Shown here: piece by piece, positions 1-64,000 of the stretch
Layout: each line of letters opens with the position of its first letter
Position numbering within the stretch: position 1 is the first letter of the stretch
Assembly: GCA_053919585.1 (NCBI GenBank)
Contig: CM132786.1
Direction: 5' to 3' (one strand)
DNA from: Euprymna scolopes
Taxonomy: Eukaryota
DNA length: 64,000 bases
Position numbers and translations under genes: made by a program
The notes under the pieces: generated by a model
What the model saw: the letters and a program-made list of their open reading frames with translations, nothing else
What the model was told of the DNA's origin: nothing
The model's database searches: none

Positions 1-182
1 CCATGGTTCTGAATTCAAATATACATGTGTTACGATGTAAAACTTCATAGTTTGTCCATTGTCACTGGTATTCAGCATTCCAAGGGGCTCATAAGAATAT
101 ACCATATTGCAAGTAATGACACTTTTTGCTCCATAAATTTTTACCTATCCATTAGACTTTTCTGAAACTTGTCCACAATGAC

Positions 183-231
183 ACTTTTCTTTGGCCACAT
201 GTCTAAGATCAAAGTGTAGTATCTGTTCTTA
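183..231 (+). pseudogene. U2: U2 snRNA 5' fragment (truncated pseudogene)
   Basis: ctaagatcaaagtgtagtatctgttctta (203-231) matches the conserved U2 5' region including the branch-point-pairing GTAGTA. Upstream ttctttggccacatgt is a diverged version of the U2 5' end. Similarity stops at about U2 nt 50. Confidence 0.8.
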
Positions 232-333
232 ACCGATGCTGCACTTGTTTGTAACTAATAAGTAAATGTGTTACGGACCGATGGACAGGGAATAGTTTTT
301 TTTTTTTAAATGCATACCACAGAATAGTTTTTT

Positions 334-838
334 TAGTTGTGTGCAAGCAACTCTATAAGTCACACAGTCGGTCGCTCGGTCCGTAACACATGTACTTTTT
401 ATTTGTTTTTATGGTTATTATACCACTATTTATTGGTTTTCGCGGTTCCTGAATACGAAATAACGTTTCAAATTCCCTGAATCAAATAAGTTTTGTGATA
501 TAAAGTGGGGGATCACTTTTCTGTATGAATTTAATATAAAATGATCACCCACTTTAAAACCAGTCAGTCTCAAAGCCATTCAAGTCATTCTCCAGATCAT
601 TCAAGTTGTTTTTGAAGGATTCCAGTTATTTTTTAAGCATTCAAGTCATTCTTAAGCTTATTTAATTCATCCTTAAGTTCATTAAAGTAATTCTAAGTCA
701 TTTACTTTTTATTTATTTAGGTCATTTCAGCCCATTTTTCGGTCATTTTAGTTTATCTTTAAGAATTTCATGTCAATACTAACTTCACGCATTCATTCAT
801 TACCCGATAGCACGTGACTAATGGCTATCGGCCTTGTT
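334..838 (+). mobile_element. Helentron-associated / DINE-1-like non-autonomous element
   Basis: Subterminal inverted repeats tagttgtgtgc (334-344) and gcacgtgacta (810-820); gtcggtcgctcggtc microsatellite near the 5' end; 3' mini-hairpin ggctatcggcc then ttgtt; T-run flanks; internal degenerate attcaagtcatt-type repeats (about 575-780). Confidence 0.65.
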
Positions 839-2371
839 TTTACACTCCTTACATAAAGAAAACAGATATACACAAAATGCGAATATGTGGGTTTTTTTTT
901 TAATTTGGTTTCCTTGCAAATAAATAAAATCGTTCCGCTTAAGCGTTTTACTTTTTTTCGTTACTAATAAAATACACAAATACTATATCAGCATTTTACG
1001 AAGTTCTTTCTTTATTTATGATTATCTCACAGTTCTGAACATATTTTTTTAAGAATTCTAATACACACTAAACGATATAAACTATGTTGTTGCATAAATA
1101 GATACAATGGTCTCCTTAATTTAAAGTATAATTATATTGAAATAAAGAACATATTTATCTTTCACCCTTTCTCTATATTTTTGTAAAACTACATATATTT
1201 TTTATAAGACCCAACGGGTATTTGTATCTAAATTAATCGAAAAATAATGTAAAATAATGTTGCATGTCTCTAAATTAATTGAACAATATTCAGAAATATT
1301 GTTTTATTAAAGGACTTTAGTTATAATTGTACTTGTGTAGACCTCATAAAAACACAAACGGACTCCTATGGAAATTGTGCGATTCTAAGTTTAATATGCT
1401 TGGCACAAATATCTCGGATACAATACTCCTTTACTACTGTGCTTTTTTTTTCGATCTCCTCGGTAGAAAATAGTTACATTTCAAACATCTTCAAGAATGG
1501 AATCTATTTAGGGGTTTGTAATATCTCATTTTGATAATCTTTCTAATTCATGGTTATGTTCGTTATTTTTTTTTATTTTTTATTTTATTACTATTTTCAC
1601 TTCTTTTTGTATCGAATGTTAAATATATAGATCATTTGTCTCTTTGTCTCTTTTCGACATTGGTTTTTCTCCCCGGGGCAGATACTATGGCTGTGCATGG
1701 GGCTAGTAAATCTTTTCGTTAAGTAGTTCAGTTAAAATTCACCACAGTGTCGATAAGACAGGATTTCCGTGGTTTGTTGCTTGAGGCTCAGTCTTTTTAC
1801 GATGTCTATTTCAAGTAAAGTGGTTTTCCCTTTTAGTCATGCATTCTAGTATGCCTGCTTTGTGCCGCCATTTCTTTAGTTTCACTGTTGATCTGACAAG
1901 TAAGACCGATAATTTCTTGAATATTATTATTAGTATATTTTACCTCTAATATTACCACTCTTGCTACTGCAACTATTACTACTAATATGAATGCTAAATA
2001 TGCTAAATAATAAATTCTTAAATGAAATCGAAAGCAAAACTGTTTACACAACGTGGAATAAAGATATATTTAAATAGTTTATCTTTTAATCAAATAATGC
2101 TCCTATTTACAATGCCTCCCCACGGGACAGAGTTAGACACCAGAGTCGTTTTTTAATGTGGAGAAAAGGAACAAAAATAAAAATTGTCTCAGTCGTGAAG
2201 GATTTCTCCTCCACTAACAAAGAACAAGTAATTGAAGTGCAGCATCTGCTTAAAAAGCATATTTGTAGAATATTCAATTATTTTTATTAGATATTTCGAT
2301 AAAAATGAAGAATTCAAATATTTCAATCACACATTTTCTCTATTAAATTGTATTAAATTCTATTAAAAAGA

Positions 2372-2552
2372 CGCATCAAAAGAGCGATTTGAATTTATAT
2401 ATAAAATTCGCATCGCTCGTTTGATGCTTCCTTGTAACACAGCTTGATATTACAGTAGCTTTTTTTCCAAGAACTTCAAGTTTGTGCAATTCTGTCGTTG
2501 TAAACTATTTTCTCTCACATCCATAGTCAGTGTCTTTCACTTTGCAATCATC
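2372..2552. repeat. Local duplication of about 3153-3352, starting with a near-perfect 56-bp palindrome
   Basis: gcatcaaaagagcgatttgaatttatatataaaattcgcatcgctcgtttgatgc is self-complementary, and the downstream sequence is repeated at about 3153-3352. Confidence 0.75.
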
Positions 2553-2553
2553 A

Positions 2554-2790
2554 GGGCCCGTAGCGCAGTTGATAGAGACGTTGGATCTCTACAGTTCCAG
2601 GTGAGAATTGTCTGCAGATAGCGATTTCAATCCTACCTAAAGCCGACCAGAAGCTTACTTGGTCAAAACGTGGTGAGACGACAACAACTACTGAAGGCAG
2701 TAATTGCAGTAAGGAGATTAAGAGTTACTCTCCGTCGCGGTTACCATCTTACGAAGACCAGAGGAATAGTTGTCCGAAACGTCGTGAAAC
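2554..2790 (+). mobile_element. tRNA-derived SINE-like element followed by two degenerate hammerhead-like repeats
   Basis: tRNA-like start gggcccgtagcgcagttgatag (A-box-like) and B-box-like gatttcaatcc (2623-2633). Repeats gaccag..ttggtc-aaaacgtggtg and cttacga-agaccag..ttgtcc-gaaacgtcgtg are 111 nt apart. Confidence 0.4.
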
Positions 2791-5373
2791 AACTAAAAGA
2801 TGAAATTGGTCCCAATCAATAAATATATATATTTTTTTAAATTGTTACTTTATTTTCACAATTAACAGTTTCTTTTAAATGAGGGCATTTATCATTTCCG
2901 AGTATGCTGAAAACGAATATTGCACATATTTTTTTTTAAATTAAGTCATTTTCCGGATCGTAAACAATGTAATTCCTTGTGTTAAAAGTGGTGGTTATTG
3001 TTGTACGCGCAAGCGCGCATAATTTTAGCATGATTAGTATACTCACTATTCCATTAACAGATATAACATATGCTGACCAGTGACGTCAGGTGTAGTCTAG
3101 TTATAATATAAACTTAGTCTTGTTTGGTGTTGAAACCGTTCATCCGGTTTACAGCGATTTGAATTTATATATAAAATTCAAATCGCTCTTTTGATGCATC
3201 CCTTGTAATACAGCAATTAATTACAGTAATAAGTAATACAGTAATTGATATTGCAATAGCTTTTTTCAAAGGACTTCAAGTTTTTGGAATTCTGTCGTTG
3301 TAAAGTCTTTTCTCTCACACCCATAGTCAGTGTCTTTCACTTTGGAATTATCATCTTTCCTTCTTGTTAGAACATTTCCTCAAGTTGCATCACTATATAG
3401 AGCGATTTACATAAAAATGTTCTGCGATACGGCAAAACAGCAATTTATTTTACGCAACTTTCATATCTATTCATTATTTGTGTGTGTGGGGGGGCTATCT
3501 AATAAGATTGTGTGTCAATTTGTATCTATAAGTCTAGAGCAGTATAAGTTACGGGTAGCTTAAATGGTTCGGTTACAAAGGCGCTATCGGAACTTTTACT
3601 CGGTTTCCCCAATCAATATAAATTTTTTAAAAATGGCATAAAAATCACGTGACAGTGACATAAAAAATATATAACCCAGAGTTACAAAATTAGAATTGAA
3701 TGATTTTGGAGAAAGAATCTCGTCCCATTAAATAGTTAATAGACACTGCTCAATTAATTTGTAAAATCCTTAAAGCGATTGTATAAAACTGTTCATAGAA
3801 TAATTAACATTAATAAAATAGAATCGCAGTAATGGAAATGAGAAATTTATGTCAAGTTATATTTTTGTTTTTTACATAAATGGCGTGTATATGCGGTATT
3901 TAAAAATACTACTTAAAAATTAACTTGTCCGTACGTCCAGTGTTCCAAAAACATTATCATCGCAAACATTAATTAATGAGAAATAAGTAACTTTGCTTTG
4001 TAGTCGCTCTTTATCACTTAAAATGATTAAAACTATTTTCTCTCCAAAAATTGAAAGAAAAGCATCGCTGTCTGTTTACGGCTTCCAATTGCCTATTTTA
4101 TTTGATAATTCTTATATGTTATGCTGAGAGAAGACTACAAGAAATTTTTGTTATATTTTTTTTTAAATAAAATAAAAATGTGCAAGTGAATTGACATATG
4201 TTCCTTTATAATTAATACAAACATTATTCAGAAATAAACAAAAAAAAAAAAGAAATGTATTGTGCGTTGATTTTTACTTAAAAAATATCAAATGTTTTTA
4301 AATTAATTTATTTTAACTATAATTGTTTAAAAATGAATAATCTTTAAAAAAAATTATAATTCAACGTAATTTATTTATTTATTTTTATTCATTTTATTTA
4401 TTAGGTGTTTTAAAAACTTTCAACTGCCGTGGAATATCAACGGGTTCTGTTTGTTATGATTTATTTAATACTGTTATTCCTCTGAAGATATAAACTAGTA
4501 ACCCATTTTTAGCGTTTAAATTTCACTTTCTATTGGAATGTGTGTTACATGCGGAAATTTAGCGCACACAAATATGAAAAATAAATAGCCTTGCCTGTGA
4601 AATTAGCATTAAGGTAAACTATGAAATTAGCATTAAGTTAAGTTAAACTCACGTCTAAAAGTCTGTTCCAATTAATATGTTATAATATATATTTATATAC
4701 TCTGTCAGGGGAAGTTTTAAAGGGATACCGCGCTAGCTCAAGTATAACCTTGTTTTCAAATATGAGGTGATTAGTAATAAAAATAGAGAGAATGGAAAAG
4801 CGTTAAACTATGAACCTGAATGAAGTATCGAGATGACGTATGGCTGTGTTAAGTAATGAAAGTGATAAACTGAGCTATTATTTATGCCGATACTAACAAA
4901 CCTACTGCCGAACTGACTACCAAGTAGGTATACCATACTTGCACAAATGACTTACTTATGCTGTGCCAGCCAATAATTCTAAATGTTTTTAACATTTTTG
5001 TACCTGCTCCGTGTCTGATAGAGGTGTAGTGCCTATGCATGCTAATTTCTTACCATTATTTACTGGCCGCTCCAGTTTTACAGCTAGCATTGGCGATATT
5101 ATTTATCAGAATATAGGAAACATAATTCTGTTTTTAATACTTTATTGGCAAAATCATTCAAATATGCCATTGAATAAGAATAGCTGCCTTTTAACTAATG
5201 CTAAAAGCATTTAACTCTATTTTTACGTTTTAAAAAACTGTCGTTTATTATGAAAATAATTATTGTGTAATCCTTCTGATGTTCTTATGTAATGCTAGCT
5301 TATTAAAATTTCCAAAAAGGTACTCAGCTTAAATCTTCTTTAGGTCTACTTTGCTTTCTAATTCATGTATTAT

Positions 5374-5441
<68 letters not shown>

Positions 5442-5641
5442 GTATGTCGATGACTAAAAATATATTTTATAAAGCTCCCCTCTTTGGTAGAGCACTCTCG
5501 TAAATTATCTTACTCGCTACTTAATTTAGCTGAAATAATGCGAAGCTCGCGCTTTGTTTACAAACAAACGTTTGAGCCCTCTACGAGTGGCGAACGGATG
5601 TTTATTTAAATAGACGTCCGGACAGTTTAATTTCGGCCACC

Positions 5642-5713
5642 GATTCCGTAGTCAGGGGGTAGGACTGCCGACTGTCATCACGACGGTTCTAGGTTCGATC
5701 CTCGGCTTGGGAG
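5642..5713 (+). promoter_or_regulatory. tRNA-derived (Asp-like) internal Pol III promoter
   Basis: A-box-like tagtcagggggtagg, anticodon-arm-like gactGTCatc, canonical B box ggttcgatcc (5692-5701), 3' gggag as in tRNA-Asp. The cloverleaf is not intact. Confidence 0.7.
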
Positions 5714-5718
5714 AGGTG

Positions 5719-5779
5719 TTAGTCTAGCGGCACTGATGAGTTGTGAAACAACGAAACAGGTCTGTATGTCGATGACTAA
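5719..5779 (+). ncRNA. Type I hammerhead ribozyme (intact core)
   Basis: Stem I ttagtc-tag-cggca / tgtcg-at-gactaa; CTGATGA 5733-5739; stem II GTTG-tgaaa-CAAC; GAAA 5753-5756; stem III ACAG-gt-CTGT; predicted cleavage after GUA (A5766). Confidence 0.92.
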
Positions 5780-5782
5780 AAA

Positions 5783-5842
<60 letters not shown>

Positions 5843-5849
<7 letters not shown>

Positions 5850-6030
5850 ATATGGCGACTAAGCTACACTGAATATTCTGCGTTTCATCCACTGTAGGAT
5901 TCGTCATATATATTTTATGAATTACTAACTAGCTCTACCTACGTATTGAGCACTTTTGAAGTAAATACTTAAAGTTTACGCATAAATCTATACTTTCGTA
6001 TATTAAATTTATGTGAGTAAATGAAGTAGT
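5843..6030 (+). mobile_element. PLE 3'-end fragment (family 2) with inverted 5' arm carrying a partial hammerhead, between (TA)n tracts
   Basis: Minus strand 5861-5906 reads TGACGA-ATCC-tacagt-GGAT-GAAAC-gcagaatattcagt-GTA-gctt. Plus strand 5907-6030 is homologous to 33091-33198 and to 59501-59625 (minus). Confidence 0.75.
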
Positions 6031-6061
<31 letters not shown>

Positions 6062-6124
6062 CCTTATTGATTTGTGCTCTGTTCATTGTTTCGTGTGTCA
6101 ATAACTTGCATATTTTAATTTGTG

Positions 6125-6352
6125 TACAAGCTTTCTTAGAGCTGCACGCCTGTAGAACTCTGTTCCGTCTGCCTGCTTCCCACCGGACTACAACTTGGAT
6201 GTCTTCAAGTCCAACGTAAACAAATTCCTAATGAACCGCCCCCTTAAGTAAACACTTCATCAAATCTCCACACTAACGTAATGTACTTGCAATAACCCTA
6301 TCCCTGATAGGCTTCCGGGCCTTGATAAGTGGTGATCACCGTGTAAAAAAAA
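6125..6352 (+). mobile_element. CR1-like LINE 3' fragment
   Basis: Translates FLRAARL*NSVPSACFPPDYNLDVFKSNVNKF, followed by the shared 3'UTR and an A-tail. Homologous to 35184-35411 (minus). Confidence 0.75.
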
Positions 6353-6505
6353 GCAGACATACTTCAGAATAACTATAACTTAACGAGTTAAAATGTATTT
6401 GGTCTTGATAAATTTAAAAGAATGTATTTACATTATTTTGGAATGTTCTACATTATGTTTACTTTTTTTTAGATTTTAATAGTTTTATTTTCTACGTCAC
6501 CGGCA

Positions 6506-7350
6506 TTTTTTTTTTTTTACATGGTAGTCACAACTTATACAACGCTCGGAAGCCACTCGGGGATAAGGGTTATTGCGTATACAGTAATTAATGGGATAAT
6601 ATCGCGGTAATCCTTAGTAAAGGAGATTTGGTAAAGTGACTTATTTAAGGTAGCGGTTTATCAGAAATTTGTTGATGTTTGACTTAAAGACATCCAATTT
6701 GTAGTCAAGTGGAAAACAGCCAAACGGAAGTGTTCCACAGGCGTGCACTTCTAAGGAGGAGCTTTGTTCATGGAATCTACGTTTTGATTAAGGCACAGAT
6801 AAAGAGTGGGGAAGATTACTGAAAGTGGTTTCAGCTAGACGGCTTTTTTAGTAAAAGCTTGGCAAGGGGGGACCAGAGATTGGAACTCGGGCGAGCACTT
6901 GCCATGGAAATAACGATAAAACAAAGATAGGCTCACAACGTCTCTTCTGTCGGAGAGAGATCGCAGGGAAGAGAAAACGGGCATCCTCCACTAAGACACA
7001 AAGTCTATTTTGGCATCTGTCAATGCAGGATCGGCTGTTTTTAGCAGCTCCCAGATGTGGCAGCAGTACTCCATCTTTGGACGTACTTGGCTTTTATATA
7101 GATAGAGAATTGCATCAGCAGTGAGATATCTTCTGGGGCGGTAGGAGAACCCTACTATTTTTTCCAGCGACCTTTGCAACAGATTTTATGTACGTGTTCC
7201 ATTTCAGATCAGGAGTAAAGGTCGATCCCAGAAGCTTGCCAAAACATAGAGCCTTCCCAAGACGAGAGCGATTAATTTCAATTGATGCCCGATAGGGATC
7301 AGAGCGTTGGTGATGGAAAAATAGGAGCTTGGTTTTAGATGCATTAAAAG
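6506..7350 (-). mobile_element. CR1-like LINE 3' portion (decayed ORF2 C-terminus)
   Basis: ORF 6991-7179 LYLYKSQVRPKMEYCCHIW motif; downstream WNTSVWLFS.DYKLDVFKSNINKF; poly-T (A-tail) at about 6506-6518. Confidence 0.8.
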
Positions 7351-8269
7351 TAAATAAAACGGATGCGGTCGGATATCATGTTACCTTGATTAGCAAATCA
7401 AATAATAAGAGAAAAGCACTTCAATTGCTAAAAACTGATATGTCGGCAAAATTGTAGGGTAGAAACTCACATTTTTTACCACATTCCACTACACACCGGA
7501 AGTCGTCTTCTGGAGTTTCCAGTATTGCCATTGGTATGTGCTCATTCTCTTTCCCGTCGTGCATGTTATTAAGGAAAAGGGATTTTTTACCTAAATGCGA
7601 ATTGGGAATAATTTTCCGTTTGACCAATTTGGTACCCCTATAAGAGGAGTGTCATGTATATTGTTTTTAAATTCTTATTTTATTATTTAATTTTTATATT
7701 TTACAAACAATATATATATATATATATATATATGTACATATATACAAGCAGAATCACTCAGATAACGATATAACATTCTCAAAGAACAAGATATTCTTAC
7801 AAATAGGACAAAACAATACTTCAAATGTCGTTCAAATTGTAGTGAAAAGTAATCGTTTTGTCCGTCACCGAAATTAACGTTGTGAAAACCGCATTCGAAA
7901 ATTATATTATATACTAAGAAAATAAACCGGTAAGAGTCATTATTTTCTAATCAAATAGATCTAACATTCTCTCAGAAAAATAGACGTAAAGTTTTTCAAC
8001 GAACAGCATTTAATATAATTGAGAAAATAAGAGCTGGTATTAGAGAAAAAAGTGTTTGGGGAGTTAATACATTTTCCCCTTGAAAAAATTCTACAACTTC
8101 AAAGAACTTATGCTGCAGATATTTCAACAATAAGAAAATGCCGAAAACAGATAACAAAAAGCTGAAGAAAGGCAAGAGAAAATGGAAGAATGATTGTTCC
8201 ATCAACATTAAAAACTACAAAAACAACAGATTTAACAACATCAGTAAATAAAAAACCACATATTCACCA

Positions 8270-9073
8270 ACAAGAAATGCAAAAAATCAAGAATTATTTC
8301 TCAATGAACTAAACAATGAACATGACATAGCGTTTTCAAAGAACACAATACCGGACAAAGTAGATTGCTTTATATAATTTCCGATGATGCCTAAACGTTC
8401 GATGATTTCTTTAGAAGGTTAAAGACTTTTGTACAGTCGATCGCTAAGACTTGCATGATACGAAAGTATTCGTCTCCTTTTACGAAAGCTAGGAACTTTA
8501 GGACACAACAGGTTCGTGAACTACATCCTACATAAAACGACCAAGGCACTAGAGATCGCGGAAATCGTTAATTTCTAATCAGTAGCAATACAACACCTCC
8601 ATATAAAGAGATGGTTTAATTTGGCGAAGCGGGACGACCAATATTATTTAGTGTTCGCATCCGTTGTAAAATGTACTGTATTGACTTTGGTCTAGCAAAC
8701 GATTATGGCAGATTATTTAAAAAGTATCACATTTGATCACTGACCTTCTGTCGGCAGACAAAATGGGATTAGATGAAAGTTACTTGCGAAACTCGAAAGC
8801 GAGCCCAATTCAACTCTACAGGAATTACGTGAAAGATCACTATTTGCCAAGACCTGAAGTCCACTAGGTGTTAGGTAGATGGCGAGACAAAAATACCAGC
8901 CATGGGGAAACTTGGGTTAAATGTTAATTTGGTATTAACACACTTCCCCTTGTGCTGATGAATAGAGTGTATATAAAAAAGGTGATATCGTCTTTAAAAC
9001 CATGTACAAAAACTTAAGTTATTATTGATTGAATTCTAGAAACATAAATTGTAATGGATTAATTTCGATTACC

Positions 9074-9075
<2 letters not shown>
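8270..9075 (+). mobile_element. Decayed Gypsy-like gag remnant
   Basis: Fragmentary translation RLLLRKLG..H.RFVNYIL, DDQYYLVFASV, LLAKLESEPN resembles Gypsy gag N-terminal regions; many stops and frameshifts. Confidence 0.45.
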
Positions 9076-9118
<43 letters not shown>

Positions 9119-9217
9119 TACATAGGTTTAATAAGTATGTTGAGATACACTTAAGCAAAAGTTAAACACACATTAATTTTTTCGGAAATGAATCATCAAT
9201 AAAGGTGAAAGTTTTTA

Positions 9218-9260
9218 TTCCGACGAGTTTCAAAGAAATACTTTCTTTTCGTCAGTGGGA
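9218..9260 (-). ncRNA. Minimal type I hammerhead (PLE-type), weak stem I
   Basis: Minus strand: tccca-CTGACGA-AAAG-aaagtattt-CTTT-GAAAC-tc-GTC-ggaa; about 100 nt upstream of a (TA)n tract (9078-9116). Confidence 0.65.
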
Positions 9261-9617
9261 AGGAGTAAACATAATGCATTAATAATATATAAAAATATTG
9301 AAAGCAAGAAAGTTTACTTGTAAAATATTGAAAGCAACCCAATATAAAAAAGGATCATACTAGCGTGGAAGTGAAATGTAGAATAATCAAACAGATGGAG
9401 AGGTGTAAACATAAAAATATGGTTTCGCGTAAGAGCATGTTTCCATAGTTGTTAAGCCCAAAATCAGTGAATTCGGGAACGTGGTAGAAATAAAATAGCC
9501 ATGTTTATAGTAGTCCGAGCCAGTCGTTAGAAATTATAAATGGATCAAAAAATAACTATCTCAGTGGATAGGCACAAATGAATAAGTCAATTCTGTGAGA
9601 TCATCCAAATATATATA

Positions 9618-9739
9618 CCGTACTTTGGGGTAATTCCGCCAACTAAAAGAAAGTGGTATTTATATGCGTGGTTGCCAAAAGGTCACGTTTAGCAAGTTTG
9701 CGCAATTACCACGGACTTGGCCCAACTACCTCAAAGTAC

Positions 9740-9741
<2 letters not shown>
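9618..9741. mobile_element. Tc1/mariner-pogo-type MITE
   Basis: TIRs ccgtactttggggtaatt / aactacctcaaagtacgg, flanked by TA on both sides; 124 bp. Confidence 0.8.
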
Positions 9742-9811
<70 letters not shown>

Positions 9812-9813
<2 letters not shown>

Positions 9814-10124
9814 GAAAATTACAATTGAAAATGATCCAAGATGGTAAAATTAAAGTAAATTATAAATATTAAAGAATAAATATTTATAAAATTATCTCAG
9901 CCAGATATAAAAGCTCGATAATACCAAATAGGAAATAGAGCTTATAATATGAGCAAACAGTTAATGAAATATGTTAAAAAACACTTTGAAATGAGTTAAA
10001 ATATATTTAATCTGAAAAGGAAACACTAGATGAGCCATTACCATTTATCTACTGTTTCCTTTTCAGATTAAATATGTTTTAACTCATTTCAAAGTGTTTT
10101 TTAACATATTTCATTAACTGTTTG

Positions 10125-10131
<7 letters not shown>
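9812..10131 (-). repeat. (TA)n-flanked insert with 85-bp inverted repeat (probable PLE end with inverted arm)
   Basis: Arms 9947-10031 and 10047-10131 (2 mismatches, 15-nt spacer). One arm continues into an AAGCTC-N21-GAGCTT hairpin (9911-9943) and a 135-nt tail. Confidence 0.7.
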
Positions 10132-10174
<43 letters not shown>

Positions 10175-10299
10175 TGATCGCCCAGGGTTGCCCTGTCTTT
10201 AAACATGCTTAAATATTATATTTAAATGCATGTATATTTGGTATTTATTATTATAGGGCAATTCCCTATCAATAACAATATTGTACTTTATACATTGTA

Positions 10300-11760
10300 G
10301 TGATTCAAAATGGAAAATATGACTTGTGAAATATTGACAAAAGTGATTGTAAAATCAGATGAATCCGACGTAGCCTATGCCAGAAAAGTAAAGTATACAT
10401 CTAAATATCATTACCCTAAAAAGATTAAAGAATATGCCCAAAACCAAAAGTAACCCTAAAAAGGTAACTGAGAAGATGCCTTCCATCATTTCCAAAAGGA
10501 GCGGATCATGCAGAAAGAAAAGACATCATCCGCAACACCATATAGTCCATGTACAGAATTACATTGTAAAATAAACTTGTCAAAATTCTGTCAATCCTGG
10601 TCATAAAATACCGCATTGTAGAAGCAAACGTACAAAACTAGAGTTAGGCAGTAAAACAATATGGAAAGTCCTAAAAATTTAGGCAATTTCGTAAAATGTA
10701 AGCAATAAGACAAATTACATTTGCAGAAAATACAAAAGCCATCATGCAAGTTGGTTGGCAAGAAGATTAATTTTATTGGATTATTATATTTACCAGTAAA
10801 TTCGAACGGTAATATTAATCTATTTGGTGTGAAGTTATAAACATTAGAATTTACCAACCAACACTTTTTCACTATGGAATTACGTAAGAAACAAAAGGTT
10901 ATCATACGCAATTTCTTCTAAACCAAACTGTTTACGAAAAAAAATTCTTATCAAGTGAATTACATACAACTAATCAACGAAGATATTAAGACATAAAGCA
11001 CGGGATTCGAAACCGCCTAAAAAAGCATAGTAATAATTGAAACAAATGAAAGAAAAGAAAATCGTCACAAATGTAGTTCTATAAAAAGGAAATTATTCTT
11101 AAAAGCAAACAAACATTTTTAAATGTTCAGAAAAAAATAAGAAAATACCAAATCCGCCCAAATCGTAAGTACGATTCATAAATACTAACATGATCCGACG
11201 ATACCAGTTACAAAAATTTCAGTTTCTTTGTAGAAACATAGACACATTAATTTACTAAATATGTGCAGCGGAATTCAAACCTCATTCAGAAAGTAATTAT
11301 TTATATTGCAAAAGAAAAGCAAACCTAAAATTAAATTGTAAGACATTGGCGATACCGGGTATAACATACAAGATACGATACATACTTATAAACGCCCCCC
11401 CCCCAAAAAAAAATCAATTGAAAAACGTCACTCAGATGATACCAAAGACACATTACTGGAGGAGGAAAAGCCTATGTGCGCCATTTTTATACGACCAACA
11501 CTAATCAACCCTAGAAAAACGAGGATCGGATAAAATGAGAAAATTCAACGACCCGCTGATTATCGACTTAAAAGGATAATATATTAGCCAGATTTCTTAC
11601 GCTGTAAAAGGGCTTAGGAGAGGTGTGTTTCGGAAGCTCACCCACCCACAAGATAGGAACTCTACCTCACTTTATAAATAAAACAAATTATACCGACTCT
11701 AATGGTGCGTATACTTCGTCGTACACACCACTCCAGGTTCTAACCTAAATAATCAATCCG
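10300..11760 (+). mobile_element. Decayed, internally deleted Gypsy-like remnant (zinc knuckle/protease-like, integrase tail, PPT)
   Basis: TCQNSVNPGHKIPHCRSK knuckle-like segment, GKKINFIGLLYLPV..NLFGV, NQLKKRH-like integrase tail, purine tract aaaagggcttaggagagg followed by TGT at about 11606-11626. Confidence 0.35.
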
Positions 11761-11939
11761 ACAGAAACTGGGCTGTTTCAGTGGTCCAACTGATGTAACT
11801 ATTTTGTGCTGCCTTTTTGTGTTCTGTATAATGTTTTATTCTAAATAGAATTCACCTTACTTCTCATGAATATCCGTATCCGTTTTATCCTTGGTAACCC
11901 TTCTTTGCCACAAAATCTTAACGACGATGAACTTAAATT

Positions 11940-12640
11940 CACAAAAGGGGATATTCACAACAGTTTTGGTTTTAATCTTGCTCAATTTTGCATATTCTCA
12001 AGTTTTAAAGTCGATAGATAAGTGGTTAAATCATTCTACCGTTCCAGTAAATATCTCACTGCCGACGCAATCTTCTAGTTGTATAAGAGCAAAATACGTC
12101 CTAGGATGGAATAATGTTGCCACATATAGACAGAAACTGCACGGAGCTCTCATATTTCCTTAACAAAGTTCAAAACTGACTTCGCAACCTAGTAGATGAT
12201 GTATTTTTCTATTCGCCGCAACATCTTTGCCACAGAAAATATGTCTCGAGTTTGTCTCAATTCCATCGTTATTTCCATGGCAAGTGCCTGTCTGAGAACC
12301 AAAATATATTCTCCCCGTCAATATTTAAAAAAAACATTCGTCTAGCTTAACTCACTATCAGTAATTTTCTCTACTCTCTATGTGTGCCTTAAACTAAACG
12401 TGGGTTCTATGAACAAATCTTTTTTACTTGGAACTTCGCGCCGGTGGAACTCTGTTTCGCTGGTTTGCTTTTCAGATAACTAAAATATGGTTGTCTTCAA
12501 GTCAAACGAAAACAACTTCTGGTTGTACTGTCCTCTTAAATCTAATTATACCTAATATTCACGACTGCGCTATTGCCTTAATGATTAACAGACATACATT
12601 AACCCGTATACTCGATTGGTGACCTCCTATAAAGAAGGTG
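11940..12640 (+). mobile_element. CR1-like LINE 3' fragment, highly decayed
   Basis: Homologous to 6506-7350 (IRPRME*CCHI; WNSVSLVCF; VFKSN). Confidence 0.65.
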
Positions 12641-13395
12641 TTTTTGAGTACCACTTAATTCCGTATTAAAAATAATCTTTTGATAGCATTAGTTTAATAT
12701 CAGGAAAGGAGATTGAGTATGTGTTAGAATTCCTTGATTGTTATTATATATTTTTACATTAGAAAGCTACTCAAAGGGAAATATTAGTAAGTTGTACTGC
12801 GCTGATAAAACAAAACCGTCATGGTAGCTTGCGGATGAGATAGGACGGTATTTTTCTTTATTTAAGAGGACAGCTTCACAATAACTTCTTAATAATTAAC
12901 TTGCAAGTGATCATGTTGGAATCAACTGTAAAACAATTCTGAGGTTTAGCGTTCACCAATCGAGCATTTCTTGGAAGAAAACATTGTTAATTGAATGTCC
13001 GTTCAGTTTGAGGAACAAATACAGAGGAGAGATATCGTAAAAAATTGTTGTAGCTAGTGAAGTGTTTGTTGTGAATATTTTGCGAGAGGAGAAAATAGGT
13101 GAAACTCCACCGAGCCGTCACCAACAAGCCTATTAACTGGAAAATAACGTCAAGCATAGTCTGTCGAGCAGTTAGACTATCGATAGTGAATGACATTTTT
13201 TTATAAAAGTATGAAAAACATTTTCAAATATATTAAAAAAACAGAATTGATACTTTAATGTGTCCATGCACCCCATTATAAAAACTCAAAATAAAAATTG
13301 ATTTTTAAAAAGTTCTACTTTGTCCCTGCGTAAAAAATATCATCGAAGTTTGACATGGAGTTAAAAATTATATACATTCATTCTTTTATTGTGAA

Positions 13396-13835
13396 CTAGC
13401 GGCTGCGCCGCGTCGGCACACAAAACTCCGAGTCAAACACAAAATCGAGTACACTCAACATCAAGTACACTCAACATCGTCTTACGATCAACGCTTACCC
13501 TGTGAACTCGGGGTATGGGAAATCGCCATATTCACAAAACAAAATCACTGATAAACACAAATACACTAATTAAGGGTAAGGATAATGAGTGAACGTTGGA
13601 TAAAATGATGGTTAAAATTATTACGAACTTGCAATGATTCGAACATGGACTCCTTTGAGCCTAGTCAGATACGTAATCCATTGCGCCACAAGTCATGTAT
13701 GTACTCTGCTAGATGCTAACACGATTGTATACAACATTGGTTGACATGGACATGAACCGTTTACGAAACGACCCAAAAACACTTATTCCGAGCTTTTTGT
13801 GTACCCGGTGCTATTCTTTACGAACCATATATAGA
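13396..13835 (-). mobile_element. Non-autonomous Helitron-like element containing a tRNA-Arg-derived segment
   Basis: Minus strand begins A|TCTATATATGG and ends with hairpin gccgacgcggc-gcagccg-CTAG|T. 13624-13694 (minus) reads gacttgtggcgcaatggattacgtatctgactaggctcaaaggagtccatgttcgaatc, which is tRNA-Arg(ACG)-like. Confidence 0.6.
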
Positions 13836-13915
13836 TCAAGACAATCTAGGGACCAATACCTTTCAGGTAACGAACAATTTTTTCAGCTCGGTGCATCCGC
13901 TAAAGATTTTTATTC

Positions 13916-13971
<56 letters not shown>

Positions 13972-14147
13972 CCATAAATAAGGAGCATAGCATATTATTA
14001 CTAGTATAGATAATATGAAAACAATTCTTACATATTTACTCAAATAAAAGCATAAAAAATCAAGCAATGGCAATTACACATATATATATATATGCATATA
14101 TATATATATATGATGTTTCTCTCTCTCTATATATATAGAGAGAGAGA

Positions 14148-14207
<60 letters not shown>

Positions 14208-14435
14208 TCTGTCTAGTAATTTCTTCATTTATCGATTTTATTATTTACAGCTTAATTGTAATAACACACAAACTCATAAACCAATTAACGGTTTTACATA
14301 TATTTAACGAAACAAATGGTTTAAAACCTATTATGTTCGTGGATGAAATATTACATTTGCCCTACGTTATAACAGTTAATTTTTCCTTCCTCTTTTTGTA
14401 CAGGCACCCTTGTTTTTTTATCAGTCCATATAGCT

Positions 14436-14515
14436 GTCACGTTAATGCAGTGGCAATGTCACCAGCTTTGAATGCAACAGTTTGGTTATAGGTTTCAATT
14501 CTCGCTTATGAGACC
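14436..14515 (+). pseudogene. Degenerate tRNA-like sequence (SINE head?)
   Basis: A-box-like taatgcagtgg, ctTTGaat anticodon-loop-like, B-box-like ggtttcaattc; lies in a (TA)n-flanked insert. Confidence 0.3.
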
Positions 14516-16599
14516 AAAAACGTTTTGCTTTAATTTTGAAATCACGACTCCCTGATAATATATATATATATATATATGAAATCTAGACCATTTAAAATAT
14601 CATATATAGGCGTGTTTTACGATCGGGAAAAGCCGGGTGCACTACGGTAGTAGATAAATATTTATAAAAGCACATTTTCTTTCTATTTACAAGAGAAAAT
14701 TTTTAATCGGCAAAACTTTTGCACACAACATAAAAATCTCATGTGAAAACATTTTTCTTGTGAAAAATTCGTTATCGCTTCTTTAACTTCTGCTCACGGG
14801 ATCCTATCTCATATTTTACAAACCATGACGTGCTGATATTTAAACGGAAATATAATTTCTTTGAAAAGAAAAGGTGTTTAAATGCGAACGAATGATCCAG
14901 AGGGAAAACTCCATTGGAAAATAGTTATTAAAACCGTTTCGTGTTTATATATTATTTAAGCTACGCGAGATTGTATGCTGGTGAAGACAGAAATTGCGCG
15001 CACAATGATTGCTGCAGAGAATAAGAACCTTTGTCTGCTATAAATAGTTAAAGTAAACTATCTTTTCGATTCAGTAGCAACATAATGTGATCCCAAACGC
15101 TCATAGCCCTCTGCAAACACGAAAAAGACTTGCATATTTGATATTTCAAATTCAAACGAACATGTTGAAGTTGGCATAAATGGAAACTATCATGCAATGT
15201 TTATATCAAAGATAACAACACGCGATTCTCCTTAAAAAAGAAAAAAACTTCACTAAATATATCAATAACAAATGGCTTTCTATCCAAATATAATCATCGA
15301 TTATTATATTTTCGTAGCTCCTATATAATCCAACTAACAAAATACTCACCTAGCATAGATAAAATTAATTTCTCTAAAAGAAGTGTTTTATAACAAATTA
15401 TGTCCCCTTTAAGATTAAATCAAAATATACTACAACGCATCTAATAATACTAGCGGCACTCACACTAGACGGGCTAAAATACGTCCGACTGAAATATAAA
15501 TGACATCATGTCTGAGGTCCTAACAAGAAAAATCGGTTGAACAGTCAGGCTGTCGATAATGAATGAGAGTTTTTTTACAAATATTATATACCGGGGTGCG
15601 GGTACGTGAACTGCATCTATTAAACAGATGTCTCTTTGATAGTGTGATATATACAGGGTGTCGTCTAGTGGTTAGATTGTATGAGAGTGTATATATGTGG
15701 GTATATACATGTCACAATCATCTGTGTGTCGTATGTATATATGTGTGTTTGTCCAAGATCGCCCAGCGTTTTGATTATCTATCTAGATCCATGATATGTG
15801 GGTGCACATTTAAATACAGTTTATGGCGGGACAATTATATGCATAAATATATTTACAACTGAAAGGGCGAATAAGTTATTTTTGGAGTTTCCACATCTGA
15901 CCCATCGGGAACATATCTCGTCCATCTTTGGTCTTATTTGACAGTAGGCTGCAATAGATATTCTTCCCAAGGAACAACAGAGCCTAAGGTTTTATTTTCG
16001 ACAACTTTTTTCATTACAATGTTATTTCGTTTTAAGAAATTACAAAACTGATCATGATTATCCGCATTTCTGACTCCTCTGTAATCGGGGCCATCACGAC
16101 CTGAAGACCGTCTCTGAACCTCTCTCGACGCTGACTAACTTAACTGATTTCCACGTCTCTTTAAAAGACAATGCCCTCTTTTAAATGACGTCATTAGCAT
16201 ACGTTACTAAGATAATTATCTGATGTTTTCACATATCATTATTTCTACGTTGTCAACTATGTTATGATAATATTTTTAGCTTACATTTCTAAATCAGTGT
16301 AAATAAATATTTATTCTAAATATTTAATTATAATTAAATATATTTCAGACGACAATACATTTTGGCTTCAATAATCATAATCGTCGACCAGTACACCTTC
16401 GACGTTGTCCTGCAATTTTTAACGCAGCAACATGCATTTAATTAGCAGTTGGTTTCTTCTCTTGTGCTTTTAAAGTATCAAATTTGTTTCGCATTTTAAT
16501 TAAGCATCTCTATTTGGTCTTATTGTCGTGTGATCGGGACGACGATTTGCAAGGTTGTCTAAATGAAGTTTTAGTTTTGTTCGCTTGTGGTTAACACTG

Positions 16600-19500
16600 G
16601 AGGAACCTCTATCTGCACTAAAGAAGACCAAGAATCGTAAAGCAGCATATTTAGATGACATTCGTCTAGAAGTCGGGAATAAAAGCGGCTAAACTGACAT
16701 CCTTCCTAGTTCTTGCATGTTGTATATAATCAAGAGATTATCCATGTATGGAGAAAAGGATGCATACATTCGTTTCCCTTAGAAATGTTTCATAGGCATA
16801 CTAACAACTACAGATATATAATACTCACTCGAATTGCAGGAAAAATAAACAATGGCATCTCTGCACTGTTCAACAATTTCAATGCTCGAGGGTTAAGCAG
16901 AAGTGCTACTCTCCCGATAGTACTATTCGTCGAAGTCTTCCATGCTGACGCTGATACAAGTGTCCAGATTTTACCAATACCATGATACTTTATTTCCAGG
17001 TCGTCGTGGAAAATACGGTGCTCTTGAATAGAGAAAATATCGATATCGTAGTCTTTAGATGAAGCAAGAATATCTGATATTTGAGATGTGGGTTGAAGCT
17101 TACGTAAATTAAAGCTAGATATTTTTATGTCATGATTACTCTTAGTACGCTTGAGTTTTGGTATTATAGTAGACTTGTCGATCACTGTGCCCGGTATTGG
17201 TAACCAAGGTCGCGGACATTGGTGACCCCTGCGACGATCGATGCGGTATGGAATTCAGGTTTGATTTAGATTTACATTGAATCTTTCGATGGCTCGTATA
17301 GTATCACCTGTGTAAACTACGTCCCACATGAAAGGCAGTAATCTCTCAATTAGATTGGTTGACCCTGGTCGTTGATTAATAGTTGAATATTCTGCTCAGC
17401 GTCTTTTGTGCCCGGTTGTCGACTTTCCTTTTTGATTTTCGGCCACAGTAATACTGTTCCCCATGGCATAACCAGTTCAGCTTGTACATCAGTCTATCAG
17501 CCATAGTGTGTCATACCTTTTTACCGGAGACTATATTCTCATTTTTACACAAGTTAAGTATGAAATGGGAAAGTTTCTCTTATCCGACGGTATAGCCTAA
17601 TGAAAGAATCCTGGACTGTTGCCTCCTCCGGACAAACTATGACGTGCCATTTATAATTAATTAGTTATCGGGAGAGGCATGCATGCGACAACAACAAGCA
17701 TAGTTTTTCCTTACATGACTACACAAATCGCAACGTGGAACATCTTCAACCTTTTCTCTCCGATAGCAAACTTCACTGTAAGAATACCATTTTCGAAAAG
17801 ACCCGGTAAGTTCTGGACCCATGAAAACCCGAATCGAGTCCAGGAACAGCTGAATTATATTTTTATTATTAAGAAATGGATCAGCTGTCATAATTTTGAA
17901 GCTTTCATCAGTTTTTATGGTGTGTCCATTTATCATAATTGATATTAAGTACACAGGCGAAAAAAATTTAAAAGTTCATTTAGGCAATCCTACAACCGCT
18001 AAGGCGGTCACATGGAAATCAGACTAAACAGCGTTTCATAATTAAACTACGAAAAATATTTGATGCTCAAAAAAGCACAAGAGACAACACCAACTGCTAA
18101 TTACACCTATGAAAACTTTGTTCGATCATACCAAAAAGAAGCAAAGGTGTATATGCCTCTGAAGCCCAAGGTAAAGCAAGAAGTAACGTAGGAAAATGAC
18201 TAGATATTATCAAACCTTAAGAGTTAAAAAAACAGTAGCTGGAAACATTACAAGTACATCAGAATACAAAGATAAGCAGGAAGTTAATACGAGGTACTTA
18301 TCAGAACAACAGAAGTATGATCAATAAGGAAAGGATCATACATAGAATGCTGACTTGGCAAGTCGTAAATGAAATATGTGGGCGTAAACATTCTGCTAAA
18401 GTCAAGTTAAAGGAAAATGCACGATCGAAATGGAAAACATACTTCTAAAAACTACGTGTAAACGAACCAGTAGTGACAAATCAACTATTTCAGCCGATTG
18501 TTGGACAAAAACTTGGTATTGAGAAAGGGGAGTAAATAAGGGAGGAACTTCTATCCGCACTAAAGAAGACCAAGCATCGTAAAGCTGCATGCTTAGATGA
18601 CATTCCTCTAAAAGTCTGGAATAAAAGAGGCTTCACTGACATCCCTGTTGAATCTTGAGATACTGTATATAATCAATAGGTTATTCATTAAAAAGATGAA
18701 CTAAGCATACGAAGCAACAACAGCGGAATAAAACTCAATCCAATTGCAGGTAAAATCAACAATGCCATGCTGTTCAACCGTATCCCACCAAAGATTTTTA
18801 AAATGCTCAGAAAGAACCAGGATAGATTAAGGAAGGCTCGTTCTACTATTGGTAAATTCGTATTATCAAAAGAATAAGCGAACGAGTTAAAGCCGAAAAT
18901 CTTTAGGCAGATATGTTCCATGTAGATTTATCCAAAGCGTTTGACTTTGTACATAGAGGAAAAATGTCCAGCAACTTAAATTCATATGATATTCCAAACA
19001 AAGTCATTAACGCTAGACACACAAGCAATGGTCAGATCGCAAAATTGTGACAGTGAATTATTTGCCCTTCGCGCGAGGATTCTTAAATAAGACACTCTGA
19101 GCCCTTTTCTATCATAACTGTGTATTTGGCACCTCTTGTAATGTAAACAGACCAAAGGGTTCACCTTAAACAGATCCAGAAGCGCAGGCGTCATCCATTA
19201 GTACACAAAACTAACGCAGATTGCGCAGACGATGTTGCTGTGAACGCAAATAACACTGCTGATTCGCAAACGCTTTTACGTGAGTTAGAAAATCTGCAAA
19301 TGACATTGGTTTTACATTAGTGCATATGAGAAAAAGTTTGACTTTCAATGTGAAAGTGGGAACTCGAAGCTCTGTGTGAAACTTCACTGAAAGAAGTCAC
19401 TGAGTTTAGGTACCTGGGCAGAACGTAGTTTCTACCGAGAGAGATATTGAAATTAACATCACAAACGTATAGGCTGCATTGGATGAGTTGTGTTCAGTAT

Positions 19501-21190
19501 GAAATGCAAAGCTAATTGAAAAACTGAAAAGCATTCAGAGCATCGATGGAAGCTGTCCTTGTTTACGCGGTTAGAACATGGACACACACCAAAAAATTGA
19601 CAAAAAGCTAGACGACACGTATACCCTTATGTTACGAAGTTGACAAGAAAGTTCTTGCAGTTTCTTTTTTCACTTTTAAATTCAGATTAAAATATCTCAG
19701 CTAAACAGATAAAATATATCGAAATAAGCACCATCAGAATCAACAATTTTTCCTAACCCAAAACAATTATATTTATGCCTGCTACGTAAAATTATTGCGC
19801 TCTGGTGACAACGAAATTGCTGAAGGTTTTTGTTTATAGCGTTTAGGTTTTTAAAACATATCCCACGCATACATGTGTCGAGATACTTGAAAAAGTGGTA
19901 GTAAATAGGTGAGTGGTCTGGAAAGTTTTGCGGATGAGACAGAGTTCCGTTACCTAATTCATACAACTTCGGCAAGGTCGGTTTAGCAAAGTGCGATCAG
20001 GCATTGCCGGGAAAGAAAAATAATCTGTTTCTATTTACTGGATGTTGTCGAAGTTAATGATGCATTTCATCCCTTTTTTTACAGTACTTATCCGCTGTAA
20101 TGGTTTCGCCTGCATTCACAAAAAGTGCAGTAGATCAGATTGGTCGCAGACCAACAGTATGATCTTTTCTTGGTGTTACTCGTCGTGGAGTTTTGTCGGC
20201 GTCTAACCAATGAAGTGAGCGTCGCCGATTGTCGGGAATAACTCGCTTTCCATCGCAAGTTACAACCTGCTCGGGAAACTGTTTTTTTTTCCTCCTGCTA
20301 AAAGCTAACAATTCACAACGGCGTTTCTTTTAGTGGTCCAATTTGTGAGGCACCAATTTATCATTTACTTTTTGTCTTTCCAATCTCACTCAAGTAGTTG
20401 GAATTCGTCGTATACGTTACATCTAATTCAGAAGCAAGTTCTCGGACAGTTGCGTTAAAATTGGCATCGTCTATGGTTCTTAATTGATCGTTGTAAAAAT
20501 TCAATGATCGGCGAATACTCTTATCATCTTTAAGACTCTTGTGGCCACTAAACATTTCCTAAATAATCATTGTGCTCTGCGTTCAGTAGGGTCTGTGCGC
20601 TTAAATGTCTCATTCATATTGTGAGCTGTTTAAGCACGTTATCAGCTTTTGAATTGAAATAAGAAAATTGTGAGAATTAGCTTTTTTTTTAATTATGTAT
20701 TCAACGTTCTAAAAAGAAGACATACTTGTTTTAAAACGATTGTAGTTTAAACGATTAGATAGAACGAAAAACACTATTTAAAATGATATATACTGCAAAG
20801 GTATTATACCGAAAACTTATTTAAAAATATGTCATCATACATCTAAATTAAAACATTTCGCATTAACCTTCTTGTTAACCTTATATATCTCGGCAAGGTC
20901 ACCCGACGAAGCAGCAAGTTTTAAGTACCTTACCTGCCATTTTACTACCATAAGTGAGTGACGTCTATGGTTTGCCTGTCAGCGCCAGAGGAGCAAGCAA
21001 GACCCAGCGAAAAAATGAGTTGCTGTGGACTCCACCGCACGAGCGCATAAGCATATAACGACCTAGATCAAAATTGTACATGACGCCAACTGCAATCATG
21101 AAGATATGAGGCAGATGACAGAAGACAGTAAAATCTAGAGAGAGAAAGAGCGAGAGAGAGAGGGAGAGAGAGGGAGAGAGAGAGAGAGTC
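16600..21190 (+). mobile_element. RTE-like LINE (APE + RT), decayed, with inverted 5' segment and nested mariner
   Basis: APE N-terminus on the minus strand (16860-17185: SFNLRKL..DIFSIQEHRI..NSTIGRVALLL). APE C-terminus and RT on the plus strand from about 17655 (GKFWTH..QLNYIFI; VDLSKAFDFVHR; ADCADDVAV; EFRYLG). Resumes after 20885 (LLWTP) and ends in (GA)n at 21137-21188. Confidence 0.8.
19635..20883 (-). mobile_element. Mariner transposon, full-length size, decayed
   Basis: Imperfect TIRs cgaagttgacaagaaagttcttgc / gcattaaccttcttgttaacctta with TA flanks; 1249 bp. Minus ORFs: SLKDDKSIRRS..TVRELASELDV (HTH) and HPQNFPDHSPIYYHFF (YSPDLAP-like). Confidence 0.85.
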
Positions 21191-21879
21191 GCATTTGTAC
21201 GGGCAAGAATCTCGGCCATATAGATAGATTGTCGCTTTTCTTTTGCTTATTATTCGTATTAGTATACTCACATTTCTCTTTTGATTCTCGTATTATTCGA
21301 AATATTATACTCATTTTTCTATATTCTTGTAAATTATATCACGATAATGATACATGTAATGAAATTTCCTACGGCAAACGAATGCCAGGTTGGCCCTCTA
21401 GTAAACTATAAATATCAATTGAATACGGATATAAATTACAAACAACAATTATCTATCTGAATAGATACAGTCTCAAACATCAATTCCGAATATAAATTGT
21501 TTGTAATCATTGGCGTATCACCGACATATCTTTCGGCTATCATAATAACATTTCGGGACACATAATTAATGTATAAATTAGATCGACAAAATGTCGGTAC
21601 AAAGTACACGTGTTCTTCTTCAAGCTTATGTATTCATAGCAAATACCATAACATTTATGGCGACCATATGTTATTTCAGGAATGGAAACGCGCAAATAGG
21701 GTTATATTATGAACATTTATGGACAAGATTTTTTGTGTGTTGCAGGTTTTCCATGCATCCGACAAAGAAAATAACCTTATTCGGTCCCGCCATAATTAGT
21801 TGCATGGTGTGCGCCGATACGCAAATGGGGACACGTTTTTCTTGCTTAAAGTCTCACTTGCCATGAGATAGAAAATCCC

Positions 21880-22420
21880 CGTTCAGAAGTCACGTGGTTT
21901 CTGCGACATTCGTCTGGGATCAACACTTACTTGCAACTTAGAGAAAAGCGGTTACTGTTTTGGAACATGTCTAACGGATACTATTTAGTGAGTTTAGAAG
22001 CAAAATGTCTGTTCGAATTACATGTAACTGTTAAGATATTAGTACAGTAAAGAAAGGCAATAAATGAAAGAGTATTCCACTATCTGGCAGTTAGAGTAAA
22101 TCAATTAAAGTACGAGTTTATAGAACGTATCTTATTAAAGTACTTGTGTAACAGGTACAGGGACGCAAAGTTTCGGTAATTGGGACAAAGATTGGATCTA
22201 GGTTGATAGAACAGGTTCTATGGTATCAGATACTATTTTTCTTTTAAAAACCTGTCTTAGGGATGAGGGACTAATGATATATGCATCAGCAGTATAAAAT
22301 AATCTAGGCATTGGCGACTCGTGATTTTGTAAGTTGTTTGATTTTGCATAAACTCGTCATTTTAAACAAAGTTGAGGAAGAGTACGCTACACATAAGGTA
22401 GCGGATAGAACAGGAATCAC
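21880..22420 (-). mobile_element. CR1/L2-like LINE 3' remnant
   Basis: Minus translation FTLTAR*WNTLSFIAF..CNSNRH resembles the other CR1-like ends. Confidence 0.45.
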
Positions 22421-22510
22421 TTCCATTTTATTATCTGAAGAATTTCATAATATGATATTAATTTAAAAACAGGTTATATTTTTAGCATTATGAGTCAGCT
22501 AACACAGATT

Positions 22511-22559
<49 letters not shown>

Positions 22560-22563
<4 letters not shown>

Positions 22564-23400
22564 ATTTTATTTTTAGGGGTTAAAATCTTTATTATAGATG
22601 TTAAAAAAGGAAGACTGAGTTTTTTTATTTTGTATTCATGGTAAAAGGACTGAGGGAAAATATATTATAACTAAGTATCGGGGTAGAGTCAGCCGACCGG
22701 GTGTTGCCCTCACTTTTCAAAGCTGAATCGAGGATCGTTTTGTTTGTATAGGGAAACGAAATCAAACGGTGGAACGACAATAATAAAATCAAACTATCGA
22801 AATAAAATAGGGGAACGACTAAAATAAAACTATCGTTATGATAATTATATAATGGAGAAGAAACGCTTGTGAGACTAATCACGTCCAGACCCAAAAGACG
22901 ATCCCTTTGCTTATAGAGGGAATGATCTCTTTAAACGGATGTAAATAATCTCCAAGACCTTCAGATGAAATAATGAATAAGTGTTACTTAAAAAATGAGT
23001 CACTGGTGAAATTCCTTGCACATCGCGGATTTTTTACCATATGGTTCGTTATAGCAGAACCATACGTATTGCAGAAAATGTCCGTTGGTTGGTAGATTTC
23101 ATTCCTGATTTTTCTGGGAGCATGTTGTTGGACGCGACCATCTAACCTAAGGGTACTACTGCTGACGTACTTGGCACTGCAACTACATTTAAATTGACAA
23201 ATGACATTATTCATGATGGAGGGTGCAGAACGTTTATTTTCCATTTTTAAAACGGAGTTAATCACATCCAGAGAGTGCAAATTATTGGACAACTTATTGG
23301 TGATAGCTTTTAGTTCTTCATCCAATTTATATTGTGAACAAACTATGAGGCAACGATGTGGTAAGGTCCAAATAAAATTACACTTTCGTTTATAAGGGAA
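22560..23400 (-). mobile_element. Penelope-like GIY-YIG endonuclease fragment plus 3' end
   Basis: ORF 22984-23325: NNVICQFKCSCSAKYVSSSTLRLDGRVQQH..SAITNHMVKN; ends at (TA)n 22515-22556. Confidence 0.75.
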
Positions 23401-23579
23401 GAATGAATCTCAACCTGTATACAGCCCCGTAAACGTTGGTTTACGGTAAATTGATGTATGAAAACTTGATGAAGTTTTCGTTATCAATACACAAAGGTCC
23501 GCTTAAGAAGAAATAATTTCTCCCACACAGGTATAATTTTACACAAGATGAATTTTGTTGAGTAAAGTGAAGAATTCCC

Positions 23580-24648
23580 GTTATAAGAAGGAAAATAAAC
23601 AATTTTTCTCAAATAAAAACTAAGATGGCGACTAAATGTCCAATTTACAATCGTTTACCTTGATTAGTGACAATAATGAAAAATCCGGCAGACAAATAGG
23701 CACAGCTGTTGAACATTGGTATTTTGCGTCCAAAGTACGTGTTGTGTTTTCGAAAAAAAAATTTTGGGCATCCTCTCGAAAGGACGTTTTGCAATATAAT
23801 CAACCAACGGATGTGTTGAGTAATACGCATGGTTCCGCTATAACGGATCATTTGCTTAAAAATTCGCGATATGCAATGCATTTCAGAAGTGACTCATTTT
23901 CTATTCTAAGTCACGCTCAGTCGTTACTTCCTCTGAAGGTCTTGGGTTTGTTTACATATCCCTTTCTCTCTGTGAGCAAAGGGATTGTAAATTGGGTCTA
24001 ACGTGACTAGTATCTAACCTCTATAACACGATAAGCCGGTCAATGAGGTGTAACTGGCTTCACATGGTATACTAAATGTCTAAAAAGTGGTCTCATGAAA
24101 CATAAAGATGGTCAGTCATTAGAGTCTGTGTATCAAGAAAAGCATACCTGAGATGTTGGATGTGCTGTGTGGCTCCTTCTTCTCCCAGGAAACTCTTGAA
24201 CTCTTCACTCTGGTGGTGTTCTGATCGAAATTTTAATATCTTCGTCGTCAGGGCCGCTTTTCGACTTAAAACATTTATGAAGGTATTTATGGCAAAGAAA
24301 AACGACACGCGATCATGGCCAAATCAACACGGCCAAGCTGTAGTGTGTGTTAGAAACAGTGGCACTGAGAAATAGTGTCACACTCTCCATTGTATTATTA
24401 ACATTATTGTAGTCGTACCCTGCCCTTTTTGTTTTGTTTTGAATAGTTTGATGTTATTATAGTCCTTCCCCCGTCTGAATTCACTTTCCTACACAAAAAA
24501 AAACTCGATTCGGCTTTGAAAAATGAGAGCGAAACCCGGTCACCTTATTTAGTTAATTTCTTTCACCCTCCATTAATCCATTAAATGTTTTCCCCCCGTC
24601 TTTCTTTTTACCATGGATACAAAAAAAAATCGGTCTTTATTTTTATAG

Positions 24649-24650
<2 letters not shown>
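23580..24650 (+). mobile_element. Penelope-like GIY-YIG fragment plus 3' end, diverged inverted partner of 22560-23400
   Basis: ORF 23636-24001: QPTDVLSNTHGSAITDHLLKN..SDSFSILSHAQS..LKVL; 3' region shares ctcgattc.gctttgaaaa.tgag.gc.a.acccggtc; ends at (TA)n 24652. Confidence 0.7.
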
Positions 24651-24689
<39 letters not shown>

Positions 24690-24716
24690 TATTAATTTTA
24701 TTTATACAAACATTAA

Positions 24717-24780
24717 TGGCTACATATGTGCATACATGTTTCTGTAATCACCCACGTTGGGGGATTACGTCTTCAGGCCA
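24717..24780 (-). ncRNA. Type I hammerhead ribozyme (inverted copy of 27775-27838)
   Basis: tggc-CTGAAGA-cGTAATC..GATTACa-GAAA-CATGTatgcacATATG-TA-gcca on the minus strand. Confidence 0.85.
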
Positions 24781-26628
24781 AGAACTACCTTCAAAAGTGA
24801 CATTTCCACCAAATACATTTTTCTATTTCGTTTATCAAGTTAAAAATACAACCTGGGTGGGAGTCAAAAAAAACAAAAACGGTAAAAGGATGAGTGAGGT
24901 CTATGAAGATGATAAACATCTTTTTTCTTTTCCCCCTCCCCCATCTAACTTAACTTTTGGCTTTTTATGGCATAGGGTAATTGAGAGTTTCGTTTTCCTG
25001 TCTTAGAGTCTGTAAGTTAATAACCTTAGCTATGGTCAACCAAGTACTGACCGGTGCCTTTTTAATCTACCTCCACCCACACATACACGCAACACACACA
25101 TAACACATCCATACACAGACACTGCCAACACACACAATATACACACATTAATCCATATATTCAAAAGCGAATCCATGTTGAACACTTTTTGTTTTATTTA
25201 CTGAAACTAGACAATGATTCTGAAACTACGTAGAAGATAAAGTAAANNNNNNNNNNNNNNNNNNNNNNNNNNNNNNNNNNNNNNNNNNNNNNNNNNNNNN
25301 NNNNNNNNNNNNNNNNNNNNNNNNNNNNNNNNNNNNNNNNNNNNNNNNNNNNNNNNNNNNNNNNNNNNNNNNNNNNNNNNNNNNNNNNNNNNNNNNNNNN
25401 NNNNNNNNNNNNNNNNNNNNNNNNNNNNNNNNNNNNNNNNNNNNNNNNNAAATGTGAATAAATATAAACCCGAAAGTTATCTAAACCCCACATGTACCTA
25501 TATGCGTGTATCAATACACTTATAAATGTCTAACATTTATCTACACCCGCGCATATATACACACACACATTTCAGACATACAGAGACAAATAATAGTATT
25601 TTTCTTTACTTATGTAGCGGGGTAACATCTTCGTATATGCAATATTATGCTACNNNNNNNNNNNNNNNNNNNNNNNNNNNNNNNNNNNNNNNNNNNNNNN
25701 NNNNNNNNNNNNNNNNNNNNNNNNNNNNNNNNNNNNNNNNNNNNNNNNNNNNNNNNNNNNNNNNNNNNNNNNNNNNNNNNNNNNNNNNNNNNNNNNNNNN
25801 NNNNNNNNNNNNNNNNNNNNNNNNNNNNNNNNNNNNNNNNNNNAACAGACATACATATACATATCCACACATACATACATATATAACATATATATAAACA
25901 ACATTCGGACATCCATACATTTTTGTAATCTATATTGTTACAACAATTCTATACGAGGCAGCCTATTCTAATAGTTCAGAAATATACGTGTGTATACATA
26001 TATCTACATACAATAGACACAGAGACACATCCACATACAAACATACACACAGATACATAGATACAGATATATATACATATAAATACATAAACATACAAAC
26101 ATACATGCATAGGTAAAATACACTCATATATCCAAAGTCACACAAATATAGACATATATATATACATGCATACATGTACCGTGCCACCAAATGATACATC
26201 TAAAGTAGAAACAGACATGAATACACCTACTATATAAATTCACTTTTTCTATCAAATTCCACACGTCTAGTTATGTTTCATGGCCCCATCCGCTTGTTAC
26301 ACTTTCCTAAGTTGTAGGTTTTTACCGTAAAAATTGACACTACGTAAAAATTTATATTGAATTCAGCATGAAGTTCATAGGGTTATCCTCATATTTAACA
26401 AAGATTCTTTCGATGGTAAGGCAGATATACATAAGATGTATCACGACACAATAATAATATATAATAACATATGACAGAAATCAGAGTATTTAGGTTATAC
26501 AAACCTAGTATATAAGCTTATATATTGTAGTACTTACCTTCATCTTTGCTTATTCACTCTAATACCCTTATTCCTTTCTCTTCCATTCACCCTTCATTCC
26601 TTACTTTCTTTCATCTATTTATTTCTTC

Positions 26629-26661
<33 letters not shown>

Positions 26662-27774
26662 TTTATATTAATAAATTATTTGTCCTACCCGGGTATATAA
26701 AGATCATATATCCATACATGCACACACCCAAAAATATCCATATGCATACATTATTACGAGCTTCACTCAAAACGATCTATTACTCATTTAGTTCAAATAT
26801 ACCTTCATACAGGTACTTATTTCGGCTAGTAATACCATAACTGCTCGATGAAGTAGAATATTAAGTGACTTACGTAACCCATATGGGTATGATTATAGTT
26901 GCGACCTCACTTATCCTCTTTGTGGGGGGGGTTATTTGATGGGGGTTAGTTGTACTTATAGCAGTTCCATTATCCTAATTTAGAGTTCCTTAAGTGCATG
27001 TATTCTGAAATGTTTGCAGGATATAGCAGTTTCTTGTTTAATATTCAATAATTTTTCTCGGTCTTTAAACCTAGTTATCTCAAGTTTTTCTGATAAGCAT
27101 AATAGACATGGTGAGTTCAATGAGTGGCAAGTATTGGCCCTTCTAATAATATTCCATTCTATACTAGGTGTTTTATTTTCTCTAACTAATTTCCAGTAAT
27201 ATAACGATAAGGAAGTGTCCTTTTCATATGTTTGATTATTCATCGAGCGTGTTTATTTATGTATTTTATTTTTATTTATTTATATTTTTTATTTACCTTA
27301 ATGTAACTTTTACTTTATCTTCTACGTAGTTTCAGAATCATTGTCTAGTTTCAGTAAATAAAACAAAAAGTGTTCAACATGGATTCGCTTTTGAATATAT
27401 GGATTAATGTGTGTATATTGTGTGTGTTGGCAGTGTCTGTGTATGGATGTGTTATGTGTGTGTTGCGTGTATGTGTGGGTGGAGGTAGATTAAAAAGGCA
27501 CCGGTCAGTACTTGGTTGACCATAGCTAAGGTTATTAACTTACAGACTCTAAGACAGGAAAACGAAACTCTCAATTACCCTATGCCATAAAAAGCCAAAA
27601 GTTAAGTTAGATGGGGGAGGGGGAAAAGAAAAAAGATGTTTATCATCTTCATAGACCTCACTCATCCTTTTACCGTTTTTGTTTTTTTTGACTCCCACCC
27701 AGGTTGTATTTTTAACTTGATAAACGAAATAGAAAAATGTATTTGGTGGAAATGTCACTTTTGAAGGTAGTTCT

Positions 27775-27838
27775 TGGCCTGAAGACGTAATCCCCCAACG
27801 TGGGTGATTACAGAAACATGTATGCACATATGTAGCCA
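27775..27838 (+). ncRNA. Type I hammerhead ribozyme
   Basis: Stem I TGGC/GCCA; CTGAAGA 27779-27785; long stem II GTAATC-cCCCA-acg-TGGGt-GATTAC with a C-A mismatch at the first pair; GAAA 27813-27816; stem III ACATGT/ATATGT; cleavage after GUA (A27834). Confidence 0.85.
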
Positions 27839-28149
27839 TTAATGTTTGTATAAATAAAATTAATATACCTGCTCTGTTCACTCATTGAGCACTATTTTGG
27901 TAGACACGTGTTGTTTCATTGGATGTACTTCTAGGAAACTAAACTCTACTGGCTATATATATATAAATATATATATATATGATTTCAATTTGATAGAAAT
28001 AGAAGATAATGAATTTAAAGAGGGTTATACGGTCTTACTTTTTTTAAGACTGAATGCAAAGATTTCAAAACACTACAATTGTATTACATATTAGAATTTG
28101 CTACCTACAAAACCCGCATGTTTTTACGTTTGAAATTGGACAGAAAAGA

Positions 28150-31100
28150 TAAAATAAATGAAGAAAAATATTTGTTCGAACTCCTGCTTTTCCACGACGA
28201 AATTCAACTGTAATTTTCATCGTCCGTGTTTATCTCTTATGTCGAAAAACTAACCGCCTGTGTGCTTCCACCTCGTCATTTTCATAACAGTTTCTGTCCT
28301 CCTATGCGAATTAATGTCACGTGTATTATAGAGAGCTTTCTGCAAACAAAGATCTTTTCTTTCTCTATTTATTCCTTATTTCGTCACACGACAGGGAAGA
28401 GAAGGGCGCACCCCTTTGTGTGAGTCACTTTCACCATTCCTTGCACCGCGTAAGTAATTTCGATAATCTGATGATCACATAGATTAAAACTCAGAAGTGG
28501 TCTTCTTCGTCTAGTGCTCCTTAAAGCTAGAGGTTCTTCCTCGTCGGATAACTCATCAGGAGAAAGGTTATTTGGCGCAGACGCGTCGTCTACTTCAGAG
28601 GCATCGCCGCGTGTCTCGTTTATAGTAATAAACCTCGCTCATTGGGCTGACAGTTTTGCTGTCACTATTGCTGTCCTTGTTAAGAAGGCCTATGACGCGC
28701 CGCTGATTTATTACATGTCGGGGCATCACGTCCATAAGAACCTTCTGTCAGCTTCTCACTCCCGTGAAGCATCTGCGTGTATCAAGTAACGCGCACTGGC
28801 CAAATGTGGTATTCACTAACACTCGACTGCCCACACTGTATCTATTGTGCTAGCGCTCTTTGGGATTGCCCGAATTGGGGTTCGACAATACTCTTCAGTC
28901 GAACGCGGTAGCGATGAATCAGGTTAGCCGTGGCAATCAATGGTGATACAACGTCCTAAGATTAACATTTTGTTTCCACTACGGAATATCGTTACCTTGC
29001 TGCGATTCGCTTCACACTTCGATGACATCGCCCCACAATGGCATTGCTGGAGGGGACGTCCTCACAACGAAAGTACAATTAGACTCCTCATTCATTTAAA
29101 ACGTTCTCAAAGACTTTGTTGCAGAATGTTGTCTCGTAGTTGAGGAGTATTTCTGCTGACGCTCCACGCTCGCAAAACAGGATTTCTAAGTGGCTGATGA
29201 TGCTTGCTGTCTGAAATGACGCCAGATTTAGAAGCGGGTTGGCCCGCATTCAATGAGCAATAGATATTGTTTGCCTGATAGTTAGTTTCACCTGAAACAA
29301 AGTGTCGATAACGTCCAAGTCTCCTATTTGCTTATTTGTGGATGATGGCTTTATCAACTGACATTTTCGCCATTTCCTCCCACAGCCTAACAAACGCCTT
29401 AGAATCGTCTGCCTTACGACGGGATAACTACTTTGATGATGGGCACAATAAATCCAATCAAGCCGTACCTACTTAGATGTCGGCACTGCTTTCGCACAGT
29501 ACAAAGATTCAACTGGTTTATGCGCCGATATCAAGCCATCACTGTGGTACTCTCGTTAAAGCGCGTTTGGTTATGTTTTGACCTCATTAGAACTGCATAA
29601 ACGAATAGTTTATATTCCGTGACCAAACTTGTAAGTATGTCAAGCCACCACGTGATTAGCATCTCACTTGCCGCTTTGGTGCGCAAGCTAGCCTTCCCCG
29701 TGAGGGTCCGTAATCCATTTGTGCACACAGACAGAATCAGTGGAAAGAGGCAGCACCGTTGCTTCCCACGTCAATGCTATTCTCACTCATTTTAGAAGGG
29801 CATTGAGCTTCGCTGCGTATCCTCATCCTTTTGTAACCAGCTTCCGTCCTCCAGGCTGACTCCATCGTAAACTAGCGATACTCCAGTGACAAAGAAGCTT
29901 GTATCAACCCACTCGTCAATTTTAGAACCAGGCACATATCACTTACCTCGTTAGGGATCTACTTTGTGCTATCTTGCAGCAATCCCTTCCACAATTGTTA
30001 ACCGGCCGGCAGTCATCCTGTCAATCCAGCTTCTTGTCACATCTACTGTTCTTATTCTTACGAACGCTGCAGCGAGCCTGAACCACTTGACAATTGAAAC
30101 GTCCCTACTTAACGTTCCACAAAATGGAAATACACTTCCAGGGGTAAAAACACACGGAACGCTAGGAACCTCGTTTCTCGTTCACATATCACTGCTTCAC
30201 CTTTCTTGAACTGATAGGCAAAGCACCCTAGCACTGTTCTGCAGACGCTCTGGTTCTTTGCTTGCTAATCCTAAATCGGTTAAGTGTTGTTTCACTTTAG
30301 TAGTAGAACCATTAACCTCATTGATAAAGACATCGTCAGTGTACGTCAGTGTTTCCTGTCGGATACTGTTTTTTCTCAAGGGTGTAGCTTCAACAATAGA
30401 TCACATGATCGAAGGTGCTACATTGACCTCAAACTCATGTGCGTCAGGCAGTATCTCTTTCGTTCGAAGATCACAGTCTGATACGGCTATGAGTATTTAT
30501 GCACACGCAGATTGACCTTCAAAGGTCAATTAACGACAATGGAGCATTTCATCCTTCATTAGCTTTTATACGCAGAGATCGGCAAGGTCCGTGTAGACGT
30601 CGACGTGTTCATTTATCTGACGAAAGTCCAATACCGGGCGCATCTTGGAAATTCTCTTGAGAAATAGGCACTTGATATAATCAATTTCTAGGGACAAAGA
30701 TTTCCCTCCGAATAGGAAAGTAGTCCGACATTGCTCAATCACGTCTCCAATTCATGACAGTACTTATTTCGAATGTGGTCGGACATCAGATACTCAGATA
30801 TTTTAAGATGAATGGGGAGAGAGTCGCGCTGAAATCTCGCCTCAATTTTGTCCGGACAGTCTCAGAGAGGCCATTCTAGGATAAAGGATTAAAAGTGTAC
30901 AACAGTCAATTGGATAATATAGTAATCGTTAGTAATGGAAATTCGGTAAATTTGTAAACTTAAGTAGAATGTTTCACCAAGAATTTGTTTACGTTGGACT
31001 TGAAGACAACCCTATTGTATTCAGGTCTTTTAAAGATAAAGTATCCATCCTAATTTATGATCCAGAATGCCTGATGTGGCATGATAGTCTATTAATGTAG

Positions 31101-31770
31101 GCACTTTTCATCGAGCATCCTGGCGGCATTTCGCCTACCAGTCGTGCAAGCCGTTGCAAGTCTGTGAGGAACTCATTTACGGTCTCCCCCTGGCAAAGGC
31201 GTTGAGTGGTGAATCGCTCCGAGGACGCAAATGAGTGTGCCCCTTAGACTTTTACAAATGCATGTTTGATTTCTTCAATATCATTCCGTTGCCGAAATGT
31301 TTTCGAGCCGTGCGTTTCAATTTTAATGGCAGCACTCGCTCAACCTTGGTTATTTCGCACAGCTCACAATCAACTGTAGATCATCCAAACATTCCATTAT
31401 TGGAGTATCAGCTGCTGCGCCACAGAATTCGTGGATTCGATGAATGTTGAATTGTTTAAACGCCATAAGTCTAATAAGGCCGAAATAGCTTGATGAAAAA
31501 AATGTTTTTTTTAATTTATTAAATGAAGAAAAATGTATATTCGAACTCTTGCTTTCACATGACTAAATTCAATTGTAATTTCTACCGTTCGTTCTCTCTC
31601 TTTCTCTCAGCTGTTGAAGAACTAACCGTCCTTCGTGCTTTTTTTAATGACAGTTTTAATGATATATGTATATTACTGAGCCTTCTGTAAACAAGAATAT
31701 TTTCTTTCTCTATCCTTCCTAATTTTTCACCCAAAATGAAAGACAGAGGTGTGCCGGTTTTGATATATCA
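28150..31770 (-). mobile_element. Decayed LTR retrotransposon (Gypsy-like) with two diverged LTRs
   Basis: Direct repeats at about 28155-28410 and 31520-31755 (aaatgaagaaaaat..ttcgaactc.tgcttt..aattcaa.tgtaattt). Minus-strand RT (RPVLDFRQINEH; APSIM; TYTDDVFIN), RNase H (TDS..LRTKAASEMLI) and integrase-like remnants. Confidence 0.75.
30850..31030 (-). mobile_element. CR1-like 3' fragment nested in the LTR element
   Basis: Minus strand YNRVVFKSNVNKF and a 3'UTR homologous to 35130-35310. Confidence 0.65.
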
Positions 31771-32169
31771 CTTACTTCGCTACTTGACCCAGTTTCCCTT
31801 TGTTGTTCAATTCCGTGACACCAATATATGAAGGTCTACGAGAACAAACTATCAGAAATGGCAGGACAGCCCTTGTAGTTTCTATCAAAATCTAATACCC
31901 TACTTTTATTGCGAATTCATCCTCAACCTTGTTGTTTCTACGTCAGACAATAAAAATACATAAAAAATACAAAATCTACAACACATACCTCTGTCTGCAT
32001 TAGCGAGGATATGACAATCCCACAGAATGATGAAAATCCAATAAGGTTTGTTGGCATCGCTCTGGGCTAGTGGTTATGCTACTTTGACCCAAAAGGCATA
32101 CCATGCCTGGACCCAAAGTCATTATCTAATGACGATTCGTTAGAAGCAATGCTGCTGTACAAACAACAG

Positions 32170-32227
<58 letters not shown>

Positions 32228-32919
32228 TAAAATAAAAAAAAATGAGGAATAAAAGTGATATAGAAATTCATTTTATAATCAGATCAATATAGAAGGAAAA
32301 TTATGAAAAAGAAGAAAACCTTCCGTGACCAATATGGTGTAAGGACAGTGTGCCTAAAATCTGCAGTGAATAAAACAGCATACAATAAAGTTTGTATGAT
32401 AATAACATTCGCAAATACACTTGTCATGTAAAGCTGCGTAAGAATTTGAAAATCGCCTGTTCATTCATTTATTGCATGATTTCGGTTATTGAGCATGAAC
32501 GTTTATCTGAGACCTTCTCAAACCAATCTACGAAGACTGGCAGATGCATGAGGTGCCTTAGTGTGAAATTTCATAAAACAAACTGGCCCAAGTCTTTCGA
32601 GTCCGTAGAGAGCGAACTTACACANNNNNNNNNNNNNNNNNNNNNNNNNNNNNNNNNNNNNNNNNNNNNNNNNNNNNNNNNNNNNNNNNNNNNNNNNNNN
32701 NNNNNNNNNNNNNNNNNNNNNNNNNNNNNNNNNNNNNNNNNNNNNNNNNNNNNNNNNNNNAAAATAAAGTCAAATAAAACAACTAGCAAAAAAAAACAAC
32801 ATTTAACCTAGATTTAAAATAGGTCAGGACAATAGATATATATACTCCCCGCTAAAAGAGCACGCACCGAGGAACTGGTGAACCAGAGGTAAACTGGGAA
32901 TTTGTCCTGTAAGTGCATG

Positions 32920-33006
32920 CTCATTGGCTTACTAGGAAGGTTGCGGTGGAAACTATAAAGCTTATTGGCTAACTAAAAACTCAATAGAAGATGCGTATAT
33001 AAAAAC
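32920..33006 (+). promoter_or_regulatory. Candidate Pol II promoter (two inverted CCAAT boxes plus TATA box)
   Basis: tcattggct (about 32921) and ttattggct (about 32962), then gtatataaaaac (32996-33006) about 30 nt before hammerhead stem I. Confidence 0.45.
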
Positions 33007-33032
33007 GCGAGACAACCACAAAATTCTCGCAT

Positions 33033-33083
33033 AAGCCTGAGGAATCCTAGCGTGAATGAAACGCAGAATATTCTGTGTAGCAT
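33033..33083 (+). ncRNA. Type I hammerhead with palindromic stem III (dimer-type)
   Basis: aagc-CTGAGGA-ATCC-tagcgt-GAAT-GAAA-cgcagaatattctgtg-TA-gcat; single mismatches in stems I and II relative to the 59677 copy. Confidence 0.75.
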
Positions 33084-35127
33084 AATCATCATATATATAT
33101 TTTATAACTTACTACCTAGCTCTACCTACGTATTGAGCACTGTTGTAGTAAATACTTCAAGTTTACGCATGAATTTATACTTTCCTATATTAATTTATNN
33201 NNNNNNNNNNNNNNNNNNNNNNNNNNNNNNNNNNNNNNNNNNNNNNNNNNNNNNNNNNNNNNNNNNNNNNNNNNNNNNNNNNNNNNNNNNNNNNNNNNNN
33301 NNNNNNNNNNNNNNNNNNNNNNNNNNNNNNNNNNNNNNNNNNNNNNNNNNNNNNNAAATTATTAAAAACAATATAATCTGATTAAAGTACAAAATAGCAA
33401 AAAGAAAAAGAGAAAGGTAAAAAAAATGCAGTAGAACCCCGGATTACAAATTAATAACAAAGTACAGTGTATTATGTTATACACATATATATAATCAAAT
33501 AGAATTATAGATAACACTGTTAGGCGAAGCAAATGCAATAGTGGAAAAAGCATCCTATACCACCTCGTACTTGAGAACATAGTATCCTCGTATCCTCCTT
33601 AAACCTGATATTTCAGTTTATGCAGATTGCGTATGTAATATTATAGAATCAATCTTCTATTGCATATCATATATTTCAAGAAATAATTTGCCCGGTGGAC
33701 TAAGTTACAACAACAACAAAAACAGCAAACAACAAACAACAACAACAACAACAACAATAATAATAATAATAATAATAATGACGTGTATCAAATGCGTGTT
33801 TACAATATCACGTCAATTGATATTTGGGCTTGAGGATGAATGTCCTGGAATGTCACTTCTGATTAATGTATAGTTATCAAATATACAAACGAAGTAATGA
33901 TTTGCAGAGATTTGAAATGGCAATCTTCTGTTATCACGAGTTGAGTCATAAAGAAATAAAATAAAATTGTGAGGTTTGAACAAGGAGGTGGGGGGTCATT
34001 CGATCTATATTCGAATGCTCCTATACTGACCTCTATTTTTGCAAGTGTCAATAATTCTTCTTTTTGTTTTGCTTGAGAAAAAATGATTTGTTAAGATTTT
34101 GTTATCTCTTTTGTAAGTGTCTGTCGTGACCGACAATGCTATAAAGATCCAAACTATGGTGTCTTGGATCGACGTATTTTGATTTAAAAAAAAAAATTTT
34201 TTTAGATTTTTATCTCATCTCTCTCTTTCCTGGGGAACATTTTGGCTCGCCAGCAATCCCGATCCCAGGATAATGCTGTCCATTGGTCATATTCCACAGC
34301 AAAATCCCTGAGATCTCGCTTTAGCCCGGCCCTGAATCTAAGACGCGGACACCATGTAATACATTGTGAACTAGGCGTTCACATGACATTCGGTTTACAG
34401 AGCCTGCCCACCGAAGTTTCATAATTTTCTTTATTGGGGAGGGGGTGTCAACGGCCAACTAGCACCGTATATATATGTCAGGTCAGGAGTCCAACTCCTG
34501 TTTCTTGTACCATGTAACCCGCTATTACCTGTGTCATAACGTGCCAGCAGTGTTGTCCTCTTCACTAATACCGACCTGGTGCCTGGCGCTGCGCTGCACC
34601 TCTCAAGGTTGGGTGGTCCCTTCTGTGTTGCGGTTGTAACGTAAAATATACCCTGTAAAATTATTTTTATCTATAAAAAGAAAAAATATTTTTTTAGAAT
34701 ATGATTTTTTCGATTTTCTATAATTATCAGATGAATGTCTTTACTAAACGTATCTGAGAACACTGTTAGATACATAAACTACGTTTGTGTTAAATTTGCA
34801 AAAGATTGGCTCAGTCGTTCCGGAAAACATGTACCAGAAACGTACACACCCACACACACACACAAATTAATAATAGAGATATGAAGGTACATATAAAAAA
34901 TGGAGAACCGGGATAGAGGAAGGCGAAGATAAAAAAGAAGGAAAAAATTAAGGTAAATGAAAAAATGTAGGTGGAGTGACTGTAGACATGAGAAATTTGG
35001 CGTAATTAAAGACTTGCAAATGTCACAATGAAAGATGAATAAAGTATAGCGAAGGTAAACTAAATATGGAAGACGGCAGTGTATAATATAATAGGGGAGT
35101 GTCTTTAACGGCCAGGCAATGGGTGTT

Positions 35128-35533
35128 TCTTTACATAGGCATCACCACATTATCAAGGCCAAGAGGCCACTCAAAGATAAGGGTTAAAGAGTGTACAGTG
35201 GAAATTGGACAATATAGTAATCATTAGTAATGAAAATTTGGTAAATTTGATAACTTATATGGAACGGCTCATCACAGAACTTATTTACGTTAGACTTGAA
35301 GATAACCATATTGTAGTCAGCCGGAAAGCAGGAAAACGGAAGACAATTCCACAGGCGTGCAGTTCTAAGAAAGAAGCGTTGTTCATGGAATCTACGTTTA
35401 GGTTTAGGCACAGATAAAGAGTGGGGGGAATTATTGATAGTGTTTACAGCTAGACGGTGTTTCTTGTGAATGTTTGGCGAGGGGGGACCATAGATTGAAG
35501 CTCAGTCGAACACTTTCCATGAAAATAACGATA
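35128..35533 (-). mobile_element. CR1-like LINE 3' fragment
   Basis: ORF 35184-35411 FFLRTARLWNCLPFSCFPADYNMVIFKSNVNKF plus the shared 3'UTR. Confidence 0.8.
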
Positions 35534-36249
35534 CATTTCAATTTTCTTATATCCCTACAATTGTTAATAACTTAATGTTTAAGCTTTATAATATTAACAT
35601 ACTTATTTTTGGAGATGATGTTATTTAACATGCAGAGATGGTATAGATTTGAGCTGGGGAAAATTTTACTTTTTTAAGATTAACGATTTTAAGGAGAAAC
35701 GTATATTATCAGACTTAATATTCCTAACTATTGTCGTTAAAGATGGTCGGTTGTTATTGTAATGCAGCTTTAAAAAGGAATAAATGTGACATAAAATGTG
35801 TGTTTTGATTGTAAAGCAAATGCATCGATATAATTGTATATTTTAAGGTAGATACACTTATCTACATTATTAGTAGTGTAGAGAGGAGAAAGGCTAGTGG
35901 CGTTATGGGTGGTAGATTGACTGAAGCGGCATCATGATTGATACGTTCTGAGAGAAACCTATCATTAGCTCGTACGTTAGGTGGGTTACGATTTTGAATA
36001 TTACCTATAATTTTTTTATAAGATGGAGAAGGTGAATACGGATAAGTTAAATTATTATTTAGGCTTGCACAGGGCAATTCAGTCACAGATGCTATATAGT
36101 TCACATCACCGTGTATAACTATGATATATTAAAGGGGATACTGATGGGAAACTTGACAATTACAATTCGAATATTGAGTGTCCTGTAGATTATTATAAGG
36201 CACCATTAATATTACTATCATTGAAAATAATTACAGTCTTAGCTAAATG

Positions 36250-38796
36250 TGTTATGGTATAGAAACACACTTTAACCTCATTTTTAATCAATATAGAACT
36301 ATAAAACATAAAATCAATAAATAGTAATCAACGTGTCGCCCCTATTTCAGGAGACATCATCAGGATTGGATTTTTTTAAATGCTGTGGAAAAAGGTTTCA
36401 GACCACATACGAGTGAAAGACCTTAAGGCTGCTTATTACTCTATAAAGGAATTTATAAATGTGCGTGTAGGGAGGTTGAATTATTCTATCTCTATATACA
36501 GGTAACGGTTACTTATATACATACCTACATGCATATTTATCGAACCATTCATTTTTTTTATATATGTTTTTATATTATTAGTTAGTTCGCTAATACCTTA
36601 TTAATTTTGTTAAAATTATATAATGAGAAACGGTTAAGGATATATAGAATAGCTACCCAGGATCTTCATTCATATTTTGCTCTTTGACTTTGTAGAATCC
36701 GTTTTGCTGCATAGTGATACTAGTATTTGAAATGAGTGTTGATTCTAAAAGTCTTCGTTTAACTCTATCTGGAACGAATTTGATGATTTCTGCATTTGCA
36801 AAGCTGAATGAATGACCATGATCGATTCTCCTATATATGCCTGGTGGAAATTATTACAAATGTTATATCTGCCGGCGTTGGATGTGCAGGTTTTGGAGGA
36901 GGTCATAGTGGCTTTTAATGTTTGCTTTATCGTTAATGAAGTGGTCAGTATCGTGTATATACCAAATCATTTGAAGGTGTTGCAAATTGTTGTATTGTTA
37001 ATATGAGTTCGTAGGAACGGATGTCTATTTAGTAGGGATGTTTCCCTTGTGTCATGTTTCTGTTTGCTTATGTCAGAATATATTTTTGTGATTTTTTAAT
37101 CGTATTAGAAATTAAATATTCAGATATTGTAATGTTTTTAGGACGTTTGTGACGTGTTGTATTTTCCCATGAAGGCATTGGGGACTACAAATTGTAATGC
37201 GAGTAAGAAATTGTTCTGATGTGTAGTTTTTCTGTGTACTTTAACATTAGATCATTTTCTGATCTCATGATTAGAAAATCTAGAAAGGTTAGGGAACTGT
37301 TTTGTTGGGATTCGTGCGAGAATTTTACAGAGGGCTCACCTAAATTTCAATTATTGTTTAGTTGTTATATTTGTGCATTTACGGGGAGAAAAATAAGGAT
37401 GTTTTCGATGTATCTAAAGTCAGTAATGTTTGCAGGCAAACTAATTTTAAAGGAGCTGATTTCTAAAAATCTAAAACTTCTAACAATAAGCAGGATAGTA
37501 CCAAACTGTGTGGATTTCCCATAGGGAATCCGAATGTTTGTCTGCAAAAAGAATTATTGCATTGGAAGTAAGTTCAGTGATTAGTTTAACTATTTGTCTC
37601 AATGTGTCCGGGGAAAAGTTAGATCGATGTTAATTTTGTTTAGGTGTTTGTTGAGTAGAGATTAGCATTTTTTTAATTAGAACATTAATATACGAGAAAT
37701 TTATGTACAAACTGTGCATGGTTTTCTATCGTATATCGATGTTTTCTTTTATTATTATATTAGGAAGTCGCCAGAGATGTTAACAAGTGCAGTACTAACG
37801 CTGCCCACTAATGGGAGTCAAGATGTGGGTAATGACTCGTGCAACTTTATGCGTGACTCTGTCGATGTTTGATATTATGTATCGCATGGGGATGTTTTTT
37901 TATGTGTTTTTGGAAGTTTATAAAGTGTGGAGACGATGGGATGGTACTCGATATAAGCTGTCAATTTTTTATTGTTTTTTTACAAGTATTTGAAACATTT
38001 GTTGAACGTTTCAATAGCGTAATGTATGACGTTGTAATTTGTTGAGGCATATGTATCGGTGTCTTATAATAGTTTGTGCATTTTTCTGAATATGTATTTT
38101 TTTGTATAGTTACTATGCCGTCGCCTTAATCTACTTGTGAAATGATGATGTCTTTATTTTTTAAAGTCCTGTGAATCTCTTTGTTAATACCGACTCGTGA
38201 GGCTGGGTAGTCATTTTTGATGTTATTCCTTGTATGAAACATTTTGTAAAGTCTGAATCATCGTGTTTATAGGTTTTTTAGGGTTGTATTAGTGGTAATG
38301 TATGAATGTCTGCCAGTAGTGAATTTTAGGCTAAAACTGAAATCCACAATTTAAATGTATGAGAAGGGTTTTGAAGTGAGGTTGTGTATCAGATCTGGAC
38401 GCCCTAGGGTTTTCCATTTATTATTTGAATAAAGTCTGTTTTACAGTATAAGAGTGTGACGGGTGTTAAAATTTCTAATAGATTTGGTGGTGTTTTTCAT
38501 TGAGTTGAATTTGATTTTTTTTAATTCTGTTTAAGGTTGGTAATTAATATTCTAGCTTGCAGAAATGGATTAGAGCGTTGGCGTTTTAGAAGAGTCGCAT
38601 ATGATTATGGGTACTTTTCAATATGCGGACGGAAAATTAAAAGTGCCTTGATATGAATAGACGGAATAACCTTTTCCTCAATGAATATTTCCAGAAAAAA
38701 ATTCTCCTGTTGTATTGAGAATTTGCAACGAATAAGGTGTGTTGTATGTTCGCAGTTATTGTTTGAAACGGAATCAATAAAATTTTATTTATTTTA

Positions 38797-38800
<4 letters not shown>
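36250..38800 (-). mobile_element. Near-full-length decayed Penelope-like element (RT + GIY-YIG)
   Basis: Minus-strand remnants: RPIISNIKEN, FAIVVP, DFRYIENILIFLP (YxDD-like), VKVHRK, AYIGES, RRLLES; hammerhead in the 3' region. Confidence 0.75.
36326..36367 (-). ncRNA. Minimal type I hammerhead of PLE (core mutation GAAA>GACA)
   Basis: aatc-CTGATGA-tGTCTCc-tgaaata-GGGGC-GACAC-GTT-gatt; stem I aatc/gatt. Confidence 0.65.
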
Positions 38801-38859
<59 letters not shown>

Positions 38860-40053
38860 ATGTGTGTGGGGGTTTGGTTTTGGTGTGTGTATGTGTACAT
38901 GTCTCATGTATATGCATATGAGATGTAGAGGAAAATTAACGCAACTAATTTGAAATATAAAAAATAAACACCATATTATTTAGATTATCATCAAGATTTC
39001 GTGTTTATTTAAAGATTTATTCAGAATGATAGATTTTACAAAGTAAAATATAAATGCAGAATTTGTAAATATTTTTTGTGTTGGTGATCTGAAAAGAATA
39101 TTTGTATTCTGTATCTGAACGATCAATAGCAGTAAGAATTTCTAATGTATGGTGCGATTTTGACGGGACAATATTTTTCCAACCGAACCATTGTTGTTAG
39201 ACTTCAAAGTTTGTTAGGTTTTTAAAATAAAATACTTTTTTTTAGAAAATTGATTTAGTTTATTATCTTCAATGTTCATATATACATACATTGTTTTTCC
39301 GAAGATCAGAAAAAATCGGTACCGTCGATTTCAAATTAAAACACATTTGTCCTGTATTTCATCGCCTATATTTGAGATTTTAAGGCTTTGTTCGTCGGTT
39401 TCAAGTCCTGCGAAAAGGTTCTCTAGTGAGTCGGTTATGTTGGAATGTTTTGTCAGCTTCCGTTTAGAAATATAAGTCAAAAATGCTCAAACATAACTAT
39501 AAGTGTTACTGTGTTACCGAAGCAACTGATTTCATGCTGATATTCATAAACTCACCGACACACACACACACACAAACACACACTAAAATATACTAAAGAT
39601 AACTATAATATAATATAAGCTTCTTTTAGAAAGTAAAATCAATCCCTGTTTAGGGAATAAAAAATGGCCTATGTCGGTTTGTATTGCATTTTTGCCGATT
39701 TGGCTCTTATATATATCGACCAGCATTGTCAATTCTTACCCTGATCATTATCCAAGAATGAAAATAACTATATAAGTATAACGATAATTGTTTATATCTA
39801 TTTAAATATATGTATATTTTAAACGGCTATAAACAGATGAGTAACAGTGGGAAAGAGCTAGATATGAGAATCTAAAATGGTTTTCTATTGTCAGCTCTTA
39901 AACTGACGGTTCCGATGACTTACCTCATTAAAACTTTCTGAAAACTTTCTGAAAATAAAAATATGAATAATACGCTCTTAATATTACATTGTTAACCTAA
40001 TAATAGAGCTATCTGGTATAAACCTTTTTTTACAAAATATAATTAAATATATA

Positions 40054-40845
40054 TCTATATATCTATAAAACTGAAATTGTCTGTGTGTGTGTGTGTACAT
40101 TTCAATACCAAACTACTCTGCCAATTTTCAGTCTACTAACTCGAGATTTGATATAAGGGGTATTGAGATTTGAGAAAAATCTATTTAATCGGTTGTCAAA
40201 TGGGTCAAAGTTGAACGATTTGACCATTGTAAACTCTACATATCTCCTTTGCCAATTTTGTGTCTAAACACTTGAGATTTAAGATGTAGGTTACTTGGAC
40301 CAAACGTTTTAATTTGATTTAAGCCCAAAACAATAAATAGTAATGGGTCGAAATTGGGGTCAAGGTAAAAAAAATGTTCATCTCTGCGGTTTCTACCAAA
40401 TAACTCAGCAGATTTTTGGTCTTAACATTTGAAATTTTACATAAAGTCTAGTCAAACATAGAGAAAGCTTGGTACTTGGTTTTGGCTCGTGACTTGGCTG
40501 CTAAAGAGGCCAAACTTCAAAACAGTTGACCTTTGCTATCACTAGATAACTATTCAGCTAATTTTGCGTCTTAACGTTTCACATTTTACATAAAGGCTAT
40601 TCAGACATGCAGCGAGCTTTTCAATAAGATTTTTGGGCGGAAAATTGGCTACAACAAAGTCCAAATTGAAGGAGTTGAGCTTTGCAGACTCTATCGAACT
40701 CCTCTGCCAATTTTGGGCATAAAGACTTGAACTTTTAGATGTAGGTTATGTGAACATGAGTCAAACTTTGAAAAACATATATATATATGCACATAAAAAT
40801 ATGATTAGCATATCGGGTTCGACTAAAGCCGAGATGAAGTGTTAG
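40054..40845 (+). mobile_element. Non-autonomous Helitron-like element
   Basis: 5' A|TCTATATATCTATAAAACTGAA plus (TG)n; 3' hairpin tcgg..ccga then TTAG|T; body homologous to 57722-58599 (minus). Confidence 0.65.
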
Positions 40846-40887
40846 TATATATTATATATATATATATATATATAATATATATATATG

Positions 40888-40927
<40 letters not shown>

Positions 40928-41859
40928 TTGTGTAACTTGCGACGCTGTTTAACTATGGAAATAACTATATCGTCTCTCACATTTTTTAAATTCTAATAAA
41001 AAGTNNNNNNNNNNNNNNNNNNNNNNNNNNNNNNNNNNNNNNNNNNNNNNNNNNNNNNNNNNNNNNNNNNNNNNNNNNNNNNNNNNNNNNNNNNNNNNNN
41101 NNNNNNNNNNNNNNNNNNNNNNNNNNNNNNNNNNNNNNNNNNNNNNNNNNNNNNNNNNNNNNNNNNNNAGAAAAATGGGGTAATTTTTATGAGAAATTCT
41201 TCAGTTTGAAAGTTCAACGTAAAATATAAGCAAAAATGGGGAAAAATAAACAAACCTAACATTTACATCATTTCATATTAAAATTCATTTCATGTTACAA
41301 AAATCCGTAAGATTCATCTGAGTAATTTAATTAATTCTTGGTAAAAAGAAATAAATTATAATGAGAAGCGTCGAAAATGTTGTCTTGATTTTTTCAATTA
41401 TTTTTTTTAATTTATATACCTATATACCCACATACAAAGACCCATATTTATACACACACACATATATATGTTTTTGTGGGTGCGTGCGTGCGTGTGTGTA
41501 AGTGTACATGGGGAAACGCGCAGTGTGTACATGTGTGTGTTCTATAATCCGATGGATATCTAATATTTTGATGAAACGCTTAATGTCTATTTGCATGTCT
41601 GCCTTAAACTTTTAAGAGAGGCGACGGATGTCACCAAAATCAGTATCGTTTAAAAGTTTAACGTTTCATACGAAAAATATCGAAAAATTGGCTACAAACA
41701 TTAATATCTTCTCCTTCAACTAGGCGCTTTTCTACAGGGGGGGCACTTTTTTCGCCGATATTTTTTTAAGTTATCCTCTCCTTTAGATTGTCTAGCCTTA
41801 ATTTTTAAAAATGTCGCTTCTGGTTTGGCGGTGGTCGTATAGCATAAGCGTTAAGACCA

Positions 41860-42149
41860 ATTTTTTTTAACTTTGACCCCTATTATGAACCCTTAAACCT
41901 TATGGTTTTGGGCTCAAATAAAGTTATTAAGTTAGATCCATGTCCAAGGAACCTAGATCCAAAATTTTAAGTACCTAGGCCCAAAATTTTCGGAGGAGTT
42001 TGGTAGCGTTCTCAAAGGTCAAATCGTTGAACTTTGACTCCTTAATCGACTAATTTTCTGGCCAAAAAACAATCACATCGAGTCTCTCAAATCTCAGAAG
42101 GCTGTATATGAAATTTAGAGTCTGTAGACTAAAAATTGACAGAGTTATT
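41860..42149 (-). mobile_element. Helitron-like element fragment (same family as 57722-58599)
   Basis: Shared tcaaaggtcaa..gttgaactttgac..caaatctcag..tgtagactaaaaattg.cagagttatt. Confidence 0.65.
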
Positions 42150-42287
42150 NNNNNNNNNNNNNNNNNNNNNNNNNNNNNNNNNNNNNNNNNNNNNNNNNNN
42201 NNNNNNNNNNNNNNNNNNNNNNNNNNNNNNNNNNNNNNNNNNNNNNNNNNNNNNNNNNNNNNNNNNNNNNNNNNNNNNNNNNNNNNN

Positions 42288-42520
42288 GTAAATTTCTAAA
42301 ATGTTCTGATGTGTAGTGTTTCTGTGTACTTTGAACATTAGATACATTTTAAGTAAAGCGCTGTGACATGGATTAAATGTATTAATTGTCATCTCTATTT
42401 GCAGACGGGTTTTGTTTCTCATCACAGGGTATGTGGTAAGAAAAGCATGATATCTGAGAATAAGGTTCATGGGTGATGCCACCTATATTTTTCCCCATTT
42501 GAGTGGGTCAGGGAGAATTG
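42288..42520 (-). mobile_element. Penelope-like RT remnant
   Basis: tgttctgatgtgtagt.tttctgtgtacttt.aacattagat is shared with 37212-37251; LMFKVHRNTTH. Confidence 0.55.
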
Positions 42521-43344
42521 AAAATTGCATTGTCATAATGATGAACTTATGAATTCATAACCTGAAAATTTGTTGCAGATATTGAAGGTGTGAGAATCTA
42601 AGAATGCAACGCTGGGCATTAGACAAACAAGCAGAGATTTGCAAAAGTATGCCAGACAAAACTGCGTTAAGAATGGCGCTGATTGTGTAGAACAATAAAT
42701 TCTAAAGCACACAAGGTCGCTCGTTTTAACGGAACTACTCCTGTTTTAGTCGCTTTGGAAATTTTGGAGGAAAAAAAAGGAGGCTTTGTTTTTTTAAGTA
42801 CCCTCATATTAGAATAGAAAATCTTCCGAGATAAAGAAATCTCTACGGTGAGAGATATGATTTGTCGGCTGAGGCGACATGATTTTATTTGAAGAAGTAC
42901 AAGTGAAGGGAATACATCGGATCACATTCCGCGGAAATATTTACAAAAGAAGCACATGGATGCAATGAATTAATCATGTGGTTGATGTAGAAGCAAGTGC
43001 AGATGTTGGTAAAAATATTCGTAAGTCATTTCTTTGTTTCTTAATTATAAGTACAACTTTTGTATTGTTTTTTTTTTTTCAGTTATCAAACATGATCTAA
43101 GGGAAGAAATAAACTAATGACATATTTTACATTCAACCTTCATAATTAGGGAAAACACATAGATATATCATGCACAAAACAATAATTGTCATCAAGGAAA
43201 TAAGTCGGATTTCTAAATTACTTTGGTCCTTGTTGCTAAAAGTTTAGAACAAGATGGATGAAAATCATATTCCCGTTTCACACCTAAAAAACGGATTTCT
43301 GAAAAATATCATTAACAATTTTATTTCCGGGGAAGAACAGTATT

Positions 43345-43908
43345 TTCATTCATATCTAACACCCGAAAGTATCATGTGCGTCTATACAGACACCATTCGC
43401 CCATGCATCGAGTATTGTTGTCATATTTGGTCTGGTGCATATGCTACTAGTCTCTCGCTCCTAGTCAAGGTTCAAAAGAGAGTCACTAATCTGATAGGCC
43501 CTAAACTGACATCTAAGCTTCATTCTTTGTCCCATCGACGAAATGTTGCATCCCTCTGCCTGTTCTACAAGTATTATAATGGTGAATGCTCTGACGAACT
43601 GCAAGCACTTTTTCTCCACGACGTAAACACGCTTGAAAAACCCGACAGGCAGCTAACACAGTAGAGCTCCCTAGATGTAAATGAGCTTTTCCTCCAGTAG
43701 TGTCTTCCCCAGAACCGCTAGAGTTTGGAATTCCCTTCCGGGTCCCTACTTCTCCAACTGTACTGGCATGAAAAAGTTCAAATGTAACGTGAACCGACAG
43801 CTTGCTGCCCAACTCCCTACATAGTTCCCCAGTAGTTGTTGCCCCTGATAGTAGCCCCTATAGCAAAGTGGTAATGTACCTTGTTTGGGGGGAAAATGTA
43901 AAAAAAAA
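43345..43908 (+). mobile_element. CR1-like LINE 3' fragment (second subfamily)
   Basis: IRPCIEYCCHIWSGA..VQKRVTNLIG..LSHRRNVASLCLFYKYYNGECSDEL; A-tail at about 43900. Confidence 0.85.
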
Positions 43909-46109
43909 CATATCATTAGCTGCTACAACACGTGTTACTAAAACACGCTAGTACATACTTGCCTATCGAGTGGTTCTAAGTATGCAAACGTATATATTAA
44001 TAAAACTTCAGTTGCTTTATACTTCGCATGAGAAAAATATTTGTGAAATTTCGTGAGAAAAAATACTTGGATAAAAGAGTACCTCCGATTAATGTATTTA
44101 CGTATTGTTCTTATTCGACAAGAACATTATAAATTATGTTTTAGATCAAAAGTAATGTCGAATACTATTTTCATTACGTTTTAAAGATTACCAAACAATG
44201 TCACTTAATTTAAAGAAATATTTCCTTTAGGTGTTTATGTGTCACCCTAAAACATTTTTCTAAGTTATAAAACTCATAAAGTAAGATATCATACCGAATT
44301 ACGTGATATCTGAATTGCGTTATTAAGATCGTAATAATTACTAGCTTAGTAATGTGTGCAGTACACCCCCGGGATACGGTGGCCCTGCGATACTTTTTTT
44401 TAGATTACAATGTGGAATGCGATGTTTTCCAACCCCTGGTTACGTATTTGCCCCGCCTCACTGTATTATTCGTAATGTTATTTGATTATATACATGTGCT
44501 TTATATACTGTACTGTATTTTGTTATGGAATTTAATGACGTATCCCAAAGGTTCTACTCTAATATATATTTTTCTCAACATATCATATGTTTCTATATAT
44601 TCCCAACCAATTACATGTTTCTATATATTCTAAACCAATTACACGTCTCTCTCGCCCTCTTTATATGTATATATATATATATGATGTGTATGACACGTTT
44701 TTCTTGACACTGCAAGTAAACCTCAATTCAGCATACGATAAAAAAGAGTGCACCTGCGTGGCAAGTTAGGTTTAAAGCATAGAATGTGGAATAATAAACC
44801 GCATGTCTCCTGGGTTGACACTGCTTGATTTCTCTGACAATGAAAACTTCAGTACGAATGGAAAAACACTGTGATGAGATGAGAACGTTCACAAATACAT
44901 GATTAAATATGACCAAATAATAAACCATTTCATTGCTGACCAGGCACAGCATTGCTCAACTAAAATAATCTAACGAGCAGCATTGTATCTAGATGATAAT
45001 GCCCTATAACATAACTAAAATGAAATGTCATTTTGAAAATCTGTCATGGAAAAGCTGAAATAATCAATATAAGGCAACATGAAACCGCCGAAACATATTT
45101 TTTTCATTGAATGTTTCAATATAAATTGCTTGATGAAATATACTGTGTTCTTCAAAAGTCTTACAAATTATTTCCTTTCTAAATTTAATTCAACTTTCGA
45201 ANNNNNNNNNNNNNNNNNNNNNNNNNNNNNNNNNNNNNNNNNNNNNNNNNNNNNNNNNNNNNNNNNNNNNNNNNNNNNNNNNNNNNNNNNNNNNNNNNNN
45301 NNNNNNNNNNNNNNNNNNNNNNNNNNNNNNNNNNNNNNNNNNNNNNNNNNNNNNNNNNNNNNNNNNNNNNNNNNCGCGTGTATCTTCTCTGTGTCAAATT
45401 GAGCTCGGTAGAAATAGCGGTGCATATTTCTCCATTTCACGTAATCCAGGAAATGAAATACGTCTTACCTGGTATCAGTGGGAAACGAATACGTGATCTG
45501 ACTGCATTCCTATGAAACAAGATACCGGAGATCAAGAAAGATTTATGGATTTCGCATTATGCCAGAACGATCAAGCGGGCGATGCTTCTATTGAATTGCG
45601 GCCGTCTATATAAAATATGGAATTGAGAAAGACAAGAATAAATAATTTATCGAAAATATGACTAGAAATATAACGGTGACACAGCTTTCAAACTAATATT
45701 TAAATTTCAAAGGAACATATAAACATTTCACCTTTGAGAAAAAAATATTAAAAGGTGACTTTCGTATTATACCCCAGTCAATGCTTCTTTTCATACGTAT
45801 ATCTTTAAAGTAACATACTTGCAATTTCATTTCAACGTTGCTTACCAACTTACACGCATATTTCATAAACCGACATCGTCTGATCGACAAATATGAACAG
45901 AAATAAATAATGATATATCTGGTGCCGTTAGGGTAAAAAAAAGTAAAAACTTTACCTATTCAAAAAAGAACCATTTCACCATAAAATAAGACGTAATAAA
46001 TATTATTCTCTCTTTGTTAAATTAAAGATCATGTTCGTCTTGCCAATTGCCAATAGAATTTTTGTATTTTTCTGTCACCTTTGAAAAATAGCTTTGTAGC
46101 ATATATAAT

Positions 46110-46560
46110 CTTCAATCAAGAGCTTTATGTATGCCGCCACGACGTATAAAAATCGTAGTACCCCTTCTGAAACCAAGCTTGGGCCTCTTTGGACAGGAAA
46201 GGTGGCGCCGCATTCTGCTGCCACACACTGAGTCTGCTAGATGTCACCTGAAGATAAACATTCTGTTCAGCATATCCAGGTACCCTTTGGTGCTGATATT
46301 CAAGCCGACCTCGAAGATGTGAGAGGGCATGATGTGACTCTGACTTGAAACCTCAGCAAAAGCCATAAACATGGCCGAAAATTTCGTTTTCATCACTTTG
46401 GACAGGCCCTTGTCATTTGTGGCAATCCAGCAATGCATTTTTAGGGTGCTGGTAATGGTCCTGTTTTCATAACTTGGATCGGTAGAAAACATGAGTTGTA
46501 CAGCGGCGCATCTTTTACCCCGCTTGTTGAACATTGTGTCACTTTTAAATAAGATATAAG
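46110..46560 (-). mobile_element. Tc1/mariner (maT/DD37D-like) transposase fragment
   Basis: VMKTKFSAMFMAFAEVSSQSHIMPSHIFEVGLNISTKGYLDML, then WQQNAAP..AQAWF. Confidence 0.7.
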
Positions 46561-47580
46561 CTGCTTCCGCTATTGGGATGTGTGCACAATTGGCCAGCTA
46601 TTAGATTGATTACAAAAAAAAAAAAAAAAAAAAAGCAGAAAAAAAAACGGTTTTCATCAAACGCAAATGGATTTATGTCGTTTTTTCTAGGGCGATAATG
46701 TTATGATTTTTTCCACCCGTTAGCATAGGGTAGCTTTGAAATGAAATAAGTTTCTGCGAGACCTTGAGACCCTTTGCGTGCGTTTCTATCATATATCACA
46801 ATCAAGCACGATTTAAACAGAAAGTAGTACATAAGCTTAATCAATGGAAAATAATTTAACTTGAAAATCGTCAATGTTTCCTTGTTCATATATGTGCTGA
46901 TTCTGATAAGCATCAAGAGAAGACCGTCACCCGTGACCTGCAAACAAGCAGTATAACATGATATGAACTAAGGAAGATTTAATTAGTTATCTCTTGTAAA
47001 TCTAATAGATATCTGCCTATCTGTCTGTTCGAGTGACTTATCTATTTCTGTCTTTTTCTTTTCACTTTTTTCCATCTCTTTCCTCTATTGTTTTATGCGT
47101 TTATTTTCGACTCCCATCGACTGACTGTTTTATGCGTTTATTTTCGACTCCCATTTTTCTTTCTCTTTCATAAATAAGTTTTGTCTAGTGCTTATATTAC
47201 TTTGCTCTTTTTCTCCTTGGTCGATCTCCTTTTCACTCTGTTTCTTGCTCTCTATCTATCTATTTATCTACCCATCTCTTTCTCTCTCTCTTTCGCTATC
47301 TATATACCTATCTGTATCTCTCTCTTTCTCTCTTTCTGTCTCTGTCCCTCTCGCTCGTTTTTCACAATTATCAGTCTCTTCTCTCTCGTTTTTATTATGC
47401 TTATTTTTATTACTTATTTTCTCGGTGTGTTTAACCGTGGCTACCGTAAAATGATGGCCTAGCGACGACTATAATTTAGTCTGGGGACGTCAAGAACATC
47501 AGTCTGTTTAAATTTGGTCACGTGTCTCATGACTAACCGGCAGTTGATATAAAGTTTTGGAGGGTTGAATAAATTTAAAC

Positions 47581-50500
47581 ATGCCGTCGAGATGTATAGT
47601 TTCAAAATGCCGAGGTTACTACGAAAATGGGTCAAAAGTTACCGTGTTGTCATTTCCCCCCCAAAAAGGAAATAATTTACCAGTGGATTAACGCAATAAA
47701 AAGAAAGGATTTTACTCCATCTAAATATAGCAGAGTAAGTGTTAAAATGTTTGAGATATTTAAACAAACAAACAAAAACCTTTTATTTTATTTTTATTTA
47801 TTTATTTTTTAGAACGTATTTTTTAAATAAAAATGAAAGCGTGTATATAAAAATGAATTTCACATATAATTTAAGTTATGTGCTGAAATAATAAGTTATT
47901 ATTTATAAACTTATTTCAAATGGGGAGTATGGTGAAAATATTATGTACTTTCACCTAACAATTTAATAAAAGCGATATCGTAAAAACGGAATTCCGTGTT
48001 TACATAATTCTAAATAAGAAAAATCATTTATCTTTTTAGTTCAACTATTTTACTGTGCAATATTTATATCAGCGTGAAATAAATTAAACTTCTTTTTTAA
48101 ATTTATGACCATTTTTGTTATCCCAAAAAACTTATTAATAATTATTTGTGGTAAAGGCCGTGGCCCTGTAGGTGTCAGAATTTTGGAGAATATACTTCCA
48201 AAATAAACTATGATTTTTATTTTAAAAAAGTGTTTAAAAAATGTCGGCAATAAAAAAAATAATATTTAGATTATTTTTTTAAAAAATTTAATAGTTTATT
48301 TTGCAAGTATATTCCATAAAAAAAATAAACCACCCACTTTAAACGGAGAAATTACGAGTTTTGTATATGTTATTCGTAGTTTTGTGTTAGGGTTGTCAAA
48401 AATTTCCCCCAAATTCTGATACTGCTAGTAGCGCTGTAAACTAAAATAACGTTTAAAATTACGGCAAACGAGTAGTTTCCAACATATGAAGAAATGTTAG
48501 TTTTAAAAAATGGGGGATCACTTTTCTATAAAAAGTTAAGGTAAAATGAGCACCCACTTAATGGCCATCGTTTTTTTTTTTTTTAGTGCGCTTTCTTTTT
48601 AACAAATAAAAGCGAAGAAAAATGAGTATGGCTACCTTTATGTTAGGGGTTGGGAGACAACGTACAATGAACACAGTTTAACGTAAAATGAGCACACCCT
48701 TTCAAAAAGTGTAAACAGAATTTTTGTCGGGGAGAGTGGGTCAACGGTAGGTGCTCATTTTACGTTTACTTGTGCTCATTCCTACATCAAAGAGGCACTT
48801 CGCTTTGTGTGAGGTGAAAATGTAATTTTTTTTAAAAAATTACTCGTTGCCCATGTAAAAAAACTGGCCATAAAGTGGGTGCTCGTTTTAGGTTAAATTA
48901 TCCCTCCTTTTTTAACTAACATCTCTTTATATCTTGGAAACTACTAGTTTGTCGTAATTTTAAACGTTATTTTCGTTTTTCGCGCCCCCGAAAACCCAGA
49001 AAAGTTGTAATTTAAAATGATTTTTCGAAGGTGGACTAATTCTGCACATTTACCTTTTTTTTTATTTTATCGTTTTTTTGTCATGTATTTTTTTATTGTT
49101 GTATTGAGTCAAACATGGTACGGTTTTCTTTTAAATTATTTCTTTAGGTATGTGAACTTCATTTTCGACCTGAAGACATACAGCGAGAGGCATCAGTATT
49201 TGATGAAAGGACAGGAAAGACAATTAGTGTTAAATTAAAAAATCCCTATCTTAAGGATGGTGCTATTCCTAAAATATTGCCAAACTGTCCCTCTTATTTA
49301 TCGTCAACAACCACTTTTATAGAGTCTCCTAACGCAAAGAAAATGCGTTTAGAAAATTCTGCTCTTAAGCGTGCATTATGTGAAAGTGTTGCTGACGAGT
49401 TACAGTTACAGAAACGTATAACTTTCCATAATATTGATGATTTAGAAAAAAATGAACGTTTATAGATAAAAATTATTGGATTTCTATTAGGCAAGACAGT
49501 ACCATCATTGTATTCCATATAAAGAGATGCCAATGCCCAAAAATAAAAATGTATATGATGATATGATGATTGAACCGGACTTGGCCGTTAGAGTATTCTG
49601 TAGTGATGTGGAAATGAGTGCTGTAGGGGAGTATAGAATTCCTAAACATGTAACAGAGGAAAATACTCCGCAGATTTTCATGGAAAACATGAAAAAAATG
49701 GACATCGAAGAACAGAAAATGCAAACTTCTAATATAAGTTCTTTATTAAAATTAATCTTATCATTTTTGCTATTAGTGCAAGATGAATCATTTAAATATT
49801 TTAATGTCATTAAGTTCATATATGAACAAATTAACATAATGACAAGGAATAAGGTTAATCATTCGAGTGAAATGATGGTATTTTCTTCCTTATTATATAA
49901 CTGCTCCCCTAGAGGGTACAGATTGTTAAGAGACACTAAAAATGTAATTTTACCATGCTATGCAACCATTCGAAGATAACCCTTATCAACTTCTATGAAT
50001 CCTGTCATTGAACAACACGATTACAATTTTCTCATGTATATTAAAGTAAGTTCAAGTTACTAATGCAGAATGACATCACAGTATCTTTACTTGTCGATGA
50101 AATACATCTCACACCTTAACAACAGCAATGAACCTGCCACAATTACATTTTCTTTTATGCTTAGCAGTGAATTCTCAGAATATAAGGATGTTGTGCATGT
50201 TATGCAAACTAAATGTCTTCTAGCTGAGAACTTATTTGACATAATTAAACGTGTAATAATTGGCTTAGAAGATATAGGGTTTAAGGTATTATCGGTTATA
50301 ACAGATAATAATGCCATAAATAAAAAAGCTATGTCTTTCTTTTGTAGCCCGTCAAAGCTTTCAATTGTGTATCCCCATCCAGTTAGAACGTCTAGCCTTA
50401 TTTTCTTCTTATACTCAGTGCATATATTAAATGTATTAGAAACAATTGGCTTTGCCAAAAAGATGAACGTAAATGCATGATGTTCCCAAAGTTTTGTTAT

Positions 50501-51780
50501 AATGGAAATTATTAATTAGATAACATCCAAAGTGCTCCATTTTCTAGTTTACATAAAATTTATGCCCTAGCATCTCAATCACTTGTGAAATATTGCTATA
50601 AGTTGACTTCAAAAGCTCTTTTTCCGACTACTTTTGAAAGGCAAAATGTAAATTTGGTTTTGCAAATTTTCAACAAATATAATATTCAAGGTTTCCTGAC
50701 CTTAGGAAAACAGGAATGCTTGCCAAATTATGCAGAAATCTCAGAATACATTCACATATTTTATATTTGGTGGACAATACTGAATGTGAAAACGCCATAT
50801 AAAGGTTGTTGACTTCGTAATAAATATGCTAATCCACTTACATTAAATAGTGATAATTATAGTTTACTAAATGTGTTCTGTGACTGGTTAGAAACTTTGA
50901 ATAGCATTCCTGGAAGAACTGATAATTTAACAAAGGAAACATATACTGCTTTGCACCATACTACTTACGCAATTTTAGAATTGACTAAATCTTGTATTAA
51001 TGTAATGAACATGGTGTATATATTACCAGAAAAGTTTCAGACAAATAACCTTGAGGTAAGGTTTGGCCAGTATCGACAAATTAGTGGATATCAGTATAAT
51101 ATATCGATACGTTAGATGTATGAATGTGAGAAAAAGCTCAGAATGTTGTCAGTTTTTAAATTGAGCTTACCAATAAATAATCGAACTATTGAATTGAAAA
51201 ATGTAAAAGAAACTAACTGGGATGAAATGACAAGGGAGCAAGAGTTACATGTTTATAAATTTAACATAGATGTAACAGAAGATGATGTTAATCAATGCAA
51301 GTAAGTTATTTCTGTTTTATTATACTTAGCAGGTTATTGCTCTCATGCAGTTTAAAAAAAAACTGAAATTCAATAGCAGCAAAAATTAAATATCCAGGAG
51401 AGACACTGTTGAAGAAATAGCTGAATTAAACAGCTAATTTCAGGGTATTAACAGAGGTTATCGGCTATACCCAAATGATATAACTAATAATTTTATCTCA
51501 TATAATTATATAGTTATAAACAAACTTACAAAATGCGATTCTTTTGTACATTCGATTCATCAGAGAAAATTAGCCATGTACATAACTTTCAATATTTTGG
51601 TTGATCAAAATCGATTATTTCATGTTTACACTTGTGATGAGGGTCACACTATTCAGCAAATTGAAAGAAATGCTGCTATAGAGTTCATCGAATTCCCTTA
51701 GAAACAATTTTTGTCGCAATGAGAATGACAATATTAGTAAAAAGAATATCAGAAAAAGAAAAAGTCAAACTTTTAATTAA
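47581..51780 (+). pseudogene. THAP-domain P-element-type transposase pseudogene with one intron (47735-49147)
   Basis: Exon 1 MPSRCIVSKC..FPPKK..WINAIKR..KYSR|gtaagt; tttag|VCELHF..GAIPKIL (phase 0). Catalytic-region motifs LLVDEIHL, VITDNNAINKK, SVHIL, FERQNVNLVLQIF, FQTNNLEVRFGQYRQ; multiple stops and frameshifts. Confidence 0.88.
48443..48973. mobile_element. MITE-like long inverted repeat inside the transposase intron
   Basis: aaaataacgtttaaaattacggcaaacgagtagtttccaa..gagcacccactt is mirrored by aagtgggtgctc..ttggaaactactagtttgtcgtaattttaaacgttatttt. Confidence 0.7.
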
Positions 51781-52496
51781 ATTCTACAACAGATTTTTGA
51801 AAAATTTTAATATTCAATGTTTGAAATATTTCTGCCTTAGTAATTTTGTTTATACTAACATTCATTTGAATTTAATTTTTAACTTATTGTTTGTTATTCA
51901 GTTAAACTAATTTATTGTTCGAAGTATAAATGTTTAACCAATTTACTGTTCGTTTTTCAGTTAAACTAATTTATTGTTCGTATTTCAGTTAAACTAATTA
52001 TTCGTTTGTTTTTTCAGTTTTGATTTTTAAAATATTTTGTTTTATTTTAAAAATATTTATTGTTCTTTTTTATATATTTCTATTGAATAAACGTCTGTTT
52101 CATACAAATCAAATTGTATTCTTTTTTAAACAAATTTTTAACAACTTTTCTCCCTTTCAATTCGTTTTTTATTATTAATATTTTTATTATTAATATTGGA
52201 TGAGTTTCAATACAAAGAATCATGTTTATCTTTTTTAATCCAATTTTGAAGTTTTCTTACGCTTTCTGTAAAAAATGTCTGCTCATTATCGAGAGTCTGT
52301 GTTTCACTTATCTTGCGTGCTAGGCCCTATGGCGATGACGTCATTTTTCAGCTGGTAGGCCATCTATGACGATGGTCCCGGTTTAACTCTCCTAAACATT
52401 CCAATATTCTTCATCTCTAATACCTTTCTTCTTCTTCCCTATAATTCTGTATTGCTCTGTCTATGTCTATGTCTGTCTGTCTGTCTGTCTGTCTGT

Positions 52497-52545
<49 letters not shown>

Positions 52546-55500
52546 CTTGTTTCCCCAATGGATCTTCTATATCTTCCGTTTGTTGTGCTTGCTGAAATCA
52601 CTTTCTCTTTCATTCTCTTAAAAATTATATTAATTAATGGCCACCTAAATCGCAATTAACCGAAGTATAAATAACTGAATAGTTTCCCTGCAAACTTTCT
52701 CCAGATTTACAATCAAATTTCTCTTGGGGACAGAACTTGTTCATTGCGAATATATTTCTTTGCAAATATGTCGCAACATTTTCAGTAAGTACTGTTCGGC
52801 AATTTAATATTGGAAAACATTTTTTTCATTTCCGTTTTTTTTTTTTTCACGTACTGCTCTTGGCTGCTCTTATACTGTTTCATTTGTTCGACGATTGTTT
52901 GTTTATGTTTTTTTAGGCAAAAAGAAGGATATGGTTTTTAAGATATTTTAGTGGAAGGATATTTCAGTCATACGTCAATGATGTTTATTGAAAAAACAGA
53001 AGGTTAAATTTTGTTGTTTTTTTTTGCTAAAAAAGAAAAAAAGTAACGTCTGTAACGTCATAAAGTGAGCGAAATAAACATAACATTCCTTTGCATTAAA
53101 ATAAAACCGGCACTTTAGTAAAAGAAATTCAATAGAGAATGTTTCCCAAGACAAAAACGAAGATTATGAGTCTTAATAAAATATAAGGAAAATACAGACA
53201 CCCACGCTGATAATGATTTTTTTCCCAAATCAGTTGAGCGGAATTGTGAAAATGTTCGTTGCAAACATAAAGATAATATTGTCACTTGGTCATTGGCAAT
53301 GGAAGTATATATTTTATACAATGACTAAGGAATTGCTTGAAATATTTTCTGATATCAACGACATATTTGGTGTCGTCAAAGAAATGTTTTAGAAATACGG
53401 TTTTATTTAGAAATAAGGTATTTTTTCTACCCTAAGACTAATTTTAAGGTAAACAGTTCCTTTGACTGTAGGCAGTAAAAAAAACTAAAATTAGAATTCC
53501 GTTCGATCAATAAATGAAAAATTTGTTCAAATTTGAAACACTTGAGACGATATTGCGATGTCTAATAATATGTACGGATTTGAAAATAGGGAATTTACCA
53601 TTTTCTGCGTTACAAAAGTTTCTTAAACTAAAAAATAGCAATACAAGCATTGTATTTAAACAAAAGATTTGAAATTACTGTACTATTGATTTGGCACAGA
53701 AATAAAATTTCATTTGCTAGAATATTGAAGTATGTGCAGTCACACACACACACAGACACACACACACACACAGACACACACACACACACGGGCGTTCGTG
53801 CGCAAATAAACGAACCTTTATTCATTTCAATTTTCCCCGCGCATTTTGTACCAAAAATAGATTTTGTCAGCAACGACACAATTTCAAATACGCCCACACA
53901 CTTTTCTCAAAACAACAAAAGTAAAATGAACATATTTTTGGCGGACGTAGTTGAAGACAGCATTATGTGACACAAGTAACCAATGAGAAAATTAAGAAGA
54001 TTGTCTTTTTAACGCTTTTCCAAAAAACAAAATATCAGCAGGAGCAGACGTATTCTGGAACCGGTCCAAAATGTATAAAACGCATCAAATAGTCTTCTAC
54101 GGAGAGAGCTCTGGGTTTTTTCCCCCTTTTTTCTCGATTCGACGACACAACGAGAACATGCCTCTCGCGTTCACAACATCGTCGCTGCCAACACCGCCAG
54201 CACCATGATACACACGCCACGCGGATACTCAAAAATCACTTATGCACACACGCATTCATACCGCATATTTTCTAAATTAATAACAACAAATCACTTTCCT
54301 CAAGATTTACTTTCCTCATGGGACTTTTTAAGTAAGGCGAACTTCGCCAGATAAACACAACCTTTAAAATAATCTCATCTCTGGAATTTAACCTTCTAAA
54401 CTCATTAATTCCACGAAGAACTTTAATCTAACATTTTAATCATAATGACTTCGAAAGAACTTTCACCAATCGGACCTTTCTTTATTCATTTTATTGCTTT
54501 TGTTAAAAAACAAATGCGCTGAACTTAAATCAGAAAGAGTTGTTTTGTTTCATTCCTTTTTTATTATTAGGAAATTTAATTTTACTTAAAGTTCTGCAAC
54601 CCTATATAGTTTGTTCCAATTCTGATTATTAGTAGATTAAGAGATCTATGCATATTTATAGAGATGCATTCATAGCAATCAAAAATTATCTTAATTTTGA
54701 AGAAGTAAAGCACATGGTAATTAATCGAAAAATCCCCACTTTTGGGTCAATCTTATTCAGTTTTCGAAAACTCGTCAGTGTGAAAAATCACATTTACAAC
54801 CTAACTATTCCGACCCCTGCTCTGAGGAAGTTAAGGCAGTGGGATTAATAATCTTACTTACAATGTTAGTTCAACATTTTCGAAAAATTTTTTTTATAAT
54901 CACAACTTACATCACAGTAATCATTGTTCAATTCCAACAGTTATGCTTTTCATCGCCAGTCTAACACGTTAGTATTGCTTGACGAAGCCTTGAACTTTCC
55001 AAATAAATTGATGCAGATACATCAGAAGATTAGACCTGGAAGTACAACAAAAATACCTAGAAATATTAAAAGTAATATAAAACTGAAGTCTCATAAAACC
55101 ATACAACAAATGTGATATCTATCTAGTCGCTCACAAAACCATGTTTAACTATGTAAAGACCATGCAAAATACTCATGTGGAGTACATTATAGATAAAGTC
55201 GCTACGTTTTGTTAGAACAAGTAGCATGTTTATTTGTTTGTTTGTTTTATTTGTTTGTTTGTTTGTTTGTTTTTTTTGTTTAAACCAGCATATCGATCTT
55301 TTTGAGTCATTTAATTCTGTATATAAAATTTAAATTTGTAAATGCTTTCGGGGTTGATTTTCACTGGGTTTATTCGAGTATATTTTGATATTGTTTTTTT
55401 TATGGAATTTAGATTTTATTGTAAAGTTCTGCTTTCTTAAGAAGATTAGAACGGTTTTAGATTTTTCTCACCGAGTTATTTTAAATTGTTGGCCTTGTAG

Positions 55501-56494
55501 ACGTGTATAAGAATGCGTGTGATGTCATAGCAGTCAAGTAAAACGCTTTTCACTGTATAATGTTTATGACATCCAGAAGTGATTTAGTTTTTTCTCTCTA
55601 GTTTGATTGGCGAGAATTAGATTTAGTATATATTGTCACGTCTAGTATGGCTTTGGTTTGTGAATAGCATTTCTGTCAAAATTTCCTCGTGGATACTGGT
55701 TTGATCTATTTGTCCACGATGTACAGCTCTTAAAAACACTAATGGTATTTATAAAACGCCACACATTGCACGTAACCCCTACCAAACACTTTCAAAGTTT
55801 TGAAATGAAAAACTATTAGAAATATAAGATTTTATCTTTAAAAGATTGTATCTATTATTACATGCAATAAAGAGGAAATATTTTACTGGATAAACAAAAG
55901 AACGCACATTGAATAGTTCTTTTCTGTTACATGAGTGCTTAATTATATGCCACTCTTACTGTCTTTTGCTAATAATTCATATGCAACCTGAAGCTCCTAA
56001 CATGCTGGTAAATGATATGACGTCAGTTCTTTCCCTCATTAACACATTTATTTTCTTCTCTATCACTTACGTACAGCAAAACTCTTTCAACTCTCTTTGA
56101 AAACATGTATGTCTCCTGTTAGCTGTGAATGAACTGCCGAGCGCAAAATTTTGAAATCTTGAGGGATTTATATTTATGGATTCTACTTAGCCTATAAGCG
56201 TTACTCGTTTGAAATGGAATAGAATTATTAGGAACCGCTAGATTAAAATGAAAGCATTTTTTTGTTTGCTTTCTTGCTTTCTTATGTGCAAATATGCGCC
56301 AAGTTTAATAACAGTCGCTATAGTTGTGGGATTTCTAATTTCAGTGTAAAACGCTCAACATTTCTAGCTAAAGCTGCGATAGAATGCAACAGCTACTCTC
56401 TTGTATTAGTCTTACACACACACACACACACACAAATGTATATATGTGTGTGTGTGTGTGAGTGCGTGTGTGTGTGTGTGTGTGTGTGGTGATA

Positions 56495-57397
56495 CCTGTA
56501 AGAGATAAGTTCCCATACATTTTTCGTAAGGAAACTTTTATTGATAATGCACACAAGAAACTCTAGCCCACTTCGAAGTAATCTCCTTCGGATGCATTGC
56601 ACTGGATTTACCGTTACAATAACTTCTGCAAGGCCCCATGGCAGTTCTCTTGTGTGAGCGTGTCAATGCCACAGCCTCTTTCATCTACTCAATTGTGTCA
56701 TATCGAGGGCCTAAAGGTTCTCTTTGGGCTAAAGACATAACCAAAAGGTCTGGAATATAGGAAGGAGTTACTGTCTTAATTGACATCTTGGTCAAATAAT
56801 CTGTGACAAGGAGGTATTGTGCACTGATGAATTGGGACAAACTATCAACAAATCTTCCGCATCTTTAGTCCATTCAAAATAATGAAGTGTACACTTTCTA
56901 CACTGACACCAATCTGTGCAATTAATGTCTAAATAGACACACGGCTGTCCTTATCTATGAACTTTATTATTTAATGTTTAAATTTCCACTCTCCATCAAC
57001 AGCTCTCATCAGCTCTCGCATAGTCCCTGCCTTTCAGGAATGTTTTATGCAACTCAAAAACCGATGCTCGATTCATGCAAGATGATCCAAATGTAACCTA
57101 AAGCATTCCATATTTTTCTGTGCTATTTATTTCAAAGTTTAAAACAGAATTTTTTTGAATATCGTTTTTTGAAGTGTCCTCATGTCCAGAATTCATTTTT
57201 AAAATTCAGCAACTTTGACAATCGGGCGTTAGTATGATGTATTCCAGTTCCTGCGGTAGCTGTTCTTGTGAACCTAAAATCATAAAAATTGGCCAGTCAT
57301 CTCATCTATGGCAATACGATATTGAATTTTTCAGAATCTACAACGATTAATAATGCCTGTATCAAAGAAGCCTGGGAACATTGAAGGTAGGTCGTAT
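56495..57397 (-). mobile_element. Mariner-like transposon remnant
   Basis: Minus translation LVTDYLTKMSIKTVTPSYIPDL..RYDTIE.MKEAV..QCNASEGDYFE (mariner C-terminus). Confidence 0.65.
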
Positions 57398-57632
57398 ATA
57401 TTTTAAATAAAATACTTTTCAAAAATATATCACCTGCGTCGTATGACGCATCAGCGCCGCTGAACCAAAGGAAAATCAAACCCAGGATCTCAGGGTTCTG
57501 CTTCTTGCGCCACTGAGCCCATTCTCGCCACTTACAAATTCGCCCTATGTTTAGTTTTTATTAGTTGTCTTTTCTTTAATAATTTTTCCTGTGATTCATT
57601 TTTGAGCGGATCTCCCCCTCTTTCTCTCTCTT

Positions 57633-57669
<37 letters not shown>

Positions 57670-57721
57670 ACATATATATATATTATATGTATATATAAAA
57701 AAATATTTATTTATCTATATA

Positions 57722-58599
57722 TTAGCATGGGTGCCTAGCGTTGCCCGGGTGTGTGGAAGTGTATGTTGAGCAAAAAAAAGGGGATTTTTTTAAAACTTTT
57801 AATCCTATTATGACATTTTAACATTTATTCTTTTGGGCTCAAATGAGGTGATTAAGTTAGATTCATATCCAAATGACCTATATCTAAAATGTCAAGTGTT
57901 TAGAACCCAAATTGTCGGAGGAGTTTGGTATATTTTTCAAAGGTCAACCCGTTGAACTTTGACCTCTTAACAGCTAAATTTCTGGCCGAAAACCGATCAC
58001 ATAGATTTTCCCAAATCTCAGTACCCTGTATATCAAATTTCGAGTTTGTAGACTAAAAATTGTCAGAGTTATTGCGTAGGGGAATGTACACAGACAGACA
58101 CACACATACACACACACATACACACACACACATGTTCACTTTTATAGATATACTAGCATGGGTGCCCGGCGTTGCCCGGGTGTTTGGAAGTGTACGCTTA
58201 GCAAAAAAAAATAACAAACAACAAAACGGTAATTTTTTTTTTTAATTTTGACCACAATTATGACCCCTTAAGATTTATTGTTTTGGACTCAAATAAAGTT
58301 ATTAAGTTAGGTCTATGTCCAAGGAAACTATATCTAAAATTTCAAGTGTTTAAACACAAATTGTCGAAGGAATTTGGTAGAGATCTCAAAGGTCAACCCG
58401 TTGAACTCTGACCCCTTTAACAGCGAAATTTCTGGTCGAAAACCGATCACATAGATTTTCCCAAATCTCAGTACCCTGTATATCAAATTTCGAGTTTGTA
58501 GACTAAAAATTGGCAGAGTTATTGCGTAGAGAAATTTACACAGACAGACACACACACAGACACACAGATACACAGACTTACAGACACCTTCACTTTTAT
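57722..58599 (-). mobile_element. Head-to-tail tandem of two Helitron-like units (period 431 bp)
   Basis: Units 57722-58148 and 58153-58599 (ends in a gap). Minus strand 5' TCTATAAAAGTGAA plus (TG)n/(TGTC)n; 3' hairpin cccgggcaacgccggg-cacccatg-CTAG|T. Confidence 0.8.
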
Positions 58600-59450
58600 N
58601 NNNNNNNNNNNNNNNNNNNNNNNNNNNNNNNNNNNNNNNNNNNNNNNNNNNNNNNNNNNNNNNNNNNNNNNNNNNNNNNNNNNNNNNNNNNNNNNNNNNN
58701 NNNNNNNNNNNNNNNNNNNNNNNNNNNNNNNNNNNNNNNNNNNNNNNNNNNNNNNNNNNNNNNNNNNNNNNNNNNNNNNNNNNAAATGGCTAATGGAGGA
58801 AGTTAATAAAAAATCTACAAAATAGGCCTTAAAAACTATAATTAAGAATTAAGGATCTCTTTCTTGATCGACTTCACTCAGGCTGTTTTCTTATGTTTGT
58901 TTTTTGTTTTTTTTGTTTTTTTGCATTTAGACAGATTTTACTCACCTTTAAACTATATGCATTCTGTAATTTTTATTTTTCTATAAAGTGGTTATTTCTC
59001 ATTTCTTTTCTGATGAAACCCCGCCAAAGTGTTTCTTAAAATAGATTAAGAAACCGGATTCAAAAGTAGTTTATAAATGAACAGGTTTAGAATTAAAGTG
59101 ATTTTCTTTTCTGTAAATAGTAGGTTAGTCTAAGGAAAATGTTAAATGTGTTTCATCCGTTCGACAAAATGGTGTTTCCTTTAGTTACATTTTGACATCT
59201 CAGCCAATATTTTATTTATTTATTCATTCTAATACATTTTTATTTAGCTGAGTCAGTGTATGCACAAAATAAAGTACTGCCAGTAATGTAATCAATGGGT
59301 TTATGGCGAGTAAGGGAAACCTTATATATACGCATGCATAAAATAGAATAAATTAAGAAAAATCAGTATCATAATAGTAGGGCAAATGCAAAACTTCATA
59401 TAAGGGAGGTAAATCTCCAATCACTTAGAATGTGGGTCACGCATAATATG

Positions 59451-59500
<50 letters not shown>

Positions 59501-59504
<4 letters not shown>

Positions 59505-59752
59505 ATTCATTTGCTCACATAAATTAATATACGAAAGTATAAATTTATGCGTAACCTTTAAGTATTTACTTCAACAGTGCTCAATACGTTGGTAGAGCTA
59601 GTTAGTAAGTTATAAAATATATATGCGATTAAGCTATACTGGATATTACGCGTTTCATCCACACTAGGATTAGTCATAAGCCTGAAGAATCCGATAGTGG
59701 ATGAAACGCGGAATATTCAGTGTAGCTTAATCGCCATGTATATTTTATAACT
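59501..59752 (-). mobile_element. PLE 3'-end fragment (family 2) with inverted arm, between (TA)n tracts
   Basis: Palindromic arrangement around about 59677: decayed hammerhead on the minus strand (59631-59676), intact one on the plus strand; tail homologous to 5907-6030. Confidence 0.8.
59677..59729 (+). ncRNA. Type I hammerhead ribozyme (intact core)
   Basis: TAAGC-CTGAAGA-ATCC-gatagt-GGAT-GAAA-cgcggaatattcagtg-TA-GCTTA; cleavage after GUA (A59724). Confidence 0.88.
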
Positions 59753-60321
59753 ATATATATATATGTATGTGTGTGTGTGTGTGTGTGTGTGGAAGATTTT
59801 CGTTTGATTATCATACTTGCCACGTCAACTCCTGTTGATGTGGTAAATATTTTGAATAGCAATAATAGCAAGTACGTAAATTTATCACAATTATTTATTT
59901 CACTTAATGCCCACCGCCCTTTGCGGCCCGGGCGACAAGATCAAAGTGTTATATCTGTTCCGATAGATACTGCAAGCAAAGACATTGGTCAATGTCGGGA
60001 CAACCCTTCATAACAAGTGTCACTGTCCGGCTCCCATTTCCCACCTATCGTGAGCTGGTCCCCTTTTCCCCTCCCTCTCTCTCCACATTAAAAACGGCCT
60101 TGTGCCTAATTTGCACAATAGGGAAGCAAATAAGTACACACTTACATTTATTACATTCGTATCAACAGCTGGGGGTGTTTAAGAGGCGCCAATCTGTTGC
60201 AAAATGGGAAGCACTGCTACAAATATGCGCGGGAAACAAATAGACTAATAAGGATATTAGTAAGCTTCCACAAATTTATCGTATTACTAGCACTCCCGAG
60301 CATTGTAGAATTACTGAAGCA

Positions 60322-60354
<33 letters not shown>

Positions 60355-61229
60355 GTTACTGTTGTTGTTGGATAATGATGAAGTAGATGTTATAAAGTAA
60401 GAAACATTCAGAGATAATGTTTCGATAACAAAGAGTAATGTTAAAAAAATAAACACTTAGTTTGAGTCGTAATTGGTGTCGGTATCATCAGAGGTAAGCC
60501 ATTTTTGCGCGTAGATGGATAAATAACAATGGATGTTGCAATTAGAATACCAATAAGATTGACGCCTGATGTTAGAGAGAGTTGAACAAAGGGATATTTT
60601 TATATATACACGTTAGTCAGTTAGAACTCAAGTAGTCAGGTTAGTCAGTCAGACGTCGAGGACAGAGTCAGTGAGGGGTCATGTTGACTAGCAGGCGGGA
60701 TTCAGTCGCTGAGTGCCACCAAAGCACTGACGTTTGACAATATAGCAGGGTGTGGATAACATGTAAACTTGAAACTTAAAGCAGAGAAATATTCTATGGC
60801 ATAAAATATCATCTAGCGTTTGGTGTACTTCGAAGGAAATACTTCAGCAGCCCCACAGAACCCAAAGGATAAATCCAATGAAACAAGGCACATGCATCCA
60901 GAGAAGATGTTCACAGTCTCAGTAAAGAAATGCTATTGTACATTATAATCCGCGTTTGGTGAACAGTCTTTTTTATGTATATGCACTCGGCTGCACATTA
61001 AACATTCGCTAACTGACACCTTATACATACTTAACGATCACAGAGACACTGGAATAGATATACGCATGAGGCACATACATTCTATATATCCCAAGTCTTA
61101 ATACGTTCATACACCCAACACTTAGTAAAGATAAGGACTGTGATACAAAAATACATGGGCATAGATGATATGTATACTCTCGTAGATTTACTCGCACCTG
61201 TTGTATAAACCATTGTACCCCCTCGACGA

Positions 61230-61528
61230 TAATACCTCCGACGAACCCAACAAGCAGCAAAGTCCCACCCCTACACAGTTGAGATCCCTAGATGTAAGAA
61301 AGCCTTTTACTCTGATAGCTTCTTCCCTAAAACGGCAGGACTTATGAATTCTCTTCCGGTTTCCTGCTTCCCCAACTGTACTGACATGCAGAAGTTCAAG
61401 TGTAATGTGAACAAACATTATGCTGCTAAACTCCCCACATAGTACCCCTGAAACTTAGGGCCTTGATAGTAGCCCCCTACATCAAAGAGGGCATATGCCT
61501 TGTCTGGGATGAAAATGTAATAAAAAAA
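61230..61528 (+). mobile_element. CR1-like LINE 3' fragment (same subfamily as 43345-43908)
   Basis: VEIPRCKKAFYSDSFFPKTAGL*ISLPVSCFP..KFKCNVNKH; shared 3'UTR tgatagtagcccct; A-tail. Confidence 0.75.
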
Positions 61529-61989
61529 TTACATATAATCAGTAAAATCAAATGTAAATTGTTAGGGAATTAATTTTTTAAATCTTTCTTTAGATTTCTT
61601 TTAACTGCCACTTACAATGTTTTGATTAATGTTAAAGATACTTCTCTAGCTATATGTGAAAAATACTTAATATTAATTGACAAGATTTGATATTCTACTC
61701 ACCCCTTTCATATAAGTATATATGTGTATGTTTTATGTATATGTTAGTATGTATATACATATATATGTATATAGTCATGAGAAAATTAATTAAAAGATTA
61801 TGTCATATTTTAATAGTATATACTTCGTGCTGCCTACGTATTGAGCAGTGTTGCGCTAAATAATAGTAAACGATACATAAAATACATCGCATATAAAAAT
61901 TTGGACATGGATAGATGCAATATATATCAATATGTGTCGTTACACACACACACGCATACACACACACATATATATATATATAGATATAT

Positions 61990-62034
<45 letters not shown>

Positions 62035-63933
62035 AATACAGTGCAATAGACCAGACATGTTTTGGGCGTCTTAGAAACGTGGTTAAAATAAATGTACAAT
62101 GTTTTTTTTTTTACAGTGTGATTTACAAGATGTTATAGAATTTATATTAAAAAAAAATAGTTTAATTNNNNNNNNNNNNNNNNNNNNNNNNNNNNNNNNN
62201 NNNNNNNNNNNNNNNNNNNNNNNNNNNNNNNNNNNNNNNNNNNNNNNNNNNNNNNNNNNNNNNNNNNNNNNNNNNNNNNNNNNNNNNNNNNNNNNNNNNN
62301 NNNNNNNNNNNNNNNNNNNNNNNNNNNNNNNNNNNNNNNNNNNNNNNNNNNCCGCCCAAAATGGCCGCAAAATGAAGTTGTTGTTGTTTTTTAAAACTAA
62401 ATTACATTTATTAAAATCCATTATTTCTGAGTAACTTTTTTTTTTCCAGAAAGATAAAACCCTGAATTTTATCATATAGAAAACAGAATAATGTAAAACT
62501 TTTTCTACTATTTTTAATTAAATTTTAAATGTTAAATTTTCCCAAAAAGTTAACAATTGACATTTTTTGTCTTGCACAAAAAACGTACTTAAATATTTAA
62601 GAAAAAAAGGTTTTTGAAATAATTAATTTATTTATTTATTGTCTAACTAAGATTTAGGATGATTTTCTAAGAGAATATGCAAAAATATTATAATATAAGT
62701 ACCTGAATTTCAAATAATTCCACTTATTCATATAGGTAACCAGATATTTCGCGTTCATGTAGAGTCGAGATCGACTCTGTTTACGTTTGCGGATTATAAG
62801 AAGAAAACTATGGAAGACCAAACAGGCCAAAAAAACTTATTTTTCAGTGACGAAAATTCCAATGTATTATAAAGCTGAGGCTGGCCAGTACCAGATGGGT
62901 GACCATTTGTATGAGTTTGGTTTTTAATGTATATGTGTATGGGGGCCAGACTCCCCAAAATGGGGGGGGGGCAATTTAAAGCAGAATAAAAAAAAATTAT
63001 TTCAGCGCGTTTGGTCCACCGTAGTCGAAAGGCGGCAAACGTTTTCAAACGGGATCGAAAAAAATGATGCTATTTTTAACACAAAGGGCACAACATTTAT
63101 CGAATTTTTTTTTTATATATCAATTATTCAAAGCATGCCCTGTTTAATAATGGTCATGCATTATTCGGCTCGCTAAAAAAAAATTGTTAATTTATTTATC
63201 AAAAATTTTAAAATGGCTTTTTTCGTATAAATATTAAAAACAATTTTTTTTTGTTTTGCTTAACTTAAATTAATTATTTTACTTAACATATTCACCGAAT
63301 TTCACACTTCAAAACTCAAAAGCGGGATAATTAAACACAATCGAAGTTCTGATATTCAGACGTCAAAATAAGGTATGCAAACAATTTTTATTTTTTTTTT
63401 TTTTAATCTATAATTCTGTCCCTTACAACAACACAATATGTTTTGTTCAGTTTCAGATGATTATTTTAAGCATATTTGTTCCCACTTCAAAACAAGGGGG
63501 GTTTTGTAAGCAAAAAGAAATATATATATAAATATCGTTTATGAAAAATAAGTACACTGTTATAAAGTTCATTCTTCTCCTAATAATCGCTGAAAATTTC
63601 GTATTGATCGGATAATTACCTGATTTTTGGTAGATTTTTAAAAAGACGGTCCGTCAAAAAGTACTGACCTGCCCCCCCCAATTTTGGCGGTGCCTAGCAT
63701 ATATATTGTATGGTTACGTACTAAGGCACTTCCAAATGTTGCTATTATTTTCAAAATTACATAATTTTTTTGTCGTTGTTTAGTTTTATATATAGTCGTT
63801 CAAGTATGTTTAATATTTTAACATTTGATTCTATATGGAGGACTTTTGTATTTTCCACTAGGATCTTTCTAAACTGACAATGTTGGCAGCCATGGTGTTT
63901 TAGGTGTTGGGAAATTGAGCTTGTGTCGGCAAG

Positions 63934-63938
<5 letters not shown>

Positions 63939-64000
<62 letters not shown>
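63939..64000. repeat. (TA)n microsatellite (one of more than 15 in the window)
   Basis: Direct reading; others include 5379-5438, 5791-5842, 9743-9811, 13919-13967, 22515-22556, 32171-32224, 59455-59500. Confidence 0.95.

What the first reader, a model, noticed from the sequence alone, without database searches (positions are those of the whole stretch)
5474..59598. Shared GCTC-N12-GAGCACT signal downstream of the hammerhead in three dissimilar (TA)n-inserted element families
Seen: exact GCTC-[12 nt]-GAGCACT at 5474-5496 (retrozyme; spacer ccctctttggta), at 5932-5954, 33119-33141 and 59576-59598 minus (family 2; tacc(t/a)acgtatt), and at 27871-27893 (family 3; tgttcactcatt). The families differ in hammerhead stems and surrounding sequence. 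The motif nevertheless lies about 30-40 nt 3' of the GUA cleavage site, just after a TATA-like stretch. Flanks and spacer length are conserved while spacer sequence is free, which fits either a 4-bp GCTC/GAGC hairpin with a fixed loop or a spaced palindromic protein-binding site. Inference: a cis-acting recognition element for a PLE RT/GIY-YIG machine, copied by the non-autonomous retrozyme. I do not recognise it as a described motif, but I cannot search the literature.
Basis: partly seen in the sequence, partly recalled or inferred. Interest (0 to 1): 0.8.

Follow-up and report, generated by a model that had tools for sequence, protein, structure and literature searches.

The report
Conserved hairpin marking Penelope-element copy starts
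A short conserved RNA hairpin (GCUC-loop-GAGCACU) lies a few bases past the point where Penelope-like jumping genes of this mollusc genome, and the ribozyme-bearing elements that ride on them, begin to be copied into DNA, so it is the best candidate for the signal their reverse transcriptase recognises.

Summary
All five exact GCTC-N12-GAGCACT copies are present, against 0.01 expected. The whole 5.9-Gb genome holds 88,558, against 362 for the reversed control.

"Family 2" is not a separate family. It is the 3' end of an autonomous Penelope-like element (PLE) with a roughly 780-codon ORF carrying RT and GIY-YIG motifs. That element has the motif twice: an N12 form 37 nt after its hammerhead, and an N11 form 8 nt from the 5' end of its body.

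The spacer is not free. It forms an upper stem next to a 2-nt 3' bulge, with compensatory changes across 32 hairpins from this genome, related metagenome PLEs and the bivalve Solemya velum.

The main new result concerns element ends:
- PLE arms end either with a roughly 125-nt tail or exactly 4-6 nt upstream of the hairpin (16,638 junctions).
- Retrozyme arrays end 2 nt upstream of theirs (122 ends).
- Family 3 and 4 short arms end 3 nt upstream.

This parallels the two internal reverse-transcription start sites shown in vitro for the Anolis PLE (Frangieh 2024).

The most likely reading is a cis RNA signal for PLE reverse-transcription initiation, borrowed by non-autonomous elements. The evidence is indirect and genomic. 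It is a new variant of a known kind. Earlier scan notes described these elements but not this motif.

The parts
5379..5438 (.). (TA)n tract to the left of the retrozyme copy (target microsatellite).
5440..5789 (+). Retrozyme copy of about 1.08 units (unit about 323 nt). It starts 5 nt before a hammerhead cut site. It ends at ...TTTTATA, about 2 nt before the place where the next hairpin would begin.
   Evidence: The same end is seen 122 times genome-wide.
5474..5496 (+). Retrozyme hairpin: GCTC, spacer CCCTCTTTGGTA, GAGCACT. The upper stem is CC/GG and the bulge is TA. It lies 29 nt after the cut site.
5733..5766 (+). Retrozyme type-I hammerhead (CTGATGA, helix II, GAAAC, helix III, GTA). The cut falls after 5766.
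   Evidence: Rfam gives only a weak match of 18.6 bits.
5844..5905 (-). Inverted short arm of a PLE-tail insertion (family 2). It has no hairpin and no tail.
5906..6030 (+). Forward arm of the same insertion. It holds the hairpin at 5932-5954 and a tail that ends in (TA)n at 6031-6058.
24688..24776 (-). Family-3 copy with a hammerhead at 24721-24776. It ends at ...AATTAATATA, followed by (TA)n at 24652-24685. That is 3-7 nt before the place where the hairpin would begin, so it is the tail-less form.
27779..27834 (+). Family-3 hammerhead-like motif (CTGAAGA ... GAAAC ... GTA). The 10.1-11.1 position of helix II is a C-A mismatch.
   Evidence: Rfam does not report it.
27871..27953 (+). Family-3 hairpin (27871-27893, spacer TGTTCACTCATT) plus a 60-nt tail that ends in (TA)n.
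32761..33198 (+). 5'-incomplete 3' end of the PLE: 3' UTR, hammerhead at 33037-33079, hairpin at 33119-33141. The tail is cut off by the assembly gap at 33199.
59502..59680 (-). PLE-tail insertion on the minus strand. It holds a decayed hammerhead at 59637-59680 (CTTATGA core), the hairpin at 59576-59598, and a tail that ends at (TA)n 59456-59501.
59722..59751 (+). Outer end of the inverted short arm of the 59.6-kb insertion. It ends about 10 nt before the hairpin position and runs into (TA)n.

Best explanation
**What it is (shown).** The motif is a small RNA stem-loop of one lineage of Penelope-like elements (PLEs). It has:
- a lower stem GCUC/GAGC;
- a 2-nt bulge on the 3' side (UU, UA or UC);
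- an upper stem of 1-7 bp that varies by compensatory change;
- a G-poor loop;
- a following ACU;
- usually a short UA-rich tract 2-8 nt upstream.

**Where it sits (shown).** The autonomous element has two copies about 107 nt apart (start to start). One is in the tail, 37 nt after the hammerhead cut. The other is 8 nt inside the 5' end of the coding body, which follows that tail in tandem (pseudo-LTR) copies.

**What it does (inferred).** The PLE RT/GIY-YIG protein binds this stem-loop on the element's RNA. It then starts target-primed reverse transcription a few bases upstream of the stem-loop, with the UA tract lying against the nicked (TA)n target. Starting before the first hairpin gives insertions without a tail. 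Starting at the tail's end, which in tandem RNA lies just before the second hairpin, gives insertions with the roughly 125-nt tail.

**Why other elements carry it (inferred).** Retrozymes and the other protein-less families keep the stem-loop because they need it to borrow the enzyme.
For: **1. The autonomous element carries the motif.**
- ORFs of 778-782 open codons show a YRDDG motif, a Cys-rich linker and a GIY-YIG signature.
- Atlas look-alike clusters carry GIY-YIG and RVT_1.
- The N12 hairpin is in the tail and the N11 hairpin is at the body's 5' end.
- Tandem junctions are seen in L047, L053 and L058.

**2. The motif is an island of conservation.** The flanks of family 2, family 3 and the retrozyme are no more alike than shuffles (z at most 2). 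Only families 3 and 4 are homologous along their whole length.

**3. The structure is supported by covariation.**
- On 11 N12 hairpins, 94.8% of cells pair, 3 pairs show compensatory changes, and the covariation score is 0.26 against 0.106 (0 of 500 shuffles reach it). Slid controls pair in only 8-56% of cells.
- On 32 hairpins from all sources, the first three upper pairs form in 31, 27 and 21 cases, and only in the 2-nt-bulge register. Shuffle P is 0.0001, below 0.0001 and 0.01.

**4. Element ends lie just upstream of the hairpin.**
- Of 44,158 arms holding the anchor ATATTTTATAAATTAC, 16,638 run straight into (TA)n, 4-6 nt before GCTC.
- Only 1,415 arms end in the internal (AT)4 run 20 nt further upstream, although that run offers better microhomology.
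- 122 retrozyme array ends lie 2 nt before the hairpin, against 247 internal units.
- Family 3 and 4 short arms end 3 nt before it.
- Full-length copies L044 and L045 end at this site, while L046 and L031 end with the tail.
- Tails end sharply at GAAGTAGT. In 2 of the first 100 they run on into TATACTTA plus the N11 hairpin.

**5. The architecture is kept in other organisms.** The order is hammerhead, 35-50 nt, hairpin 1, about 100 nt, hairpin 2, 30-55 nt, ATG, or a short tail plus (TA)n.
- It is seen in PLE relatives at 39-51% protein identity.
- It is seen in Solemya velum, which also has a short arm ending 4-6 nt before the hairpin.
- It is seen in 8 low-GC metagenome contigs.

**6. There is an experimental precedent.** The Anolis PLE starts reverse transcription internally at two adjacent sites in an AC-rich stem-loop downstream of its hammerhead. 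The optional tail is the stretch between those sites (PMC11167929).
Against: - No binding or reverse-transcription data exist for this motif.
- The hairpin is weak: -3.9 to -7.1 kcal/mol, z -0.5 to -2.7. The upper stem appears in the minimum-energy fold of only 7 of 14 sequences.
- The Anolis element has no GAGCAC motif, and its start sites lie inside the loop, not upstream of the stem.
- For family 3, the tail end is followed by a hairpin only once in the genome. The with-tail terminus therefore need not depend on a downstream hairpin. It could come from priming on read-through (UA)n.
- Only about 2% of family-2 tails run on into the N11 hairpin.
- Related sequences are not independent, so the shuffle P values overstate the covariation.
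- A promoter role or a DNA-level role was not tested.
- The available RNA runs are contigs only and show no RNA ends.
Confidence: 0.55

Rival explanations
1. Core promoter element. The TATA-like stretch or the flanking (TA)n, together with GAGCACT as an initiator-like site, would drive transcription from the pseudo-LTR and from solo copies landed in (TA)n.
For: - An AT-rich, TATA-like tract lies 0-22 nt upstream of every copy.
- The N11 copy lies 8 nt from the 5' end of the coding body and about 55 nt before the ATG.
- In Drosophila Penelope and in Chlamys-3_cRei the transcription start lies in the pseudo-LTR (PMC8557442).
Against: - Compensatory changes and a spacer of 11-30 nt point to an RNA fold, not a fixed DNA site.
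- The distance from TATA to motif is not fixed.
- The motif's 5' edge coincides with insertion 3' ends, which a promoter does not predict.
- No transcription-start data could be obtained.
Confidence: 0.12
2. DNA-level site. The GCTC...GAGC dyad in double-stranded DNA would be recognised by the dimeric PLE protein (its GIY-YIG nuclease or its zinc-finger-like linker). That would direct cleavage next to existing copies and so build tandem and inverted structures.
For: - The half-sites are palindromic.
- The Drosophila Penelope nuclease was reported to need the tail sequence to recognise and cut its substrate, and the Anolis protein is predicted to be a dimer (PMC11167929).
- Tandem and inverted arrangements are common here.
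Against: - The half-site spacing varies from 11 to 30 bp.
- The bases between the half-sites covary as pairs, which only matters for a single strand.
- Arms that end before the hairpin are followed by (TA)n and then unrelated DNA, not by a second element.
Confidence: 0.12
3. The ends are set by microhomology alone, between the (TA)n target and the short UA tract. The hairpin would then serve something else, such as RNA stability, packaging, or holding back or helping hammerhead folding.
For: - Every terminus falls in a TA or TATA run that is shared with the target.
- The Anolis hammerhead cuts only with protein present, so nearby RNA folding matters.
Against: - An 8-nt perfect TA run 20 nt upstream is used about 12 times less often than the 2-nt TA next to the hairpin (1,415 against 16,638).
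- The same offset of 2-8 nt recurs in unrelated families and in other species.
Confidence: 0.1
4. A remnant of a tRNA D-arm, or a Pol III box A, carried by tRNA-derived SINE-like elements.
For: - GCUC/GAGC is the commonest tRNA D-stem (own knowledge).
- Some copies have UA before the stem and A after it, and the retrozyme reads TTGGTAGAGCACT.
- Earlier scan notes report tRNA-like A and B boxes in hammerhead elements of this genome.
Against: - ARAGORN finds no tRNA in the window, and Rfam finds no tRNA match.
- Most spacers lack the GG of a D-loop, and spacers reach 30 nt.
- No box B lies at the right distance. The retrozyme's GGTTCGATCC sits about 220 nt away, in a separate tRNA-like piece.
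- The retrozyme hairpin matches hairpin 2 of a distant PLE (L085), which has no tRNA context.
Confidence: 0.03
5. Plain shared ancestry or chance, with no function.
For: All carriers belong to one broad group of elements, and families 3 and 4 are homologous along their whole length.
Against: - The enrichment is about 245-fold over the control.
- The flanks have diverged beyond alignment while the motif is exact.
- The changes in the stem are compensatory.
- The motif is kept in elements whose proteins are only 39-51% identical, and in a bivalve.
Confidence: 0.03

Closest known systems
Internal reverse-transcription start sites and the 'tail' of the Anolis Poseidon element PAc (Frangieh et al. 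2024, PMC11167929)
   Same: - Both lie downstream of the hammerhead, in the pseudo-LTR or unit-start region.
- Both have two alternative cDNA start sites that bound an optional tail.
- Both have a stem-loop with an A/C-rich, G-poor loop at the start region.
- Both use an AT-rich target.
- In both, the tail is often present at only one end of an insertion.
   Different: - There is no sequence likeness, and PAc has no GAGCAC.
- The PAc tail is about 34 nt and lies inside the ORF. Here it is about 125 nt (30-95 nt after the hairpin in other families) and lies in untranslated sequence.
- PAc starts are inside the loop. Here the ends lie 2-8 nt upstream of the stem.
- This motif is conserved in sequence across families and species and occurs twice per element.
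Stem-loops in LINE 3' ends that partner SINEs copy (for example eel UnaL2/UnaSINE1), and the R2 3' UTR (own knowledge, not tested here)
   Same: An autonomous element and its non-autonomous riders share a short conserved RNA structure near the point where target-primed reverse transcription begins.
   Different: In those cases the structure lies inside the copied 3' end. Here, for the tail-less form, it lies just beyond the start point and is not copied. The enzyme here is of the PLE/telomerase-like clade with a GIY-YIG nuclease.
Metazoan non-LTR retrozymes (Cervera & de la Pena 2020, PMC7229834; Li et al. 2026, bioRxiv 10.64898/2026.07.22.740005)
   Same: The 323-nt tandem unit with one type-I hammerhead matches the kind. 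A derivation from PLE pseudo-LTRs has been proposed for vertebrate retrozymes.
   Different: Those papers name no shared motif beyond the hammerhead. Here a defined hairpin links the retrozyme to the PLE, and retrozyme arrays end at a fixed point beside it.
Telomerase RNA template with neighbouring protein-bound helices, and the telomere-complement tracts next to hammerheads in EN-minus PLEs (Athena/Coprina; PMC8557442)
   Same: In both, a short tract complementary to the DNA 3' end sits beside a structured RNA element and is used by an RT of the telomerase/PLE clade.
   Different: This is an analogy only. No repeat addition or template boundary was shown here.
tRNA D-arm / Pol III box A
   Same: The 4-bp stem GCUC/GAGC with a following A.
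   Different: There is no tRNA fold and no box B at the right spacing. The loop pairs internally and varies from 11 to 30 nt.

Membership tests
Canonical EN+ Penelope-like element (carrier of the motif) | A single ORF with a reverse transcriptase followed by a C-terminal GIY-YIG nuclease | tested here: inconclusive
   - Open frames of 778-782 codons hold YRDDG, a Cys-rich linker, a VY...YIG...R...H...E...N pattern and an inner C-x2-C, all invariant in 14 relatives.
- Atlas look-alike clusters carry PF01541 (GIY-YIG) and PF00078 (RVT_1).
- Pfam, NCBIfam and a PDB profile search give no significant match.
Canonical EN+ Penelope-like element (carrier of the motif) | A hammerhead ribozyme near the 3' end or in the pseudo-LTR | tested here: met
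   A manual descriptor finds CUGANGA, helix II of 4 bp, GAAA, helix III, GUA and helix I of 5 bp in 13 family-2 copies, with the cut 37 nt before the motif. Rfam models do not report it.
Canonical EN+ Penelope-like element (carrier of the motif) | Partial tandems (pseudo-LTR), inverted 5' copies, an optional tail, and a bias to (TA)n targets | tested here: met
   - Tandem junctions: L047, L053, L058.
- Inverted 5' arms: L045, L046.
- Ends with and without the tail.
- (TA)n at every end.
PLE reverse-transcription initiation stem-loop (as in Anolis PAc) | It lies downstream of the hammerhead cut and coincides with insertion 3' ends (tail boundaries) | tested here: met
   The motif lies 29-50 nt after the cut. 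There are 16,638 PLE junctions 4-6 nt upstream of it, 122 retrozyme ends 2 nt upstream, and family 3 and 4 arms ending 3 nt upstream.
PLE reverse-transcription initiation stem-loop (as in Anolis PAc) | cDNA starts inside an AC-rich loop | tested here: not met
   The ends lie upstream of the stem, not in the loop. The loops are G-poor (A 28%, C 26%, U 38%, G 8%) rather than strictly AC-rich.
PLE reverse-transcription initiation stem-loop (as in Anolis PAc) | The RNA segment is needed for protein-dependent cDNA synthesis | not testable with these tools
   This needs the in-vitro assay of PMC11167929.
Metazoan non-LTR retrozyme (the 5440-5789 element) | Tandem repeats of a few hundred nt, each with a type-I hammerhead and no ORF | tested here: met
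   Arrays are spaced 321-324 nt with up to about 31 units. The hammerhead is at 5733-5766. No ORF of 150 aa or more overlaps it.
Metazoan non-LTR retrozyme (the 5440-5789 element) | Expressed as circular RNA | tested here: inconclusive
   Contigs from RNA libraries cover the unit, but contigs cannot show circles or RNA ends, and no back-joint was listed.
tRNA / Pol III box A | A cloverleaf or A+B boxes at tRNA-like spacing | tested here: not met
   ARAGORN finds none. Rfam finds no tRNA match. The spacer is 11-30 nt with internal pairing.
Rfam hammerhead families (RF00008, RF00163 and clan) | A score at or above the gathering threshold | tested here: not met
   No matches at gathering score. 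The best is 18.6 bits against a threshold of 48.5 for the retrozyme. Family 2 and family 3 give nothing even in short stretches.

The most novel reading that the evidence does not exclude
The UA tract plus the hairpin may work like a miniature telomerase RNA. The PLE reverse transcriptase, the sister group of telomerase RT, would hold the hairpin as an anchor or boundary and align the neighbouring UAUA with the nicked DNA end. That would explain the (TA)n target bias by base pairing. If the enzyme slips and recopies the tract, the element would itself lay down or lengthen the long (TA)n runs that flank nearly every copy. It would then be a source of this genome's (TA)n microsatellites rather than only a user of them.
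Probability: 0.12. Interest if true: 0.85.

Novelty: new variant of a known kind. Interest (0 to 1): 0.6.

Why it matters
How Penelope-like elements choose where on their RNA to begin reverse transcription is known from a single in-vitro study of one lizard element, and no sequence rule has been described.

Here a defined, conserved sequence-and-structure motif sits beside the start sites in about 100,000 copies. It is shared by the autonomous element, several protein-less families and a retrozyme, and it recurs in other invertebrates.

This has four consequences:
- It gives a concrete, mutable target for binding and reverse-transcription assays.
- It explains how retrozymes could borrow the PLE enzyme.
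- It gives annotators a marker for the two kinds of PLE end.
- It offers a possible link to the way telomerase holds its RNA.

Tried and rejected
- **Rfam.** Five runs on the whole window and on short stretches. No hammerhead reached the gathering score, and many spurious miRNA matches fell on (TA)n.
- **tRNA search.** ARAGORN found none.
- **Protein libraries for the PLE ORF.** Pfam, NCBIfam and a PDB profile search gave no significant match.
- **First hammerhead script.** It found nothing because of a lazy-match bug and was replaced. The strict descriptor still misses family 3, which has a C-A mismatch at the base of helix II, and most decayed copies.
- **RNA evidence.** All runs on offer are stored as contigs, so no transcript starts, ends or circles could be read. 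Contig breaks at 5922-5924 probably reflect the branch point between the two kinds of end and are not independent evidence.
- **Does the family-3 tail run on into a second hairpin in some copies?** Only one case exists in the genome, a junction with a retrozyme. The idea that every with-tail terminus is set by a downstream hairpin is therefore not supported for family 3.
- **Are hairpin-plus-tail units often 5'-bounded just before the hairpin?** Only a few cases were seen (L003, L011, L028), and these could be (TA)n expansions. The idea of RNA cleavage at that point was dropped.
- **N11 count.** The 19,499 matches cannot be read at face value. Part of them comes from the coding sequence of an unrelated LINE.
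- **Metagenome scan.** It was run by mistake with a 13-nt spacer. 72 of the 80 fetched contigs look like chance matches, and only the 8 with a (TA)n downstream were used.

Full report
**1. The observation**

The pattern GCTC-N12-GAGCACT occurs five times in the window, at the coordinates given, against 0.01 expected from shuffles. In the whole assembly (G000, 5.9 Gb; the window is C4:152396001-152460000) it occurs 88,558 times, against 362 for the reversed control. An N11 form occurs 19,499 times against 546.

None of the five copies touches an assembly gap. The gap at 33199 cuts the tail of the 33119 copy, 57 nt after the motif.

Rfam reports no hammerhead at gathering score. Only the retrozyme ribozyme gets a weak match of 18.6 bits. 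Read by hand, the cores and helices are there. A scripted descriptor passes 13 family-2 copies with the cut site exactly 37 nt upstream of the motif. In the window the distances are 29 nt (retrozyme, tandem register), 36 nt (family 3) and 38-39 nt (the two other family-2 copies).

**2. What the carriers are**

"Family 2" is the 3' end of an autonomous Penelope-like element.
- Loci found through its GIY-YIG-bearing ORF hold open frames of 778-782 codons with a YRDDG motif, a Cys-rich linker and a GIY-YIG signature.
- Pfam and PDB searches give nothing significant.
- Atlas look-alike clusters carry GIY-YIG and RVT_1.
- Relatives at 37-51% identity are plentiful, one of them in the bivalve Solemya velum.
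- By the criteria quoted in PMC8557442, the C-x2-C-x2-C linker before the GIY-YIG suggests a Neptune-like clade. This is an inference.

The element's layout, 5' to 3', is as follows:
- TATACTTA;
- the N11 hairpin;
- about 55 nt, then the ATG and the ORF;
- about 100 nt;
- an internal (TA)n;
- about 300 nt;
- the hammerhead;
- 37 nt that include a TATA-like tract;
- the N12 hairpin;
- a tail;
- the (TA)n target.

Tandem junctions (L047, L053, L058) join the tail's end directly to TATACTTA plus the N11 hairpin, which puts the two hairpins 107 nt apart. L045 and L046 carry inverted 5' copies. These are the standard PLE arrangements.

Other carriers are:
- family 3;
- an N11 sister family 4, which is homologous to family 3 throughout;
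- about a dozen further short (TA)n-ended families;
- the 323-nt retrozyme, which forms arrays of up to about 31 units.

Part of the N11 count is an unrelated LINE coding sequence.

**3. Is it more than shared ancestry?**

The 36 nt upstream and 90 nt downstream of the motif are no more alike between family 2, family 3 and the retrozyme than shuffled sequence (z at most 2). Families 3 and 4 align throughout (z above 4). The motif is therefore an island of conservation.

**4. Structure**

The spacer is not free. With the last two spacer bases left as a bulge, the outer spacer bases pair.
- On 11 N12 hairpins, 94.8% of cells pair and three pairs show changes on both sides. The covariation score is 0.26 against 0.106 in shuffles (0 of 500 reach it). 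Slid registers pair in only 8-56% of cells.
- On 32 hairpins from this genome, related PLE contigs, Solemya and metagenome contigs, the first three upper pairs form in 31, 27 and 21 cases, with 2, 5 and 5 pair types. This holds only in the 2-nt-bulge register (an 18-family version is).
- Spacer length runs from 11 to 30 nt, the bulge is UU, UA or UC, and the loop is G-poor.

The fold is weak: -3.9 to -7.1 kcal/mol. The upper stem appears in 7 of 14 minimum-energy folds. Related sequences are not independent, so the shuffle figures overstate the case. Even so, several clearly separate compensatory changes exist (U-A to C-G; A-U to G-C, C-G and U-A; C-G to G-C and U-A).

**5. The link to element ends**

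Arms of the PLE end in one of two ways.

*With the tail.* The sequence ends sharply at ...GAAGTAGT followed by (TA)n. In 2 of the first 100 such tails (19,270 in all) it runs on as TATACTTA plus the N11 hairpin.

*Without the tail.* The sequence ends at ...TTTTATAAATTAC(TA) and then (TA)n, 4-6 nt before the GCTC of the N12 hairpin.
- In fetched loci, 16 of 44 arms end this way, including the full-length copies L044 and L045.
- By my count, so do about 44 of the first 100 arms genome-wide.
- There are 16,638 exact junctions among 44,158 arms with the anchor.
- An 8-nt perfect TA run 20 nt further upstream, which would pair better with a (TA)n target, is used only 1,415 times.
- By my count, among the first 100 arms there are 14 divergent inverted pairs, and every one has one arm of each kind. 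This matches the published remark that the tail is often present at one end only.

The same rule holds elsewhere.
- Retrozyme arrays end at ...TTTTATA, 2 nt before the hairpin position. There are 122 such ends, typically one at the 3' end of a listed array, against 247 internal units. The window's copy is one of them.
- Family 3 and 4 short arms end 3 nt before the hairpin. One of them is in the window, at 24688-24776 on the minus strand.
- A Solemya velum element has a hammerhead, then 36 nt, an N12 hairpin with upper stem UCU/AGA, then 35 nt and (TA)n. Its inverted short arm stops 4-6 nt before the hairpin.

**6. Conservation in other organisms**

- Contigs encoding PLE proteins 45-51% identical to this one (L077-L079, L083) carry, upstream of the ATG, a hammerhead where the contig reaches that far. 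Hairpin 1 follows (spacer 14-15 nt), then about 100 nt, then hairpin 2 (spacer 18 nt). GAGCACT and the 2-nt bulge are kept.
- A 39%-identical element (L085) has GAGCTCT. Its hairpin 2 closely resembles the retrozyme's hairpin. This also argues against a tRNA origin for the retrozyme copy.
- Two relatives at 41% identity (L080/L081 and L084) lack a clear motif.
- Eight low-GC metagenome contigs carry a canonical hammerhead, about 50 nt, an N13 hairpin with upper stem UAG/CUA, 26-57 nt and (TA)n.

**7. Mechanism**

Frangieh et al. (PMC11167929) showed the following for the Anolis element PAc:
- The purified protein starts reverse transcription internally.
- It starts at two adjacent sites in an AC-rich stem-loop about 85-92 nt after the hammerhead cut.
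- A protein-binding motif must lie in that stretch.
- The optional tail is the segment between the two sites.

PAc has no GAGCAC motif.

The pattern found here is the same kind of thing in another PLE lineage, but now with a conserved, nameable RNA element. I therefore read the hairpin as the protein's recognition and positioning signal. cDNA synthesis would start a few bases upstream, at a UA tract that can lie against the (TA)n target. The retrozyme and the other protein-less families would keep the hairpin in order to use the enzyme.

*Shown:* the motif, its fold register, its conservation and its fixed relation to insertion ends.
*Inferred:* protein binding and start-site selection.

*Weak points:*
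- The with-tail terminus of family 3 is followed by a hairpin only once in the genome, and only 2% of PLE tails are. That terminus may simply be inherited with read-through (UA)n.
- The hairpin is thermodynamically weak.
- A promoter role or a DNA-site role is not excluded.
- The RNA runs on offer are contigs and show no ends.

**8. Novelty**

Full-text searches found no description of this motif. The PLE and retrozyme papers read name no shared element beyond the hammerhead.

Earlier notes of this scan describe the same elements in this genome: a PLE, mini-PLEs, hairpin-type insertions and tRNA-hammerhead units. None mentions GAGCACT.

I rate it a new variant of a known kind. It is a conserved stem-loop that bounds the tail, is duplicated within the element and is shared between elements. 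It belongs with the PAc initiation stem-loop and, more loosely, with LINE/SINE shared 3' stem-loops.

Noticed in passing
L049, L057, L076 (also L048, L051, L055 on the other strand): An abundant LINE family matches the N11 pattern by chance inside its coding sequence (GCTCTGACGAACTGCGAGCACT, reading ...CSDELRAL... near the C-terminus). This inflates the genome-wide N11 count.
   Followed up: partly
window 5640-5710: The retrozyme unit holds a decayed tRNA-like piece with a box-B-like GGTTCGATCC about 35 nt before its hammerhead. It is separate from the hairpin. ARAGORN does not call it.
   Followed up: partly
window 181-351: A U2 snRNA-like sequence, 36.5 bits, below Rfam's gathering score of 46. 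It is probably a decayed copy.
   Followed up: no
L044 5190-5233, L045 and L046 equivalents: The PLE has an internal (TA)n tract about 100 nt after its stop codon. The tract varies in length between copies and splits the 3' UTR in two.
   Followed up: no
L044 ORF, about residues 560-620 of the 763-aa frame: A poly-asparagine run lies in the linker between the RT and the nuclease. Its length differs between copies.
   Followed up: no
G000:C22:99513995-99514037: This is the only place in the genome where a family-3 tail end is followed within 14 nt by a hairpin, and that hairpin is the retrozyme's. It could be a chance neighbour or a chimeric template.
   Followed up: no
window 5922-5924 and 6006: Contigs from four runs (three RNA libraries and one of unrecorded type) repeatedly begin or end here, about 10 nt before the hairpin and inside the tail. 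This probably reflects assembly-graph branch points where tail-less and tailed copies diverge.
   Followed up: partly
L003 1380-1500 (minus orientation): A family-3 insertion in which an inverted hammerhead arm, a (TG/TA)n run and then only hairpin plus tail follow one another. It could be microsatellite growth at the pre-hairpin site or a separate tail-only copy.
   Followed up: no
L077 positions 24-45 and 229-250: A related metagenome PLE contig carries hairpin 1 in both orientations about 200 nt apart, so the inverted-arm architecture with the hairpin included is present in that organism too.
   Followed up: no
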